From positions 110,916 to 174,915 of the forward strand of contig CAVTXB010000004.1 in assembly GCA_963738535.1 (NCBI GenBank): a stretch of 64,000 bases of DNA, given 5' to 3'. This document shows positions 1-64,000 of the stretch, piece after piece. Every line of letters starts with the position of its first letter. The stretch's first letter is position 1. The notes beneath the pieces are model-generated. The model saw nothing but the letters and a program-made list of their open reading frames with translations. It did not search any database and was not told the DNA's origin. The translations under genes and the position numbers were made by a program. The stretch is from an uncultured Actinomycetota bacterium (GTDB lineage: Bacteria > Actinomycetota > Actinomycetes > Actinomycetales > Microbacteriaceae).

Positions 1-916
1 CCTGCCGAGCGTCGACTTCGTGCGCTACGCCCAGGCCGCCGAGAACCTCGGGTTCGATGAGCTGTGGGTGGTCGAAGACTGTTTTCTCAACGGCGGCATC
101 GCCCAGGCGGCCGTCGCACTCGCATCCACGACGCGCATCCGGATCGGCATCGGCATTCTGCCTGCCGGGGCCCGCAATGTGGCATTCGCCAGCATGGATG
201 TCGCGACGCTCGCCAACCTGTTCCCCGGCCGCGTCACCGTGGGAATCGGCCACGGCATGCCCCACTGGATGCGCCAGGTCGGAGCGTGGCCCGCCAGCCC
301 GCTGACTCTGCTGGCCGAATACATCGAGGCGATGAAGGCGATCCTCTCGGGAACGAACCTCACGTCCGACGGTCGATACGTGAAGCTGCGCGACATCCAG
401 CTGGCCTCTCCCCCGACGGAGGCTCCGGCGATCTATGCCGGTGTTCGAGGGCCGAAATCCCTGGCAGTCTCGGGCCGCGTGGCCGACGGTACGCTGCTCG
501 CCGAGCCGGTCACGCCCGAATACCTGCGCGCTGTGCGGGAGCAGGTGGCGGCACCCCGGTCGCGGCACAAACTCGCGGCGTACAACGTGGCTGCAGTGGA
601 TGACCGCCCCGAGGTCGCACGAGACCTGGCTCGGCTGAGCCTCGTGTGGATCGGCGAACCGGACTGGGCCCCGCATATCGCTCCCCTGCCGTTCGCGCAG
701 GAGTTCGCCGAGTTGCGAGCATCCTCGGCATCGAAGGAGGAGTTCGCGGCAGCGCTGCCCGACGAGTGGGTCGACCAGCTGGCCGTGGTGGGAACGCCCG
801 ACCGGGCGAAGGCCCGGCTCACCGAACTGGCGCAGGCGGGAGCGGATCACCTGCTGCTCATGCCCGCAGGCCCCGACCCGTTCGCGATGCTGCCCCGGTT
901 GGCGCGCGTGCTCTAA
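1..916 (+). CDS. LLM-class flavin-dependent oxidoreductase (luciferase-like), 5' truncated by window edge
   Basis: AENLGFDELWVVED, GRVTVGIGHG and GPKSLAVSGRVADG motifs; the frame is open back to base 2. Confidence 0.85.
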   Translation, partial: LPSVDFVRYAQAAENLGFDELWVVEDCFLNGGIAQAAVALASTTRIRIGIGILPAGARNVAFASMDVATLANLFPGRVTVGIGHGMPHWMRQVGAWPASPLTLLAEYIEAMKAILSGTNLTSDGRYVKLRDIQLASPPTEAPAIYAGVRGPKSLAVSGRVADGTLLAEPVTPEYLRAVREQVAAPRSRHKLAAYNVAAVDDRPEVARDLARLSLVWIGEPDWAPHIAPLPFAQEFAELRASSASKEEFAAALPDEWVDQLAVVGTPDRAKARLTELAQAGADHLLLMPAGPDPFAMLPRLARVL

Positions 917-1500
917 GGGGTCGAGCCGCCCGCGTCGCGAGCCGCCGTCTCCAGGCGTGCCCGGTGGGCCGTCCAGTCGAATTCGGTGTCGAGATTCGGC
1001 GAGTCGGGGCGTTGCCCGATCGCGCCGTCGATGAGTTCGCGCACGATGTCGGCATGGCCGGCATGCCGTTCGTTTTCGGCGATCATGTGCACGAGGATGC
1101 GGTGAAGCGTCACCACCCGTCGCTCCTCGGGCCACCACGGAACGCTGCCGGTGGCATCGAGGTCAAGCGCGGCGATCGTGGCGTCCGAGTGCATCCACAC
1201 CCGTCGGTACAGCGCTGTGATGGATTCACTGGACTCGTCGACCGTCGCCCACATGTCGGCGTTCGGCTCGGCGCCGTCGGCCAGCCACGGCAGGCGCTCG
1301 GGAAATGGTCGGCCGAACACCTCGCCCAGGTAGCCCGCCTCGACGGAGGCGACGTGCTTGACGATGCCGAGCAGGTTGGTGCCGGTGGTCACCATGGGGC
1401 GACGGATGTCGTATTCGCTGAGGCCGTCGAGCTTCCACAGCAGCACGTCGCGGCCGCGCTGAAGGTACAGCACGAGGTCGTCTTTCATCGTCGTCGTCAC
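913..1500 (-). CDS. DinB/DUF664 family protein (thiol transferase-like fold)
   Basis: TNLLGIVKHVASVE and HMIAENERHAGHADIVRELIDG His-triad pattern. Confidence 0.85.
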   Translation of the reverse strand: MTTTMKDDLVLYLQRGRDVLLWKLDGLSEYDIRRPMVTTGTNLLGIVKHVASVEAGYLGEVFGRPFPERLPWLADGAEPNADMWATVDESSESITALYRRVWMHSDATIAALDLDATGSVPWWPEERRVVTLHRILVHMIAENERHAGHADIVRELIDGAIGQRPDSPNLDTEFDWTAHRARLETAARDAGGSTP

Positions 1501-1631
1501 CGTCGCGGGCCTCCCAGCTCCAGTACGACACTACGTCGACGTACCAGATCGCGGACCGCCGATTTCGCGGGCGGCTCCGAACCTCACGGGGCACCACTGA
1601 ACGCTGCCACCCACCGACCTGAGGATCCTCG

Positions 1632-2096
1632 ATGACCGACGAACACGCAACGACCACACACGCCGGATTCGGCGAGGGCAACCCGAGGCTCGTCTTCGTG
1701 GTGGGATCCGACAACTGGGATGGCGAGGCGGCTCGTGAGTTCGCCCTCGATCGGGACGTCATCCGCATCGGCTCCGCACCGGACACCGACCTCACGCTCG
1801 CGGGGCTCGACCCGCTGCATGCCGAGATACGACACGATGACGACGACGAGTATGTCGTGTTCGCGTTGGGCGAGGCGCTGCTCAGCAGCGATCACGAGAG
1901 CGGCGGCGTCGAGGGCGGTCACGTGCTGCGAACCGGCTCGCGGGTGGAACTCGGCGAGTGGGCGATGACGTTCGCACGGGATGAGTTCGCCGACCACGGG
2001 CGCCCCTTCGGCGGTCGGCAGGGTGGCGAGGGCGAGCACCAGCAGCGGCAGGCGCCCCGGGAAGAAGCCGAGGAGGCCGCAGCCGAGGCCGACTGA
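1632..2096 (+). CDS. FHA-like domain protein (degenerate)
   Basis: VIRIGSAPDTDLTL..LDPLHAEIR and LRTGSRVELG FHA-like strands; GAGGA RBS upstream. Confidence 0.65.
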   Translation: MTDEHATTTHAGFGEGNPRLVFVVGSDNWDGEAAREFALDRDVIRIGSAPDTDLTLAGLDPLHAEIRHDDDDEYVVFALGEALLSSDHESGGVEGGHVLRTGSRVELGEWAMTFARDEFADHGRPFGGRQGGEGEHQQRQAPREEAEEAAAEAD

Positions 2097-2105
2097 CCGG
2101 CCGCC

Positions 2106-3599
2106 TTACGCTGCGCCCTGGTGGGCGTCGCGCGCGCGCCGCTTGCTGCGCAGGTCGAGGATTCCGAGCACGAGCGCGGCCCCCGAGAACACGAGCGATC
2201 CGACCAGGCCGATGTCGAGGCCGCGTGGCGAACCGCGCGGGGTCGGCGGCCGGTGTTCCCTCGTGCGTCGAGGCGGTGTAGCCCGCGACGGTGACGAAAG
2301 AACAGTGTGCCGAGCACGGTCTGGCCGGTGGTCGACCCGACGCGCTGGGCGGTCTGCAGCACGCCGCCGGCGGTACCGCCATCCCGAGGGTCGACGTCCA
2401 TGAGCGTGAGGGTCTGGTTCGGTGTGACGATCGACCCACCGGCGATTCCGACGAGGAAGACGGGCAGCGCGAGTCGCAGGATGACCTCGACCGGCGCGGT
2501 GACGGCCCGCAGCTCAGATGCACGACGAGGCTGATCGACAGCGTCGCAAGAAAGAACAGGCTCACTGCACCGACGACGAGCGGCCGCCCGACCCGCGACA
2601 CCAGCCGCCCGGAGACGGAGGCGCCGAGCACTGTTCCGAGCGCGAACGCCGTGACGCCGAGCGCCGGATTCGAGCGCCGTGAAGCCGAGGCCGTCCTGGT
2701 AGTAGAGCGACATGAGCAGTGGGATGCCGGTGTTGCTGCAGAAGAAGACGAGCGCGAAGAACACGCCGGTCGTGAAGGTGGGCACCCGGAACAGCGCCAT
2801 ATTGAGCAGCGGGGAGCCGCCCTCGCCGGGTGAGGCGCCGCTCCCGCCGAAGGAATGCCCAGAGCAGCAGGCCGCCCGGAATGAACAGCAGGAACAGCCA
2901 CCCGCTGTGGAACTCGTTGATCTCGACGATCGGGAACAGGATGCACAGCAGCGCGGCACCGAGCAGAGCGGCGCCGCCCAGGTCGAGCTTCAGCGAGGCC
3001 GGGCTCTCGACGGGCTTCAGGTCGGCGACCCACAGCTTCGCGAGGATGATCGCGGCTAGACCGATCGGCACGTTGATGAAGAAGACGAGCCGCCAGCCGA
3101 AGTCGGGTCCTCCGAGGCCGATGAGCAGCCCGCCGATCACCGGACCCAGCGCCGTTCCGACTCCGACCGTGATGCCGAGGCCGCCGAACGCCCGCCCGCG
3201 CTCCGACTTCGGGAAGGCGTTCTGGATGTACCCGGAGACCTGCGGACCGAGCAGGCCGCCGAACATGCCCTGGATGACTCGGGCCGCGATGATCACGAGC
3301 GGCACCGGTGACAGCCCCACGGCGGCACTCGCGATGATGAAGCCGGTGACCCCGATGAAGAAGATCCGTCGCCGCCCGCGGGTGTCTCCCAGCCGGCCCG
3401 CGATGACCGGCATGAGGGCGAACGCGAGGATGTACCCGCTGACGACCCACTGGAGTTCGGCTGGTCCCGCGCCGGTCGCGCGCCCGATGGACGGCAGCGC
3501 GACGTTGGTCACGCTCACGTCGAGCAGGGCACAGAACTGTCCGAGCAGCAGAACGAAGAGTCCGCGCCACCGTCGGGGGTCGAGGGGCGGTGAATCCAC
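2106..3599 (-). CDS. DHA2 (EmrB/QacA-type) MFS transporter, about five frameshifts (sequencing error or pseudogene)
   Basis: LDVSVTNVALPSI, GRLGDTRGRRR and WRLVFFINVPIG motifs. Hydrophobic segments continue in other frames (breaks near 2820, 2665, 2510, 2297, 2225) to TAA at 2106-2108. Confidence 0.8.
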
Positions 3600-3611
3600 T
3601 ACCTCAGTGAA

Positions 3612-6023
3612 TCAGATTCCGGCGTGGCCCGTCGCCCCGACGGTCACGCTGCAGTGCAGTTCGCGGGTGTGGTCGACGATCCGGGCCGCCCCGGCGAGGC
3701 GCACGTGCGCAACCTGCCGCACGTCCTGCGACGAGGCGCCCAGGCGCAGCTCGAGGTCACCGGGTTCGACGACCCGCCGGCCATCGATTCCCGTGAAGCT
3801 CGCGAGATCCGCGGGGACGCGGAACGAGACCTCCGTCGAATCCCCGGGCGCGAGGGTCGCCTGCGCGTAGCCGACCAGACGGATGACGGGTCGAGTGACG
3901 CTGGCGACCGGGTCGTGCAGGTACAGCTGCACGGTCTCTTTTCCGCTGCGCGCGCCGGTGTTGCGAACCGTGACTCCGACCGTCACGGCGCCATCCGTTG
4001 GCACGATCGCGACAGATTCCTCGCCCGCCGGGGTGCCGTCGACGCGCAGGTTCGACCACTCGAAGGTCGTGTAGGCCAGCCCGTGGCCGAATCCGAAGGC
4101 CGCGGTCGGGTCGACGTTCGACACCCCGCTGCGCTGGGCAAGCTGCGCGCCGAGGTAGGTGGACGGCTGCGCGCCGGGGTGAGCGGGCACGCTCACGGGA
4201 AGTCGGCCGGACGGGTCGACGGCGCCGCTGAGGATGCGCGCGACGGCGACCCCGCCCTCCTCGCCGGGGAAGAAGGTCTGCACGATGGCAGCGGCCCGCG
4301 CGGGCGCTGTGCCGAGCGAATACGGCCGGCCGGAAACCACGACAACGACGACGGGGGTGCCCGTGTCGAGGACCTGCTCGAGCAGCTCGGCCTGAAGCCC
4401 GGGCAGCTGCAGGGACTCCGCGTCGCAGCCCTCGCCGCTGGTCCCCCGCCCGAACAGGCCGGCTCGATCGCCGAGAACCACGATCGCGACCTCCGACTGC
4501 CGTGCCCGCTCGACCGCGGCCGCCAGGTCGTCGCGTGACTCGCCATCGATGGTGCATCCCTGGGCGACGGTCACGGTCGCACCCGCGAACTCGGCGCGAA
4601 TCGCGGTTGCCACGGTGGGGATGTCGATGCCGATCGGCAGGTCGGGGTGGTGGATGCCCACGTGGCTGGGGAACGAGTAGCAGCCGAGCATGACCATGGG
4701 GTCGTCGGCCGCGGGTCCGATGACTGCGATCGTCGCCGGTTGTGCGAGCGGAAGGGTGCCGTCGTTCGAGAGAAGCACGACTGCCTGTTCGGCGATCTCG
4801 CGAGCGAGCTGGCGGTCGGCCGGGGTGTCGAGGTCGACGGAGCCCTCGACCGCGTTCGGATCGGCGAGATCAGTGCCGCGGAGCGCCGGAGGTACGGGGT
4901 TCCAGTCGGCGTCGAGCATGCCGAGTTCGAGCTTCTGCCGCAGCACCCGTTCGAGCGCACGGTCGACCAGGGCCTCGTCGATGCGCCCGGCATCGACCTC
5001 GGCCATGAGTGGCTCCGCGTAGGTCTTCACGCCCGGCAGCTCGACATCCACCCCGGCGCGCAGCGCAAGCGCCGCCGCCTCGCCCCACGTGCCGGCGACG
5101 CCGTGCAGGATCTTGAGAAAGCCGATGCCGAAATAGTCGGCGACCACAGTGCCATCGAAGCCCCACGTGTCGCGGAGCAGCCCCGTGAGCAGTTGCTCGT
5201 TGGCGGCCGCGGGCACGCCGTCGACGTCGGCGTACGAGTGCATCACCGATCGCACGCCGCTCTCGCGCACCGCCATTTCGAACGGCGGCAGCATGATGTC
5301 GGACAGCTCCCGCGGCCCCATGCTCACCGGTGCGAGGTTGCGGCCGGCCTTCGAAGCGGAGTAGCCGACGAAGTGCTTGAGGGTTGCGACGATGCCCGCC
5401 GACTCCATGCCCCGGATGTAGGCGGTCGCGAGCGATCCCACCAGGTAGGGGTCTTCGCCGATCGTTTCTTCGGTTCGTCCCCACCGCGCGTCGCGGGTGA
5501 CGTCGAGCACCGGGGCCAGCCCCTGGTGCACGCCGACGGATGCCATGCTGCGGCCGATCCGGCTGCCGAGTTCGCGGATGAGCTCGCCGTTGAACGTCGC
5601 GCCCCACGAGAGCGGCACGGGGTACGCCGTGGCCTTCCAGGTCGTGAAGCCGGCGAGGCACTCCTCGTGCGCGAGCGCCGGGATTCCGAACCGGTTCGCC
5701 TCGATGACGGCGCGCTGGCTCGTCACGAGCTGTGCCGCGCCTGTCGCCGGGTCGAGCGGCACCGTGCCGAACGACCGGGTCAGCTGTCCGAGCCCGAACG
5801 CGAGCAGCTCTTCGAGGCTGACGTCCTCGCCCATCTCGTTCTGGTGCGGTGCAACCTCGTTGCCGTCAACCGTCTTCGCGCCCATCCAGGTGCCGTAGAG
5901 CTGGCCGAGTTTCTCGCGCAGGGTCATGGCGTCGATGAGTGCCGCGACCCGGTCCGCGGGACTCCGCGTCACGTCGGTCCAGAGGGCATGGTCGAGCGAC
6001 GATGTTGTTTCAGAAGACGTCAT
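3612..6023 (-). CDS. GH3 beta-xylosidase/beta-glucosidase (BxlA-like), cytoplasmic
   Basis: HEECLAG, WGRTEETIGEDP, LKHF, VVADY nucleophile region, GEGCD, Fn3-like C-terminus; no signal peptide. Confidence 0.9.
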   Translation of the reverse strand: MTSSETTSSLDHALWTDVTRSPADRVAALIDAMTLREKLGQLYGTWMGAKTVDGNEVAPHQNEMGEDVSLEELLAFGLGQLTRSFGTVPLDPATGAAQLVTSQRAVIEANRFGIPALAHEECLAGFTTWKATAYPVPLSWGATFNGELIRELGSRIGRSMASVGVHQGLAPVLDVTRDARWGRTEETIGEDPYLVGSLATAYIRGMESAGIVATLKHFVGYSASKAGRNLAPVSMGPRELSDIMLPPFEMAVRESGVRSVMHSYADVDGVPAAANEQLLTGLLRDTWGFDGTVVADYFGIGFLKILHGVAGTWGEAAALALRAGVDVELPGVKTYAEPLMAEVDAGRIDEALVDRALERVLRQKLELGMLDADWNPVPPALRGTDLADPNAVEGSVDLDTPADRQLAREIAEQAVVLLSNDGTLPLAQPATIAVIGPAADDPMVMLGCYSFPSHVGIHHPDLPIGIDIPTVATAIRAEFAGATVTVAQGCTIDGESRDDLAAAVERARQSEVAIVVLGDRAGLFGRGTSGEGCDAESLQLPGLQAELLEQVLDTGTPVVVVVVSGRPYSLGTAPARAAAIVQTFFPGEEGGVAVARILSGAVDPSGRLPVSVPAHPGAQPSTYLGAQLAQRSGVSNVDPTAAFGFGHGLAYTTFEWSNLRVDGTPAGEESVAIVPTDGAVTVGVTVRNTGARSGKETVQLYLHDPVASVTRPVIRLVGYAQATLAPGDSTEVSFRVPADLASFTGIDGRRVVEPGDLELRLGASSQDVRQVAHVRLAGAARIVDHTRELHCSVTVGATGHAGI

Positions 6024-6050
6024 CGTCGGGCCTGCCCTGCCGTGAAGTAA

Positions 6051-6062
6051 AGAAATGTTTCG
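6051..6062. promoter_or_regulatory. Putative LacI (BxlR-like) operator AGAAATGTTTCG
   Basis: Near-palindrome between divergent GH3 and lacI genes; the same motif recurs at 7277, 14874, 23161 and 23293. Confidence 0.7.
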
Positions 6063-6149
6063 TTAGAAACTACGAAACTCAGTGTGCTCCGGAGTCTAGA
6101 GTTTCGTTTTTGCGTTAGTCAAGTGTCGTGGCCTCGGTAAAGTGTTCGC

Positions 6150-7169
6150 ATGGCGCTCGACACGTTGGCACAGCCCACCAGGGCGACCCTCTCCAGGGTC
6201 GCCGCCGAGGCATCCGTGTCGATGTCGACGGTGTCGAAGGTGCTGAACGGGCGCACCGGTGTCTCCGACACCACGCGGGCCCGCGTGGAAGAACTGCTGC
6301 ACAGCCACGGCTACAACCGGCGCGGAGTCGCTCAGGCGGCCAACCTCATCGAGCTCGTCTTCAGCGTGTTCGACACGGCGTGGTCGATGGAGATCATCAA
6401 CGGGGTCGAGCGAGTCGCCCGCGAAAACGGCATGAACGTCGTGCTGACGCAGAGCGGCGACCGGCACTCCCCCGGCCCGGAGTGGATCGACGGCGTGATG
6501 CAGCGCCGCCCCGCCGGCGTCATCCTCGTGCTGTCCGACCTGCCGGCGGAGCAGAAGCGCCAGCTCAAGACCCGCAACATCCCATTCGTGCTGGTCGATC
6601 CGACCGGCGACCCCGCACCGGATGTGCCGTCCGTGGGCTCCGCGAACTGGTCGGGCGGGGTGCTCGCGACCCAGCACCTCATCGACCTGGGCCATCGCGA
6701 TATCGCGATGATCACCGGTCCTGACGACATGATGTGCTCACGGGCGCGGCTGTCCGGGTTCCGCTCCGCCCTCGAGTCCGCGGGCATCCCCGTGCGGGAA
6801 GACCTGATCCTCACGGGCGAGTTCCACCGCGAAGACGGTATCGCCCGCGGCCACGAACTCCTGTCGCGCCGCAATCCGCCGACGGCCATCTTCGCGGGCA
6901 GCGACCTGCAGGCGATCGGCGTCTACGAGGCGGCCCGCGAGCGCGGCGTGCGGATTCCGGAGGACCTGTCGGTGGTCGGGTACGACGACCTGCAGTTCTC
7001 CGGCTGGGCCGGACCCCCGCTCACGACAGTGCGCCAGCCGCTGACCGAGATGGCCGAGCAGGCGACGCGCCTGGTGCTTCGGCTGCGCGATCGCGAGCCG
7101 GCCGAGAGCCTGCGCGTGGATCTTGCCACCCGCCTGGTCGTGCGGGGAAGTACGAGCAGACTCTCGTAA
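6150..7169 (+). CDS. LacI-family transcriptional regulator (BxlR-like)
   Basis: ATLSRVAAEASVSMSTVSKVLNG HTH; IPEDLSVVGYDD and PPLTTVRQP. Confidence 0.93.
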   Translation: MALDTLAQPTRATLSRVAAEASVSMSTVSKVLNGRTGVSDTTRARVEELLHSHGYNRRGVAQAANLIELVFSVFDTAWSMEIINGVERVARENGMNVVLTQSGDRHSPGPEWIDGVMQRRPAGVILVLSDLPAEQKRQLKTRNIPFVLVDPTGDPAPDVPSVGSANWSGGVLATQHLIDLGHRDIAMITGPDDMMCSRARLSGFRSALESAGIPVREDLILTGEFHREDGIARGHELLSRRNPPTAIFAGSDLQAIGVYEAARERGVRIPEDLSVVGYDDLQFSGWAGPPLTTVRQPLTEMAEQATRLVLRLRDREPAESLRVDLATRLVVRGSTSRLS

Positions 7170-7269
7170 CCGGGCCCTCGCCCGTGCTCGCGTGCGGGGT
7201 GTGGATACGCTCGCCCCACGCGTCGCAGACCCGGCGCCGACTGCGTCGTGCGCACCCGGTGATCACGGA

Positions 7270-7289
7270 TTGACAACGAAATGTTTCGT
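7270..7289 (+). promoter_or_regulatory. -35 box (TTGACA) abutting LacI operator ACGAAATGTTTCGT
   Basis: TTGACA at 7270-7275 is followed directly by the palindrome at 7276-7289, upstream of the ABC operon. Confidence 0.72.
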
Positions 7290-7532
7290 GTTTTCCCCTG
7301 AAACTTGACGCACCCAAACCCCGAGGGTAATTTGTGGTTTGTTGCGACAAAACGCTCCGGAATATCCGGTGCGCGGGGTTGGAGACGATGGAGCTCACAG
7401 CACGGATGCCCGATCGGGCGTTCTGCGCAGGCCCCGCCGTTTTCCTCTCCACAGCACTCTGAGCGCGCCCCGCGCAAGGTGAAGCAACGACAGCTGGCAC
7501 GAAGCGGTGCCAGCGTGAAGCTAGGAGAGAGA

Positions 7533-8900
7533 ATGCTCAAGTCACGAATGAGTCGTTCGGTTGCAGTTCTCGCCGTCGCCGGAATGGCCGCTCTCGGCCT
7601 CGCCGGCTGCAGCGGCGGTTCCTCGAGTTCCAGCGCGGGGTCTGCGACGTCCGGCACAGTCAACTGGTGGGGATGGACGCCCGAACTCGCAACGGCGAAA
7701 ACCTACATCGCGGCCTTCAACAAGGCCTACCCGAAGATCAAGGTCAACTACAAGCAGGTCACCATCGCCGACTGGGAGGCCGCCCTGCGTCCCGCCCTCG
7801 CGTCGTCGAGCGGCCCGGACGTGTTCGACATCCAGCCCGGCGCCTACGTCACCGAGTTCAAATCGTTCGCCCAGGACCTCACCCCGGTCATCAAGAAGTC
7901 GCTCGGGTCGGACTGGCAGTCCAAGGTCTCGCCGATCGGCACGAGCGGGCTCACGGCGAACGGCAAGCTGACCGCGCTGTCGGTCGGGTCCACGTACGCC
8001 GGCACGCTGTGGCTCAACAAGGGACTGTTCGACAAGTACAACGTCACTCCGCCGAAGACCCTCGACCAGTGGGCCGCCGACTGCAAGACCTTCAAGGCGA
8101 ACGGCGTCGGCTGCTTCGTCCAGGGCGCGTCGCAGGAAGGCTTCAACCAGGACACGCTGCAGTCGATCGCCGACTCCGTGCAGCCGGGCCTCTGGACCAA
8201 GATGTCGACCGGTGCGGCCAAGTGGACCGACCCCGGAATGGTCAAGACGCTCACCATCTGGAAGGAGCTCTTCACCGACAACATCATGCAGCCCGGAGCA
8301 ATCGGCTACGCCCAGTACCCTGACGCCAACAACGACTTCCTCACGGGCAAGTACGCGATGGTCATGATGGGCACGTGGTACATGCAGTACGCGACCACCA
8401 AAGGCATGACCGCGGGAATCTCGGCAGCCGGCGTCGCCGGTGCGCAGCCCTTCCCGATCGTTCCGATCGCGTTCCCGGATGTCGCGGGAGCCGGTAACGC
8501 CGGCTACCACATGTACGGTGACTCGGACTACGGCCTCGCGGTCGCCTCGAAGTCCAAGAATGAGGCGGCAGCGGACACGTTCGTCAGCTGGCTCACCACC
8601 ACGAAGGCAGGCCAGCAGGTCGTCGGCAACGAGCTCGACGACATCCCGGCCCTGAACGGTGTCTCGCCGGACTTCAGCACGATCCAGATGCCGGACAAGT
8701 CGGTGCAGCAGTCGCCGGTCCAGTCGCTGATCAAGACTGTCGGAACGGTCTCGGAGGCTCGTGAGGCCCTGCTCTCGTCCGGAGTGCAGACGGCTATCCT
8801 TGCCGCATCCACCTCGGTGGCATCCGGCCAGGCGACCCCGGCCGCTGCCGCCGCAACGCTGCAAGCCGCGGCGGTTGCTGCCGGCGAATCGTTCAAGTAA
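7533..8900 (+). CDS. Carbohydrate ABC transporter (CUT1) substrate-binding lipoprotein
   Basis: AGGAG RBS before ATG 7533; LAGC lipobox; GPDVF and GKYAMVMMGTW motifs. Confidence 0.9.
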   Translation: MLKSRMSRSVAVLAVAGMAALGLAGCSGGSSSSSAGSATSGTVNWWGWTPELATAKTYIAAFNKAYPKIKVNYKQVTIADWEAALRPALASSSGPDVFDIQPGAYVTEFKSFAQDLTPVIKKSLGSDWQSKVSPIGTSGLTANGKLTALSVGSTYAGTLWLNKGLFDKYNVTPPKTLDQWAADCKTFKANGVGCFVQGASQEGFNQDTLQSIADSVQPGLWTKMSTGAAKWTDPGMVKTLTIWKELFTDNIMQPGAIGYAQYPDANNDFLTGKYAMVMMGTWYMQYATTKGMTAGISAAGVAGAQPFPIVPIAFPDVAGAGNAGYHMYGDSDYGLAVASKSKNEAAADTFVSWLTTTKAGQQVVGNELDDIPALNGVSPDFSTIQMPDKSVQQSPVQSLIKTVGTVSEAREALLSSGVQTAILAASTSVASGQATPAAAAATLQAAAVAAGESFK

Positions 8901-8962
8901 CGGTCTCGCCCAGGCGACACACGTAAGACGCACTACAGGCAAGAATCCAGCAAGGGAGCGGA

Positions 8963-9931
8963 GTGGCCATCACCGATACGTCGACAACGGGCGTGAAAAC
9001 CGATCGGACAGGGACACTCCGCTCCACTGCGAGCGGCGGCGGTAAACCTCGCCGCCGCCTCTCGCAGCCGCCGGGGCTCCCGTGGATCCTTCCGGCGCTC
9101 ATCCTCTCGGTCGGCCTGCTGTACTACTGCATCGGCTACACCGGTGTGATCTCCACCTGGAACTGGGATGGCGTCAGCCCCGACCCGCAGTCGGTCGGCT
9201 TCAACAACTACATCCAGGTGTTCCAGGACCCGGTGTTCTGGGACGCCATCGAGCACACCGTCATCTTCTTCATCGTGACGTTCGTGGTGCAGACCTTCCT
9301 GGGGCTGCTGTTCGCGACGCTGCTGCACTCGAAGATCCGGCTCGCGGTGGTCTACAAGGTCATCATCTTCGTGCCGGTGGTGCTGGCCCCGGCCATCATG
9401 GCCCCGGTCTTCCGGCAGCTCTTCGCCCCGGACGGCCAGTTCAACTGGGTGCTCGCGCACATCGGACTCGGTTTTCTGCAGCAGCCGTGGATCGGCCAGA
9501 CGAGCACGTCGCTCGCCGTCGTCATGTCGATCACGATCTGGGAGTTCACGGGCGTCACGTTCATCCTCTACTTCGCGGCCATGGGCCAGATCGACCAGTC
9601 CGTGCTCGAGGCGGCGAGGATCGACGGCGCCGGCAACTGGCGCACGCTCACCAGCATCATCTGGCCCGGCGTGCGCGGCACCACCGTCGCGCTCGGCGTG
9701 CTCAGCGCGATCGGGGCTTTGAAGACGTTCGACGTGCCCTGGCTGGTCACCTCACAGGGCGGCCCGGTCTACTCCACCGAATTCCTGGGCACCTACATCT
9801 ACCGCATCACCATCCCGCTCGATCGCGTCGGCTACGGCGCGGCGATCTCCATCATCCTGCTCGTCGTCGCCGTGGTGATGGCGATCATCATCCAGCGACG
9901 CGGTCGCGAGCGCGAAGGGTCGGTCGACTGA
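8963..9931 (+). CDS. Carbohydrate ABC transporter permease
   Basis: EAARIDGAG EAA loop, transmembrane helices. Confidence 0.92.
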   Translation: MAITDTSTTGVKTDRTGTLRSTASGGGKPRRRLSQPPGLPWILPALILSVGLLYYCIGYTGVISTWNWDGVSPDPQSVGFNNYIQVFQDPVFWDAIEHTVIFFIVTFVVQTFLGLLFATLLHSKIRLAVVYKVIIFVPVVLAPAIMAPVFRQLFAPDGQFNWVLAHIGLGFLQQPWIGQTSTSLAVVMSITIWEFTGVTFILYFAAMGQIDQSVLEAARIDGAGNWRTLTSIIWPGVRGTTVALGVLSAIGALKTFDVPWLVTSQGGPVYSTEFLGTYIYRITIPLDRVGYGAAISIILLVVAVVMAIIIQRRGREREGSVD

Positions 9932-10719
9932 TGTTCGAGGTACGAACCCGCTGGGGCAAAGTCATCCTCCAGGTCGTCGTGACCCTCCTGGTCATCCCCT
10001 ACGTCTTCCCGCTCATCGTCATGGTGCAGGGGTCGCTGGCGGGGCTGGGCTGGGGCAACTACGTCGCAGTGTTCAACGTTCCGGGCTTCGGGCAGTTCTT
10101 CCTGAACAGCGCCATCATCGCGCTCGGCGTGATCGTCATCGTCTACGTCGTGGCGATGCTGGCCTCCTTCGGCTTCGCGAAACTCAACATCCGCTCGCGC
10201 GAGGTCTACTTCTGGATGCTGCTGGCGTGCCTCACGCTGCCCGAGGTGGTGCTGCTGGCACCGCTGTTCGCGACCGACACCTCCCTCGGCCTGTACGACA
10301 CGTACTGGGCCGTCATCCTGCCGCTCGCCGCACTGCAGGTGCCATTTGCGGTGCTGCTCACACGCAACTTCATCGAGGGCATCCCGAACGAACTGTTCGA
10401 GGCCGCGCGCGTCGACGGTGCCAACTCGATCCGCGGCTTCTGGTATCTCGTCATCCCGCTCACGCGGCCCATCGCCGCGGCGATCGTGATCTTCACGCTC
10501 ATCGGCGCCTGGAACGACTACCTGATGCCGCTGGTCTTCCTGCAGGACCAGTCGCTGCAGACCATCACGCTCATCCCGCAGTTCTTCATCGGGCAGTTCG
10601 CGGACGACCAGACCAAGGTGCTCGCGTCGGCCGTGCTCACCGCGATCCCCGAGGTCGTGGCCTACCTGGCGCTGCAGAGGCTGTTCGAGCGAGGCCTGTC
10701 GGCCGGCGCGATCAAGTGA
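9931..10719 (+). CDS. Carbohydrate ABC transporter permease
   Basis: ATG overlaps the previous stop; EAARVDGA, WNDYLMPL and GLSAGAIK motifs. Confidence 0.92.
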   Translation: MFEVRTRWGKVILQVVVTLLVIPYVFPLIVMVQGSLAGLGWGNYVAVFNVPGFGQFFLNSAIIALGVIVIVYVVAMLASFGFAKLNIRSREVYFWMLLACLTLPEVVLLAPLFATDTSLGLYDTYWAVILPLAALQVPFAVLLTRNFIEGIPNELFEAARVDGANSIRGFWYLVIPLTRPIAAAIVIFTLIGAWNDYLMPLVFLQDQSLQTITLIPQFFIGQFADDQTKVLASAVLTAIPEVVAYLALQRLFERGLSAGAIK

Positions 10720-11406
10720 GCGGTCTCCGAGGCGCACCACGGGCGCTCGTGCTCGCGGGCGGCACCCCGCCCTACACCGACCCGTGGCATCCCTTCGCCG
10801 AGACCTCGGCGGCACTCGCCCGCATCGCCGAGGAGCTGGGCTTCGAGGTCGAGGTCGCGACGGATGTCGTGGCACGACTCGCCGACCTGTCGGGTGTCGA
10901 CCTGCTGATCGCCGACGTGCCGTCTCCGACTCACCCGCTGGATGCGATGCAGCTCGAGGCTGCGGCTGCCGGTCTGCGCGAGTTCCTCGCGCGGCCGGGT
11001 GGCGTGTTCGCGCTGCACGTGTCGGTGACGACCCTGCTCGGCCTGCCCCCGTGGAGCGAGGTCATGGGGGCGAAGTGGGTGCAGGGCACGACGATGCATC
11101 CCCCGCTCGGTCGGTGGAGCGTCACGAGTGCCGCCGGGGGTTCGCTCTCGGGCAGCCGGCGGCGACTTCGAGCTCACCGACGAGCTCTACACCTACCTCG
11201 AGTTCGACGGCGACCGCGAAGACGTGCTCACCCACGTCTACGACGGCACGACCCATCCCGTGCTGTGGCTGCGCGAGGTCGGCCCGACCCGCGTCGTGGC
11301 CGATGCGCTCGGCCACGGCGCCGAATCGTTCGACTCGGTCGACCACGTCGCCATCATCCGCGCCGCCCTGCTCTGGGCGACCGCCCAGCCAGTACCCAAC
11401 CAGTAG
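10716..11406 (+). CDS. ThuA-like domain protein, +1 frameshift near 11150
   Basis: DPWHPFAETS, GVFALH and HPP in one frame; FELTDELY, HPVLW and ALGH in the next frame. Confidence 0.72.
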
Positions 11407-11426
11407 ACAGATATAAGGGATAGAAA

Positions 11427-11783
11427 ATGCCGCTCATCCAAGTCGACCTCGATCGTTCGCTGTACGACGACAAGCACGAACAGCTGAGCACGGAGATCCA
11501 CCAGGCGCAGATCGACGTTCTGGGCATTCCGGCCGACGACCTGTTCCAGGTGTTCCGCCCTCACGAGCCGGGCGAAATCAAGTTCGATCCGACCTATGGC
11601 GGAGTCGACCGGCGCAGCCTGGTCATCGTGACGATCACGATGGTGCACATGTACAGCGTGGCAACGAAGCGAAAGCTGTTCGAGGCCATCACGTCGCGCT
11701 GGGCCGCACTCGGGGTGCGCCCCGAAGACGTGCAGATCTGCGTCGTCGAGGTCGGCTTCGAGGACTGGTGGGCGGGCAAGTGA
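11427..11783 (+). CDS. Tautomerase superfamily protein (MSAD/Tautomerase_2-like, Pro-1)
   Basis: N-terminal MPLIQVD, GIPADDLFQ; 118 aa, the size of a double beta-alpha-beta protein. Confidence 0.82.
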   Translation: MPLIQVDLDRSLYDDKHEQLSTEIHQAQIDVLGIPADDLFQVFRPHEPGEIKFDPTYGGVDRRSLVIVTITMVHMYSVATKRKLFEAITSRWAALGVRPEDVQICVVEVGFEDWWAGK

Positions 11784-12835
11784 TGACCAATCTCGACCCC
11801 GCGCCGCTCACGGTGCTCTTCGTCGGCGGCACGGGCACGATCAGCGCATCGTCCGTTCGCCGCGCCATCGCCTCGGGCATGACCGTCTTCGTACTCAACC
11901 GGGGCAACAACGCGAAGAGCCGAGACCTGCCGGATGCGGTGCGCTCCATCACCGCGGACATCACGAACCCGGAATCGGTCGTCACCGCCATCGGCGACCT
12001 CACGTTCGACGTCGTCGTGAACTTCCTCACCTTCGACGCCGCCGGCGCCGAGCAGGCGATCGGGATCTTCCGCGGACGCACGCGGCACTACATCCACATC
12101 AGCACCGCGTCGCTCTACGGCAAGCCGGTACTGCAGGTGCCGATCGTGGAATCGACGCCCATCCACAACCGTTTCGTCTCCTACTCGCGAGCCAAGATCG
12201 GCGCCGAAGAGGTGTTCCAGGCGGCCTACCGCGACACCGGGTTCCCGGTGACCATCGTGCGGCCGTCGCACACCTACGACGACGCCAATCCCCCGCTGCC
12301 CGGTGACTGGACGATCTTCGACCGTATCGAACGCGGAGCCGAGATCGTCGTGCACGGCGACGGGACCTCGCTCTGGACCCTGACCCATGCCGAGGACCTC
12401 GCCCAGGGGCTCGTCGGGCTGTTCGGCAACCCGCGCGCGGTCGGCGAGGCGTTCCACATCACGGGCGACGACGTGTACACGTGGGACCAGATCTACACCA
12501 TCGTGGGAGAGGCACTCGGCGTCGAACCGAAGCTGGTGCATGTGCCGTCCGAGCTGTTCCTGGTCGGTGCCCCCGACTGGTTCTGGTCGGAGCTGCTCGT
12601 CGGCGATCTCGGGCACAGTGCGATCTTCGACAACTCGAAGATCCGTCGCTTCGTTCCGGGGTTCGCGCCGTACCTGACCTTCCATCGTTCGGTCGCGCGG
12701 ATGGTCGCCTGGCGTTCCGCCCACCCGAACGAGGTTGTGATCGACGCGCACGTCAACGAGGTGCTCGACCGCATGGCGCAGGGCTACCACGCCTCCCGCG
12801 ACGCGTTCGCGGCCCTCGCGCCCGGCGCGAAGTGA
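11783..12835 (+). CDS. NAD-dependent epimerase/dehydratase (extended SDR)
   Basis: GGTGTIS, YSRAK and TIVRPSHTY motifs. Confidence 0.85.
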   Translation: MTNLDPAPLTVLFVGGTGTISASSVRRAIASGMTVFVLNRGNNAKSRDLPDAVRSITADITNPESVVTAIGDLTFDVVVNFLTFDAAGAEQAIGIFRGRTRHYIHISTASLYGKPVLQVPIVESTPIHNRFVSYSRAKIGAEEVFQAAYRDTGFPVTIVRPSHTYDDANPPLPGDWTIFDRIERGAEIVVHGDGTSLWTLTHAEDLAQGLVGLFGNPRAVGEAFHITGDDVYTWDQIYTIVGEALGVEPKLVHVPSELFLVGAPDWFWSELLVGDLGHSAIFDNSKIRRFVPGFAPYLTFHRSVARMVAWRSAHPNEVVIDAHVNEVLDRMAQGYHASRDAFAALAPGAK

Positions 12836-13776
12836 CTCTCGCGGGTTCGCGTCGCGAGCTCGGGTCGACCGGCCTGCTCGTCTCGCCCGTGTGCGTGGGC
12901 ACGAGTCCGCTGGCGAGTATGCCGGGGCTCTACGGCTACGAGGTGGATGCCGCATCCGCTGTTGCGACCGTGCTCGCCGTCTTCGCCGGTCCGTTCAATT
13001 TTCTCGACACCTCCAACGGCTACGGTGACGACGGCGAGAGCGAGCGGCGCATCGGCGACGCGATCCGCGAGGTGGGCGGCCTGCCCGACGGTTTCGTGCT
13101 GGCCACGAAGATCGACCCCGATCCGCGCACCGGTGACTTCTCGGGGGCGCGCGTGCGCGCCTCGTTCGAGGAGAGCCTCGACCGCCTCGGCCTCGACCGC
13201 ATCCAGCTGCTCTACCTGCACGACCCGGAACGGATGTCGTTCGAGGCCGGCTCAGGCCCCGGCGGAGCCCTCGAGGCCATGGTGCGGCTGCGCGAGGAGG
13301 GGCTGGTGGATCACCTGGGTGTCGCCGGTCTCGACCTCGACCTGCTCGGCCGGTACCTGGCCACGGGCGAATTCGAGGTGGTGCTCAACCACAACCGCTT
13401 CACCCTCGTCGACCAGTCGGCCGGTCCGCTGGTCGATGATGCCGTCGCCCGGGGCATCGCGTTCGTCAATGCGGCGCCCTACGGCGGCGGGATGCTCGTC
13501 AAAGGCCCGGAAGCACAGCCGCGCTACGCCTACAGCACCCGCGGCGCCGACATTCGCGACAGCGTCTCGCTCATGCAGCAGGCCTGCGAGCGTCATGGCG
13601 TTCCGCTGGCCGCCGCCGCGCTGCAGTTCTCGGTGCGGGATCCCCGAATCGCGTCGACGGTGCTCGGGATTTCGGAACCGCGCCGCATCGAGCAAACGGT
13701 CGACCTGCTCGACGTCGACATCCCCGACGAGCTGTGGGCGGAACTCGCGTCGCTCGCCCCCGCACCTGTCTTCTGA
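12832..13776 (+). CDS. Aldo/keto reductase (D-threo-aldose 1-dehydrogenase-like)
   Basis: LDTSNGY, SERRIG, LATK and LYLHDP motifs; GTGA overlap with the previous gene. Confidence 0.87.
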   Translation: MTLAGSRRELGSTGLLVSPVCVGTSPLASMPGLYGYEVDAASAVATVLAVFAGPFNFLDTSNGYGDDGESERRIGDAIREVGGLPDGFVLATKIDPDPRTGDFSGARVRASFEESLDRLGLDRIQLLYLHDPERMSFEAGSGPGGALEAMVRLREEGLVDHLGVAGLDLDLLGRYLATGEFEVVLNHNRFTLVDQSAGPLVDDAVARGIAFVNAAPYGGGMLVKGPEAQPRYAYSTRGADIRDSVSLMQQACERHGVPLAAAALQFSVRDPRIASTVLGISEPRRIEQTVDLLDVDIPDELWAELASLAPAPVF

Positions 13777-13811
13777 CTCCCCGCACCCGTCGTCTGACTC
13801 CCGGGTCGCTT

Positions 13812-14786
13812 CTAGCGGGCGGGAAAGCCCGCCGCGGCGTAGATCGCGTCGATCGCGCGGGCATTGCCCACGATGTCGTCGCCCTCGGTAAGCGCGGGGG
13901 CACCGGTCTCGATGGCGGCCACAACCGCGGCCAGCTGGTGGTCGTAGGTCGTGAGGCCGGCGACGGTGCTCGGCCGATCGAGGCCGCCGACGATCTCGCG
14001 GAGGCTGTGGCCGCTCGACGGGAAGACCAGGTTGTTCACTTCCAGTGTTCCCTGGTCGCCCTCGACGACCAGGTAGTTCGAGAGCGACAGCCCCGCCTCC
14101 ATGCTCGCGGTGACGGTGGCCGTGATCCCGGACGCAAAGCGCAGCTCGGCCACGATGCTGAGGTCGGTGCCGAGGGGGTTCGGCGTGCCCGACGCCGATT
14201 CGACAACGGGCTCTTCACCCGTGAGCGCGCGCACCCAGTGCACCGGGTAGCAGCCGAGGTCCATCAGCGCGCCTCCGCCCAGCTCCGGCACGTGGCGGAT
14301 CGACTTCGCATCGAAGAGGTTCTCGGCCGAGAAGTCCGCCCGCAGACGGCGGATGGTACCGAGCCGGCCCGACGCGACGACCTCGTCGATGTGGGCACTC
14401 AGCGGGTGGTAGCGGTCGTGGAAGGCCTCGATGAAGCGCAGGCCCGCGCTGCTCGCTGCGTCGACCATCGCCTGCGCCTCGTCGGCGTTCATGGCGATCG
14501 GTTTCTCGCACAGCACGTGCTTGCCGGCCGCGAGCGCGGCGATCGTCCAGCGGGCGTGCTCGGATGGCGGCAGAGCGACGTAGACGAGGTCGATCGCGGG
14601 ATCGTCGAGCAGCGCCTCGTAGCTGCCGTAGGCCCGTTCGATCACGTGCCGGGCCGCGTACTCGCGCGCTGCTTCCAGGCTGCGCGAGGCCACGGCCGCG
14701 ATGACCGTGTCGGTGCGCCGGGCGGCCGGGCGGATGATGGCTGCCGGCGCGATGCCGGCGGCTCCGAGGATCCCGATGTTCAGCAA
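13812..14786 (-). CDS. Gfo/Idh/MocA oxidoreductase (aldose 1-dehydrogenase-like)
   Basis: GILGAAGIA, GKHVLCEKP and GGGALMDLGCY; probable TTG start after GAGGGAG. Confidence 0.87.
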   Translation of the reverse strand: MLNIGILGAAGIAPAAIIRPAARRTDTVIAAVASRSLEAAREYAARHVIERAYGSYEALLDDPAIDLVYVALPPSEHARWTIAALAAGKHVLCEKPIAMNADEAQAMVDAASSAGLRFIEAFHDRYHPLSAHIDEVVASGRLGTIRRLRADFSAENLFDAKSIRHVPELGGGALMDLGCYPVHWVRALTGEEPVVESASGTPNPLGTDLSIVAELRFASGITATVTASMEAGLSLSNYLVVEGDQGTLEVNNLVFPSSGHSLREIVGGLDRPSTVAGLTTYDHQLAAVVAAIETGAPALTEGDDIVGNARAIDAIYAAAGFPAR

Positions 14787-14873
14787 CGTACGCTCTCCCT
14801 CGAACTTTCGGGGCCGCGCACTGGCGCCGGCCGACCCGTCCAAACTATCGTAGAAACATCACCCCGAATGTAT

Positions 14874-14885
14874 AGAAATATTTCG
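14874..14885. promoter_or_regulatory. Putative LacI operator AGAAATATTTCG
   Basis: Copy of the motif in the divergent intergenic region, just upstream of the SDR. Confidence 0.65.
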
Positions 14886-14900
14886 TGACAAGGGAGTCCG

Positions 14901-15686
14901 ATGCCTGCCACCTCCGCCTTGACGACGTTTGCGAGCTATCCCAGTCTGGTCGACCAGACGGCATTTGTCAGCGGCGGGGCAACGGGGCTGGGTGCGTCCT
15001 TCGTGCGCGAGCTGGCGAAGCAGGGAGTGCGCGTCGCATTCGTCGACATCAATCGGGAGGCCGGCGAGAAACTGCTCGACGAGCTGAGTGCGGACGGCGC
15101 CCCTGAGGCCTGGTTCGGCGAGTGCGACGTACGAAACATTTCCGCTCTCCAGGCCGCTATTGCGGACGCCGCCCGGGCCCTCGGCCCGGTCACGGTGCTC
15201 GTCAACAACGCCGCAAACGATACGCGCGACAGAGTGATGGACATGGACGTGGCGCTGTGGGACGACCGGATCGCGGTCAACGTGCGTCACCACTTCTTCG
15301 CCGCCCAGGCCGTCGTGCCGATGATGCGCGAAGCCGGTCACGGCTCGATCATCAACCTCGGGTCGATCAGTGCCCACATCGATCTCATGGACCTTCCGGG
15401 CTACATCACCGCGAAAGCCGGCGTGGAGGGCCTCACCCGCACCCTCGCGCGCGAATTCGGGCCCGACGGCATCCGGGTCAACTGCATCATCCCGGGCTGG
15501 ATCATGACCGAGCGCCAGCTGGCGGACTGGGTCACGCCGGAGGCGGAGGCCTCGATCGATCGCAACCAGTGCCTGCCGCAGCGGCTCTACCCCGACGATG
15601 TCGCCCGGCTCATGCTGTGGCTCGCTGCGGAGGACTCGCGTTCGTGTACCGCGCAGAAGTGGGTCGTCGACGGAGGCTGGATGTGA
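14901..15686 (+). CDS. SDR D-xylose 1-dehydrogenase-like (Caulobacter XylB type)
   Basis: YPSL, NNAAND.R, WDDRIAVNVRH, Y.TAKAGVEGLTRTLARE.GPD.IRV, TERQ and QCL match my recollection of the Caulobacter enzyme. Confidence 0.82.
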   Translation: MPATSALTTFASYPSLVDQTAFVSGGATGLGASFVRELAKQGVRVAFVDINREAGEKLLDELSADGAPEAWFGECDVRNISALQAAIADAARALGPVTVLVNNAANDTRDRVMDMDVALWDDRIAVNVRHHFFAAQAVVPMMREAGHGSIINLGSISAHIDLMDLPGYITAKAGVEGLTRTLAREFGPDGIRVNCIIPGWIMTERQLADWVTPEAEASIDRNQCLPQRLYPDDVARLMLWLAAEDSRSCTAQKWVVDGGWM

Positions 15687-16531
15687 AAGCCGACCAGCTC
15701 ACCGAACCGATCGCGTTCCACGGCGAGGGGCCGTTCTGGGATGCGGCGCAGCAGCGCCTGCTGCTGGTCGACATGCTCGCGGGCGACGTGGTCTCGCTCG
15801 ACGACGACGTGGTGAATCGTCATCGCATCGGGGCTGTGGCCGCCGTGATCCGGGCCAGGGCCGCCGGCGGCTACATCGCCGCGGTCGAGCGCGGCTTCGC
15901 GCTGCTCGACGACTCCCTCGCGGTGCGCGAGCTGCTGCCGGACGTGTTCGACGATTCGAGCATCCGAATGAACGACGGCGGCTGCGACCCCCAGGGCCGG
16001 TTCTACTGCGGCACGATGGCGTACGCCGAGACTCCCGGAGCCGGCACGCTGTACCGGCTCGATGCCGAGCGCCGGGTCGGCACTGTGCTCGAGGCGGTGA
16101 CGATCTCGAACGGGCTGCAGTGGAGCGCGGACGGCTCCCGGGTCTTCTACAACGACACCCCGACCGGGCGCGTCGACGTCTTCGACTTCGATGGCGAGAC
16201 GGGCGATTTCTCGGGCCGGCGACCGTTCGTGACTCTCGCCGAGGGCCTCCACCCCGACGGCATGGCGATCGACGCCGAGGACGGCATCTGGATCGCGCTC
16301 TGGGGAGGCTCGGCGGTGCACCGGTACGACTCATCGGGTGCCCTGAGTGAGGTCGTGGAGCTGCCCGTTTCCCACGTCACAGCCTGTGCCTTCGGTGGCG
16401 CCGACCGGTCGACCCTGTACATCACCACGTCGCGGCTCGGCCTCGAGCCTGACGCCGAACTGCAGGCGGGGTCCGTCTTCACTGCTCGAGTGGGTGCGAC
16501 CGGGGCGCCGGCGTTCGAGTACGCCGGCTGA
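15683..16531 (+). CDS. SMP-30/gluconolactonase family lactonase (XylC-like)
   Basis: HGEGPFW, RMNDGGCDPQGR, ISNG and PDGMAIDAED motifs. Confidence 0.88.
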   Translation: MKADQLTEPIAFHGEGPFWDAAQQRLLLVDMLAGDVVSLDDDVVNRHRIGAVAAVIRARAAGGYIAAVERGFALLDDSLAVRELLPDVFDDSSIRMNDGGCDPQGRFYCGTMAYAETPGAGTLYRLDAERRVGTVLEAVTISNGLQWSADGSRVFYNDTPTGRVDVFDFDGETGDFSGRRPFVTLAEGLHPDGMAIDAEDGIWIALWGGSAVHRYDSSGALSEVVELPVSHVTACAFGGADRSTLYITTSRLGLEPDAELQAGSVFTARVGATGAPAFEYAG

Positions 16532-16534
16532 GTG

Positions 16535-18007
16535 TCAGCGCGGCCGGCGAACCCCGTCGACGCGCTGCGGCACCGACCACGGGTTGTCGTCGCGCAGCTG
16601 GGGCGGCAGAACTTCCTGCGGCACGCCCTGGTAGGCGACAGGTCGCAGAAACCGCTCGATGGCGGCCATCCCGACCGAGGTGGTGGTCGGCGACGTCGTC
16701 GCCGGATACGGACCACCGTGCTGCATCGCGTACGTCACCGAGACGCCCGTCGGCCAGCCGTTCCACAGCACCCGGCCCACACTGCCCGCCAGCATCGTGA
16801 CGAGCCGCGCCGCCACCTCATCGTCGGTCTCGCCGAGCACGGTGGCCGTCAACTGGCCGTCGATCGCCCCGGCGACGGCGAAGAGGTCCGAGGGGTTCGT
16901 GTACGTGACCACGATGGCGGTGGGCCCGAAACATTCCACCATCAGCTGGTCGGCGTTCGCCAGCAACTCGGCGGCGGTCGTGGTGAGAATGATCGGCGCC
17001 TGCGCATCCCCGTCGCCCCCACCCTCGCCAGACCGTCCGCCGGCGACCGTGCGCACGGCGGGATGACCGGCGAGCGAATGGAGCACGCGGAGGTAGCCCT
17101 CGCGGATGTGGTCACCCAGCATGGGCGCGGGCGGCACGGCATCGACCACCCGACGCACAACGGGTGCGAAGTCCACCGACGCCGGCAGCAGCAGCAGGCC
17201 CGGTTTGGTGCAGAACTGGCCCACCCCGAGGGCCACCGACCCGAGGAAGCCGGTGATGATCTCCTCCGCGCGCGCCTCCGCGGCGAGCGGAGTAGCGAAG
17301 GCGGGATTGATGCTGCCGAGCTCGCCGTAGAACGGAATCGGATGATCGCGCCCCACCGCGAGGTCGAACAGCGCGCGCCCTCCCGCCAGCGAACCCGTGA
17401 ACGAGGCCGCGGTGATGCGCGCGTCGACGACGAGGCGACGACCGGTCTCCAGGCCGAAGACGATGTCGAAGGTGCCATCCGGCGCGCCCGCCGCGCCCAG
17501 TGCCGCGCGCACGATCTCGGCGGTGAGCGCCGACAGCTGCGGATGCCCCGGGTTGGCCTTCACGACCACGGGAGCGCCGGCGGCGATCGCCGACGCGGTG
17601 TCCCCGCCCGCCACACTGAACGCGAACGGGAAGTTGCTGGCCGCGTAGACGGCGACGGGCCCGATCGGCCGCATCGTGCGGCGCAGGTCGGGTCGAGCCC
17701 CCATGGGCCAGTCGGGGTCGGCGGTGTCGATGGTCGCCGCCAGGTAGCCCCCCTCGCGCACCTCGTCAGCGAAGAGGCGCAGCTGGAACGTGGTGCGCAC
17801 CAGTTCGCCCCGGAGGCGCGCCTCCGGCAGGTGGCTTTCGACCCGGGCGAGCTGCACGAGGTCGTCGGTGCGGGCATCGAGGGCCGCGGCCACCGCGTCG
17901 AGCCAGCCGGCTCGCACGGTCGGGGAGGTGTCGGCGAGCGCGGGCGCGCACGCCTGCGCGGCGGAGAGGATGCGCTCGAAATCGACCGCACTCGTCTCGC
18001 CGCTCAC
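16535..18007 (-). CDS. NADP-dependent alpha-ketoglutaric semialdehyde dehydrogenase-like ALDH
   Basis: ASNFPFAFSVAGGDTASA, YGELGSINP, GQFCTKPG and HGGPYPATT signature. Confidence 0.87.
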   Translation of the reverse strand: MSGETSAVDFERILSAAQACAPALADTSPTVRAGWLDAVAAALDARTDDLVQLARVESHLPEARLRGELVRTTFQLRLFADEVREGGYLAATIDTADPDWPMGARPDLRRTMRPIGPVAVYAASNFPFAFSVAGGDTASAIAAGAPVVVKANPGHPQLSALTAEIVRAALGAAGAPDGTFDIVFGLETGRRLVVDARITAASFTGSLAGGRALFDLAVGRDHPIPFYGELGSINPAFATPLAAEARAEEIITGFLGSVALGVGQFCTKPGLLLLPASVDFAPVVRRVVDAVPPAPMLGDHIREGYLRVLHSLAGHPAVRTVAGGRSGEGGGDGDAQAPIILTTTAAELLANADQLMVECFGPTAIVVTYTNPSDLFAVAGAIDGQLTATVLGETDDEVAARLVTMLAGSVGRVLWNGWPTGVSVTYAMQHGGPYPATTSPTTTSVGMAAIERFLRPVAYQGVPQEVLPPQLRDDNPWSVPQRVDGVRRPR

Positions 18008-18879
18008 CGGTGCACTCCCTGGGGTGCGGCGCGGCCGACGATCACCACGGGGTTGCTCAGACCACCGATGCCGTCGATTGCGATCGACACGATATCGCCG
18101 GCCGCGAGCGTGAACTCGGCATCGGGAACGATCCCCGTGCCAGTCAGCAGCACGACGCCGTGAGCAAACTCCTGCGCCAGCAGCAGCCAGTCGACCAGCT
18201 CTGCGAACGACCGCGTGAGCAGGTCGGTCGAGGTGGTGCCCGCGAACACCTCGTCGCCCCCTCGGGCGATCGACAGGGTGATCGCCCGAGGGCCGTCGGG
18301 TGCCTCCCACACCGGCACGATGTGCGAGCCCAGCGCGCACGCCCGGTCGTAGACCTTCGCCTGCGGCAGGTAGAGGGGGTTCTCTCCCTCGATCGACCGG
18401 CTGCTCATGTCGTTGGCGACCGCGTACCCGAAGATCTCGCCCGTGCTCGCGACGACCAGGGCCAGCTCGGGCTCGGGCACATTCCAGTCGGAGTCCGCCC
18501 GGATGCCCACTCCCTCGCCGTCACCGACGACCCGCTCGGCCGTGGACTTGAAGAACACCTCCGGCCGCTGCGCCGAATACACCCGGTCGTAGATGGTGGC
18601 GTCCGCCGCCTCCTCGGCCCGTCCGTCGCGGCTGCGGCGATAGGTGACGCCCGCCGCCCACACCTCCTGGCGGTCGACCGGCGCAAGAAAGGTGAGCTCG
18701 CCGGCATCCACTCGCTCGGTTGCGTCGTCCACCACCGCACGCGCCTGGTGCACCGGCATGGCCAGCAGCTGCGCGAGCGTCGCGTGCAGCAGCCTGTGGC
18801 CGGCGGTGCCTGTGCCCGGTGCTGTTGCGGTGGTGACCCAGCGCTCCTCGCCGCGCCAGAGCACCCTCGAGATCGCCAC
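18004..18879 (-). CDS. FAH-family 2-keto-3-deoxy-pentonate dehydratase (XylX/KdaD-like)
   Basis: QEVWAAGVTY, RPEVFFK, WNVPEPEL and NDMSSRSIEGENPLYLPQAKVY motifs. Confidence 0.85.
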   Translation of the reverse strand: MAISRVLWRGEERWVTTATAPGTGTAGHRLLHATLAQLLAMPVHQARAVVDDATERVDAGELTFLAPVDRQEVWAAGVTYRRSRDGRAEEAADATIYDRVYSAQRPEVFFKSTAERVVGDGEGVGIRADSDWNVPEPELALVVASTGEIFGYAVANDMSSRSIEGENPLYLPQAKVYDRACALGSHIVPVWEAPDGPRAITLSIARGGDEVFAGTTSTDLLTRSFAELVDWLLLAQEFAHGVVLLTGTGIVPDAEFTLAAGDIVSIAIDGIGGLSNPVVIVGRAAPQGVHR

Positions 18880-20618
18880 TAGTGCGACTCCCGCGAGACC
18901 ACGGACCCACTCGAACCGGCCAGGAAATCGAGGTCGGCACCGAGGTGCGCCTGCGTCACGTGGTCGACGTAGAGGCGCTCCCACCCTCGGGTCGGAGCGG
19001 CGAACGCGTCGACCGTCGCCGCGGATGCGGTGCGAAGCTCGAGCTCCTCGGCCGGCACCTCGAGCTCGAGTCGGCGTGCGGGCACATCCAGCAGGATGTA
19101 GTCGCCGTCCTGCACCAGCGCGAGCGGACCGCCCACGGCAGCCTCGGGCGAGACGTGCAGCACGACGGTGCCGTAGGCCGTGCCGCTCATGCGCCCGTCG
19201 CAGATGCGCACCATGTCGCGAACGCCGGCGGCGAGCAGCTTCGCCGGCAGCGGCAGGTTCGCCACCTCGGGCATGCCGGGGTAGCCGCGTGGCCCGCAGC
19301 CGCGCAGCACCAGCACGGAGGTCGCATCCACCTCGAGGTCGGGATCGTCGATGCGCGCGTGAAGGTCTTCGATGGAGTCGAAGACCACCGCCCGGCCGCG
19401 ATGCGTCAGCAGCTCGGGGGATGCGGCGGCCGGCTTGATGATCGCCCCCGAGGGCGCCAGGTTGCCGGTGAGCACGGCGATGCCGGCGTCGGGCTGGAGG
19501 GGCGACTCGCGACGGCTGATGACGGTGTCGTCCCAGATGGGATGGTTCGGCAGAGCATCGACCAGCGGAGCTCCCGTCACCGTGATGGCCGCGGGGTCGA
19601 GCAGGTCGCGCACCTGGTCGAGCACCGCCAGCACTCCCCCGGCACGGAAGAGGTCCTCCATCAGGAATTCGCCCGCCGGCTGCAGATTGACCAGCAGCGG
19701 GACTCCCGCCCCGATCCGGTCGAAATCCTCCAGGGTCAGGTCGATGCCGAGTCGCCCGGCGATCGCGAGCAGGTGCACCACGGCGTTGGTCGAGCCGCCG
19801 ATCGCCGCCAGGGCGACGATCGCGTTGTGGAATGACTCCTTCGTGATCACCTGGCTGATCGTGCGGTTCGTGAGGGCGAGCTCGACCGCGAGCACGCCGG
19901 CCTCGTGTGCGCCCTCGAGCAGGCGGCTGTCGGGTGCGGGGGTGCCGGCGATGCCCGGGATGGTCATGCCGAGCGCCTCCGCCATGATGCCCATCGTCGA
20001 CGCCGTGCCCATGGTGTTGCAGTGCCCCCGGCTGCGGATCATCGACGACTCGGAGCGAAGGAACAGCTGCTCGTCGAGAGTTCCCGCGCGCACCTCCTCG
20101 CTCAGCCGCCAGACATCCGTTCCACAGCCCAGCACCTCGCCACGGAAGGTTCCGTTGAGCATCGGGCCGCCGGGCACGAACACCGCGGGAAGGTCGACCG
20201 AGGCGGTTCCCATGAGCAGTGCGGGTGTCGTCTTGTCGCAGCCGCCGAGCAGCACGACCGCGTCGATGGGGTTCGCCCGCAGCATCTCCTCGATGGCCAT
20301 GGCGGCCATGTTGCGCCACAGCATTGCCGTCGGTTTCACGAGGGTCTCGCCCAGCGAGACCACGGGCAGGTTCACGGGGATGCCACCCGCCGCGTAGACG
20401 CCCTGCTTCACGCTCTCCGCGACCTCGTTGAAGTGCGAGTTGCACGGCGTCAGGTCAGACGCGGTGTTGGCGATGGCGATGTGGGGCCGGCCGTCGAAGG
20501 CGTTCGCCGGCAGGCCGCGACGCATCCACGCCCGGTGAAGGTACCCGTTGCGGTCGGTTCCGCCGTACCACTGGGCGCTGCGCTGCGGGAAGGATTCCGC
20601 GTTGCCGTTCTCGATCAC
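18879..20618 (-). CDS. IlvD/Edd-family pentonate (xylonate/arabinonate) dehydratase
   Basis: LTPCNSH, GCDKTTP, GHCNTMGTAST and DGRMSGT motifs. Confidence 0.9.
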   Translation of the reverse strand: MIENGNAESFPQRSAQWYGGTDRNGYLHRAWMRRGLPANAFDGRPHIAIANTASDLTPCNSHFNEVAESVKQGVYAAGGIPVNLPVVSLGETLVKPTAMLWRNMAAMAIEEMLRANPIDAVVLLGGCDKTTPALLMGTASVDLPAVFVPGGPMLNGTFRGEVLGCGTDVWRLSEEVRAGTLDEQLFLRSESSMIRSRGHCNTMGTASTMGIMAEALGMTIPGIAGTPAPDSRLLEGAHEAGVLAVELALTNRTISQVITKESFHNAIVALAAIGGSTNAVVHLLAIAGRLGIDLTLEDFDRIGAGVPLLVNLQPAGEFLMEDLFRAGGVLAVLDQVRDLLDPAAITVTGAPLVDALPNHPIWDDTVISRRESPLQPDAGIAVLTGNLAPSGAIIKPAAASPELLTHRGRAVVFDSIEDLHARIDDPDLEVDATSVLVLRGCGPRGYPGMPEVANLPLPAKLLAAGVRDMVRICDGRMSGTAYGTVVLHVSPEAAVGGPLALVQDGDYILLDVPARRLELEVPAEELELRTASAATVDAFAAPTRGWERLYVDHVTQAHLGADLDFLAGSSGSVVSRESH

Positions 20619-21727
20619 GGGATGATCACCGCCCGTCCGATCGCGCCCGCGAGTAGTCGCTCGTACGCATCGTTCACCTCCTCGAGGGTGTTTCGTTCAC
20701 CGAGCAGCCGGTCGAGCGGGAGTCGCCCGGCCAGGTACAGCTCGAAAATCCTGGGCAGGTCCAGGCGCGGATTGGCGGAGCCGTAGAGGCTGCCGACGAT
20801 GCGCTTCTGCCGCTGCACCAGCTGGTTGATGGGCACAGCGAACGTCGTGTCGACCCCACCCAGCCCCACCGCCACGACGGTTCCGCCCGCCTCGACGGCG
20901 GCGAACGCCTGCTCGAGGGTCGATGGACGGCCGATGGCCTCGATCGCCCACCGTGCTCCGTCGGGCGCGATCGCCAGGATCGCGTCGACCGCGTCGCTGT
21001 TGGACGCGTTGACCACGTGCGTCGCGCCGAATTCCTTCGCGAGCGCGAGCTTGTCGTCGTCGACGTCGACGACGATGATCGGGTTGGCGCCCACCAGCCG
21101 GGCGCCCATGACAGCGGAGAGGCCCACGCCCCCGGCGCCGAAGATGGCCATCGGGCGGCCCGCCGCGTCGTCGACCACGTTGAGCACGGCGCCGACGCCG
21201 GTGATCACGGCGCAGCCGGCGATGGCGGCGATCTCGGGCGAGACGCCGTCGGGAACGACCACGACAGAACGCTCCGATGTCACCACCCGCTCGGCGAAAC
21301 ACGAGACACCGAGAAAGTGGTGCAGCTGCTCGTCGGGCTCACCCGGGCGCGACTCGCTCAGCCGCGAGGTGCCGTCCAGCAGCCCGCCCGTCGTCGCCTG
21401 CACCCGGCCGAGCACGCACAGCACCGGGTTTCCGCTGACGCACGCCGCGCACTCCCCGCACCTGGGTCGCCACATGAGCGCGACCCGGTCGCCGACCTTC
21501 ACGCGACCCGTGGTGTCGGGCCCGAGCGCCTCGACGATCCCGCAGCCCTCGTGACCGAGCACGAGGGGCAGCGGCGCCGTCATGTCGCCGGTCATGTAGT
21601 GGTAGTCGGTGTGGCAGATTCCGGCCGCCTCGACGCGCACGAGCACTTCGCCGGCGCGCGGAGCCTCGAGTGTCACGTCTTCGATGACCAGAGGGCGCCC
21701 CGCCTCGCGAAGCACCGCGGCGCGCAT
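20615..21727 (-). CDS. Zn-dependent alcohol dehydrogenase (class III/aryl-alcohol dehydrogenase-like)
   Basis: CHTD, GHEG, C-x2-C-x2-C-x7-C, GCAVITGVGAV and GAGGVG motifs. Confidence 0.87.
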   Translation of the reverse strand: MRAAVLREAGRPLVIEDVTLEAPRAGEVLVRVEAAGICHTDYHYMTGDMTAPLPLVLGHEGCGIVEALGPDTTGRVKVGDRVALMWRPRCGECAACVSGNPVLCVLGRVQATTGGLLDGTSRLSESRPGEPDEQLHHFLGVSCFAERVVTSERSVVVVPDGVSPEIAAIAGCAVITGVGAVLNVVDDAAGRPMAIFGAGGVGLSAVMGARLVGANPIIVVDVDDDKLALAKEFGATHVVNASNSDAVDAILAIAPDGARWAIEAIGRPSTLEQAFAAVEAGGTVVAVGLGGVDTTFAVPINQLVQRQKRIVGSLYGSANPRLDLPRIFELYLAGRLPLDRLLGERNTLEEVNDAYERLLAGAIGRAVIIP

Positions 21728-21729
21728 CC

Positions 21730-23118
21730 TCAGCCCTGCTTCAGCTGCTCGAGCAGGCTCTCGCGAACCTCGCAGTTGGCGAAGGCGAACGAGTCGGCGA
21801 GCGCATCGAGCTCGTCGTCGTCGAGTCCCCGGAAGAGTTCGGCGTACTCGTCGGCGAGCGGCTGCGCGATCGTGATGTTGAGCAAGAGGGTGCGCACCCA
21901 GTCGAATCGGCCCCACGGGTACGGGTCGAAGTCGGGGAACTCGGCGGCGATGAGGTCCTGCACCGGCTGCGTCACCTCGATGACGCCCTCGCCGCGGCTT
22001 CCCCACTGGTCGGCGCCGAGCCGGTTCTTCTTCTCGACGAATGCCCCGAAGCGCTTCAGGTAGGGCGAATCCGGGCGAACGTTCACCAGCCCCTGGCGGC
22101 CCAGGTCTTTGTACATCCACGATGACCAGCTCACGCCGTGCTCGCGGTAGAGGTCGAGCTGGTCGGTGAGAATCTGGCGACGCATCGCATCCACTCGCTC
22201 GTCACCGGTGTAGATGGGTGCGAATTCCCCGACATAGATGGGCGTGCCGGTTCTGATGGCGTAGCCGGCACGCTCCAGGAACTTCGCTCGAGCCGTGTCT
22301 TTGTCGACCCAGGCGCCGTCGGTGTAGCCGGGGTAGTCGCCGCCGCGGCCGAGCCCCGCGCTCACATAGTCGTGCAGTGTGTAGACGGTGTTCGACTCCC
22401 ACGGCTCGTCGAAGATGTCGAACTCGGTGGAGTAGGTGTTGCCGTCGATGAAGATGATGTGCGATTCGTCGATCTCGCGGATCGCCGCGACGACGCGCTC
22501 GTAGAACGGGCCGACCGCTGCGCGCGACTCGTCCGCCGGTTCGTTCAGCAGGTTGTAGCCCGCGACCCACGGGTTGTCGCGATACCGGGCGGCGATGGCC
22601 TTCCAGATGCCGACGGCGCGGTCCTGGAAGTGCGGATGCTGCCAGAACGCCGCGATGTGGGTGGGGTTGTCGGAGTGCCAGTGCTGGTTCTGCGAGCCCG
22701 GGACGGTGTGCAGGTCGATGACCGTGTAGATGCCGTGCCGGCCGCCCTGCTCGATCGCGCGGTCGAGGTAGCGGAATCCGGCTTCGACGATCTCGAACGG
22801 CTTCGCGTCGTCTTCGAGGTGGTGGTAGTTGATCGGGATGCGCACGGCGTTGAATCCGTTGTCGGCCAGGAACGCGACATCCGCCTCGTCGTAGAACGCA
22901 CCGAGCAGGCGATCGAAAAAGCGCTCGTAGCGTTCGCGCCCGAGCACGGCGAGCACCTTGGCGCGCATGAGGGACTCGTTGGCCGAGTAGCCCGTGATGA
23001 AGTTCTCCATGTTGAGCCAGCCGCCCACGCACACCCCGCGCAGTCGCACCGTCTCGCCGCTCGCGTCGATGAACGAGGCGCCGCGGGTCTGCACCGGGCG
23101 TGCGGCTTGCTCAGCCAT
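21730..23118 (-). CDS. GH5 glycoside hydrolase (GH5_22-like, putative beta-xylosidase), cytoplasmic
   Basis: GGWLNMENFITG, VRIP, IDLH, LLNEP acid/base and YVGEF nucleophile; no signal peptide. Confidence 0.85.
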   Translation of the reverse strand: MAEQAARPVQTRGASFIDASGETVRLRGVCVGGWLNMENFITGYSANESLMRAKVLAVLGRERYERFFDRLLGAFYDEADVAFLADNGFNAVRIPINYHHLEDDAKPFEIVEAGFRYLDRAIEQGGRHGIYTVIDLHTVPGSQNQHWHSDNPTHIAAFWQHPHFQDRAVGIWKAIAARYRDNPWVAGYNLLNEPADESRAAVGPFYERVVAAIREIDESHIIFIDGNTYSTEFDIFDEPWESNTVYTLHDYVSAGLGRGGDYPGYTDGAWVDKDTARAKFLERAGYAIRTGTPIYVGEFAPIYTGDERVDAMRRQILTDQLDLYREHGVSWSSWMYKDLGRQGLVNVRPDSPYLKRFGAFVEKKNRLGADQWGSRGEGVIEVTQPVQDLIAAEFPDFDPYPWGRFDWVRTLLLNITIAQPLADEYAELFRGLDDDELDALADSFAFANCEVRESLLEQLKQG

Positions 23119-23160
23119 ATGGACTCCTTTGACCACGTGTGACTACGCGTGCGTGTGTTA

Positions 23161-23172
23161 CGAAATATTTAG
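23161..23172. promoter_or_regulatory. Putative LacI operator CGAAATATTTAG
   Basis: Variant copy about 40 bp upstream of the GH5 start. Confidence 0.55.
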
Positions 23173-23288
23173 CAGTCGAATCTGACACTTTTTCAGTCGA
23201 TTTAGACAGATTCAGCCTATGGACACGGCACTCAGGCTGTCAAGGCGACGGGAATTGGCGCGCGCTACACTGGATGCACCGTATCTGC

Positions 23289-23308
23289 GCAACGAAATGT
23301 TTCGTTGC
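23289..23308. promoter_or_regulatory. Putative LacI operator GCAACGAAATGTTTCGTTGC
   Basis: 20-bp palindrome, mismatched only at the central 2 bp, upstream of the ThuA-like gene. Confidence 0.75.
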
Positions 23309-23336
23309 CACCGACCATCGATCGAGGACCAGCGCA

Positions 23337-24050
23337 ATGGCGAGCGTCACCAGTAGAGAGCCCCGGCACGCGCTCATCGTGCGGGGCGGATGGGACGGCC
23401 ACCAGCCGGTCGAGACCACCGACTCCTTCGTTCCGTTCCTCGAAGCGAACGGGTTCACCGTGCGGATCGAGGAGTCCCCCGCGGTCTACCTCGATGCGCC
23501 CTACCTCGACACCGTCGACCTGATCGTGCAGGTGAACACCATGGCCACCATCGAGAAAGACGAGTTCGCCGGCCTCGAGCGGGCCATCCTGAACGGCACA
23601 GGGATGGGCGGCTGGCACGGCGGCATCGCCGACTCCTATCGCAATACCGCCGACTACCTGCACATGATCGGCGGACAGTTCGCCCACCATGCCGGCAAGG
23701 ATCCGGCCGAGCGCACCGGCGACCAGTCCGACAACTACATCCCCTACACGGTGCACTTCACCGAGCTCGGCACGACCCATCCGATCACGGCGGGGCTGGC
23801 GGACTTCGACCTCGTGACCGAGCAGTACTGGGTGCTCAGCGACGAATACAACGACGTACTCGCGACGACCACCCAGCAGGTGCGACCCTGGGATGCCTGG
23901 AACAGGCCGGTGACCGCGCCCGCGATCTGGACGAGGCAGTGGGGCAAGGGCCGCATCTTCGTCTCTGCGCCCGGGCACCGGCTCGAGATCGTCAACAACC
24001 CGACCGTGCGCACGGTCATCGAGAGAGGACTGCTATGGGCGGCGAGGTAG
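23337..24050 (+). CDS. ThuA domain-containing protein
   Basis: GGWDGHQP, GGWHGG, GGQFAHH, EQYW and WGKGRIFVSAPGH motifs. Confidence 0.85.
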   Translation: MASVTSREPRHALIVRGGWDGHQPVETTDSFVPFLEANGFTVRIEESPAVYLDAPYLDTVDLIVQVNTMATIEKDEFAGLERAILNGTGMGGWHGGIADSYRNTADYLHMIGGQFAHHAGKDPAERTGDQSDNYIPYTVHFTELGTTHPITAGLADFDLVTEQYWVLSDEYNDVLATTTQQVRPWDAWNRPVTAPAIWTRQWGKGRIFVSAPGHRLEIVNNPTVRTVIERGLLWAAR

Positions 24051-25147
24051 GCCACACGCCGATGGGAATCGGCGTCATCGGCGGCGGCAAGATCAGCGAA
24101 CAGTATTTCGCGTCGCTGCCCACGCTGCCCGGGCTGCGGCTGGTGGCCGTCGCCGACCGCGACCCGGCACGCGCGGCGGCCGTCGCCGGCGAACAGGGAG
24201 TCGAGGCGCTCACCGTGGATGAGCTGCTCGCCGACGACCGGATCGAGGCGATCCTCAACCTCACCACCCCCGAATCGCACGTCGAGATCAACGAACGGGC
24301 GCTCGCGGCCGGCAAACACGTGTTCGCCGAAAAACCCCTCGCCCTCGCGCCGGGTGAGGCGACCGCGATGCTCGCGCGCGCCGCCGCGGCCGGGCTCAGG
24401 ATCGGGTCGGCACCCGACACCGTGCTGGGCACGGGCATCCAGAGCGCCCGCGATGCACTGGATCGCGGGCTCATCGGCGCACCGGTCGGCGCTGCCGTCT
24501 TCTGGCACTCGCCCGGGCACGAGCTCTGGCATCCCAACCCGGCGTTCTACTACCAGCCGGGGGCGGGGCCGCTCTTCGACATGGGGCCGTACTACCTGAC
24601 AACCCTCGTGCTGCTGCTCGGGCCGGTGGTGCGCGTTTCGGGGGTGGCGGGGCGGTCGGATCGACCGCGAACGGTCGCCACGGGCGACCACGCGGGCGAG
24701 AGCATCCCCGTCGACATCGACACCCACGTCGTCTTCGTGCTTGAGCACGCGTCGGGGGTCTCGTCGTCGGTCACGATGAGCTTCGAGGTGTGGGCATCCC
24801 GCAACCAGCGCATCGAGGTCTACGGAACAGACGGCACCCTGGCCGTCTCGGATCCAAACACGTTCTCCGACCCGGTCGAGATCTGGACGACGGAGACCAG
24901 CGACTGGCAGCCGCTGGCCGAGTCGGCCGGGTACCCGGGAGCCGGTCGCGGCTACGGTCTGGCCGACATGGCCCACGCCATCCGAACCGACCGGCCGCAC
25001 CGGGCATCCGCAGATCTCGCCTTCCACGTGCTCGAGATCATGGACGCGGTCATCCGCTCCGCGCACGAAGGTGCCGTCGTCGCCATCGAGAGCACCTTCG
25101 TGCGCACCCCGCTCGTGCCGCTGGGAGCGACGCCCGACAGCTGGTGA
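24035..25147 (+). CDS. Gfo/Idh/MocA oxidoreductase
   Basis: GVIGGGKIS, GKHVFAEKP, APDTVLG and WHPNPAFYYQPGAGPLFDMGPYY motifs. Confidence 0.88.
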   Translation: MGGEVGHTPMGIGVIGGGKISEQYFASLPTLPGLRLVAVADRDPARAAAVAGEQGVEALTVDELLADDRIEAILNLTTPESHVEINERALAAGKHVFAEKPLALAPGEATAMLARAAAAGLRIGSAPDTVLGTGIQSARDALDRGLIGAPVGAAVFWHSPGHELWHPNPAFYYQPGAGPLFDMGPYYLTTLVLLLGPVVRVSGVAGRSDRPRTVATGDHAGESIPVDIDTHVVFVLEHASGVSSSVTMSFEVWASRNQRIEVYGTDGTLAVSDPNTFSDPVEIWTTETSDWQPLAESAGYPGAGRGYGLADMAHAIRTDRPHRASADLAFHVLEIMDAVIRSAHEGAVVAIESTFVRTPLVPLGATPDSW

Positions 25148-25200
25148 GGCTCGTCGCTGGCCATCGTGGCGGGGGTCTCGCGGCGATGAGATCATCGATC

Positions 25201-25578
25201 ATGCACAAAGTCACCGGTATCGGCGGGTTCTTCTTCCGCGCGACCGACTCGGATGCCCTGGCCGCCTGGTATCGCGACAACCTCGGCATCGACCCTGTGC
25301 CGATGTCGGAGGGCGAACCGGCCTGGCACCAGGAAGCCGGCGAGACGGCGTTCACCTCGATGCCGGGTGTGGTCGACCAGTTCGGCCAGCCCGACCGGCA
25401 GTGGGCGATCAACTTCCGGGTGGCCGACCTCGATGGCATGGTGGATCAGCTGCGTGCCGGCGGCACCACGGTTGAGGTCGACCCGACGACGTACTCGATG
25501 GGGCGGTTCGCGTCGCTCACCGACCCGGAGGGCAACCCCATCCAGCTGTGGGAGCCGCCCTCGGACGACACCCCCTAA
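25201..25578 (+). CDS. VOC/glyoxalase family protein
   Basis: VTGIGGFFFRA, INFRVADLD and DPEGNPIQLWEP motifs. Confidence 0.88.
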   Translation: MHKVTGIGGFFFRATDSDALAAWYRDNLGIDPVPMSEGEPAWHQEAGETAFTSMPGVVDQFGQPDRQWAINFRVADLDGMVDQLRAGGTTVEVDPTTYSMGRFASLTDPEGNPIQLWEPPSDDTP

Positions 25579-25579
25579 C

Positions 25580-25700
25580 CTCTCCCAACTCAGGAGCCGG
25601 CTCTCCCAATTCAGGAGCCGGGCCCCCTGCACCGGCTGACTTCAGCCTGCCTTCGTTTCAGGCCGCGGCTGCTTCCGGCCCAACTCCTGAATTAGGAGAG
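25580..25700. repeat. REP-like repeat: two tandem 21-mers CTCTCCCAA(C/T)TCAGGAGCCGG plus an inverted copy
   Basis: Direct copies at 25580-25600 and 25601-25621; inverted CTCCTGAATTAGGAGAG at 25684-25700. Confidence 0.75.
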
Positions 25701-25781
25701 TGGGGGGGGCAGCCGGGCCGCCGCCTGCCACCACCACTGCCCGTCTCGCACCAGTGCGCCATGGACGAAGATCAACTCCAT
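25692..25781 (-). pseudogene. N-terminal remnant of an alpha/beta hydrolase
   Basis: MELIFVHGALVRDGQWWWQ is a typical hydrolase start (VFVHG..W); the frame ends after 29 aa at the repeat. Confidence 0.6.
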
Positions 25782-25830
25782 GGCGCCATCCTTGCACGAG
25801 GCGCTACCGTGGCGTGTGGGCAGCGCACCG

Positions 25831-26607
25831 GTGCAGGACAACTGGGAGCACGGCGACGCGTACGAGCTGTTCATCGGGCGCTGGAGCAGTCTCGTCGCTA
25901 CCCGGTTCCTCGATTGGCTGCAACTTCCGTCCGGACTTCGCTGGGTCGACGTCGGATGCGGCACCGGCGCCCTGTCGGAGGCGATCCTCGACGGGCGGGA
26001 CCCGACATCCGTCACCGGGGTCGAACCCTCGGCCGGTTTCGTTCGAGCGGCCGAGCACAGGCTCGGCGACCGTGCGATCGTGCACCAGGCGCCCGCTGAA
26101 CACCTTCCGCTGCCGGACGGCTCCGCCGACATCGTCGTGTCGGGCCTGGTGCTCAACTTCATCTCCGACCTGCCCGCTGCGCTCTCCGAAATGAGACGCG
26201 TCGCGGCCGGCGGTGTCGTCGCCGCGTATGTATGGGATTACAGCGGGGGAATGGAGATGCTGCGGTACTTCTGGGACGCCGCCGACGAGATCGACCCCGA
26301 TGGGGCCGCGGATGAGGGCAGGCGCTTCCCACTGTGCCGACCGGATGCGCTCACCGCCGCCTTCACGAGCGCCGGGCTGGGTGACCCGGAAGTCGTTGCG
26401 CTTGATGTCCCGACGCCGTTCGCCGATTTCGACGCCCTGTGGACGCCGTTCACGGGGGGCCAGGGTGCTGGACCCAGCTATCTCGTGTCGCTCGACCCCG
26501 ACCGGCAGGCGGCGCTGAAAGAGAGCATGCGACGGCGTGTGCCGACGAACGCCGACGGCTCGATCTCGCTGGTCGCCCGAGCGTGGGCGATCCGGGCATC
26601 GGTGTAG
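25831..26607 (+). CDS. Class I SAM-dependent methyltransferase
   Basis: WVDVGCGTGAL, LVLNF and AAYVWDY motifs. Confidence 0.88.
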   Translation: MQDNWEHGDAYELFIGRWSSLVATRFLDWLQLPSGLRWVDVGCGTGALSEAILDGRDPTSVTGVEPSAGFVRAAEHRLGDRAIVHQAPAEHLPLPDGSADIVVSGLVLNFISDLPAALSEMRRVAAGGVVAAYVWDYSGGMEMLRYFWDAADEIDPDGAADEGRRFPLCRPDALTAAFTSAGLGDPEVVALDVPTPFADFDALWTPFTGGQGAGPSYLVSLDPDRQAALKESMRRRVPTNADGSISLVARAWAIRASV

Positions 26608-26674
26608 CCCGCACGCCTGCGCCGCGTGGACCATGGCAGGATGGTCGTTGCCAATTCGATCAAGCGAGGTGAAG

Positions 26675-27211
26675 GTGCCGGTTTCCGACCCGCTGCCGAT
26701 GGACCCCATCGCCGAGGCGAAGCGCCAGTGGCAGATCCACGGCTGGGTCGATGCAGCGGATGGGATGGCGGCGGTCACCTCGATCATGCGCGCCCAGCAG
26801 ATCATGCTGGGTCGGGTGGATGCCGCCCTGAAACCGTTCTCGCTCTCGTTTGCGCGTTACGAACTTCTCGCTCTGCTGAGTTTCACTCGTGGCGGTCAGC
26901 TTCCGATGACCAGCGCCAGCGCGCGACTCCAAGTGCACCCGACGAGTGTGACGAACACCGTCGACCGACTGGAGGCCGATGGGCTCGTTGCTCGATCGCC
27001 CCACCCCACCGACGGCCGCGCGACACTTGTGACGATCACCGAGCCAGGCCGCGCTGTGGTACTCGCTGCGACGATCGCCCTGAACGCTGGGGTCTTCGAC
27101 GACCCCGGCCTATCGCACGACGACCTCTCGGGCCTGGTGCGGATCCTGGCTCGGTTTCGCCGCGATTCCGGGGACTTCATCGATGCCCCGGTGCAATCTG
27201 ATTCGCTCTAG
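26675..27211 (+). CDS. MarR-family transcriptional regulator
   Basis: LSFARYELL and VHPTSVTNTVDRLEADGLVAR..HPTDGRA winged helix. Confidence 0.88.
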   Translation: MPVSDPLPMDPIAEAKRQWQIHGWVDAADGMAAVTSIMRAQQIMLGRVDAALKPFSLSFARYELLALLSFTRGGQLPMTSASARLQVHPTSVTNTVDRLEADGLVARSPHPTDGRATLVTITEPGRAVVLAATIALNAGVFDDPGLSHDDLSGLVRILARFRRDSGDFIDAPVQSDSL

Positions 27212-28086
27212 CGACGCCGGAGATCCCATTCCGCGAGGATCGACCGCAGTCCCGTTGTCAGAGCCAGGGGCTGGTCGAGCATGATGTGGTGGCCGGCATC
27301 CGGCACCTCAACCATCGCTGTGACCCTGCCCAGGCCTTCGAATATTGCGTCGACCATGGCCGGTGACACCATTCCGGCGTCCCCGTAGAAGAAGGCGGAA
27401 CGGCAGGCGAGCGGTGCAAGTTCCGGTAGTTGCGGCACGTGGTCGAAGATCCGCGAATCGAACTTCCAACCCCAGCCGCCGGTGATCTCTCGCACCGATG
27501 TGGCTGCGACGTAGTGCCTCACGTAGTCGAGCGTCGGCTGGTCCGGTATGGGACGGAACCGAGCGACGACGTCCTCTCGTGTCGGATACACCCGCGCCGG
27601 CCCGAAAGCGAGACGGTCGGCTGCCGCATCCTCTTCGGGCGTGAAACTGACGATGGGCGAGTCGACGATGATGATGCCACCGAGCTCGGCACCGTGCTGC
27701 ATGGCGGCGCGGAGTGCGACGACGCCGCCGAGGCTATGGCCGATGAGGATGGCCGGCCCGTTGTCGGCGCGCTTCGCTACTGACAGCGCCTCGAGTGCCC
27801 ACTCGTCAACAACGTAGGCGTCGCGATGGTCGCTGTCGCCGTGACCCGAGAGGTCGAAGGCGATGACCTGCCGGTGCTGGGCGAGTAGCGGCGCAATGTG
27901 GTCCCACCAGTGGGAATGTGCGGCCCCGCCGTGCAGCAGCACGACCGAACGACCTGCCCCTTCTCCCCAGATCCGAAACGCGATGGTACGGCCGTTCACC
28001 GTGATCGAATGAGCGGACGCGCTCTTCTCGATCGCGTCCGAGAACCACCGGGGCGGGATCTGCGTGTCCGTCACTGTGCCAGTCAA
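27208..28086 (-). CDS. Alpha/beta fold hydrolase
   Basis: LLHGGAAH, GHSLGG nucleophile elbow, AGHHIMLDQP. Confidence 0.88.
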   Translation of the reverse strand: MTGTVTDTQIPPRWFSDAIEKSASAHSITVNGRTIAFRIWGEGAGRSVVLLHGGAAHSHWWDHIAPLLAQHRQVIAFDLSGHGDSDHRDAYVVDEWALEALSVAKRADNGPAILIGHSLGGVVALRAAMQHGAELGGIIIVDSPIVSFTPEEDAAADRLAFGPARVYPTREDVVARFRPIPDQPTLDYVRHYVAATSVREITGGWGWKFDSRIFDHVPQLPELAPLACRSAFFYGDAGMVSPAMVDAIFEGLGRVTAMVEVPDAGHHIMLDQPLALTTGLRSILAEWDLRRR

Positions 28087-28208
28087 TTCGACGAGTGCAC
28101 CGACGAGGCGAGGCTCGCCGCGGCACGGCGAATGTCCGTCGTGCCCGGGCGTGCGGGAGTGCCCGGGGGCGCGTGGGGGCGCCCCGCGTGCTGGCGTGCT
28201 CCGGGGTG

Positions 28209-29606
28209 TTATCGGGGTGGGTGTGCAGTCGGGTGTTGCTGGCGGGCCGCCAAGCGAGGTCGTTGATGGTGTCGGTGCGGGTGCGGGTGTGGGGTAGCCC
28301 GTTGATCATCCGGATGTCGAATTCGCCAGCATGGAGGGAGGTGTGGTGGGTGGGGCAGAGGAGGACCATGTTGTCGATGTCGGTGGGTCCGCCGCGGGAG
28401 GCGAAGATGATGTGGTGGCCGTGGCAGTGGGCGGCGCGGGTGCGGCATCCGGGGCCGGCGCACCGGTCCCCGTCGCGGGCGATGAGGGCACGGCGTTGGG
28501 TGGGGGTGGTGTAGCGGACGGTGGTGCCGTGGTAGAGCGGTTGCCCCATGGTGCCGACGATGATGGGGTCGAACCCGGTCTCGCAGGCGAGGTGTTGGAT
28601 GACGGTGGCGGGGATGATTTCGTCGATGCCTTCGATGATCCCGAACCCGGTCCCCGACAGCAGGTCTGTCAACGGGATGATGGCGGTGACGGTGCCGGTG
28701 GTGCGCCGGTCGGGGGTCCCGTGCCGGGTCGCGGCAAGCCCCGCGGTGAACACGGCTTCGAGGATGTCGTAGCGTTTGCGTTCCCGCGACCGCGGGTCGA
28801 TGACGCGTTCGACCTGTGTCCCGTCACGGTCGATGAGTTCCACCTTCGCGGTGGCGCGGTCCTCGTCGGAGAGGAACCGGGGCCCCGCGGTCGGGTTCAT
28901 CGAATCCAGGAGGGCCGCATCCAACACGGCGGCGAGCGGTGGGGCGGCGTCGATGATGTAGCGGGTGATGCCGTGCCGTTCCCGGAACACCCGCACCCCG
29001 GCGCGGGTGAGGATGTGCTCGTAGCGGGGTTCGATGCCGTCGGGGTCGAGGGCATCCCGCCACGCCCGCCCCAGGTCGGCGACATCGTCCGGGATCCCGG
29101 TGGCCGCGAACTGCACCAGGTGGGTTTCCGCCGCGAGCATGTTCTCCAGGGTCGCGGCGGACCCGGTCACCGCCTGGCCCAGGTGGGAGAGGATCGTTGC
29201 CGCGGCCTCCACCCCAACCGACCCGTCCCGCATCGCCGCCGCGAGGATCGGGTGCTCCGCCGGGAGCACCTCACCCAGCAGGGAGCGGCGGGCCGCGCAC
29301 GGCGGTGCCGAGGCGGATGCGACGCGACGCGTGCGCTTTCGGCACCCGGGTGGTGTGTTCGATGAAATCCACCGCTTTACGGTGCCCGTGCAGGGCCGAC
29401 AGGCCCTGGGCGCCGAGTTCGTAACGGGACCGATCCGCAACCTCCGCCGCGGTGAACACCTGACACGAGCCCAGCAGGCGCGACAGGGCAGCTTCAGCAC
29501 CCAACAGGTGCACCACATCCCCATCCGACAGGGCACTGCGGTCCACCCGGGCCAGAACAGCCAGCGCAGCCGAAGCCTGCGCCAGCGCCTCCCGGACCTC
29601 GATCAT
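28209..29606 (-). CDS. DUF222 + HNH endonuclease (13E12/REP13E12-like), frameshifted near 29293; 3' end uncertain
   Basis: LDPDG, QRRALIARDGDRC..PGC and HHI...GGPTDIDNMVLLCPTHH motifs; N-terminus MIEVRE.. is in a different frame. Confidence 0.8.
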
Positions 29607-29723
29607 GAAACCAGCCAACCAGACCAAACACCAGACCGAATCGGCACCAACGAGAACTGGTGAACGTCCCCGCCCAACGACCACTGGTGAGGAGAAGACC
29701 GCCGGCCGATGACCGGGGTGAGG

Positions 29724-29935
29724 GGTCTCGATACGCAGGCTCGTTCCTCGCGCTGCTACTCGACCACCGGGCTCCGGCTCGTACCTCGCGGCGCAGGTCT
29801 CGATACGCAGGCTCGTTCCTCGCGCTGCTACTCGACCACCGGGGCAGGCTCGTTCCTCGCGCTGCTACTCGACCACCGGGCTCCGGCTCGTGGATCGCGC
29901 TGCTACTCGACCACCGGACGCAGGCTCGCGCTGCT
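29724..29935. repeat. Cluster of REP-like tandem repeats (GGTCTCGATACGC..TCGCGCTGCTACTCGACCACCGG)
   Basis: TCGCGCTGCTACTCGACCACCGG occurs four times and GGTCTCGATACGCAGGCTCGTTCCTCG twice; no unique spacers. Confidence 0.85.
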
Positions 29936-30722
29936 AGACCCGAGGGCTCGCGCGATGCCAGGTGAAGCGGGGGTCGGTGCGCGCGAGAAACGCCGCCGCA
30001 CCGATCGCCGGGTCGTCGCTGCGCGCGGCCTCCCCCAGCCAGAACTGCAGGCGCTCGGCCACGGTCGACGGCGTCGCATGCTCGGCGAGCAAGTCCACGA
30101 GCTCCTTCATGGAGTTCGTGGACAGCTGCGAGCGTGTCGACAGCTCGAGGGCGAACTCATCCACCGCGGTCCAGAAGTCGGCGGGCTCGATGACCCGGGT
30201 CACCATCCCAAACTCGTACGCTCGGCCGGCGTCGATGAGTTCGCCCGTCAGCAGCAGGAGCTTCGCCACGGCGGGTCCGGCTATCGTGACCAGTCGCCGG
30301 ATCCCCGAGAGCGGATACACGATCCCGATGCGAGCCGGTGTAACGCCGAATGTCGCGCGCGATGACGCGATGCGGATGTCGCAGGCGCCGGCGATCTCCC
30401 ACCCGCCGCCCACGCAGAAGCCGTCGATCGCCGCGATGGTCGGCTTCGGGAAGGCTGCGATCGCGTCCTCCGCTTCGGTCACCCATCCGCCGTCCGTCGG
30501 TCCCTCGAAAATGGCCGGAAGATCACGGATGTCGGCACCCGACGAGAAGTTGTCGCCGGCGCCTCGAATGACCAGCACCTTCACGCCGGGGTCGGCAGCC
30601 AGCCGATCGAGAATCGGGGCGAACTGCTGCCACATCTCGAGCGTGAGCGAGTTGCGCCGGGCCGCATTGTCGATCGTCAGGGTGGCGACACCGGAGGCGG
30701 CCACTGCGCCGACCCGCGGCAT
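29934..30722 (-). CDS. Enoyl-CoA hydratase/isomerase (crotonase) family protein
   Basis: FSSGADI and KPTIAAIDGFCVGGGWEIAGACDIR motifs. Confidence 0.88.
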   Translation of the reverse strand: MPRVGAVAASGVATLTIDNAARRNSLTLEMWQQFAPILDRLAADPGVKVLVIRGAGDNFSSGADIRDLPAIFEGPTDGGWVTEAEDAIAAFPKPTIAAIDGFCVGGGWEIAGACDIRIASSRATFGVTPARIGIVYPLSGIRRLVTIAGPAVAKLLLLTGELIDAGRAYEFGMVTRVIEPADFWTAVDEFALELSTRSQLSTNSMKELVDLLAEHATPSTVAERLQFWLGEAARSDDPAIGAAAFLARTDPRFTWHRASPRV

Positions 30723-30724
30723 CC

Positions 30725-31963
30725 TCAGGCCCCTGCTGCTGCCGGCAGGCCGGCCGTCGAGGCGCTGGTGCGCACGACCCCCGCCTCGACCAGCCCGGCG
30801 ACCTGCTCATCGGTCAGGCCCAGGCCGGCGAGCACCGCGAGCGTGTCTTGTCCGAGGCCCGGTGGCGGTTTGCGGATGATCGTGGGCGAGCCGTTCACCG
30901 ACAGTGGTCCTCGCAGCAGCGGAAGGTCGCTGCCGTCGGGCCGCACCACGTGCTGCACCATGTCGAGGTGCACCACCTGGGGGTCCGCGAACGCCTGGGC
31001 GTAGTTGTAGATGGGGCCGACGGGGATGCCCGCGGTGCGCAGCTCATCCACCCACTCGAGACCGGATCGCGTGGCCAGCAGCTGCTCCAGCCGCTCCTTC
31101 ACGCCATCCCGGTTGCGGGTGCGATCCTTGCCGGTCGCGAACTGTGGGTCGGCCGCGAGCTGCGGGTCGCCCAGCAGCTCGCACAGGTCGCGCCAGTGCT
31201 TGTCGGTTCCCGCGGCGATGATGATCGGGATGTCTGCGGTTGCGAACACCCCGTAGGGCACCAGCACGGGATGGTTGTTGCCTTGCGGGGTCGGGATCTC
31301 GCCCGTGCTGAGGTAGCGCTGGCCCTGGAACACCGAAACCGCGAGCGCGGCCTCGAGCAGCGAGGTCGACACCTCGAGCCCATTGCCCGACCGCTCGCGG
31401 CCGACGAGAGCTGCCGCGATGCCGAACGCCGTGAAGATGCCGGCGTAGATGTCCACGATCGGAAGGCCGACCCGGTACATCTCGTCGACGTTCTCGCCCG
31501 TCACCGACATGATGCCCGACATGCCCTGGGCGACCTGGTCGAGGCCGGCGGTCTGGCTGAGCGGGCCGGTCGCGCCGAATCCGCTCACCGACGCGATGAT
31601 GAGCGACGGCTTCTCGGCTCTCAGCGATTCGGGGTCGAGCCCGATCTCGGCCATCACGCCGGGCCTGAAGTTCTCGATCACCACGTCTGCGGCGAGCGCG
31701 AGTTGTCGAAGCAGCGCCTGCCCCTCGGGCTGGTAGAAGTCGAGTGCGATCGACGACTTGCCCCGGTTGACGGAGTCGAAGTAGAGGCTGTGCTCCCCTT
31801 CGAAGGGCGGCCAGCCGCGGGTCGAGTCGCCGCCTTTGATGCTCTCGACTTTCGTGATCGTCGCACCCAGGTCGGAAAGGAGCGCCGTGGCGTACGGACC
31901 GGCGAGTGCCCGGCTTAGGTCGAGCACGGTGATGCCGGCGAGGGGCAGGGCTGCGTCAGCCAT
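30725..31963 (-). CDS. CaiB/BaiF class III CoA-transferase
   Basis: VLDLSRALAGPY, NRGKSS, ENFRPG and SGFGATGP motifs. Confidence 0.9.
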   Translation of the reverse strand: MADAALPLAGITVLDLSRALAGPYATALLSDLGATITKVESIKGGDSTRGWPPFEGEHSLYFDSVNRGKSSIALDFYQPEGQALLRQLALAADVVIENFRPGVMAEIGLDPESLRAEKPSLIIASVSGFGATGPLSQTAGLDQVAQGMSGIMSVTGENVDEMYRVGLPIVDIYAGIFTAFGIAAALVGRERSGNGLEVSTSLLEAALAVSVFQGQRYLSTGEIPTPQGNNHPVLVPYGVFATADIPIIIAAGTDKHWRDLCELLGDPQLAADPQFATGKDRTRNRDGVKERLEQLLATRSGLEWVDELRTAGIPVGPIYNYAQAFADPQVVHLDMVQHVVRPDGSDLPLLRGPLSVNGSPTIIRKPPPGLGQDTLAVLAGLGLTDEQVAGLVEAGVVRTSASTAGLPAAAGA

Positions 31964-31965
31964 GC

Positions 31966-33475
31966 TCAGCCGCGCAGCCGGATGTTGACCTGCTTGGTCT
32001 GGGTGAAGCCGGCCAGCATCCCCTCGAGCGAGACCTCGCGACCGATGCCGCTCTGCTTGTATCCGCCGTACGACTGGCCGACGATCTGCCCGCCGCCCTG
32101 GTTGACCTGGATCCAGCCGGCCTCGACGCGGTTCGCCGTATTGATGGCGTTGTCGAGGTCGTGGCTCCATACGTAGGCGGCGAGGCCGTAGCTCGAGTCG
32201 TTGGCCATGCGCACGACGTCGTCGACGTCACGCCACGGGATGGCGACGAGCACCGGGCCGAAGATCTCTTCGCGCGCCAGCCGGAACTCGTTGCGCGCCC
32301 CCGCGAACACCGTGGGCAGGTGGTAGTAGCCCTCGGTGAGTGGCCCGTCGACGGGTGCGCTGCCACCGAGCGCCACCGACATGTCTTTGCTCGTTCGTCC
32401 TTCCACGAGGTACTCGTCGATGGATGCGTGCTGCTTCGCGTTGATCACCGCGCCCATGTCGCTCGCCTCGTCGAGCGGATCACCCACCGTCATCGCACCG
32501 AGCTTGGCGACGAGCCGCTCGAGCACCTCGTCGTAGACGTCTTCGTGCAGGAAAAGCCGGGAACCGGCCGTGCAGCTCTGGCCCTGCCGGGCGAACCGGG
32601 AGGCGAGCAGCAGACCGTCGATGAGTTCGTCGTCGACGGCGTCGGGGAAGACGATCGACGGGTTCTTGCCGCCGAGCTCCAGGGAGACGTGCGCCAGCCG
32701 CTCGCCGGCCTGTCGGGCCACTCCCCGGCCGACCTCGGTGGAGCCGGTGAACGACACCTTGTCGACGCCGGGATGCTCGGCGAGCGCGGACCCGATGACG
32801 CTGCCGCGGCCGGTGAGCGCGTTGACGACGCCTGCGGGGAGGTGCCGGTTGCACACCTCGGCGAGCAGCAGGATGGTCAGCGGGGCGTCATCCGCGGCTT
32901 TCAGGATGACCGTGTTGCCGGCCGCGAGCGCCGCGGGCACCTTGAAGCCGGCGATCATCAGCGGGGAGTTCCACGGGAGGATGCACGCGACGACGCCGAG
33001 CGGCTCGAGACGCGTGTACTGCAGCTGGCTGTCGCCGGCGGGCAGCACCGTGCCTTTCACCTCGCCGGCGATGCCGGAGAAGTAGCGGAAAAGCGCCACC
33101 AGAGTGGTGACCTCGGGCCGCGCCTGCGTGCGCAGCGCATTGCCGGTGTCGAGCGCGGTCAAGCCGGGCGAACTGGTCGGCGTTCGCCTCGATGTCGTCG
33201 GCGATCAGAGCCAGCGCCCTGGCCCGCTCGGTGAAGTGCCGGGCGCGCCAGGCCGGGAAGGCCGCGTGCGCCGCGGCGACCGCGCGGTCGACATCCTCGA
33301 GACCGGCGGACGGCACCCGTGTGATGACGGATCCGCGATGCGCGGGATTGAGCACGTCGCGCCACTCGCCCGTGCTGGAGGCGACGCGTTCGCCGTTGAT
33401 CCACATGGGCTGGTCGGCGCCGGTTGTGGTTGAGGTCGTGTCGATGGGGGTGTCGAAGGTCGTGGTGTCGGTCAT
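31966..33475 (-). CDS. Aldehyde dehydrogenase (not MmsA-type), +1 frameshift near 33161
   Basis: PWNSP, FTGSTEVG, LELGGKNP, GQSCTAG and EEIFGPV; N-terminus lies in ORF 32888..33475. Confidence 0.85.
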
Positions 33476-33520
33476 TGTGCGTGTTCCGATTCGGTCGGGG
33501 GTTGCGGTTTGTGCGCGGTA

Positions 33521-34297
33521 CTACTGGTTGGTGAAGCGGGGCGCACGCTTCTCGATGAAGGCGAGCATCCCCTCTTTCTGGTCTTCGGTGGCGAAGGTGG
33601 AGTGGAAGACTCGTCGTTCGAAGCGAAGGCCTGCGGCAAGCTCATTCTCGTAGGCCGCGTTAACGACCTCCTTGGCCATCATCGCGATCGGAAGCGACAT
33701 GGCGGCGATCGTCGCCGCAGTCGCCCGTGCGTCGGCGAGCAGGTCGTCGGCGGGCACCACGCGTGCAACGAGACCGGCGCGCTCGGCCTCGGCGGCGTCG
33801 ATGGTGCGGCCGGTGAGGATCATCTCCATGGCCTTCGCCTTGCCGACTGCCCGGGTCAGACGCTGGGACCCGCCGATGCCGGGGATGACGCCCAGCTTGA
33901 TCTCGGGCTGGCCGAACTTCGCCGTGTCCGCCGCGATGATGAAGTCGCAGAGCAGTGCGAGTTCGCACCCGCCGCCGAGGGCGTGCCCGGCGACCGCGGC
34001 GATGACGGGTGTTCGCACCGCTGCCAGTCGGTCCCAGCCCGCGAACCAGTCGGCGAGATACATGTCGATGAAGCTCTTCGACGACATCTCCTTGATGTCG
34101 GCTCCTGCCGCGAAGGCTCGTGCCGACCCGGTGATCACGATCGCCCCGACGCCGGGGTCCTGGTCGAAGGCGGTAGCTGCCGCGACGACGTCGGCGAGCA
34201 TGCCGGAGTTGAGGGCGTTGAGCGCTTCCGGACGGTTGAGCGTGATTACTCCGACCCGGTCGTGCTGCTCGACGAGGATGGTGTCGTAGTCGGTCAC
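33521..34297 (-). CDS. Enoyl-CoA hydratase (EchA8-like)
   Basis: [17 protein letters not shown] and FGQPEIKLG; both catalytic Glu present. Confidence 0.92.
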
Positions 34298-35193
34298 GCG
34301 GCGGCCTCCGAGTTGGCCCGGATGGTGTTGATGATGGCCGAGAAATCCTGGCCCGCGCCGCCCTCGTCGGCGAACCGCCGGTAGATCGTCGCCGCCAGCG
34401 TGCCCAGCTCGCCCTGCACGCCGGTGGACTGCAGCGCGTTCAGCGCGAGACCCAGGTCCTTCGCCATCAGCGCCCCGGCGAATCCGGGCTGGTAGTCACG
34501 GTTCGCGGGGCTGGTCGGCACCGGACCGGGGACGGGGCAGTTCGTCGTCAGCGCCCAGCACTGGCCGGAGGCGGCGGAGGCAACGTCGAAGAGCGCCTGG
34601 TTCGTGAGGCCGAGTTTCTCGCCCAGCACGAAGGCCTCGCTCACCGCGATCATCGAGATTCCGAGGATCATGTTGTTGCAGACCTTCGCGGCCTGGCCGG
34701 CGCCCGAACTGCCGCAGTGCACCACGCGGCCGCCCATAACCTGCAGGATCGGTTCGGCAGTGGCGAAGTCGTCCGCCTCCGCACCCACCATGAACGTGAG
34801 CGTGCCGGCCTCGGCTCCGGTCACGCCGCCCGACACCGGCGCGTCGATGCCGCGATGGCCCGCCGCGACCACCAGCTCACGCGCCGCGCGCGCGTCTGCC
34901 ACGTCGATGGTCGACGAGTCGATGAACAGCGTGTCCGGCCCGGCGGCCGCGATGAGCTCGTCGCGATACGCGCCGAGCACGTGCTGGCCCGCGGGCAGCA
35001 TCGTGATGACGACCGATGATCCCGCCACCGCCTCCGCGCCGCTGGTCGCAACCGTCACGCCGTGCTCGCGCGCGTGGTCGAGCGCCGCAGGAACGAAGTC
35101 GAACCCGGCGACCTCGTAGCCCGCCTTCACGAGATTGGCCGCCATGGGGCCGCCCATGTTTCCGAGGCCGATGAATGCGATTCGAACGCTCAT
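34294..35193 (-). CDS. mmsB: 3-hydroxyisobutyrate dehydrogenase
   Basis: [29 protein letters not shown] and NCPVPG motifs. Confidence 0.92.
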
Positions 35194-36290
35194 GACGTGC
35201 TCCAACCCTGTTGCCCGAGGGGTGTCGACGCCGACACCCCGAGTTCGCCGGTTGTGCCCGGCGCGAAATAGCTTTCGACATCATCCCGCGTTACCTGCGC
35301 GAGGGTCGACGGCGACCAGCGCGGGGCGCGATCCTTGTCGATGACCTGCGCCCGGATGCCCTCGGACATCTCGGTTCCGGCGGCGAAGTGAAGCGACACC
35401 CGGTATTCGGTGTCGAGTACCTCGGCGAGCGTCGGGGTGGCGCGCGCTCGGCGCAGGGATTCGAGCGTCACCGCCACCGCCGTCGGCGACTTCGAGCGGA
35501 TGACCTCGGCGGCGGCGCGCGCCTCGGCCGACGACGAGCGGTCGAGGCGGTCGAGGATTTCGAGCGCGTCGTCGGATGAGTAGCATTCGTCGATCCACGG
35601 TCTCGCCGCGGCCAGACTCGAGGGCGGCGCATCCGAGGCGAAGCGCAGCAGGGCATCGGATGCCGACATCGACGCCAGGGCCTCGACGAACTCGTCGAGG
35701 CGGTCGCTCGCCACGAAGTGGTCGGCGAGTCCGAGCTCGATGCCGTCTGCTCCCGTGAAACTGCCGCCGGTGAGACCCGCGTGCGTGCCGAGCTCGCCGG
35801 GGGCTCGTGACAGCAGCCACGTTCCGCCGACGTCGGGCACGAATCCGATTCCCACCTCGGGCATGCCGATCTTCGTCCGTTCGGTGACGATCCGCACCGA
35901 CCCGTGGGCGGAAACGCCCACACCGCCGCCGAGCACCACGCCGTCCATGATCGCCACGTAGGGCTTCGGGTACTCGGCGATGGCGAGGTTGAGAGCATAT
36001 TCGCGCGCCCAGAACGTCGCGGCGCCCGCTGTGTCCTCCTTGATCGCGCGATACAGCGAGACGATGTCGCCGCCGGCGCACAGGCCGCGGTCGCCCGCAC
36101 CGGTGATCACGACGGTCTCGACCCGGGGGTCGTCGCGCCAGGCGTCGAGCTGGCCGGCCATCGCGCTCACCATCCCGAACGTCAGTGAGTTCATCGCGCG
36201 CGGCCGGTTGAGCAGGATGTGCCCGAGCGCGCCGTCGCGCGAGAACAGGATCTCTGCCGGGGCCGGCGCATCGCCGTCGAGAGTCGCCAT
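35190..36290 (-). CDS. 3-hydroxyisobutyryl-CoA hydrolase (EchA9-like)
   Basis: CAGGDI, MPEVGIGFVPDVG and EGIRAQVIDKDR motifs. Confidence 0.88.
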   Translation of the reverse strand: MATLDGDAPAPAEILFSRDGALGHILLNRPRAMNSLTFGMVSAMAGQLDAWRDDPRVETVVITGAGDRGLCAGGDIVSLYRAIKEDTAGAATFWAREYALNLAIAEYPKPYVAIMDGVVLGGGVGVSAHGSVRIVTERTKIGMPEVGIGFVPDVGGTWLLSRAPGELGTHAGLTGGSFTGADGIELGLADHFVASDRLDEFVEALASMSASDALLRFASDAPPSSLAAARPWIDECYSSDDALEILDRLDRSSSAEARAAAEVIRSKSPTAVAVTLESLRRARATPTLAEVLDTEYRVSLHFAAGTEMSEGIRAQVIDKDRAPRWSPSTLAQVTRDDVESYFAPGTTGELGVSASTPLGQQGWSTS

Positions 36291-36292
36291 GC

Positions 36293-37429
36293 TTACGCCT
36301 CCACCAGTGATCGACCCACGATCAGCCGCATGATTTCGTTGGTGCCTTCGAGGATCTGGTGCACGCGGAGGTCGCGCACAATCCGTTCTATCCCGTATTC
36401 CGACAGGTAGCCATAGCCGCCGTGAAGTTGGAGGGCGGCGTTCGCCACGGTGAAGCCCGCGTCGGTGGCCACCAGTTTGGCCATCGCACAGAGACGAACC
36501 AGGTCGGCAGCCTTGCTGTCCATCGCGTCGGCCGCTCGGTGCAGGAGTGTGCGGGCCGACTCGAGCTGCGTATCCATGTCGGCGAGCTGGAACAGCAGTG
36601 CGGGATTCTGGATGAGCGGCTTGCCGAACGCGACGCGTTCGCCGAGATAGCGCACGGTCTGGTCGAGCGCGGCCTGGCCCCCTCCGAGCGAACAGGCTCC
36701 CATGTTCACGCGTCCGCCGTTGAGGCCGGTCATGGCAATGGGGAACCCGTCGCCTTCCGCCGAGAGCAGGTTGGCCGCCGGGATCCGCACATCCTCGAGG
36801 ATCACCTGGCGGGTCGGCTGCGCGTGCCAGCCCATCTTCTTCTCCAGCGGGCCGAACGACAGGCCGGGGGTGCCGTCGGGCACGATGAATGCGCTGATTC
36901 CTTTGCTGCCGGTATCGGCCGTTCGCGCCATCACGACATACACCGCCGAGGTGCCCGCGCCCGAGATGAACTGCTTGACGCCGGTGAGCACGTAGTCGTC
37001 GCCGTCACGAACCGCGCGCGTCGACAGCGCCGCGGCGTCGGAGCCGGCGCCCGGCTCGGTCAGGCAGTAGCTGCCCAGTGCCTCCATGCTCGCCAGCTGT
37101 GGCACCCACTCGGCGCGCTGCAGGTCGTTGCCGTAGGTGTCGATCATCCACGCCACCATGTTGTGGATCGAGATGTAGGCGGCGATCGTGGTGTCGCCCT
37201 TGGCGAGCTCCTCGAAGATGAGCACGGAGTCGGCGCGACTGAGCCCGGATCCCCCGAAGTCTTCCCTGACGTAGATTCCCCCCATGCCGAGTTCCCCGGC
37301 TTTGCGCAGCACGTCGACGGGAAAGTGGTGGGTCTCATCCCACTCCGCCGCGTGCGGTGCGAGTTCGTCGGTCGCGAACTGCCGCACCATCTGCACGATG
37401 GAGCGCTGGTCTTCGGTGACTGCGTACAT
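36293..37429 (-). CDS. Isobutyryl-CoA dehydrogenase-like acyl-CoA dehydrogenase (FadE9-like)
   Basis: YISIHNM, YCLTEPGAGSDA and RVHQILEGTNEIMR motifs. Confidence 0.9.
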   Translation of the reverse strand: MYAVTEDQRSIVQMVRQFATDELAPHAAEWDETHHFPVDVLRKAGELGMGGIYVREDFGGSGLSRADSVLIFEELAKGDTTIAAYISIHNMVAWMIDTYGNDLQRAEWVPQLASMEALGSYCLTEPGAGSDAAALSTRAVRDGDDYVLTGVKQFISGAGTSAVYVVMARTADTGSKGISAFIVPDGTPGLSFGPLEKKMGWHAQPTRQVILEDVRIPAANLLSAEGDGFPIAMTGLNGGRVNMGACSLGGGQAALDQTVRYLGERVAFGKPLIQNPALLFQLADMDTQLESARTLLHRAADAMDSKAADLVRLCAMAKLVATDAGFTVANAALQLHGGYGYLSEYGIERIVRDLRVHQILEGTNEIMRLIVGRSLVEA

Positions 37430-37480
37430 ATCCGGCTTCTCTCACGCTCGAGCGGGCCGAGCACGTCGGCGCCGGCGAAT

Positions 37481-37529
37481 TTAGTAGGACATCCAACTAA
37501 AACACTAAATTACTAGGACATCCAAGTAA
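37481..37529. promoter_or_regulatory. Two tandem 20-bp near-palindromes TTA(G/C)TAGGACATCCAA(C/G)TAA (putative MarR operator)
   Basis: Copies at 37481-37500 and 37510-37529 in the divergent promoter. Confidence 0.7.
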
Positions 37530-37615
37530 ATGGTGCCGTTGGGCCGCACGATTTCGGCGAAGATAGAAAATGCGGACGGACGATGCTCATCGCAGAGCAT
37601 GGAGGGCGATCAACG

Positions 37616-39343
37616 ATGTCAACTGAGGCTGCAGTATCGAACCACGCGAGTATCGGCGACTACCGGGCCGTGCGCGACCGGCTGGTGGAGCAGCGCGACG
37701 ACTACACCGCCGCCATCCGGTCGTTCCACTGGCCGGATGTCGGACCCACCTTCAACTGGGCGGTCGACTGGTTCGACGAGATCGCCCGGGGCAACGACGG
37801 GGAGGCGCTCGTCATCGTCGAGGAGGACGGCTCGCGCACCCGGCGCACCTTCCATGAGATGTCCGTGCGCTCCGACCAGCTCGCCGTGTGGCTGGGCCGG
37901 GCGGGTGTCGCCCGGGGCGACTCCGTGCTGCTGATGCTCGGCAACCAGGTCGAGCTCTGGGAGTCGATGCTCGCGATCATGAAGCTCGGCGCCGTGATCG
38001 TACCGACCACGACGGCGGTCGGCGGATCCGACCTCGTCGACCGGCTCGAGCGCAGTCGCGCACGGCACGTCATCGCCGCCGCGAGCGCCACCGACAAGTT
38101 CGCGGACCTGGCGGCCGCCTACACCCTGGTGCGTGTGGGTGGCGGTGACCCATCGTGGCTCGACTACGAGGACGCATTCACCGGGTCGAGCGAGCGGCCG
38201 CCCCACCCCGGCACCGCACCGGGCGACCCGCTGCTGCTCTACTTCACCTCGGGAACCACCACCCGGCCGAAGCTCGTCGAGCACACCCAGGTCTCGTACC
38301 CGGTCGGCCACCTGTCGACGATGTACTGGCTGGGACTTCGGCCCGGCGACATCCACCTGGCGATCAGCTCCCCCGGCTGGGCGAAGCACGCCTGGAGCTG
38401 CTTCTTCGCGCCGTGGATCGCAGAGGCGACCATCTTCGTCTACAACTACGCCCGCTTCGATGCGGCGTCGCTGCTCGGTCAGATCCGCGCGGAGGGCGTC
38501 ACCTCGTTCTGCGCGCCCCCCACGGTCTGGCGCATGCTCATCCAGGCCGACCTGTCCGGCGGGCCCGGCGCGCTTCGGGAGGCGATCTCGGCGGGTGAGC
38601 CACTCAACCCCGAGGTCATCAGCCAGGTTCGTGACCACTGGGGGCTGACGATTCGCGACGGCTACGGCCAGACCGAGATGACCGCCGTGGTCGCGAACTC
38701 CCCGGGCAACCCCGTGAAGGACGGCTCGATGGGGCGACCGATGCCGGGCTGCCCGATCGTGCTCGTCGACCCGATCACCGGGCTGCTGGCCGACGAGGGC
38801 GAGATCTGCGTCGACCTCTCGCAGCACCCGATGAACCTCATGACCGAGTATGTCGGCGCGCCCGAACGCAACGCCGAGGCCATGGCCGGCGGTTTCTACC
38901 ACACCGGGGATGTCGCGACCCGGGACGCCGACGGGTACATCACCTACATCGGCCGCACCGACGATGTCTTCAAGGCGTCGGATTACAAGATCAGCCCATT
39001 CGAACTCGAGAGCGTGCTCATCGAGCATCCGGCCGTCGTCGAGGCCGCCATCGTTCCCGCACCCGACGCCGTCCGGCTGGCCGTGCCCAAGGCGTACGTG
39101 GTGCTCGCGGCCGGATACGACCCCACGACCGAGACTGCGCTCGACATCCTGGGCTTCGCGCGCGAGCGGCTCGCGCCGTTCCAGCGCATCCGGCGAATCG
39201 AGTTCATGGAGCTTCCGAAGACGATCTCGGGCAAGATCCGCCGGGTCGAACTGCGCGAGCGAGAGCAGCAGGTGGTCGACGGCCTGGTCACACCAACCGA
39301 GTGGCGGGACGATGCGCTGGCGGGGAAATCCGGCGGCGCGTGA
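37616..39343 (+). CDS. Short/branched-chain acyl-CoA synthetase (AMP-forming)
   Basis: YFTSGTTTRPK, GYGQTE, YHTGD and PKTISGKIRR motifs. Confidence 0.9.
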   Translation: MSTEAAVSNHASIGDYRAVRDRLVEQRDDYTAAIRSFHWPDVGPTFNWAVDWFDEIARGNDGEALVIVEEDGSRTRRTFHEMSVRSDQLAVWLGRAGVARGDSVLLMLGNQVELWESMLAIMKLGAVIVPTTTAVGGSDLVDRLERSRARHVIAAASATDKFADLAAAYTLVRVGGGDPSWLDYEDAFTGSSERPPHPGTAPGDPLLLYFTSGTTTRPKLVEHTQVSYPVGHLSTMYWLGLRPGDIHLAISSPGWAKHAWSCFFAPWIAEATIFVYNYARFDAASLLGQIRAEGVTSFCAPPTVWRMLIQADLSGGPGALREAISAGEPLNPEVISQVRDHWGLTIRDGYGQTEMTAVVANSPGNPVKDGSMGRPMPGCPIVLVDPITGLLADEGEICVDLSQHPMNLMTEYVGAPERNAEAMAGGFYHTGDVATRDADGYITYIGRTDDVFKASDYKISPFELESVLIEHPAVVEAAIVPAPDAVRLAVPKAYVVLAAGYDPTTETALDILGFARERLAPFQRIRRIEFMELPKTISGKIRRVELREREQQVVDGLVTPTEWRDDALAGKSGGA

Positions 39344-40184
39344 CCAGCCACGAGCCGGCGATCACCAGCGCGAAGCCGACCACCGTCCACACCGTGACGG
39401 GCTCGCCGAGCAGCACCGCTCCGGCGAGGATGGCAACGGCCGGGTTGAGATAGGTGACCGCTGTCGCGCGCGCCGGTCCGATCTCGGCGATCAGCGCGAA
39501 GAACACGACGAACGCCAGCGCGCTGCACACGAGGGCAAGCACGATAACAGCGACGATGACCCGCGCGGACGGAATCTCCGTCGGCCAGGTGCGGGTGATC
39601 GCCACCGCAGGGATGTAGACGAGCGCGGTCAGCCCGAGCGAGAGGCCGGCAAGCCCGACGCCGGGAACCTCGCCCATCCACTTCGCGACGATGATCGGCG
39701 CCGTGGCGTACCCCACGACGGTGATGGCGATCTGCCCGACCGCGATGAGGTCGGAGCCGGCGACGTCGAAGCCGACCAGCGTTGCGACGCCGCCCATCCC
39801 GACCAGGATGCCGACCCAGTTGACGGCCGAGAATCGCTCAGTGCGACGCAGCACGACCGCTGCCCCGACGCTCACCAGGGGCACCGCGGCGAGCAGGAGC
39901 CCCGCGGTCGAGCTCGGCAGCCGCTGCTCGGCCGTGGTGAGAAAGAACCAGGGCAGCACCAGCTCGATCAGCGAGTAGGCGAGCAGCGGACGCCAGTGCA
40001 CGAGCACCCGACGGAGTTCGCCGCGCGCAGCCGACAGCGGGATGAGGATGATGGCCGCGATGGCGGACCGGGCCAGCACGATCATCTCGGGCGACAACTC
40101 CGCGACCGAGATCTTGATGAGCACGTAAGGGATGCCCCACGCGACTCCCATCACCAGGAACAGAATGAGTCCGCGTCGAGTCAC
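39288..40184 (-). CDS. DMT/EamA family transporter
   Basis: WGIPYVLIK, about ten transmembrane segments, YLNPAVA. Confidence 0.88.
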   Translation of the reverse strand: MTRRGLILFLVMGVAWGIPYVLIKISVAELSPEMIVLARSAIAAIILIPLSAARGELRRVLVHWRPLLAYSLIELVLPWFFLTTAEQRLPSSTAGLLLAAVPLVSVGAAVVLRRTERFSAVNWVGILVGMGGVATLVGFDVAGSDLIAVGQIAITVVGYATAPIIVAKWMGEVPGVGLAGLSLGLTALVYIPAVAITRTWPTEIPSARVIVAVIVLALVCSALAFVVFFALIAEIGPARATAVTYLNPAVAILAGAVLLGEPVTVWTVVGFALVIAGSWLVTRRRISPPAHRPATRLV

Positions 40185-40237
40185 GAGCCCATCCTGCCAG
40201 TCCCGTACGACAGCGAAGCGTCGCTACCCGGGTTCGA

Positions 40238-40858
40238 TCACGCGTCGTCCGAGGCGTCCGTCGATTCGGAGTCGACGGCTCTCGCTGTCTTCAGGGCGGT
40301 CGTCCACCAGTGCAGGTCGGCGAGAAGGGCATCCAGTCGGGGCACCAGTGGGGCGAGAACCTCAGCGGGATCGTGCCCCTCGGCCCGGATCGCCATCATG
40401 TGGGAGCCCAGGATGTTCACGGTCGGTCGCACGGAGGCCATGTCCAGCTCGGCGATGACCTGTCGCAGTTGCTCGATGGCTCTCGCTCCGCCCACGTTTC
40501 CGTAGCCGACGAACGCGACCGGCTTGCGCACCCATTCGACGAAGAAGTGGTCGAGCGAATTCTTGAGCGCCGCACTGAAGCCGTGGTTGTATTCGTTCGT
40601 CAGCACGATGAACCCGTCGGCGGCGTCGATCTTCTCCCCCAGCGCGCGCTCACTCGCGGTCGCGTACTGGCGCGGGGCGATGGCGGGCGGGATCGCGAGA
40701 TCGAAGGGGGGCAGCACGTGGTCCCGAAGATCCACGACCTCGAACTCGAAGTCGGGCCGACCCGCCGTTTGCTCTGTCAACCAGGCGACGGGGATGTCGG
40801 CGAACCGGGTGGGGCGGGTACTGGCCACGATGATCGCTATCCGGGGTGGGGTCTGCAT
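40238..40858 (-). CDS. NADPH-dependent FMN reductase / quinone reductase
   Basis: ASTRPTR, EYNHGFSAALKN and YGNVGGARA motifs. Confidence 0.9.
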   Translation of the reverse strand: MQTPPRIAIIVASTRPTRFADIPVAWLTEQTAGRPDFEFEVVDLRDHVLPPFDLAIPPAIAPRQYATASERALGEKIDAADGFIVLTNEYNHGFSAALKNSLDHFFVEWVRKPVAFVGYGNVGGARAIEQLRQVIAELDMASVRPTVNILGSHMMAIRAEGHDPAEVLAPLVPRLDALLADLHWWTTALKTARAVDSESTDASDDA

Positions 40859-40885
40859 ACCTCGAAACTACTACGGAATTTGTAG

Positions 40886-40904
40886 TACTTCATAATCTGA
40901 AGTA
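40886..40904. promoter_or_regulatory. Inverted repeat TACTTCA-N5-TGAAGTA (putative HxlR/DUF24 operator)
   Basis: Perfect 7-bp arms between the divergent reductase and HxlR genes. Confidence 0.62.
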
Positions 40905-40933
40905 ATGAGCTCGCCGCGGCTTATAATTCCCGC

Positions 40934-41275
40934 ATGGAGGCCACACCATCGACGCCCCGCGCCGCACCCGATGCGGGCGCCGAGCCACGCTGCAGTCGCG
41001 CGGTACTCAAGCTGGTCGCCGACTACTGGGTGCTGCGAATCGTCGAGGAGCTGTCACTGGCGCCCGACGGCGTGCGTTTCTCGAGCCTGCAACGATCGCT
41101 GGGCGGGGCCAGCCCGGCCACGCTGACGAACCGCCTGCGCACGCTCACGAGCGAGCAGCTGCTCATCCGCGAAGTCGGATGCGACCGTCAGGCGATCATC
41201 TATCGACTCAGCGAGCGCGGGCGACGTCTTGTTCCCGTGCTGTCGTCCATCCAGGAGTTCGCTGCCGAGGGGTAA
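40934..41275 (+). CDS. HxlR/DUF24 winged-helix regulator
   Basis: N-terminal Cys, WVLRIV, RFSSL, LTNRLRTL and YRLSERG motifs. Confidence 0.85.
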   Translation: MEATPSTPRAAPDAGAEPRCSRAVLKLVADYWVLRIVEELSLAPDGVRFSSLQRSLGGASPATLTNRLRTLTSEQLLIREVGCDRQAIIYRLSERGRRLVPVLSSIQEFAAEG

Positions 41276-41319
41276 CGAGGGACGGCGCCTCCACCACTAG
41301 GCGACGCCGCCCCCCGGTC

Positions 41320-42618
41320 TCAAACGAGGATCGAGATCGGATTCTCGATCCTGCGGGTGAACGCGGCGAGCCACTGGGCGGCCAGTGCTCCATCCACAGC
41401 CCGGTGGTCCACCGAAAGTGTGCATCGCATGACGGTCGCCACGGCCACCGTGCCATCGATCACAACCGGCTGCGGCGTCGCGGCCCCAACAGCGAGAATG
41501 CCCGACTGCGGCGGGTTGAGGATCGCCGAGAACTCCGTCGTGCCGTACATCCCCAGGTTGGTCACCGAGAAGCTGCCGCCCTCGAGCTCGTCCTGCCGGA
41601 GCCGACCGGCACGAGCCCGCCCAGCGAGCTCGGCGACGGTCGCCGAGATCCCGCTCAGGGTCAGCCGTTCGACACCCCGAACGACCGGTGTCAGCAGCCC
41701 GCCGTCGGTCGCGACGGCCACGGCGATGTCGACGGAATCCCACAGGCGCAGGTGCGTGTCGGTCCAGGTGACGTTGGCGCTCGGCACATCGGCGAACGCG
41801 GCGGCGACCGCTTTGATCACGAAATCGTTGACCGAGATCTTGACCGGCGCACTCTCGTTGATCTTCGCCCGCAGGGCGAGCAGCTCGTCGACCCGGCAGT
41901 CGGTCGTGACATAGAAGTGCGGAACGGTCGACTTGCTCTCCGTCAGGCGACGCGCGATGGCCTTCCGCATGCCGGTGTGCGGGATGGCCGTGTAGCCGGC
42001 CCCACTCCCGGTCGTCGGATCGGCGGCGTGCGCGGGGGCCGGGCTCGAGCTGGTCGGGGCGGCGGCAATGGCGGCCTCCACATCCATGCGCACGATGCGG
42101 CCGCCGGGTCCGGACCCGGTGAGCGTGGAAAGGTCGACCCCGTTGTCCCGCGCGCGGACCCGGGCGATGGGGCTGACGAAGAGGCGGGACGGGTGAGCGG
42201 ACGCCTCGGCAGGCTCGGCGACCGGTGCAGGCTCGGCAACCGGGGCTGGCTCGGCGACCGGGGCAGGATCTGTGCCCGCAGCGGCCTCGGCGACCGGGGT
42301 GGGCTCCGGCAGCGACACCGCCTGCGGCTCGCCCGCGGCGATGGTGCCGAGGGCGGCATCGATGTCGGCGTCGGTCTCGCCCTTCGAGATGAGCACCGCG
42401 ATCGGGGCGCCGACCTCGGTGGACTGGCCGGGCTGGGCGATGATGCGGCCCAGGATGCCGTCGTGTTCGGCCGGCAGGTCGACGAGCGCTTTCTCGGTCT
42501 CGACCTCCGCGAGGGTATCCCCGGTCGAGAACGCCGAGCCCTCGGCGACCGTCCAGGCGGAGACCACGGCCTCGGTCGCGTTGGCCAGCACCTCGGGCAT
42601 TCTCAGGATGGTCGCCAT
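41320..42618 (-). CDS. Dihydrolipoamide acyltransferase (E2)
   Basis: EVETEKA lipoyl site, GSGPGGRI binding domain, DHRAVDG active site. Confidence 0.92.
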   Translation of the reverse strand: MATILRMPEVLANATEAVVSAWTVAEGSAFSTGDTLAEVETEKALVDLPAEHDGILGRIIAQPGQSTEVGAPIAVLISKGETDADIDAALGTIAAGEPQAVSLPEPTPVAEAAAGTDPAPVAEPAPVAEPAPVAEPAEASAHPSRLFVSPIARVRARDNGVDLSTLTGSGPGGRIVRMDVEAAIAAAPTSSSPAPAHAADPTTGSGAGYTAIPHTGMRKAIARRLTESKSTVPHFYVTTDCRVDELLALRAKINESAPVKISVNDFVIKAVAAAFADVPSANVTWTDTHLRLWDSVDIAVAVATDGGLLTPVVRGVERLTLSGISATVAELAGRARAGRLRQDELEGGSFSVTNLGMYGTTEFSAILNPPQSGILAVGAATPQPVVIDGTVAVATVMRCTLSVDHRAVDGALAAQWLAAFTRRIENPISILV

Positions 42619-42619
42619 G

Positions 42620-44815
42620 TCAGCGCGAGCCTCCGCGCGACGCGAGCACGAGTTCGAGGCCGGCGACGACCTCTTCGGTCTTCGCAATCGCGGCACGCTC
42701 GAGGATGCGCGAGATGCTCGGGCTGGCCTCGCCGCCCGTGACGCGCTGCACCGGCTGGTCGAGCCAGTCGAAGTAGCGGCGGTGAATCTCGTCGGCGAGC
42801 CAGCCGCCGTACGACGTTCCCCGCGCACCCTGCTCCACGAGCAGCACGTTGTTCGTCTTGCGCACCGATTCGCCGATCGTGTCCCAGTCGATGGATGCGC
42901 GGTCGAGCCAGCGCAGGTCGACCAGGTCGGCGTCGGCGCCGACTCGCTCGATGGCCTCGAGCGAATGCTTGACCATCGACAGGTAGCTGATCACCGTGAC
43001 ATCGTTTCCCTCGCGACGCAGCGCCGCCTTTCCGAGGGGGATGAAGTAGTCGAGGTCGCCGGCCGGGACGTCGTTCATGTCCTGGTACAGGTCGACGTGC
43101 TCGATGACCAGCACCGGATCCTGAAGTGCGAGCGCCGAGTTCATGAGGCCGATGTAGTCGGCCGCGCACGATGGTGCAGCGATGCGCCAGCCCGCGCTCG
43201 TCGCGAAGATGCCGGCGGGATCCATGAGGTGCTGCGAACCGTAGCCCGACCCCATCGCGACCTTGGTGCGCAACACCAGGGGCACCGGGTTCTCGCCGCC
43301 GAACATGTGGCGCGCCTTGCCGATCTGGTTGAAGACCTGGTCGGCGGCGACCCACATGAAGTCGGGGTACATGAACTCCACCACGGGGCGGAACCGACCA
43401 TCCAGGGCCATCCCGCCGCCGAGGCCGGCGAAGGCGTTCTCGCTGATGGGCGTGCCGAGGATGCGGTTCTGTCCGTCGAACTTCCTGGCCAATCCCTTGG
43501 TCGCGCCGTTGGTGCCGCCATTGAGCTTGTGCACGTCTTCGCCGAGCACGATGATGCGGTCGTCCTCGGTCATCCGCCGGTCCATCACCGACGCGACGGC
43601 GTCCACGAACTTGACGCTGTCGGTCGCGCCGCCGAAGGTGGAGGGTTCGAGCGTGCGAACGCCGTCGAGCTCGCTCCCGTCGCCGCGCACCCCCACGTTG
43701 ACGAAGTCGATGTCGGGCCACAGGTCGGGCTTGATGCGCCGTTTGCCTCGATTATCGGGGTCGGCCTCGATGAGTTCGGCCACGGCGTCGGCCATTGCGG
43801 ACTGGGCGCGCTCGCGCACCTGCGCGACTCCGGCCGCGTCGATCCTGCCGAGGGCGATCATCTCTTTCGCAACGCGATCGAGCGGATCGCGCGCACGCCA
43901 CGCGGCCTCCTCCTCCTTGGTGCGGTACCCGAAGGCGCTCCCCGGGTACGGGCCGTTCTGGTGGAAGAAGCGGTAGACCTCGACCTCGATGACGGACGGG
44001 CCGCCACCGCTGCGCATGATCGCTTCCGCCTCTTTCATTGCCAGGTGCACGGCGAGCGGATCCATGCCGTCGACCCGCCAGGCGGGGATGTCGAATCCGA
44101 GCCCGCGAGCCGACAGCCGTGGTTCGCCCGTCGCCTCGAACACGTTGGTCGACACCGCGTAGAGGTTGTTCTCGATGAAGAAGGTGAGCGGCAGTTTCCA
44201 GGCCGACGCGAGGTTCATCGTCTCGAGAACCGAGCCGATGTTCGTGGCCCCGTCGCCGAAGTACGAGACGGTGATGTCGCTCGTCCCCGCGTGCTTCTGC
44301 GACCACGAATTGCCCGCGGCGAGAGGCACCCCTCCGCCGACGATGGCGTTGGTGCCGAGGGCGCCGGCCTCGAACCACTGCAGGTGCATCGAGCCGCCGC
44401 GTCCGCGACAGTAGCCCTGGGCGAGCCCGAGGATCTCGGCGAGGGTGCGCTGCAGCACGGTCTGGATTTCGGGCGAGACCAGGTTGGCGGGGTCGATGAC
44501 CCCGCCGGACACGTGGCCCAGCGCCTTGGCAAGAAACTGGTGGTGGCCGCGGTGGGAGCCGTTGATCGCGTCGGTCGACGTAAGGCCGACGATCGAACCG
44601 ACGGCGCCGCCCTCCTGTCCGATGCTGGAGTGCGCAGGACCGTGAACGAGTCCCTCGCCGGCCAGCTCGAGCACGGTCTCCTCGAACGCTCGGATGAGGT
44701 GCAGCTGGCTGAGGATGGTGCCGAGCAGCGCGGGGTCCGCGGCCTTCCAGTCGGCTGCCGTCGTCGACAGCTCCACCCACGGCGAACCCGGCTCGAGGCG
44801 TCGTCTCTTGGGCAT
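42620..44815 (-). CDS. ThDP-dependent 2-oxoacid/acetoin dehydrogenase-like E1, alpha-beta fusion
   Basis: GDG...ENN ThDP motif in the N-half; GEDV, TPISE and GSQH in the C-half; one continuous ORF. Confidence 0.9.
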   Translation of the reverse strand: MPKRRRLEPGSPWVELSTTAADWKAADPALLGTILSQLHLIRAFEETVLELAGEGLVHGPAHSSIGQEGGAVGSIVGLTSTDAINGSHRGHHQFLAKALGHVSGGVIDPANLVSPEIQTVLQRTLAEILGLAQGYCRGRGGSMHLQWFEAGALGTNAIVGGGVPLAAGNSWSQKHAGTSDITVSYFGDGATNIGSVLETMNLASAWKLPLTFFIENNLYAVSTNVFEATGEPRLSARGLGFDIPAWRVDGMDPLAVHLAMKEAEAIMRSGGGPSVIEVEVYRFFHQNGPYPGSAFGYRTKEEEAAWRARDPLDRVAKEMIALGRIDAAGVAQVRERAQSAMADAVAELIEADPDNRGKRRIKPDLWPDIDFVNVGVRGDGSELDGVRTLEPSTFGGATDSVKFVDAVASVMDRRMTEDDRIIVLGEDVHKLNGGTNGATKGLARKFDGQNRILGTPISENAFAGLGGGMALDGRFRPVVEFMYPDFMWVAADQVFNQIGKARHMFGGENPVPLVLRTKVAMGSGYGSQHLMDPAGIFATSAGWRIAAPSCAADYIGLMNSALALQDPVLVIEHVDLYQDMNDVPAGDLDYFIPLGKAALRREGNDVTVISYLSMVKHSLEAIERVGADADLVDLRWLDRASIDWDTIGESVRKTNNVLLVEQGARGTSYGGWLADEIHRRYFDWLDQPVQRVTGGEASPSISRILERAAIAKTEEVVAGLELVLASRGGSR

Positions 44816-44896
44816 CTGCACGGTCTCCATTGGTCTTGCACGCCTGGTCTTGCACGCCAGCGGGAGCTGACTTCGCGTGACCCGATGTTATCCCTG

Positions 44897-44970
44897 ATTG
44901 AATCCAATACCAACCTAAGTTGGGAGATTTTTCGAGAAAAGTTGCGCAATTGCCGTATCTTTGTATCCAA
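44897..44970. promoter_or_regulatory. Putative GntR/FCD operators ATTGAATCCAAT and TTGTATCCAA
   Basis: Two near-palindromes (44897-44908, 44961-44970) in the divergent E1/VOC-GntR promoter. Confidence 0.55.
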
Positions 44971-45011
44971 TCTGACGAAAAGCGCTCAGGATTCGGACAA
45001 AGGAGTTACGA

Positions 45012-45551
45012 ATGACCATCGGTCTACCCGGCCTGCGCGGTACCGACCACGTCGGCTTCACCGTGCCGAATCTCGAGCAGGCACACGACTTCTTCGTGAA
45101 CGTGATCGGCTGCGAATACGTCTACACACTCGGACCCTTCGACCACCCCGACGAGGGCGACGACTGGATGCTCGAACACCTGGGCGTGCATCCGCGCACC
45201 GTCATGCGCGAACTGCGGTTCTACCGCTGCCGGTTCGGCCCTAACTTCGAGATCTTCGAATACGAGCCCGCGGAGGGCGCAGCACCGGAGCCGCGCAACA
45301 GCGACACCGGCGGTCATCACCTCGCCTTCTACGTCGACGACCTGGACGCCGCGGTCGAGTACCTCAGAGAGAAGAACGTCGAGGTGATGGGCGATCCCAC
45401 GGTGAGTTCGAGCCACAGCACCGGCCAGCGCTGGGTGTACTTTCGCAGCCCGTGGGGCATGCAGTTCGAACTCGTGAGCTTCCCCGGCGGCAAGGCGTAC
45501 GAGGCCGAGGCGACGGTTAAACTGTGGCATCCGGCGCATCCCGCCGAGTGA
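45012..45551 (+). CDS. VOC family protein (CetB/cyclitol epimerase-like)
   Basis: DHVGFTVP, FEIFEY, RNSDTGGHHLAFYVDD and WVYFRSPWGMQFELVS motifs. Confidence 0.8.
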   Translation: MTIGLPGLRGTDHVGFTVPNLEQAHDFFVNVIGCEYVYTLGPFDHPDEGDDWMLEHLGVHPRTVMRELRFYRCRFGPNFEIFEYEPAEGAAPEPRNSDTGGHHLAFYVDDLDAAVEYLREKNVEVMGDPTVSSSHSTGQRWVYFRSPWGMQFELVSFPGGKAYEAEATVKLWHPAHPAE

Positions 45552-45568
45552 CCAGGAACGGACCTTCG

Positions 45569-46234
45569 ATGACCTCTGCGCCGAGTCGCGACGGCGACAC
45601 CGGGCAGCGCATCGCGACATCGCTTCGCGAGGCAATCCTCAGCGGCCTCTACGCGCCGGGTGCGCGGATTCGACAGGAAGACCTCGCCGAGGAGTTCGGC
45701 GCGAGCCGCCTGCCGGTGCGTGAAGCGCTGCGCATCCTGGAATCGGACGGGCTCGTCACCCTCGTCGCCAACACGGGCGCCTGGGTCGCACACCTCAGCC
45801 TCGACGAGTGCCAGGAGATGTACCAGATCCGCGAGCGAATCGAGCCGCTGCTGCTGAGCTACAGCCTTCCGGGGCTCGACGCGGAGACGCTCGCCCGTCT
45901 CGCGAGTCTCGCCGACGAGATGCAGGCCGGAGGCGATCTCGAGACGTTCCTGCACCTCGACCGCGAGTTCCACCTGCTGTCGTACAGCGGCGCGACGACC
46001 ACGATCCTCGGGGACACCGTCCAGCGGCTCTGGAATTCCACCCAGCACTACCGCCGCGCCTTCACGATGCTGGCCGGGCCGGAGGGCAACCGTGCCGTGC
46101 ACTACGAGCACCAGCTGCTGGTCGGAGCCCTCCGGCGAGGCGACTCGGTCGACGCGGAGCGAGTGCTCGGTGGCCACATCCGCCGAACCCGCCTGGAACT
46201 GCTGAACCACCCGGACATCTTCGCCCAGGACTGA
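45569..46234 (+). CDS. GntR (FCD) family transcriptional regulator
   Basis: LREAILSG..PG.RI..LAEEFGASRLPVREAL HTH; DREFH and EH motifs. Confidence 0.92.
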   Translation: MTSAPSRDGDTGQRIATSLREAILSGLYAPGARIRQEDLAEEFGASRLPVREALRILESDGLVTLVANTGAWVAHLSLDECQEMYQIRERIEPLLLSYSLPGLDAETLARLASLADEMQAGGDLETFLHLDREFHLLSYSGATTTILGDTVQRLWNSTQHYRRAFTMLAGPEGNRAVHYEHQLLVGALRRGDSVDAERVLGGHIRRTRLELLNHPDIFAQD

Positions 46235-46245
46235 GGTGGCCTCGG

Positions 46246-47445
46246 TCAGCCCAGCAGCTCGTCCCGCACGAACTCGAGTTCACGGGTGACGTAGTCGACG
46301 ATGTCGCCCGTCTTCAGGTGTTCCGGCAGCACATCCCAGGTGTAGGTCTCGATCTCGAGGTGATCCGAGAGCGGCGTCTCGCGGTGCATCCGCAGGGCGT
46401 CCTGCACGGCGAAGCGCGTCGTAACGAACGGGCCGAGTTCCTCGAGGAAGACGGGCACGTGGAAGTGGGTGCGAATCTCGGCGGGTCGAGGATCGTTCTC
46501 GAAGTCGTCGAGAGCCTCGCCGAGATTGAGATACCGGGTGACCTCGTCCCCGCGCCGCATCGTGGTCTGGCTGAGGTAGATGGTGTCGGTGAAAACCCGA
46601 AGCTGGGGAACCAGTTCGAGCGTCAGGTCTTTCACCCAGAGGGCCGCGGCCTCCTGCAGTTTGAAGATCGGGATGCCCGCATCGACGAGCTTGCCGAGCG
46701 AGGCCGGGATGTCTTCGAACCCGACCGACTGGTGGCCGATATCGAAGACCACGCCGAGGTGCCGCCGCACCAGGCCCTCGGCCTCCGACATCGGAACCCC
46801 GGCGAGAGCCGCGAGTTCGGCGATGCCACGGCGGGCGAAAACTCTTTCGGTGAAGTAGGCGACGGTCTCGTCGGTCGTCTCCAGGTAGCAGGCCGGCTCC
46901 GGCTCGAGAGCGAGCTTCACGCGGTGGCCGGTGCGTGCCTCGAGGTCGATGAGGTGGGCCACGACCCGAAACAGATTCGTGGTGAAAAGGTCGACGTAGG
47001 AGTCATCCGTCACCTTCGGTTTGAATGCGAGCGGGGCGGTCTGGATGCTCGGACTGAGAGTGACGGGCGTGATGTCGGCAAGGATGTCGGCGACCGAGTT
47101 GGTGTAGTCGACCCTGGCGTCGGTGGTCCAGTCGGGCTCGTAGACGCGCTCCATGACGGTGCCGCCCTTGAACGGGCCGTAGGGGAACGCGTTGACGGTG
47201 TAGACGTACATGTCGTTCGCGAGCAGGAAGGCGCGCAGGTCGTCGAGCTCCGACGGCGTCGTGGTGAGCGTCTGCGCGGAATCGGCCGAGATCCGAAGCG
47301 AGACGCCGAACGGCGAGTCCGGCGATACCCGCGCCTTCACCTGGGGCAGGAAGGTCTCGACGCTGGCACGCATCTCGGCCCAGGTGTCGCCGGCATGCAC
47401 GAGGGTCGAGTAGGAGAGATGCCCGAGGGTGTTGCCGAGGTCCAT
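46246..47445 (-). CDS. eboE: EboE-family TIM-barrel (xylose isomerase-like) protein
   Basis: YTVNAFPYGPF, VYEPDW, LEPEP, FDIGH, HFHVPVF and HLEIETYTWDVLP signature. Confidence 0.82.
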   Translation of the reverse strand: MDLGNTLGHLSYSTLVHAGDTWAEMRASVETFLPQVKARVSPDSPFGVSLRISADSAQTLTTTPSELDDLRAFLLANDMYVYTVNAFPYGPFKGGTVMERVYEPDWTTDARVDYTNSVADILADITPVTLSPSIQTAPLAFKPKVTDDSYVDLFTTNLFRVVAHLIDLEARTGHRVKLALEPEPACYLETTDETVAYFTERVFARRGIAELAALAGVPMSEAEGLVRRHLGVVFDIGHQSVGFEDIPASLGKLVDAGIPIFKLQEAAALWVKDLTLELVPQLRVFTDTIYLSQTTMRRGDEVTRYLNLGEALDDFENDPRPAEIRTHFHVPVFLEELGPFVTTRFAVQDALRMHRETPLSDHLEIETYTWDVLPEHLKTGDIVDYVTRELEFVRDELLG

Positions 47446-47522
47446 TGCCTGTCCAGTCCGCCGACCACGTCGGCCACGCCATTGTGAATGAGTACAGGCA
47501 CCACTACAGCAATTGTTAACAG

Positions 47523-47541
47523 TGTTTAGTGTCTGTGAACA
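47523..47541. promoter_or_regulatory. Putative XRE-cupin operator TGTTTAG-N5-GTGAACA
   Basis: Upstream of eboE; resembles the sites at 55614, 55637 and 48323/48339. Confidence 0.5.
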
Positions 47542-47606
47542 TTCACGCTAGAACCGTGCGCGGGTGCTGTCAAGCCGAGCGGAACCAGGTCGCGGCGGGC
47601 TCGGCG

Positions 47607-48251
47607 CTAGTGCGTGCGCCCGTGCACGAACCACAGGCCCTCGAACGTGCCCGGGCCCGGGTTGCGCAAGACGTGCGGGATCGCCGAGTCGAAACCGAGC
47701 GACTCGCCCTCGTGCAGCAGGAAGACTTCCTCACCGATGGTGACCTCGAGCTCACCGTGCAGCACGTAGCCGTACTCGTAGCTGTCGTGGGTGGCCAGGT
47801 CTCCCCCTGCCGTGGAGGTCGCGCCGGGCGCGTAGACGATCTTCATGAAGTTCACCGCATGCTCGGGCGTCGCCGCGAGCCGCTCCCACACGACTCCGTC
47901 CGCCATCGTGAGGTGCGGACGGTGTGACGGATGCACGACCGACACCCGGTTGGAGTACTCCGACGGCTGCCAGGCGTTGTTGGGATTCATGCGCCCGGAC
48001 CCGTGCCACTCGTCTTGCGGCTCTCCGCCCGCCGGTGCCGCCGCCGTCGGCTCGCGGGCGTCGAACAGTTCGTCGACCGTCACGCCGAGCAGGCGCGAGA
48101 ACGAGTACAGCGTGGCGACCGAGGGCTGTGACTTGCCGTTCTCGATCTGCGAGATGAACGACGGGGAGACATCCGCCTGGCGCGCGAGTTCACGCAGCGT
48201 CAGGCCGGCCTTCAGCCTGACGTCCTTGAGTCGCTCGCCCAGATTGTCCAT
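47607..48251 (-). CDS. XRE-family HTH + cupin transcriptional regulator
   Basis: LTLRELARQADVSPSFISQIENGKSQPS HTH; EYGYVLHGEL..GESLGFDSAIPH cupin. Confidence 0.9.
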   Translation of the reverse strand: MDNLGERLKDVRLKAGLTLRELARQADVSPSFISQIENGKSQPSVATLYSFSRLLGVTVDELFDAREPTAAAPAGGEPQDEWHGSGRMNPNNAWQPSEYSNRVSVVHPSHRPHLTMADGVVWERLAATPEHAVNFMKIVYAPGATSTAGGDLATHDSYEYGYVLHGELEVTIGEEVFLLHEGESLGFDSAIPHVLRNPGPGTFEGLWFVHGRTH

Positions 48252-48322
48252 GAATTTCCCGATGTTCCGTTGTGTGTGGGTCGAGCGCACAATGCGGCGT
48301 CAAGTGAACAGCGCTGTTCCGT

Positions 48323-48357
48323 ACATTAGCGACACTGCACATTAGCGGCACTGCACA
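48323..48357. promoter_or_regulatory. Tandem 16-bp repeat ACATTAGCG(A/G)CACTGC (putative XRE autoregulatory sites)
   Basis: Copies at 48323-48338 and 48339-48354, each extending into a CTGCACA half-site; palindrome GAACAGCGCTGTTC at 48306-48319. Confidence 0.55.
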
Positions 48358-48555
48358 CGTTGGCCGAGTGGCGTTCGGATGTTGCTCAAATATACACAGC
48401 ACGGCCCATCCGGCGCGGGATTTAGCGAAATCGGCGCCCCGGCGCCGGCTCCGCGCCAATCGATAGCGTTAACTGTCAGAGAACAGTACAGTTGTCACGA
48501 AGCAGCAAGCGGCGGGCCCATCGAGCTGTCGCCGGACCATACAAAGGGGTGTGCA

Positions 48556-49071
48556 ATGTCCATTACCGGCGTCCATCACACGGGCATCATCGTGAAGAAC
48601 CTCGACCGGTCGATCTACTTCTACCACGATGTGCTCGGGCTCGAGTTCCAGAACGAGCCCAGCCCCTGGTTCGCGGGCGAAGGCCTCGAACGAGGTGTGG
48701 GCGTGCCCGGGGGCACCCTGCGCCAGGTCTGCCTGATGGCCGGCAACGACATCGTCGAACTGGTCGAATACGGCAACACCCCCGCCGACAGCGAGCCCGA
48801 ACCGCAGAACCGCGTGGGGGCGATGCACGTCGCACTGCGCGTCGACGACGCAGTCAAGACCAAGGCCGAACTCGAGGCCAAGGGAATCGTCTTCCTGTCC
48901 GACGTGAACACCGTCGACGACGGCGTGCTGGCCGGATGGCGCTGGGTGTACTTCCGGGACCCCGATGGAATCACCGTCGAACTGGTCGAGGTCGCCTACT
49001 TTCTCGCCGAGGAGCGCAAAAAGGGCATCGAGGCCTACCTGGCGAACCGCCCCGCGCTCTCCGCACTCTGA
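48556..49071 (+). CDS. VOC family protein
   Basis: HHTGIIV, VELVEY, MHVALRV and YFRDPDGITVEL (H/E/H/E metal set). Confidence 0.88.
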   Translation: MSITGVHHTGIIVKNLDRSIYFYHDVLGLEFQNEPSPWFAGEGLERGVGVPGGTLRQVCLMAGNDIVELVEYGNTPADSEPEPQNRVGAMHVALRVDDAVKTKAELEAKGIVFLSDVNTVDDGVLAGWRWVYFRDPDGITVELVEVAYFLAEERKKGIEAYLANRPALSAL

Positions 49072-49095
49072 CCATCCCAACCTGAGGAGAATCCC

Positions 49096-50172
49096 ATGGC
49101 ACCCATCACCGCACCGGGTCGCGCCCTCGTCGTCGGCGCCACCGGCATCGTCGGCCAGACCACGAGCCAGCACCTCGCAGCGGCAGGCTGGGAGACATTC
49201 GGTCTCTCCCGCAGCGGAGGTGCCATCCCCGGCGTGACGGCGGTCAAAGCCGACCTCGCCGACGCCGCCGCGCTCGCGAGCGCGCTCGACGGGGTCGCTC
49301 CCGAGCTCGTGGTCATCACGGCGTGGTCGCGCCAGGCCACGGAAGCCGAGAACATCGCCGTCAACGGCGCGGCGGTTCGAAACCTGCTCGCCGCGCTGAG
49401 CCCCCAGAAGTCGGTCCGGCACGTGGCCCTCATGACAGGACTCAAGCACTACCTCGGACCCTTCGAGGCCTACGCCCAGGGGGTGATGGCAGACACCCCT
49501 TTCCACGAAGAGGAGCCCCGCCAGTCGACCCCCAACTTCTACTACGCGCAGGAAGACGAACTGTTCGCGGCAGCGGAGCGCGACTCGTTCACCTGGAGTG
49601 TGCACCGCTCGCACACCGTCTTCGGTTTCGCCACGGGCAACGCCATGAACATGGTTCTGACGCTCTCGGCCTACGCGACCATCTGCAAAGAGCTCGGCAC
49701 ACCGTTCGTCTTCCCGGGTTCGGCAACCCAGTGGAACAGCGTGACGGATGTCACGGACGGCGACCTGCTTGCCGAGCAGATGATCTGGGCCGGTACGCAC
49801 GAGGCCGGCGCCAACCAGGCCTTCAACACCGCCAACGGCGACGTCTTCCGCTGGCGCTGGCTGTGGCCGCAGATCGCCGCGTACTTCGGCATCGAGTGGG
49901 AGGGCTTCGAGGGCCAGCCTCGCACCCTCGACGCGGCGATGGCCGACAGCGCCGACGTCTGGGCCGCCATCGCGGCGAAGTACGACCTGCGCGAGCCCGA
50001 CATCACCCGGGTGGCGTCATGGTGGCACAGTGACGCCGACCTCGGTCGCGACATGGAGGTGCTGACCGACATGAACAAGTCGCGCAAAGCCGGCTTCCTG
50101 GGGTCACGGGATACCCGCGACAGCTTCTTCCACTACGTGGAGAAATACCGCGAGGCCCGCATCCTGCCGTAG
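49096..50172 (+). CDS. PRISE-type SDR (progesterone 5-beta-reductase/iridoid synthase-like enone reductase)
   Basis: GATGIVG, GLSR, TGLKHYLGPF, NFYYAQED and NGDVFRW motifs. Confidence 0.85.
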   Translation: MAPITAPGRALVVGATGIVGQTTSQHLAAAGWETFGLSRSGGAIPGVTAVKADLADAAALASALDGVAPELVVITAWSRQATEAENIAVNGAAVRNLLAALSPQKSVRHVALMTGLKHYLGPFEAYAQGVMADTPFHEEEPRQSTPNFYYAQEDELFAAAERDSFTWSVHRSHTVFGFATGNAMNMVLTLSAYATICKELGTPFVFPGSATQWNSVTDVTDGDLLAEQMIWAGTHEAGANQAFNTANGDVFRWRWLWPQIAAYFGIEWEGFEGQPRTLDAAMADSADVWAAIAAKYDLREPDITRVASWWHSDADLGRDMEVLTDMNKSRKAGFLGSRDTRDSFFHYVEKYREARILP

Positions 50173-50184
50173 CCGGGGTGGAGG

Positions 50185-51165
50185 TCAGGCGGGCAGCGTC
50201 GCGTCGAACTCGATGTGCGCCTTGATGGTCGTCGCCGGGTGGTGGGCGGCATCGAGCGCGTCGAGCGCGTCGTCGACGCCGAACCTCTGGGTGACCAGGG
50301 GCGTGAGGTCGAGCCCGCTGCCGGCGAGAAACCGCAGGGTCTGCGGCCAGACCCCGGGCGAGCCGATCGACCCGGTGATGCGCAGCTCCTTGGACTGGAT
50401 GAGCCCCAGCTTCGCGGGAGCCTCGCGACCGACATCGATTCCGATGTAGGCGATGCGGCCCTGGAAGGCGACGAGCTCGAGCGAGCGCGCCATGACGTCC
50501 GGGCGACCGCTCACCTCGACCACCAGGTCGGCTCCGCGACCGCCCGTCAGCGTCTCGAGCAGCTCGTCGACACCGGACGGGTCGACCGTGTGCGCGGCGC
50601 CCAGCGAGCTCGCCGCAGCACGACGGTCGGCGGAGGGCTCCACGACCACCGTGACGGCACCCATCGCGGCGGCCGCCGCGGTGACCGCGAGTCCGACCGG
50701 GCCGGCACCAAGGATCACCACGGTGTCGCTCGCGTCCACACCCCCCGCGCGCACGAGGGCGTAGTACGCGACGCTGAACGGCTCGACGAGCGCGCCCATG
50801 GTGTACGAGAGCTCATCCGGCAGCCGGTGCAGCCACGACGGTTTGGCGACGAAGAACTCGGCGGCGGCACCGCTGATCGAGAAGCCGAAGTGGTCGGCGC
50901 CGATGACGCATTCCCCGACCACCCTGTCACCGGGCGAGAACGACGTCACCCTGCTGCCGACCTTGACCACCTCGCCCGACCACTCGTGCCCCGGAATCAG
51001 CGGGTAGTGAAACGGGATGATGTAGCGCCCCTCGAGCAGGTCGATGTCGGAGTGGCACACCCCCACCGAGCGCGCGGCGACCAGCACCTCGTCGTCCGCG
51101 ATCTCGGGGATGACGAGTTCCGCGACGACGGCGTGGTCCTGGGCGGCGTACTGCAATGCTTTCAT
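50185..51165 (-). CDS. Zn-dependent polyol dehydrogenase-like protein lacking the structural-Zn lobe
   Basis: CHSD, GHEWSG, LVEP and GAGPVG; no four-Cys loop. Confidence 0.85.
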   Translation of the reverse strand: MKALQYAAQDHAVVAELVIPEIADDEVLVAARSVGVCHSDIDLLEGRYIIPFHYPLIPGHEWSGEVVKVGSRVTSFSPGDRVVGECVIGADHFGFSISGAAAEFFVAKPSWLHRLPDELSYTMGALVEPFSVAYYALVRAGGVDASDTVVILGAGPVGLAVTAAAAAMGAVTVVVEPSADRRAAASSLGAAHTVDPSGVDELLETLTGGRGADLVVEVSGRPDVMARSLELVAFQGRIAYIGIDVGREAPAKLGLIQSKELRITGSIGSPGVWPQTLRFLAGSGLDLTPLVTQRFGVDDALDALDAAHHPATTIKAHIEFDATLPA

Positions 51166-51192
51166 GGTCGATTCCCTGGCGTGTAGTTGGAG

Positions 51193-52257
51193 CTAGCGGG
51201 CGTTGACGAGTACCTTGACCTGGTCGCCGGTGGGTGACAGCAGCGTCTCGAAACCCTTCTCAACGATGTCCTCCATCGCGATCTGGGCGCTGACCACCTT
51301 CTCCACCGGGTACCGGCCGCTGGCGATCAGGCTGACGATGCGCGGAAAATCGGTGACCGGGTAGCACCAGGTGCCCGACAGGGTGATGTCGTGTTCGGAG
51401 AGCACCATGGGCAGGATCGACGCGGCCTTGGTGTGCAGGCCCGTCTGCGCGATGTGGCCCGCCGACCGCACGGCGGCAATGGCTGTCTGCAGGGCCCGTT
51501 CGTTGCCCGAGCACTCGACGACGGCATCCGCACCGATGCCACCCGTCTGGTCTTTGATCCAGGCCGCGACGTCGACCTGCGTGGGGTCGATGACCTCCCC
51601 GATGTCGAAACTCCTGACGAGGGCGGCCCTGGTCGGGTTGACCTCGGAGACGATGACGCGCGCGCCGAGAGAGTGAGCGTAGAGCGATGCGAGCGCGCCG
51701 ATGGGGCCGGCCCCGGTGATGAGCACGGTGTCACCCGGACGAACGCCGGCCGTGTCGACCCCGTAGGCTGCGACGGCTCCGGGCTCGACGAGCGCACCCT
51801 GCAGGTCGCTGACCGACTCGGGCAGCACCGTGCAGTTGGCGACCGGCACGATCGCGAGTTCGGCGATCCCACCCCACCGGTAGCTGAGACCGATGCACGC
51901 CATCGAGACGCACAGGTGGTTGAGCCCGCGGCGGCAGTAATAGCAGAGGTTATCGAAGAGCAGTGGCATGACCGAGACCCGGTCGCCCACCTCGACCCCG
52001 CGCACGGCGGAACCGACCGCCATGACCTCCGCCGAGAACTCGTGCCCGAGGATCTGCGGAAGCACCGACCCGTTGAGCGGATGCGGCGTCGCCGGCGTGA
52101 CGATCGGGCCCATCGCATACTCGTGCAGGTCGGTGCCGCAGATGCCGCACCAGTAGGGGCTGACCAGCACGTCGGTCGGACCGAGATCCGAATCGGTGGG
52201 CGCGGTGACGTCCTCGACGCGGATGTCGTGGGCGGCGTGGAAGACCGCTGCTTTCAT
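51193..52257 (-). CDS. 2,3-butanediol/polyol dehydrogenase-like Zn enzyme
   Basis: CGICGTDLHEY, GHEFS, LVEP and GAGPIG motifs. Confidence 0.87.
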   Translation of the reverse strand: MKAAVFHAAHDIRVEDVTAPTDSDLGPTDVLVSPYWCGICGTDLHEYAMGPIVTPATPHPLNGSVLPQILGHEFSAEVMAVGSAVRGVEVGDRVSVMPLLFDNLCYYCRRGLNHLCVSMACIGLSYRWGGIAELAIVPVANCTVLPESVSDLQGALVEPGAVAAYGVDTAGVRPGDTVLITGAGPIGALASLYAHSLGARVIVSEVNPTRAALVRSFDIGEVIDPTQVDVAAWIKDQTGGIGADAVVECSGNERALQTAIAAVRSAGHIAQTGLHTKAASILPMVLSEHDITLSGTWCYPVTDFPRIVSLIASGRYPVEKVVSAQIAMEDIVEKGFETLLSPTGDQVKVLVNAR

Positions 52258-52258
52258 G

Positions 52259-53317
52259 TCAGTTCTCCTTCAGGGATGGATCGAACAGGACCTTGCCCTC
52301 CAGCTGGCCGGTGGCGAGCCGCTCCAGCTGGTCGGCGATGTCGTCGAGCGGGCGCACGGAGTCGAGCAGTTCGTCACCCAGGGCGGTGCTGCCCAGGATC
52401 TCGAGGGCCGGCGCGAGGTCGTCGCCGCACACGTGTGCGAGCGTCGTGCGAACCGAGATCTCGCGCATGACCAGCGAGTGGATGTCGACCTCCTGCTGCC
52501 GGGACGGCAACCCCACCTGCAGGATGGTTCCGCCGTTGCGCACCATCGAGATCGCGTTGTTGAGCTGGCCCGGCGCCCCGCTGGCCTCGATCACGATGTC
52601 GGCGCCGCCGGGGCCGATCGCGGCGACCAGCGCGTCGTGCGCGCCCTCTCCCGCCTCGATCACGCGGGTCGCTCCGAGCCGTGCGGCACGGTCGAGGCGC
52701 GAGCCGGCAAAGTCGATGACGCTCAGGTCGACGTCGGCCAGGTACCGGATGCCGGTCAGCACGAACGAGCCGATGGCGCCCGCACCGATGAGCACGACCC
52801 GGTCGCCGTCCGCCACCCCCGAGCGGCGGGCGGCGTGCAGCCCGACGGCGAGCGGCTGCGCGAGCCCCGCCTTGTCGAGGTCGAGCCCGTCGGGCACTGG
52901 CACGAGAATGCGCTCGGGAACCGAGACCAGCTCGGCCATTCCACCGCTGGTGTTGAGCCCGAGCGTGTAGTACCGGCGACAGAGGTTGGTGCGGCCCTCG
53001 AGGCAGCGATCGCACTCCCCGCACGACACACCGGCCCCCGAGGCGACGACGTCTCCGACCGCGAAGCGACCGCCCGGCGCAGCGTCGACGACCTCGCCGA
53101 CGAATTCGTGCCCGAAGATCATCGGACCGACATGGCCGGTGATGGCGTGCGGTTTCACGATCGGGAAGGTCAGTGGACCCGCTTTCCACTCCGTGGCGTC
53201 CGTGCCGCACATTCCGGTGCGGAGCACGCGCAGCAACGCCTCGCCCTCGGCTCGCGTGGCGTCGGCCACGGTCTCGATACGCACGTCGTGCGCGCCGTAG
53301 TAGACGGCAGCTTTCAT
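52259..53317 (-). CDS. Zn-dependent dehydrogenase (butanediol/sorbitol dehydrogenase-like)
   Basis: CGTD, GHEFVG and CGECDRC..NLC motifs. Confidence 0.87.
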   Translation of the reverse strand: MKAAVYYGAHDVRIETVADATRAEGEALLRVLRTGMCGTDATEWKAGPLTFPIVKPHAITGHVGPMIFGHEFVGEVVDAAPGGRFAVGDVVASGAGVSCGECDRCLEGRTNLCRRYYTLGLNTSGGMAELVSVPERILVPVPDGLDLDKAGLAQPLAVGLHAARRSGVADGDRVVLIGAGAIGSFVLTGIRYLADVDLSVIDFAGSRLDRAARLGATRVIEAGEGAHDALVAAIGPGGADIVIEASGAPGQLNNAISMVRNGGTILQVGLPSRQQEVDIHSLVMREISVRTTLAHVCGDDLAPALEILGSTALGDELLDSVRPLDDIADQLERLATGQLEGKVLFDPSLKEN

Positions 53318-53365
53318 CGGATTGTCCTCGTCACAGAAGTCGTCGGCTGAGAGGCCACGGTCACC

Positions 53366-54745
53366 CTATTCTTCGCCTCGACCCCACGTTGTATTGAGGT
53401 GCGATTGCGAGCTGCGCACGACCGGAAGCGGGCCGTTGACGCTGAAGTAGCGCTGGCCGGCGACCAGAAGGTCTTCGGCCGGGAACTTGGTGACCACCTC
53501 GCATCCGGTCGCCGTGACCACGATCTCCTCTTCGATGCGCGCGGCACCGATGCCGTCGGCCGACGGCCAGTACGTCTCGAGGGCGAAGAACATGCCTTCG
53601 ACGAGCGTCTCCGGATGATCGATGGAGACCAGGCGCGAGAAGATCGGTTTCTCCCAGATGGACAGTCCCACGCCGTGGCCGTACTGCAGGGCGAATGCGG
53701 CCTCTTCGTCCGGGAATCCGAATTCCTCGGCCTTCGGCCACACCTTGACGATGTCCGCCGTGGTGGCGCCGGGCCGCACGAGGGCGATCGCACGGTCCAT
53801 GTATTCGCGGGCTCGCTTGTACGCGTCGTTCTGCGCCGGGCTCGCCGAGCCGACCGCGAACGTGCGGTAGTAGCACGTGCGGTAGCCGTTGTAGCTGTGC
53901 AGGATGTCGAAGAATGCCGGGTCGCCCGGGCGGATCAGGCGGTCGGAGTAGACGTGGGGATGCGGCGAGCACCGCTCACCCGAGATGGCGTTGACTCCCT
54001 CCACGTACTCGGAGCCGAGGTCGTAGAGCACCTTGGAGACCAGCCCCACGGCCTCGTTCTCGCGCACGCCCGGCCTCAGGAACTCGTACAGCTGGTCGTA
54101 GGCCGCATCCACCATCGATGCCGCCTGGGTGAGCAGCGAGATCTCGTCGACGGTCTTGACCTTGCGCGCGTTGAGGAACACCTGCTGTCCGTCGACGACG
54201 CTGACGCCCGCCGCCTGCAGGGCGAACAGGATGGGGAGTTCGATGACGTCCACACCCAGCGGCTCGCCCAGTACCCCGAACTTCTCGAGCTCGCGCTTGA
54301 TCTTGCGCGCAACCTCATCGGCGATGCCGGCGTCGGGGTTGAACGCTCCGCGAAGGGTCGAGATGCCCGCGCGGGCGCCCGATTCGAGCCGCGGACGCGG
54401 GGCATCGTGGTGCGCGGCATGCGGGTCGGCGTCCATCTCGGCCGTCGTCGTCGAGAGCCACGGGTTGTAGAGCTGGTGGTGCTTGGCCGCGGACCCGAAG
54501 TCCCAGACGATCGGGTCGGAGTTGCGGGTGAGCAGCGAGAAGCGGATCAGCTTGTCCATCGCCCACGTGCCGATGTGCGTCGCCGACATGTAGCGGATGT
54601 TGGAGAAGTCGAACGCGAGGATCGCACCGAGGTCGGACTTGTCGAGCTCGGCCTTGAGCCGCGCCAGGCGCTCTTCGCGCAGACGTTCGAACTGGATGCG
54701 TTCTTCCCAGTCGACGGCGTTAGTGCCGAATGTTGCTGTACCCAT
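53366..54745 (-). CDS. M24 (Xaa-Pro peptidase/creatinase fold) hydrolase, non-canonical active site
   Basis: NIRY, ARKVKTVDEI, GHGVGL, ALE and ARIEE motifs. Confidence 0.85.
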   Translation of the reverse strand: MGTATFGTNAVDWEERIQFERLREERLARLKAELDKSDLGAILAFDFSNIRYMSATHIGTWAMDKLIRFSLLTRNSDPIVWDFGSAAKHHQLYNPWLSTTTAEMDADPHAAHHDAPRPRLESGARAGISTLRGAFNPDAGIADEVARKIKRELEKFGVLGEPLGVDVIELPILFALQAAGVSVVDGQQVFLNARKVKTVDEISLLTQAASMVDAAYDQLYEFLRPGVRENEAVGLVSKVLYDLGSEYVEGVNAISGERCSPHPHVYSDRLIRPGDPAFFDILHSYNGYRTCYYRTFAVGSASPAQNDAYKRAREYMDRAIALVRPGATTADIVKVWPKAEEFGFPDEEAAFALQYGHGVGLSIWEKPIFSRLVSIDHPETLVEGMFFALETYWPSADGIGAARIEEEIVVTATGCEVVTKFPAEDLLVAGQRYFSVNGPLPVVRSSQSHLNTTWGRGEE

Positions 54746-54781
54746 GAGGAAAAGCCTTTCTGTGGTGCTGTGGGGCGGCGA

Positions 54782-55579
54782 TCAAACGAGGATCATTCCG
54801 CCTTCGATGGGAATCACCTGGCCGGTGATGTAGTCGGAGTCGCTCGACGCCAGGAACAGCGCCGTGGGAACGATGTCTTCGGGCTCGGCCGGACGGCCGA
54901 GAAGGATGTCGGCGGCCATCGAGTCGAAGCCCGCGTCCGCGGCGCCGATCGCGGCGAGGTCTTTGTCGAGCTGGGTCCACAGCGGCGTTGCGACGACACC
55001 GGGCGCGAAGGCGTTGACCGTGATGCGGTCGCCCGCGAACGATCGCGCGGCGGCCTGCGTGAGCGAGATCACGGCGGCCTTCGCCGCGCTGTACGGGGCG
55101 AAATTGGGGAACCCGGTGCGCCCGGCGATCGACGCGGTGTTGATGATCTTGCCCGCGAGGGAGCCGTGGGGTGCCGCACCCTGGGCCAGAAACTGCCTCG
55201 CGGCCTCCTGTGTGCCGATCAGCACGCCGAGAGCGTTGACGTTCATCACCGTGGTGAAGTTCGCCTCGGTGATGTCGAGGAACGTCATGGGCGAATTCAT
55301 CCCGGCATTGTTGAAGAAGACATCCAGCCGACCGAACCGGCGCACGGCTGCCTGGACGGCCAGCACGATCGATTCGCGATCGACGACATCGGCGTGCACC
55401 GCGATCGCCGTTCCGCCGGCCTTCTCGATCTGTTCCGCCACGGCCTCGGCGCCCTCGAGGTTGAGGTCGGCGATGACGACGCCGGCGCCCTCGGCTGCGC
55501 ATCCCCGCGCGATGGCGGCGCCGATACCGGATGCGGCTCCCGTGACCACAATCGTGCGACCGGCGACTCGGATTCCCAT
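54782..55579 (-). CDS. SDR oxidoreductase (acetoin/sorbitol dehydrogenase-like)
   Basis: TGAASGIG, NNAG, YSAAK and APGVVATPLW motifs. Confidence 0.9.
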   Translation of the reverse strand: MGIRVAGRTIVVTGAASGIGAAIARGCAAEGAGVVIADLNLEGAEAVAEQIEKAGGTAIAVHADVVDRESIVLAVQAAVRRFGRLDVFFNNAGMNSPMTFLDITEANFTTVMNVNALGVLIGTQEAARQFLAQGAAPHGSLAGKIINTASIAGRTGFPNFAPYSAAKAAVISLTQAAARSFAGDRITVNAFAPGVVATPLWTQLDKDLAAIGAADAGFDSMAADILLGRPAEPEDIVPTALFLASSDSDYITGQVIPIEGGMILV

Positions 55580-55613
55580 TTCGTCTGCTCCTTCGCAGCC
55601 ATCGTTCGCGGTC

Positions 55614-55655
55614 TGTGCAGTAATACTACACAGTAGTGTTCAGTGTTGCTATACG
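55614..55655. promoter_or_regulatory. Two putative XRE-cupin operators TGTGCAG-N5-CTACACA and TGTTCAG-N5-CTATACG
   Basis: AT-rich intergenic gap upstream of the SDR-M24-ADH operon. Confidence 0.55.
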
Positions 55656-55664
55656 TTCGTCCGG

Positions 55665-58205
55665 CTAGGCGGCGAGCGCCCGCCGTCTCCTGCGCATCCG
55701 CGCAACCGTGTAGAGGATGGCCGCCACGAGAATCAACGCCCCCTGGAAGTAGTACTGGTAGGTCGTGCCCAGCTGCAGGAAATCGGTCGCGTTGAGCGTC
55801 TGCTGCAACAGCACGGCGCCCAGTAGCGTTCCGATGAAACTGCCGCGGCCGCCGAGCAGGCTCGTGCCGCCCAGCACCACCGCGGTGATGCTCTCGAGCG
55901 TGTACGACTGCCCCTGCGTGGGGTCGCCCACCCCGTACTGCCCGATCAGCGTGAATGCGCCGACGAAGACCAGCACCGCGGTCGCGACGTAACCCAGGAT
56001 CACCGTGCGGTTCAGGCTGATGCCGATGCGACGGGACGACTCGGCGTCAGACCCGACGGCGCGCAGCCGCCAGCCCCATCGCCGACGACGCAGGAAGTAC
56101 TCCATCACGATGGTCACCACGACGAGCACGATCATGAACAGCGGGATCGGTCCGAAACTGAGATTGGTGAAGTCCTGCAGGCCCTGCGAGTAGTAGCCGG
56201 CCGGCTGCGGTCGCAGCAGGAGCGCCACGCCACCGAGGGCGATGTACAGCGCCAGGGTCGCCGCGATCGGGGTGAAGCCGGCGAACCTGATCAGCGCCCC
56301 ATTGACGAGGCCGACCGCAGGAGTGCGACGAGCAGCATCAGCACGAGACCCACGACGACCTGGCCGGCGGACTTGTTCGCGTTCATGAAGAACGATCCGA
56401 CGACGACGAGGAACCCGGCGAGCGGGCCGACCGACAGGTCGATTCCGCCGGTCAGCAGCGCGATGGTCTGGCCCAGCGCGATGAAGCCGACGCCCGTCGC
56501 CGCCGTCAGAAGCGTGGTCATGTTGAAGTTCGACAGGTACGCGGGGTTCTGGCTGACGAGGTAAGCCGCCAGCGCGACGATCACCACGGCCACCAGGGCG
56601 CTCGGCGCGTAGTCGCCCTGGATGAAGCGACGGGCGCCCGACGAGCGGGTCGCCTGCGGGGCGGCCTGCGCGACATTGACGGCCTGTGTCGTGGAGCTGA
56701 CCGCTGCCGTGACAATGCGCTCCTCGGTGATGTCATCACCCACCAGGGTTGCGACGACGTGGCCTCGTGACATGACCAGCACCTGGTCGCAGAGCCCTTC
56801 GAGCTCCTTCGCATCGGACGACGCCACGATGACCGGGATGCCGCGACCCGGAGGCCTCGCGAAGAATCCCGTAGATGTCGGCGCGCGCACCGACATCCAC
56901 GCCCTGGGTCGGTTCGTCGGCGATGAGCAGTACGGGATCCGACAGCAGGGCGCGCGAGATGACGACCTTCTGCTGGTTTCCGCCGGACAGCGACGAGACT
57001 GCGGCATCCATCGACGGCGCCCTCACCGAGAGCGACGCGAGCGACGCGCCGACCTGGTCGAGCTCCTTGGCTCGGCTCACGAACAGGAAGCTCTTGAATT
57101 TCTTGAGGGCAGCGATGGCGGCGTTCTCGCGCACCGACAGGCTCATCATGAGGCCCTCGCCGTGCCGGTCAGCGGGCATGAATGCGGCGCGCGACAGCAG
57201 GCGGTGGCCGTCGAAGGCGTGGCCCTCGATCTCGACGGTTCCGTCGAACGATTCGAGACCGGCCAGGGCGCGCAGCACCTCGCTCTGGCCGTTGCCGACG
57301 ACACCCGCGATACCGATGATCTGCCCGCGCTGGGCCTCCGTCGACACGTCGATGAAACCGGGTCCGCCGAAGTGTGCCAGGCGGAAGTTCACGGGGGCAT
57401 CAGCGACCGAGACGTGTTTGGGCGGGAAGGTCGAATTCAGCTCGCGCCCGACGATCAGGGCGAGCAACTCGCTGTCGGTGATGTCGGTCACGGCGGAGGT
57501 GCCGCGCACCTTGCCATCGCGCAGCACGGTCACACGGTCTGCGAGCTCGCGCACCTCCGCCATGCGATGCGTGATGTAGGTGACCGACGTTCCCGTCGCC
57601 ACGATCTCGCGAACCCGTGCGAACAGCAGGTCGACGGCGTCGCCGCCGAGCGGCGCGGTCGGCTCGTCGAGAATCAGCAGCTTGGGTTTGATCGCGAACG
57701 CCTTCGCGATTTCCAACAGGTGCTTCTGGGCGACGGTCAGAGTCTCGACTCGGTCGCCCGGATGCACCGTCAGGTCCACACGCGCGAGCATGTCGCGTAC
57801 CGCGGCGTCCGCGTCTCCTGCGAACAGGCTGGCGGGCAGGGCGACACGCAGATTCTCTTCCACCGTCAGGTCGGGAAGAACGGCGGGGTGCTGGTGAACG
57901 ATCGCGATCCCGAGCGACGCGGCGAGCCCCGGACTCAGCGCGCCGAGGGCCGTGCCCTCGAAGACCATGGTGCCGGCGTCCGGCTGCGCTGTGCCCGATG
58001 CGACATTCATCAGCGTCGACTTGCCGGCCCCGTTCTCGCCGAGGATGGCGTGCACTTCGCCGGGACGGATCTCGACCGAGACGTCGGTCAGGGCAGCGAC
58101 GCCCGAGTAGTACTTCGAGATGCCGCGCATCTCCAGGGTCGCTTGCGTCGTGACGACGGTCTCGGACTGCTTCACTTCGGTGTGCCTTCGCGTTTCTTGG
58201 GGCAT
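55665..58205 (-). CDS. Fused sugar ABC (CUT2) dual ATPase + permease, frameshifts near 56848 and 56320
   Basis: GENGAGKST, LSGGNQQK and DEPTQGVD, then SSDAKEL continuing without a stop into GGIDLSVG and VVLGGTSLLGGRG permease motifs. Confidence 0.8.
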
Positions 58206-58271
58206 GAGGGTGCTGGGCCAGCCGAGCCGCCCAGGATTTCCCTGGCCGGCCCGGCTGGCTGCAGCGGAGGA

Positions 58272-59369
58272 CTACTTGCTGAGTGCTGCCTGCTGCGCGC
58301 CGGGCATCTGCGCGGACAGGTAGACGTCACCCGGCAGGCTGGGCTGGCAGTCGACGGGCTTGCTCGGATCGGTCGAGTCTTCGAAGACCGGGCCCTTGAA
58401 CGAGTCGGCCGTCGGGACGGCACCACCGGTCGCCTTGGCGACCGCGTAGTCCACGGCGAGACGCACGTTGTCGTTACCGGTTGCGACCGTCATCATCTTG
58501 AACGGGGTCGCTGCCTGGGCGTCCTTCCAGTAGCACGCGAGCGAGTTTCCGTCAGACGTGGCGAGAGCCGGAATGGCGCGTCCGCTCTTCGGGAACAGCG
58601 GAAGCGAGCTCACCAGGGTGGGACCGAAGTCGGAGATGATGACGTCGATCTTCGGGTACTTGGCGATGGCCGCCGACAGGAGGGTCTGCGTCAGCGTCGG
58701 GTCCCAGTTGGTGGGCACGAACGGGGTCTGGTCGATGAACGTGTAGTCGCTGCCGACCACCTTCTTCACCGCGTTGTACTCGGTCACACTCTGGCTGTTG
58801 CCAGCGGGGCCGCCCATGAACAGGATGTTGCCGCCCTTGGGAACGTTCTTCTCGATCCAGTTGCCCCAGTTGGTGCCGTCGTTGGCGAAGTCGTCACCGA
58901 TCCACTTGGTGTAGTTGACGCCTGCCGTGCCGCCGGGGAACACGCGGTAGGGAACCGTGACCACGCCGGCCTTGTAGGCCGCGGTGAGGGCCGGAAGTAC
59001 CGCCTTGCCCGCGTCGGGGAAGACGACCATCGCGCCGACACCGGTCGAGACCATGCCCTTGATGTCGGAGATGGCCTTCTGCGTGTTGCCCTGGCCGTCG
59101 GCGTAGAGGAACTTGGTGACGCTCGGGCACTTCTGGGCTTCCTGCTTTCCGGAAGCGGTCGTGACCAGGCGCCAGCTGTTGCCGCCGAAGCCGTCGAGGA
59201 GTGCGAACGAGATCTTCTTCGTTCCACACCATGAGGGGGCGCCGGCAACGTGAGTGACTTTGCTGCTCGTGCCGCCGGCGGTCGAACCTGTGCTGCTACA
59301 ACCAGACAGGATGAGGGAGACGGAAGCGACGGCGATCGCGACCATTCCGATCTTGGTGCGAGGTTTCAT
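58272..59369 (-). CDS. Ribose/CUT2-type ABC substrate-binding lipoprotein
   Basis: LSGC lipobox, GGNSWR and GGPAGNS motifs; AGAGG RBS. Confidence 0.88.
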   Translation of the reverse strand: MKPRTKIGMVAIAVASVSLILSGCSSTGSTAGGTSSKVTHVAGAPSWCGTKKISFALLDGFGGNSWRLVTTASGKQEAQKCPSVTKFLYADGQGNTQKAISDIKGMVSTGVGAMVVFPDAGKAVLPALTAAYKAGVVTVPYRVFPGGTAGVNYTKWIGDDFANDGTNWGNWIEKNVPKGGNILFMGGPAGNSQSVTEYNAVKKVVGSDYTFIDQTPFVPTNWDPTLTQTLLSAAIAKYPKIDVIISDFGPTLVSSLPLFPKSGRAIPALATSDGNSLACYWKDAQAATPFKMMTVATGNDNVRLAVDYAVAKATGGAVPTADSFKGPVFEDSTDPSKPVDCQPSLPGDVYLSAQMPGAQQAALSK

Positions 59370-59439
59370 TTGTTTTTCCTCCTATTGACGCGCAACGCCT
59401 CTGTTACGCGGGTCGGCGACGATCGCCGGTGGGTGTTTT

Positions 59440-59485
59440 AGTGGTGGTCTTCGGTGGTGGATTGAGTGGTGGTCTTCGGTGATGG
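59440..59485. repeat. Intergenic direct repeat AGTGGTGGTCTTCGGTG(G/A)TGG x2
   Basis: Copies at 59440-59460 and 59465-59485. Confidence 0.6.
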
Positions 59486-59488
59486 TGC

Positions 59489-60571
59489 TCAGGTCGAGAC
59501 GGTGGGCACGAACCGCTGCCGCCCGGTGACCCGGGCCCAGACCGCGGCCCAGTTGACGGTGTACAGCGAGACACCGACGGCGAGCGCGATCGCCTGGATG
59601 ATGGTCTGGATCGCGGTCGAGACACCGAGTTCCAGCACGAACTGGTGGAGCTGCTCGAGGAACAGCGCGGCGATGACCGTCGAGAGCGGGAAACCGCGGC
59701 CGCCGAGCAGCGAGGTGCCTCCCAGCACCACGACCGCAACGGAGATGAGCAGGTAGCTGTCGCCCTCGAAGGCAGACGGCTGGGCCGTGATTCCCGCAAT
59801 CATGATGCCGGCCACGCAGTAGAGCAGCTGCGCCCAGACGTAGGCGGATGACCGGTGCAGCCTGACTCGGAGCCCCACCGCGCGCGCCGCGCGCGGGTTC
59901 GCGCCCACCGCTTCGAACCGGCGGCCCGCCACCGTGCGACGCACCAGCACCGTGACGAGCACGAGGGCGCCGAGGGCGAAGAAGACAGCGTTCGGGATGC
60001 CGAATGCCGAACCGCCGGTGATGGAGGCCAGCAGCGTGGTCGTGATGTACGGGTGCCCTCCCGAGATCGTGAGGTTGACGCCGTAGAGCACCGCGTTCAT
60101 GCCCAGGGTCGCGATGATCGGGTTGAGACCGAGCACGCCGATCATGAGTCCGTTCAGCACTCCGGCGACGATTGCGAACGCCAGCGCGAGCAGCACGTTG
60201 GGGAGCAGCTGGGAGTTAACGCCGTCGGGGTTGTGGGTGACGATGACGATGGCCAGCGACATCCCGCCGGCGACCGAGAGGTCGATGCCGCCCTGCTGGA
60301 TCGCGAGCATCTGGCCGAGCCCCGCGACCGCGAGCACGGCGGCGATGGGAAGCACACCCCCGGAGAGCGATGTGCCCGACACACTCGACGGGGCGATGAT
60401 CGCGCTGAGGATGTAGAGCAGCACCGTGGCGGTGCCAATGGTGATGAGCCCTTTGGAAATGGAAAAGCGCGCGGACTTCAGCCCCGTCACTTCCCGCTTC
60501 GTTGCGTCAGCCATTCGTGCTCCAGGTTGGTCATCCGCAACTTCGATGTGGCGAGATGTGTTGAGCGTCAC
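59489..60571 (-). CDS. Sugar ABC (CUT2) permease
   Basis: GGIDLSV, IIATLG, GANPRAARAVG and VVLGGTSLLGGRG motifs. Confidence 0.9.
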   Translation of the reverse strand: MTLNTSRHIEVADDQPGARMADATKREVTGLKSARFSISKGLITIGTATVLLYILSAIIAPSSVSGTSLSGGVLPIAAVLAVAGLGQMLAIQQGGIDLSVAGGMSLAIVIVTHNPDGVNSQLLPNVLLALAFAIVAGVLNGLMIGVLGLNPIIATLGMNAVLYGVNLTISGGHPYITTTLLASITGGSAFGIPNAVFFALGALVLVTVLVRRTVAGRRFEAVGANPRAARAVGLRVRLHRSSAYVWAQLLYCVAGIMIAGITAQPSAFEGDSYLLISVAVVVLGGTSLLGGRGFPLSTVIAALFLEQLHQFVLELGVSTAIQTIIQAIALAVGVSLYTVNWAAVWARVTGRQRFVPTVST

Positions 60572-60727
60572 TTTACAAAACTCCGTATCTGTTCACAATA
60601 GGTTTCGAATATTGGTTGCAAATTGTGTTGTTGGGAAGGCGGATTTGCAGGGTTTCTGAGCGAAAAAAGGCATTTCCGTTCGGTTGGTGCGGAAGGCGGG
60701 GTGTTAAGCCTGACGAATCCTGAGCGT

Positions 60728-61073
60728 TCAGTGAGACGAATGGTGGTCGATCCAGAGACCGACAAAGTTCACCCGGCCGACATTGCCCAGCACATGCGGC
60801 AGCGTCGAAGAGAAAACGATGGAGTCGCCCGCGCCGAGCACCGTGACACGCTGCCCGACAGTGACCTGGACCTCACCCGAGATGCCGAACCCCTATTCGT
60901 GGCCGGTGCGGCTGACCAACTCTCCGCCCGGTGCCGACATCGCTCCGGGCGCGTAGACGATCTGCGAACGAAACGACGCCGAGACATCCGCCTGCACCGC
61001 GGGTTGCTGCAGCGAGAGGCCCTGCTCGCGCCGCGAGCTGCGCAGTCGCGCGCCGAGCGTCGTCGCCCGCGGG
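60728..61073 (-). pseudogene. Decayed XRE-cupin regulator paralogue (internal deletion and TAG stop)
   Basis: Manual translation TTLGARLRSSRREQGLSL..QADVSASF.SQ/IVYAPG..HE*GFGISGEVQVTVG..GDSIVFSSTLPHVL..FVGLW aligns to 47607..48251. Confidence 0.8.
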
Positions 61074-61102
61074 ATCGAATCCCTGGGCCGTCGATCGCAC
61101 GG

Positions 61103-61981
61103 TCAGGCACCCAGCGGGTGTTGCTTTCGCGTGACTTCCGCCGTCGCCGACCAGTCGAGCTCGGCAAGCTCGGGGTCATGCAGGGTCGCAGCGTAGACCT
61201 GCTGAAGCACCGGCACCGACGGCAGGGCGAGGCCGTGCTCGTCAGCCGCCTGAGACACCAGCCCGAGGTCCTTCGCTCCGAGTGCGACAGTGAACTTCGG
61301 CTCGTAATCCCGCTCGGCGATCAGCTTGCCGTAGCCCGTGTACGCCGAGCCGGTGAACGCGACATCCGTGATGATTTCGACGAAGGTCGACGCATCCACA
61401 CCCCCGGCCTCGACCAGCGTCAGCGACTCCGCGAGCGCCTGGATCGCATGGATCAGGGTGAAGTTGACGGCGAGCTTCACGAGATTGGCGGTGCGCGGCG
61501 CGGACCCGAGGTTCCAGGTCTGCTTGCCGAGCACGTCGAGGTAGCGCTGCACCGACCCGATCGCGGCGGCGTCTCCTGCCGCGACGATGTTCAGCTGGCC
61601 GTCTGCGGCGACGTTCGGTCGGCCGAGCACCGGCGCGGCGACGTACCCGATTCCGAACTCGGCGTGCAGGGCCGCCTGGGCGTCGGCCGTCTGCACCCCC
61701 ACGGTGGCCATATTCACGTGCAGCGAGCCCGCGGGCGCTGCGGCGAGAACGTGCCGGCTGAACACCGAGGTCACTGCCGCGTCGTTCGCCAGCATCGAGA
61801 ACACCGGGCCTGCCGCGAACAGGTCGACCGGATCGTCGACCGCAATGGCCCCCTCGTCGACGAGCTCGTCGACGGGCCCCCGCGACCGGTTCCAGACGCG
61901 CACCGTGTGCCCGGCGGAGATCAACCGTCGGGCCATCCCCGACCCCATGCTGCCAAGCCCGGCGAACGTCAGCTCAGCCAT
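61103..61981 (-). CDS. Beta-hydroxyacid dehydrogenase family (6PGD/3-HIBADH-like) NAD(P) oxidoreductase
   Basis: GLGSMGSGMA, VWNRS, AAPVLGRP and VKLAVNF motifs. Confidence 0.88.
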   Translation of the reverse strand: MAELTFAGLGSMGSGMARRLISAGHTVRVWNRSRGPVDELVDEGAIAVDDPVDLFAAGPVFSMLANDAAVTSVFSRHVLAAAPAGSLHVNMATVGVQTADAQAALHAEFGIGYVAAPVLGRPNVAADGQLNIVAAGDAAAIGSVQRYLDVLGKQTWNLGSAPRTANLVKLAVNFTLIHAIQALAESLTLVEAGGVDASTFVEIITDVAFTGSAYTGYGKLIAERDYEPKFTVALGAKDLGLVSQAADEHGLALPSVPVLQQVYAATLHDPELAELDWSATAEVTRKQHPLGA

Positions 61982-62000
61982 GAATGCACTCTTCCATCGT

Positions 62001-63377
62001 CTACGCCTTCCAGATCGTCTTGAGGTTACAGAATTCGCGGATGCCCGCGGCGGCGAGTTCCCGGCCGTACCCGGAGTCCTTGATGCCGCCGAACGGCAGC
62101 TCGGGATACGACACGGTCATCCCGTTGATGAACACGGCGCCGGCATCCAGCTCCGCCGCGAACCGGTCCTGTTCTGCTTCGTCCGAGCTCCAGATGGCGG
62201 AGCTCAGTCCGAAGGTCGTGCCGTTCGCCAGGCGGATCGCCTCCTCGGCGGACTCGACCCGGTACAGGGTCGCCACCGGCCCGAAGGTCTCCTCGAGGTG
62301 GATGCGCATGGCGGGCGTCACTCCCGCGATGACCGTCGGCGGATAGAACCAGCCCGGTCCATCCGGTGTAATGCCGCCGGTCAGGGCCGACGCCCCTTTC
62401 GCCAGCGCGTCGTCGACGAGCTCGACCAGGTCGTCGCGCCCGCTCTCGGTCGCGACCGGGCCGACATCGGTGGTCTCGAGCATGGGATCACCGAGCCTCA
62501 GTGCCGCCATCCGACTGACGAAACTCTCCGTGAATCGCTCGTAGACATCGGAGTGCACGATGAATCGCTTCGCGGCGATACACGACTGACCGTTGTTTCC
62601 GGTGCGGGCGTTGACCGCGACCCGCGCGGCCTCCTCGATGTCGGCAGACGGCATGACGATGAACGGATCGGACCCGCCGAGTTCCAGCACCGCCTTCTTG
62701 ATCTGCTGCCCGGCCGACTGCGCCACCGCCCGCCCCGCCGGCTCGGAGCCGGTCAGGGTCACCGCCTTGATGCGCCGGTCGGTGATCACCGCATCCACCT
62801 CGCGCGACCCGATGAGGAGTGTCGAGAATGCTCCCTCGGGGAAGCCTCCGCGGGTGAAGACCGCGTCGAGATAGAGGGCGGACTGCGGCACGTTCGAGGC
62901 GTGCTTCAGCACCCCGGCGTTGCCCGCCATCAGCGCGGGTGCAGCGAACCGCACGACCTGCCAGAGCGGGTAGTTCCACGGCATCACGGCGAGCACGACG
63001 CCGAGGGGTTCGTAGCGGGCGAAGGCCCTCGAGGCGCCGACATCAGCGGGGGTTGCGAGCGGCTCATCGGCGAGGAACTTCGCGGCATTCGCGGCATAGA
63101 AGCGCATGTTCTTCGCGCACTTCAGCACCTCGGCACGGGCCGAGACCAGCGTCTTGCCCATCTCGCGGGTGAGGATCGGAGCGACCTCGTCGACCTCGGC
63201 CTCGAGCAGCCGCGCTGTGGCGAGCATCCACGCCGCCCGCTCGTCGTAGGTCGTCGACCGCAGTGCGGCCACGGCCGCGACCGCCCGTTCGATTCGACGG
63301 TCGACCTCCTGGGCCGTGTGCGGCTGGAAGGTCTTCTCGACGACGCCGGTTGCGGGGTTGGTTGATGAGATGGCCAT
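62001..63377 (-). CDS. gabD: NADP-dependent succinate-semialdehyde dehydrogenase-like ALDH
   Basis: MPWNYPLWQVVRFAAP, LKHASNVP, ELGGSDP and GQSCIAAKRF motifs. Confidence 0.85.
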   Translation of the reverse strand: MAISSTNPATGVVEKTFQPHTAQEVDRRIERAVAAVAALRSTTYDERAAWMLATARLLEAEVDEVAPILTREMGKTLVSARAEVLKCAKNMRFYAANAAKFLADEPLATPADVGASRAFARYEPLGVVLAVMPWNYPLWQVVRFAAPALMAGNAGVLKHASNVPQSALYLDAVFTRGGFPEGAFSTLLIGSREVDAVITDRRIKAVTLTGSEPAGRAVAQSAGQQIKKAVLELGGSDPFIVMPSADIEEAARVAVNARTGNNGQSCIAAKRFIVHSDVYERFTESFVSRMAALRLGDPMLETTDVGPVATESGRDDLVELVDDALAKGASALTGGITPDGPGWFYPPTVIAGVTPAMRIHLEETFGPVATLYRVESAEEAIRLANGTTFGLSSAIWSSDEAEQDRFAAELDAGAVFINGMTVSYPELPFGGIKDSGYGRELAAAGIREFCNLKTIWKA

Positions 63378-63417
63378 TGCTGTGCTTCCTTACTCTGTGT
63401 GTCGTCGTTCCTGGCGT

Positions 63418-64000
63418 TCAGGCGACGCGCTCGCCGAGCAGCAGCCCGGCATTCGAGGGGTGCGGCACCAGGTCGCCGGCCTCGATTCGGCGGGCCAGCT
63501 CGAGCACCCGGGCATTCACGGGTGCCGATCCGCCCAGCCGGTTCTGCTCCCGCACGACGAGGCCGTTGATTTCTTCGGTCTCGCCCCGGCGTCCCTTCAT
63601 CCAGTCCTGCAGGATGGTGGTCCTGGTGTCGTCCAGTGTGTAGTGCGTGAGCACGCGGTCGAGGAGCCGGCCGGCGAACCTGTCCGGCTCCGACAGGTCG
63701 ACGTCGTCGAGGCCGAAGATGGGTCGTGCGTGGTTTCCGAGCGCGAGGGCCGTGCGGATGGCCTCGCTGCCGGCCTCGGCCATGAGGTCTCTCATGCCGG
63801 GGAGCCGGGCGGCCGCGCCGAGCGGCAGGCCGAGCACCGCGGACGGCGCGAGCTCCGCGGCGTTGACGACCAGCTTCATCCACTTCGATGACCGGATGTC
63901 GTCGGAGATCTCCACGGTGCCCGCGCTGCCCAGAATGTCGGCCACCTCCTGTTCGCGACCTCGCGTCTGGTCCGAGAAACTGCCGACCGCGAACCAGGAC
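63418..64000 (-). CDS. Ketopantoate reductase (PanE/ApbA) family, C-terminal part
   Basis: KWMKLVVN, TTILQDWMKGRRGETEEINGLV and APVN motifs; the frame runs off the window. Confidence 0.82.
   Translation of the reverse strand, partial: SWFAVGSFSDQTRGREQEVADILGSAGTVEISDDIRSSKWMKLVVNAAELAPSAVLGLPLGAAARLPGMRDLMAEAGSEAIRTALALGNHARPIFGLDDVDLSEPDRFAGRLLDRVLTHYTLDDTRTTILQDWMKGRRGETEEINGLVVREQNRLGGSAPVNARVLELARRIEAGDLVPHPSNAGLLLGERVA

Follow-up and report, generated by a model that had tools for sequence, protein, structure and literature searches.

The stretch of DNA analysed here (the window, 64,000 nucleotides) carries an island of about 22 genes at positions 41320-63377, continued by a conserved PanE-like gene to about 64467, that is a real, single conserved catabolic unit, probably spread horizontally and made up of two co-travelling stages. 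Most likely, the island imports a sugar-alcohol-like, possibly ring-shaped compound whose degradation yields acetyl-CoA and succinate and involves no kinase, aldolase or oxygenase. The gene classes were assigned by searches of Pfam, NCBIfam and PDB, which located every class that an earlier note on this DNA had listed, each at its place, and a domain search of 41320-64467 returned no kinase, aldolase, IolD or oxygenase domain, the classes that the note had reported missing. Its statement that no described pathway holds the whole gene set also agrees with the literature searched, which gave none matching the island.

The first stage would comprise an operon (permease, SBP, ATPase/permease, SDR, M24, ADH3, ADH2, ADH1), the VOC2-PRISE pair and the EboE-like gene. 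Its features, with two regulator genes, are:

46246..47445, minus strand: EboE-type xylose-isomerase-like TIM barrel (NF035939, 388 bits against a cut-off of 250)
47607..48290, minus strand: XRE HTH + cupin regulator, divergent from VOC2-PRISE (PF01381, PF07883)
48379..49071, plus strand: VOC2, glyoxalase-fold protein (PF00903)
49096..50172, plus strand: PRISE-family enone (activated C=C) reductase (PF22917)
50185..53317, minus strand: three tandem Zn-dependent polyol-type dehydrogenases, ADH1 (50185-51165), ADH2 (51193-52257) and ADH3 (52259-53317) (PF08240, PF00107)
53366..54745, minus strand: M24 pita-bread protein (PF00557)
54782..55579, minus strand: classical SDR of the acetoin reductase / butanediol / polyol dehydrogenase type (PF13561, PF00106)
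55665-60571, minus strand: CUT2 ABC genes overall (Pfam)
55665..58205, minus strand: fused CUT2 ABC ATPase (two NBDs) and permease, in three ORF pieces (ATPase and permease profiles)
58272..59369, minus strand: CUT2-type periplasmic/solute-binding protein, SBP (PF13407)
59489..60571, minus strand: CUT2 permease, heading the long minus-strand operon (PF02653)
60731..61102, minus strand: relic of a second XRE-cupin regulator gene (tblastx)

The leading permease is AraH- and YtfT-like by NCBIfam. The CUT2 ATPase and the second permease form one fused gene: taken in order, the three ORF pieces cover successive stretches of the ATPase and then the permease profiles, its homologues read through in a single frame, and in locus L084 an 831-aa fusion is predicted. 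Two frameshifts break the gene in the present assembly, an insertion of one base near 56846 and one of two bases near 56320. Both are assembly errors: two moss metagenomes and two organism-labelled runs, four independent runs in all, gave contigs that lack them and have the gene intact. The frameshifts could otherwise suggest a decaying island, its importer a pseudogene and its pathway dead in the present organism, as could the relic regulator gene, in which an HTH piece, an in-frame stop and a cupin piece follow one another with the linker missing (tblastx matches to XRE-cupin genes of loci L001-L004, L014, L018 and L024), and a second island copy on contig C12 of the present genome (81% identical DNA), which is full of frame breaks. 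Against decay, protein identity in those stretches of the C12 copy that are still in frame is 83-95%, which at 81% DNA identity indicates purifying selection, and the assembly scores as 60% complete with poor long-ORF cover on many contigs, as expected from indel errors. With the four runs considered as well, decay is scarcely credible.

PDB relatives of the SBP are weak and mixed (4pe6, 4yv7, 4irx) and none is informative; 4yv7 we take to be a mycobacterial polyol-type SBP, and acyclic polyols are common ligands of CUT2 SBPs. The SDR scores best against TIGR02415 (acetoin reductase / 2,3-butanediol dehydrogenase; 247 bits against a cut-off of 304). For ADH1 and ADH2 the best curated family is scyllo-inosose 3-dehydrogenase IolM, which they match with 186 and 175 bits where the cut-off is 450, a similarity that lies far under the cut-off and is generic for this ADH family; for ADH3 it is threonine dehydrogenase. 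The Zn-ADHs fall in the sorbitol / threonine / butanediol dehydrogenase group. These genes would also suit a route with the same architecture and no carbocycle, in which an acyclic polyol, vicinal diol or deoxy-sugar becomes a methyl or hydroxymethyl acyloin or diketone that E1/E2 cleave as acetoin dehydrogenase does. The XRE-cupin regulator, whose gene promoter holds a GAACAGCGCTGTTC palindrome, probably controls the stage 1 genes.

Such a simple diol/acyloin route has no role for the PRISE, TIM-barrel and two VOC proteins. Over its full length the PRISE protein matches plant progesterone 5-beta-reductase and iridoid synthase (E values from 1e-77 to 1e-66; PDB 6el3, E 1e-77) and keeps the catalytic Lys and Tyr motifs, TG-KHY-GP and NFYY-ED. 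Because the VOC2 domain begins at residue 65, the start codon assigned to this gene is uncertain; in the PDB, VOC2 is closest to 3l7t and 6bu2 (SMU.1112c/YaeR-type proteins). The earlier note had given one of the two VOC proteins the tentative label CetB/valiolone-epimerase-like. An AF2 model of the EboE-like protein (pLDDT 86.7) matches in fold UlaE, ketose 3-epimerases, AsbF and TM0416, enzymes whose chemistry takes place alpha to a keto group in sugars and cyclitols. Relatives of the protein at 49-68% identity are present in 11 other genomes, and in nine of these the relative and the M24 ortholog share a contig and are no more than 15 kb apart; other EboE-like genes in the class share only 30-37% identity with it. 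The island EboE is a dedicated, separate subfamily tied to M24, pointing to keto-cyclitol chemistry rather than an acyclic substrate. On the other side, it occurs in seven of 27 PRISE-bearing loci and is missing from the remaining 20, so it cannot be essential, and its dispensability in most loci suits the acyclic route.

The ebo cluster (EboA-F) is now tied to thallusin biosynthesis, in which ebo genes make thallusin from a cyclitol and the pathway's start compound is a deoxy-inosose (10.64898/2026.05.21.724671). A cyclitol had been proposed in the earlier note as the imported substrate, a reading that draws support from this link of EboE to deoxy-inosose chemistry, from the IolM-like ADHs and from the absence of iolD, for which a profile search of five island genomes found nothing over the cut-off. 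The dedicated EboE subfamily and IolM as best family for ADH1 and ADH2 uphold it, whereas the low IolM scores, the EboE count of 7/27 and the uninformative SBP do not. We regard a cyclitol as plausible but unproven, and give it less than even odds. PRISE and VOC enzymes are also known from natural-product pathways, and with an EboE-family protein over its NCBIfam cut-off and the thallusin precedent they could indicate a biosynthetic, ebo-like cluster for a modified cyclitol or meroterpenoid-type metabolite. This reading we disfavour and consider very unlikely: no other ebo gene is present in the window (eboB, eboC and eboF, like a prenyltransferase or cyclase, were not found there), the EboE protein belongs to its separate M24-adjoining subfamily, and the context is catabolic rather than biosynthetic, with an SBP-dependent importer, an FCD-type regulator, a PDH-like complex and an SSADH.

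Gaps of 36-48 nt separate the M24 gene from its neighbours within the transporter-dehydrogenase operon. Aligned to prolidase 3q6d, the metal site of its product reads D, C, H, E, E, with Cys291 replacing the second Asp, and Trp364 stands where the substrate His is expected, a position that is mostly Trp. Residues D280, C291, H357, E390 and E405 are invariant among 67 orthologs, and identity is 80-90% across orders. Among curated families DddP (M24-fold DMSP lyase; PDB 4S00, 4RZY, 4B28) scores highest, with 103 bits where 600 are required. Along with creatinase and the ectoine hydrolase DoeA, it offers the closest likeness, a pita-bread fold with a small non-peptide substrate. The island protein differs from DddP in its low score, in the invariant Cys for the second metal Asp and in having mostly Trp for the substrate His, and from all three in a context unrelated to DMSP, creatine or ectoine. 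To our knowledge, C-C hydrolase activity has never been demonstrated for the M24 fold. The acyclic route leaves the M24 step without explanation.

The second stage would consist of the E1ab-E2 / VOC1-GntR divergon, with two TTGNATCCAA boxes, and the HIBADH-SSADH-PanE genes:

41320..42618, minus strand: E2 acyltransferase with lipoyl, E3-binding and catalytic domains (PF00364, PF02817, PF00198)
42620..44830, minus strand: ThDP-dependent E1, alpha and beta fused in a 736-aa chain (PF00676, PF02779, PF02780)
44898..44970, no strand assigned: two TTGNATCCAA boxes in the E1ab/VOC1 divergent promoter, putative GntR/FCD operator (motif scan)
45012..45551, plus strand: VOC1, single-domain glyoxalase-fold protein (PF13669, PF00903)
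45524..46234, plus strand: GntR/FCD regulator, overlapping the VOC1 end (PF00392, PF07729)
61103..61981, minus strand: beta-hydroxyacid (HIBADH-family) dehydrogenase (PF03446, PF14833)
62001..63377, minus strand: NADP-type succinate-semialdehyde dehydrogenase, SSADH (PF00171)
63418..64000, on to about 64467 (L086:1418-2467), minus strand: PanE/ApbA-like 2-oxoacid reductase, 349 aa (PF02558, PF08546)

PDH-type alpha and beta families score highest for E1, both under cut-off (PDB E1 beta 1ik6 at 1e-52), and its ThDP motif is intact (GDG...NN at residues 192-222). E2, which likely starts at the Met at ORF residue 71, one base past the E1 stop, is closest among NCBIfam families to the PDH acetyltransferase TIGR01349 (416 bits against a cut-off of 445) and has both the lipoyl-Lys motif and DHRAVDG. 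Both proteins thus resemble most closely the acetyl-transferring PDH type. The cluster contains no E3 gene; E3-like genes lie elsewhere in the genome. With one mismatch allowed, TTGNATCCAA has only two matches in the 64 kb, and by comparison of positions with gene coordinates L001, L084, L085, L093 and the C12 copy have a box in the corresponding intergenic region; in all, a box is present in 30 of 93 loci. Carboxylates are the usual signals of FCD-type GntR regulators. VOC1 has weak similarity to its best PDB relative, methylmalonyl-CoA epimerase, every curated family falls under its cut-off for the HIBADH-like protein, and the PanE-like protein, which runs past the window end, passes TIGR00745 (151 bits against 141). 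The SSADH matches NF006915 at equivalog level (763 bits against a cut-off of 730), which implies a C4 semialdehyde product and counts further against the acyclic route; we consider that route unlikely, though still a serious alternative.

The unit is found in many Actinobacteria, Cryobacterium glucosi and Nocardioides mangrovicus being two isolates that carry it. Complete sets are known from Nocardioides, Cryobacterium, two MAGs, a 1.35-Mb, 47%-GC genome and the second copy in the present genome, at least six further places across several families; in L014, L018, L024 and L057 the set lies within 10 kb with EboE included. Homologues thus do co-occur, so the earlier note's own refutation test, a lack of co-occurrence, fails. 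Across 80 loci around the M24 ortholog, E1ab and VOC1 occur together in 42 and GntR in 43, followed by HIBADH (37), ADH1 (32), PRISE (27), PanE-like relatives (26) and SBP (25). An M24-family gene is carried by 25 of the 27 genomes with fused E1ab, and in every pair with places compared both are on one contig, no more than about 25 kb apart; in all five genomes that lack fused E1ab, a gene for a split E1 alpha is found 2 kb or less from M24. At about 12 loci, M24 has no E1 in the surrounding 10 kb.

The M24/ThDP-E1/E2/HIBADH/ALDH core is modular. It occurs without polyol genes in 26 of the 80 loci, adjoining deaminase-type (ATZ/TRZ-type) amidohydrolases, bicupin, RidA and Liv-type or MFS importers, so that ring opening by M24 or E1, as the earlier note had it, finds no specific support. 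The core might instead degrade a small substrate of its own (for example phenolic, N-containing or charged), the polyol-PRISE genes being mere neighbours or separate feeders. Separate regulators for the two halves fit such a mosaic, as does genome G005, where the EboE/M24/PRISE genes lie 3 Mb from a fused E1ab that has its own M24 paralog nearby. However, M24 is embedded in the transporter-dehydrogenase operon, the polyol genes and the E1 core travel together in at least seven places, and the polyol half by itself reaches no recognisable central metabolite. One of these places is a complete, freshwater-type genome, the streamlined 1.35-Mb one, in which the whole set is bounded by housekeeping genes with no further enzymes inserted. 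A mosaic therefore seems improbable.

The two-stage catabolic route from a polyol, most likely a cyclitol or deoxy-cyclitol, to acetyl-CoA and succinate is, taken whole, on balance probable; its substrate and step order are inferred from the gene set. The CUT2 ABC system would take up a neutral polyol, which the SDR and Zn-ADHs would convert to keto forms by oxidation. From these, isomerisation or dehydration alpha to the carbonyl, catalysed by the TIM-barrel and VOC proteins, may give a conjugated enone or dione, whose C=C bond PRISE would reduce. The Cys-site M24 would make the E1 substrate; our preferred guess is that a hydroxy-cyclohexane-1,3-dione is opened hydrolytically to an acyloin acid such as 4-hydroxy-5-oxohexanoate. 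The ThDP/lipoyl complex, with the cell's own E3, could cleave this acid to acetyl-CoA and a C4 semialdehyde, which the SSADH would oxidise to succinate, while VOC1 and the HIBADH-like and PanE-like enzymes may adjust stereochemistry and redox state.

Among known systems, the acetoin dehydrogenase system (AcoA/AcoB/AcoC/AcoL) with 2,3-butanediol dehydrogenases likewise clusters ThDP E1 alpha and beta and lipoyl E2 with SDR and Zn-ADH, and shares the expected acyloin cleavage to acetyl-CoA and an aldehyde. The island differs in its fused E1 alpha/beta, in lacking a clustered E3, in a canonical 2-oxoacid_dh domain of E2 closest to PDH E2, in its XRE-cupin and GntR regulators, and in the extra M24-Cys, PRISE, EboE-like, VOC, sugar-type importer and SSADH genes, none of which acetoin needs. 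A PDH-like complex, BqdLMS (hydroxybenzoquinone dehydrogenase), takes part in O2-independent cleavage of a six-membered carbocycle in the resorcinol pathway of Aromatoleum (Azoarcus) anaerobium (PMC10084136). The PDH-like multienzyme is common to both systems, but the island has no Mo-hydroxylase (RehLS), membrane HHQ dehydrogenase (BtdLS), E3 or sigma-54 regulators, and its host is an aerobe-type actinobacterium with a sugar importer, unlike that anaerobic pathway. The neighbours of BqdLMS presumably include M24, beta-hydroxyacid dehydrogenase and SSADH genes.

The reductive phloroglucinol pathway employs phloroglucinol reductase, dihydrophloroglucinol cyclohydrolase, 3-hydroxy-5-oxohexanoate dehydrogenase and triacetate acetoacetate-lyase, and the paper describing it does not mention M24 (PMC10470551). 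Its logic resembles the one proposed here, in that a ring keto/enone tautomer is reduced, a 1,3-dione is hydrolysed open and a C6 oxo-acid is oxidised and split, but the families differ at every step (PRISE versus an SDR reductase, M24 versus cyclohydrolase, E1/E2 versus a BKACE-type lyase). Similar logic is also found in myo-inositol catabolism of Thermotoga maritima (IolG, IolM, IolN, IolO) and Bacillus (IolG, IolE, IolD, IolB, IolC, IolJ), which has in common cyclitol import, oxidation by NAD-dehydrogenases, a xylose-isomerase-like TIM barrel acting on a keto-cyclitol and O2-free ring opening. ADH1 and ADH2 (best against IolM) and the EboE-like model (TM0416 at fold level) extend the likeness, whereas the IolM scores are low, the island lacks a Gfo/Idh/MocA-type IolG, IolD, kinase and aldolase, and its PRISE, M24 and E1/E2 steps have no counterpart in the iol pathways. 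The island holds four to six dehydrogenases, more than the proposed scheme needs.

The window is about 68% G+C, so genes were picked by third-position G+C and then scanned against Pfam and NCBIfam. The catabolic island begins at 41320 and reaches past the window end, to about 64467, with the following genes.

Genes of the island, in window coordinates
41320-42618 (-), E2 (Pfam/NCBIfam scan)
42620-44830 (-), fused E1 alpha-beta (E1ab), 736 aa (Pfam/NCBIfam scan)
45012-45551, VOC1, divergent from E1ab/E2
45524-46234, GntR/FCD regulator, divergent from E1ab/E2
46246-47445 (-), EboE-type TIM barrel (NF035939)
47607-48290 (-), XRE-cupin regulator, divergent from VOC2-PRISE
48379-49071, VOC2, divergent from the XRE-cupin gene
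49096-50172, PRISE (enone) reductase, divergent from the XRE-cupin gene
50185-53317 (-), three Zn-ADHs (ADH1-3), in the long minus-strand operon
53366-54745 (-), M24, in the long minus-strand operon
54782-55579 (-), SDR, in the long minus-strand operon
55665-58205 (-), fused ATPase-permease, in the long minus-strand operon
58272-59369 (-), SBP, in the long minus-strand operon
59489-60571 (-), permease, first gene of the long minus-strand operon
61103-61981 (-), HIBADH-like
62001-63377 (-), SSADH (NF006915)
63418 to about 64467, PanE/ApbA-like reductase, start codon past the window end (L086)

One operon thus combines an SBP-dependent sugar/polyol-type importer, four NAD(P) dehydrogenases and the M24 protein. 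Its neighbors encode an enone reductase, a pair of VOC proteins and a TIM barrel of the keto-sugar/cyclitol type, and the set is rounded off by an E1/E2 pair of the PDH-like acetyl type, two further hydroxy/oxo-acid reductases and an SSADH at equivalog level. The domain scans bear out the gene content listed in the earlier note with minor corrections only, and likewise its statement that kinase, aldolase, IolD and oxygenase genes are missing, since Pfam and NCBIfam find none of these domains between 41320 and about 64467. The FMN reductase (40238-40858), EamA and AMP-ligase genes were rejected as island members, as they are not conserved near M24 elsewhere. A second XRE-cupin regulator survives as a relic in the gap that separates the first permease gene from HIBADH (60731-61102, minus strand); it consists of an HTH piece and a cupin piece with a stop between them and lacks the linker.

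The importer is of the CUT2 (ribose/xylose) type, with a Peripla_BP_4 SBP, BPD_transp_2 permeases and a double-NBD ATPase. In this assembly the fused gene changes frame twice: the ATPase and the C-terminus of the permease are in frame A and the piece between them is in frame B. Each break goes back to surplus bases, one within a G-run near 56846 and two near 56320. The homologues are read in a single frame, including an 831-aa fusion called in L084. Exactly the surplus bases are missing from contigs of two moss metagenomes and two organism-labelled runs, four independent public runs in all (pieces of up to 1.5 kb at >99% identity), and the pseudogene reading was therefore rejected. The assembly itself is poor, being 60% complete with low long-ORF cover on many contigs, and together these observations indicate that the ATPase-permease gene is intact in nature. 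Frameshifts elsewhere in this assembly should be distrusted as well. Indel differences from the four-run contigs occur at three positions (55662, 56320 and 56846). For habitat, use was limited to the moss metagenomes and organisms A and C, and runs with a small word share, including a lake run, were left out. Long-ORF cover is low over much of contig C12 and parts of C4, and a dihydrolipoamide-dehydrogenase-like gene on C2 (G000:C2:151802-153159), split into five frame pieces, is likely another casualty of assembly error. The natural fusion of a double-NBD ATPase with the second permease, at about 830-845 aa, is an unusual architecture among CUT2 importers and is found at L084:6482-8977 and in loci L001, L004, L007, L008 and L013.

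The M24 protein is conserved at 80-90% identity across Microbacteriaceae, Mycobacteriaceae, Nocardioidaceae, Amycolatopsis and Streptomyces. Within 10 kb on either side of M24 in 80 genome loci, E1ab, VOC1 and the GntR gene each occur in 42-43, HIBADH in 37, ADH1 in 32, PRISE in 27, PanE-like in 26, SBP in 25 and EboE in 7, always with PRISE. Both halves of the island are present at 16 of the 80 loci and the E1ab half alone at 26, while the polyol half alone is seen at 11, a count limited by the flank. In Nocardioides mangrovicus, Cryobacterium glucosi and two MAGs, all the genes, EboE among them, are found within 10 kb. G216, a complete 1.35-Mb genome of 47% GC, carries the whole set at 50-75% protein identity (C1:1184000-1228000), flanked by dnaX-recR-ask-asd on one side and by ALDH, permease, upp and malic enzyme genes on the other, with no extra enzyme within the set. 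In size and G+C, G216 resembles freshwater acI-type plankton. A second full copy resides in the genome of the present organism, at C12:10939-33686 (L087, L088), with about 81% DNA identity and a slightly different order: HIBADH and SSADH lie between importer and SDR, and PanE is beside EboE. Nearly every gene of this copy is split over 2-5 frames and the in-frame pieces retain 83-95% protein identity; this probably reflects poor contig quality or the presence of a second strain in the bin, not an array of pseudogenes of long standing. By the earlier note, its reading would fall if homologues did not co-occur in other genomes; co-location across the loci, in G216 and in the C12 copy shows that the full set does recur. 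The island is very probably a unit.

This unit is modular, with a polyol or feeder half (importer, SDR, ADH1-3, PRISE, EboE and VOC2) and a core (M24, E1, E2, HIBADH and ALDH). In a sample of 301 genomes of the class, the M24 family is found in 60, fused E1ab in 28, EboE-like proteins in 19 and PRISE in 15. An M24-family gene is present in 25 of the 27 other genomes with E1ab, and in every pair whose places were compared the two genes lie on one contig within about 25 kb. The search for fused E1ab had made E1/E2 look like an optional add-on to M24. This reading was overturned by five genomes that lack the fused form: in all of them a split E1 alpha gene lies within 2 kb of M24, which shows a close coupling of M24 to a ThDP E1. 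About a dozen loci have M24 without E1 within 10 kb. EboE of the island type (49-68% identity) is found in 11 other genomes, in two of them as fragments only, and in 9 of the 11 it is within 15 kb of an M24 ortholog on the same contig; other EboE-like genes of the class share only 30-37% identity with it.

Elsewhere the core has other neighbours (a bicupin, a 235-aa SDR, ATZ/TRZ-type amidohydrolases, RidA and a second M24) and other importers (Liv-type, MFS or other CUT2). One such context surrounds M24 proteins of 81-84% identity at L081:8330-21266, L083:8340-20388 and L085:4037-9960, where the bicupin, the 235-aa SDR, one or more ATZ/TRZ-type amidohydrolases, RidA, a Liv-type ABC or MFS transporter and the second M24 are joined by HIBADH and XRE-cupin genes. 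From these neighbors, some N-containing or phenolic compound seems to feed into the shared M24 step. On the contig of the island itself, 117 kb downstream, HIBADH-like, M24 (M24b) and ALDH genes form a paralogous trio (G000:C4:281330-284969; L089:5330-8969). M24b is 53% identical to the island M24 and 77% identical to the second M24 of L081, and is of the type that adjoins fused E1ab in many other genomes.

The box TTGNATCCAA has exactly two copies in the window, both in the 180-nt intergenic region between E1ab and VOC1. It is present in 30 of 93 loci and, where its position was checked, occupies the equivalent region in L001, L084, L085, G216 and the C12 copy, making it a good candidate for the GntR/FCD operator. 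GAACA/TGTTC-type elements are common to the promoters of eboE (47446-47606), XRE/VOC2 (48291-48378), SDR (55580-55664) and the first permease (60572-60600), and include the perfect palindrome GAACAGCGCTGTTC upstream of XRE (48306-48319). The GTGAACA-type half-site has 10 matches against 4.2 expected, a statistically weak enrichment, 3 of the 10 being in island promoters. These elements are suggestive of a putative operator that the XRE-cupin protein may bind.

For four of the enzymes we know of no bacterial catabolic role: the enone reductase of the PRISE family, the EboE paralog, the M24 with its Cys site and the single-chain E1 alpha-beta. The PRISE protein has the full-length extended-SDR fold and fits both the PRISE profile (PF22917, 70.5 bits against a cut-off of 27) and the solved plant PRISEs (PDB 6el3, E 1.4e-77, residues 9-358). 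Full-length alignments to plant progesterone 5-beta-reductases and iridoid synthases have E values of 1e-77 to 1e-66, and both its NADPH motif GATGIVG (GxxGxxG) and its catalytic Lys and Tyr motifs TGLKHYLGPF (TG-KHY-GP) and NFYYAQED (NFYY-ED) align with their plant counterparts. Lone homologues of 60-72% identity are found at G141:C1:841996-843060, G250:C1:2212483-2213544 and G003:C17:348649-349698 (L090-L092), with no other island gene within 10 kb and no M24 match at E <= 1e-100 in their genomes; bacterial PRISE enzymes therefore also have other roles.

The EboE-type protein matches NF035939 over its full length (388 bits against an equivalog cut-off of 250). It has no PDB relative by sequence, and its AlphaFold model (pLDDT 86.7) is a xylose-isomerase-like TIM barrel whose fold matches are L-xylulose-5-P 3-epimerase, ketose 3-epimerases, xylose isomerase, the dehydroshikimate dehydratase AsbF and TM0416. 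These enzymes all act adjacent to the keto group of a sugar or cyclitol. In ebo clusters EboE is accompanied by eboB, eboC (UbiA prenyltransferase) and eboF, whereas none of these is among the genes of the window and the island EboE sits by M24.

M24 aligns with prolidases. Metallopeptidases of this family (prolidase/aminopeptidase P) use Asp, Asp, His, Glu and Glu as metal ligands, of which the island protein keeps four but has Cys291 in place of the second Asp; Trp364 replaces the substrate His. D280, C291, H357, E390 and E405 show no variation among 67 orthologs, and the Cys recurs in the paralog. Its best curated family is the DMSP lyase DddP (NF043017), yet the score is 103 bits against a cut-off of 600.

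E1ab contains PF00676, PF02779 and PF02780 with an intact ThDP motif (GDG...NN, residues 192-222), while E2 contains PF00364, PF02817 and PF00198, a conserved lipoyl-Lys motif and DHRAVDG at residue 474 of the long ORF. Acetyl-transferring PDH families score best, each below its cut-off (E2 416/445, E1 alpha 230/394 and E1 beta 221/454 bits). The ThDP E1 and lipoyl E2 are shared with 2-oxoacid and acetoin dehydrogenase complexes; E3 (dihydrolipoamide dehydrogenase), in contrast, is absent from 41320-64467, and E3-like genes are located elsewhere in the genome (C14:179778-181172, 346 bits, and C8). The SSADH exceeds its equivalog cut-off (NF006915, 762.7 against 730 bits). The PDB relatives of the SBP are weak and mixed, and an attempt to derive its ligand from them was dropped.

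The island probably serves the catabolism of an imported neutral polyol-like compound. That this compound is a cyclitol, as proposed in the earlier note, we consider possible but somewhat doubtful. The evidence in its favor is indirect: IolM (NF041097), the scyllo-inosose 3-dehydrogenase of the Thermotoga-type inositol pathway, is the top-scoring family for ADH1 and ADH2 (186 and 175 bits) but not for ADH3 (139), although all three are below its cut-off of 450, and iolD over cut-off was not found in the five island genomes G000, G216, G087, G005 and G158. The classical iol pathway uses IolG (Gfo/Idh/MocA), IolD (ThDP hydrolase), IolC kinase and IolJ aldolase, none of which is among the island domains. 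What speaks against a cyclitol is that most loci do without EboE, that the SBP gives no indication of its ligand and that the core serves other feeder modules.

We infer that oxidation of the polyol would be followed by dehydration to an enone or dione and then by reduction, and that M24 would turn the reduced product into the E1 substrate, whose cleavage would give acetyl-CoA and a C4 semialdehyde, the latter being finally converted to succinate. More specifically, M24 might convert a hydroxy-cyclohexane-1,3-dione to 4-hydroxy-5-oxohexanoate by retro-Claisen hydrolysis, from which E1/E2 would form acetyl-CoA and succinate semialdehyde by acetoin-type cleavage, with VOC1 epimerizing the acyloin. 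This particular scheme of ring hydrolysis and acyloin cleavage is unlikely to be correct as drawn. We regard it as decidedly improbable that the island takes a (deoxy)cyclitol all the way to acetyl-CoA and succinate without an oxygenase, via hydroxyquinol-level intermediates. In such a route, the EboE-like and VOC proteins would dehydrate a deoxy-inosose to the keto-tautomer of hydroxyquinol, PRISE would reduce this to the hydroxy-cyclohexane-1,3-dione, the Cys-site M24 would represent a novel type of C-C (beta-diketone) ring hydrolase and yield 4-hydroxy-5-oxohexanoate, and the fused E1/E2 would perform the acetoin-type split to acetyl-CoA and succinate semialdehyde. If true, the widespread M24/E1/E2/SSADH core would supply the genes still lacking for reductive hydroxyhydroquinone degradation, which to our knowledge is established physiologically in Desulfovibrio inopinatus with no genes assigned. 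A paper on the reductive phloroglucinol pathway (PMC10470551) makes no mention of M24.

A literature search, whose reach did not extend to the Azoarcus resorcinol primary papers, found no paper describing this gene set, in agreement, within the literature searched, with the view that no described pathway contains all of it. The set is widely distributed among Actinobacteria of soil, moss/peat and freshwater and is intact in a streamlined 1.35-Mb genome, which makes it probable that its substrate is a natural compound that is abundant and whose turnover has yet to be mapped to genes. Assigning a function to the M24/ThDP-E1 core would annotate thousands of genes. The question is directly testable in culturable type strains, with Cryobacterium glucosi and Nocardioides mangrovicus carrying the full island and Galbitalea soli the feeder half.
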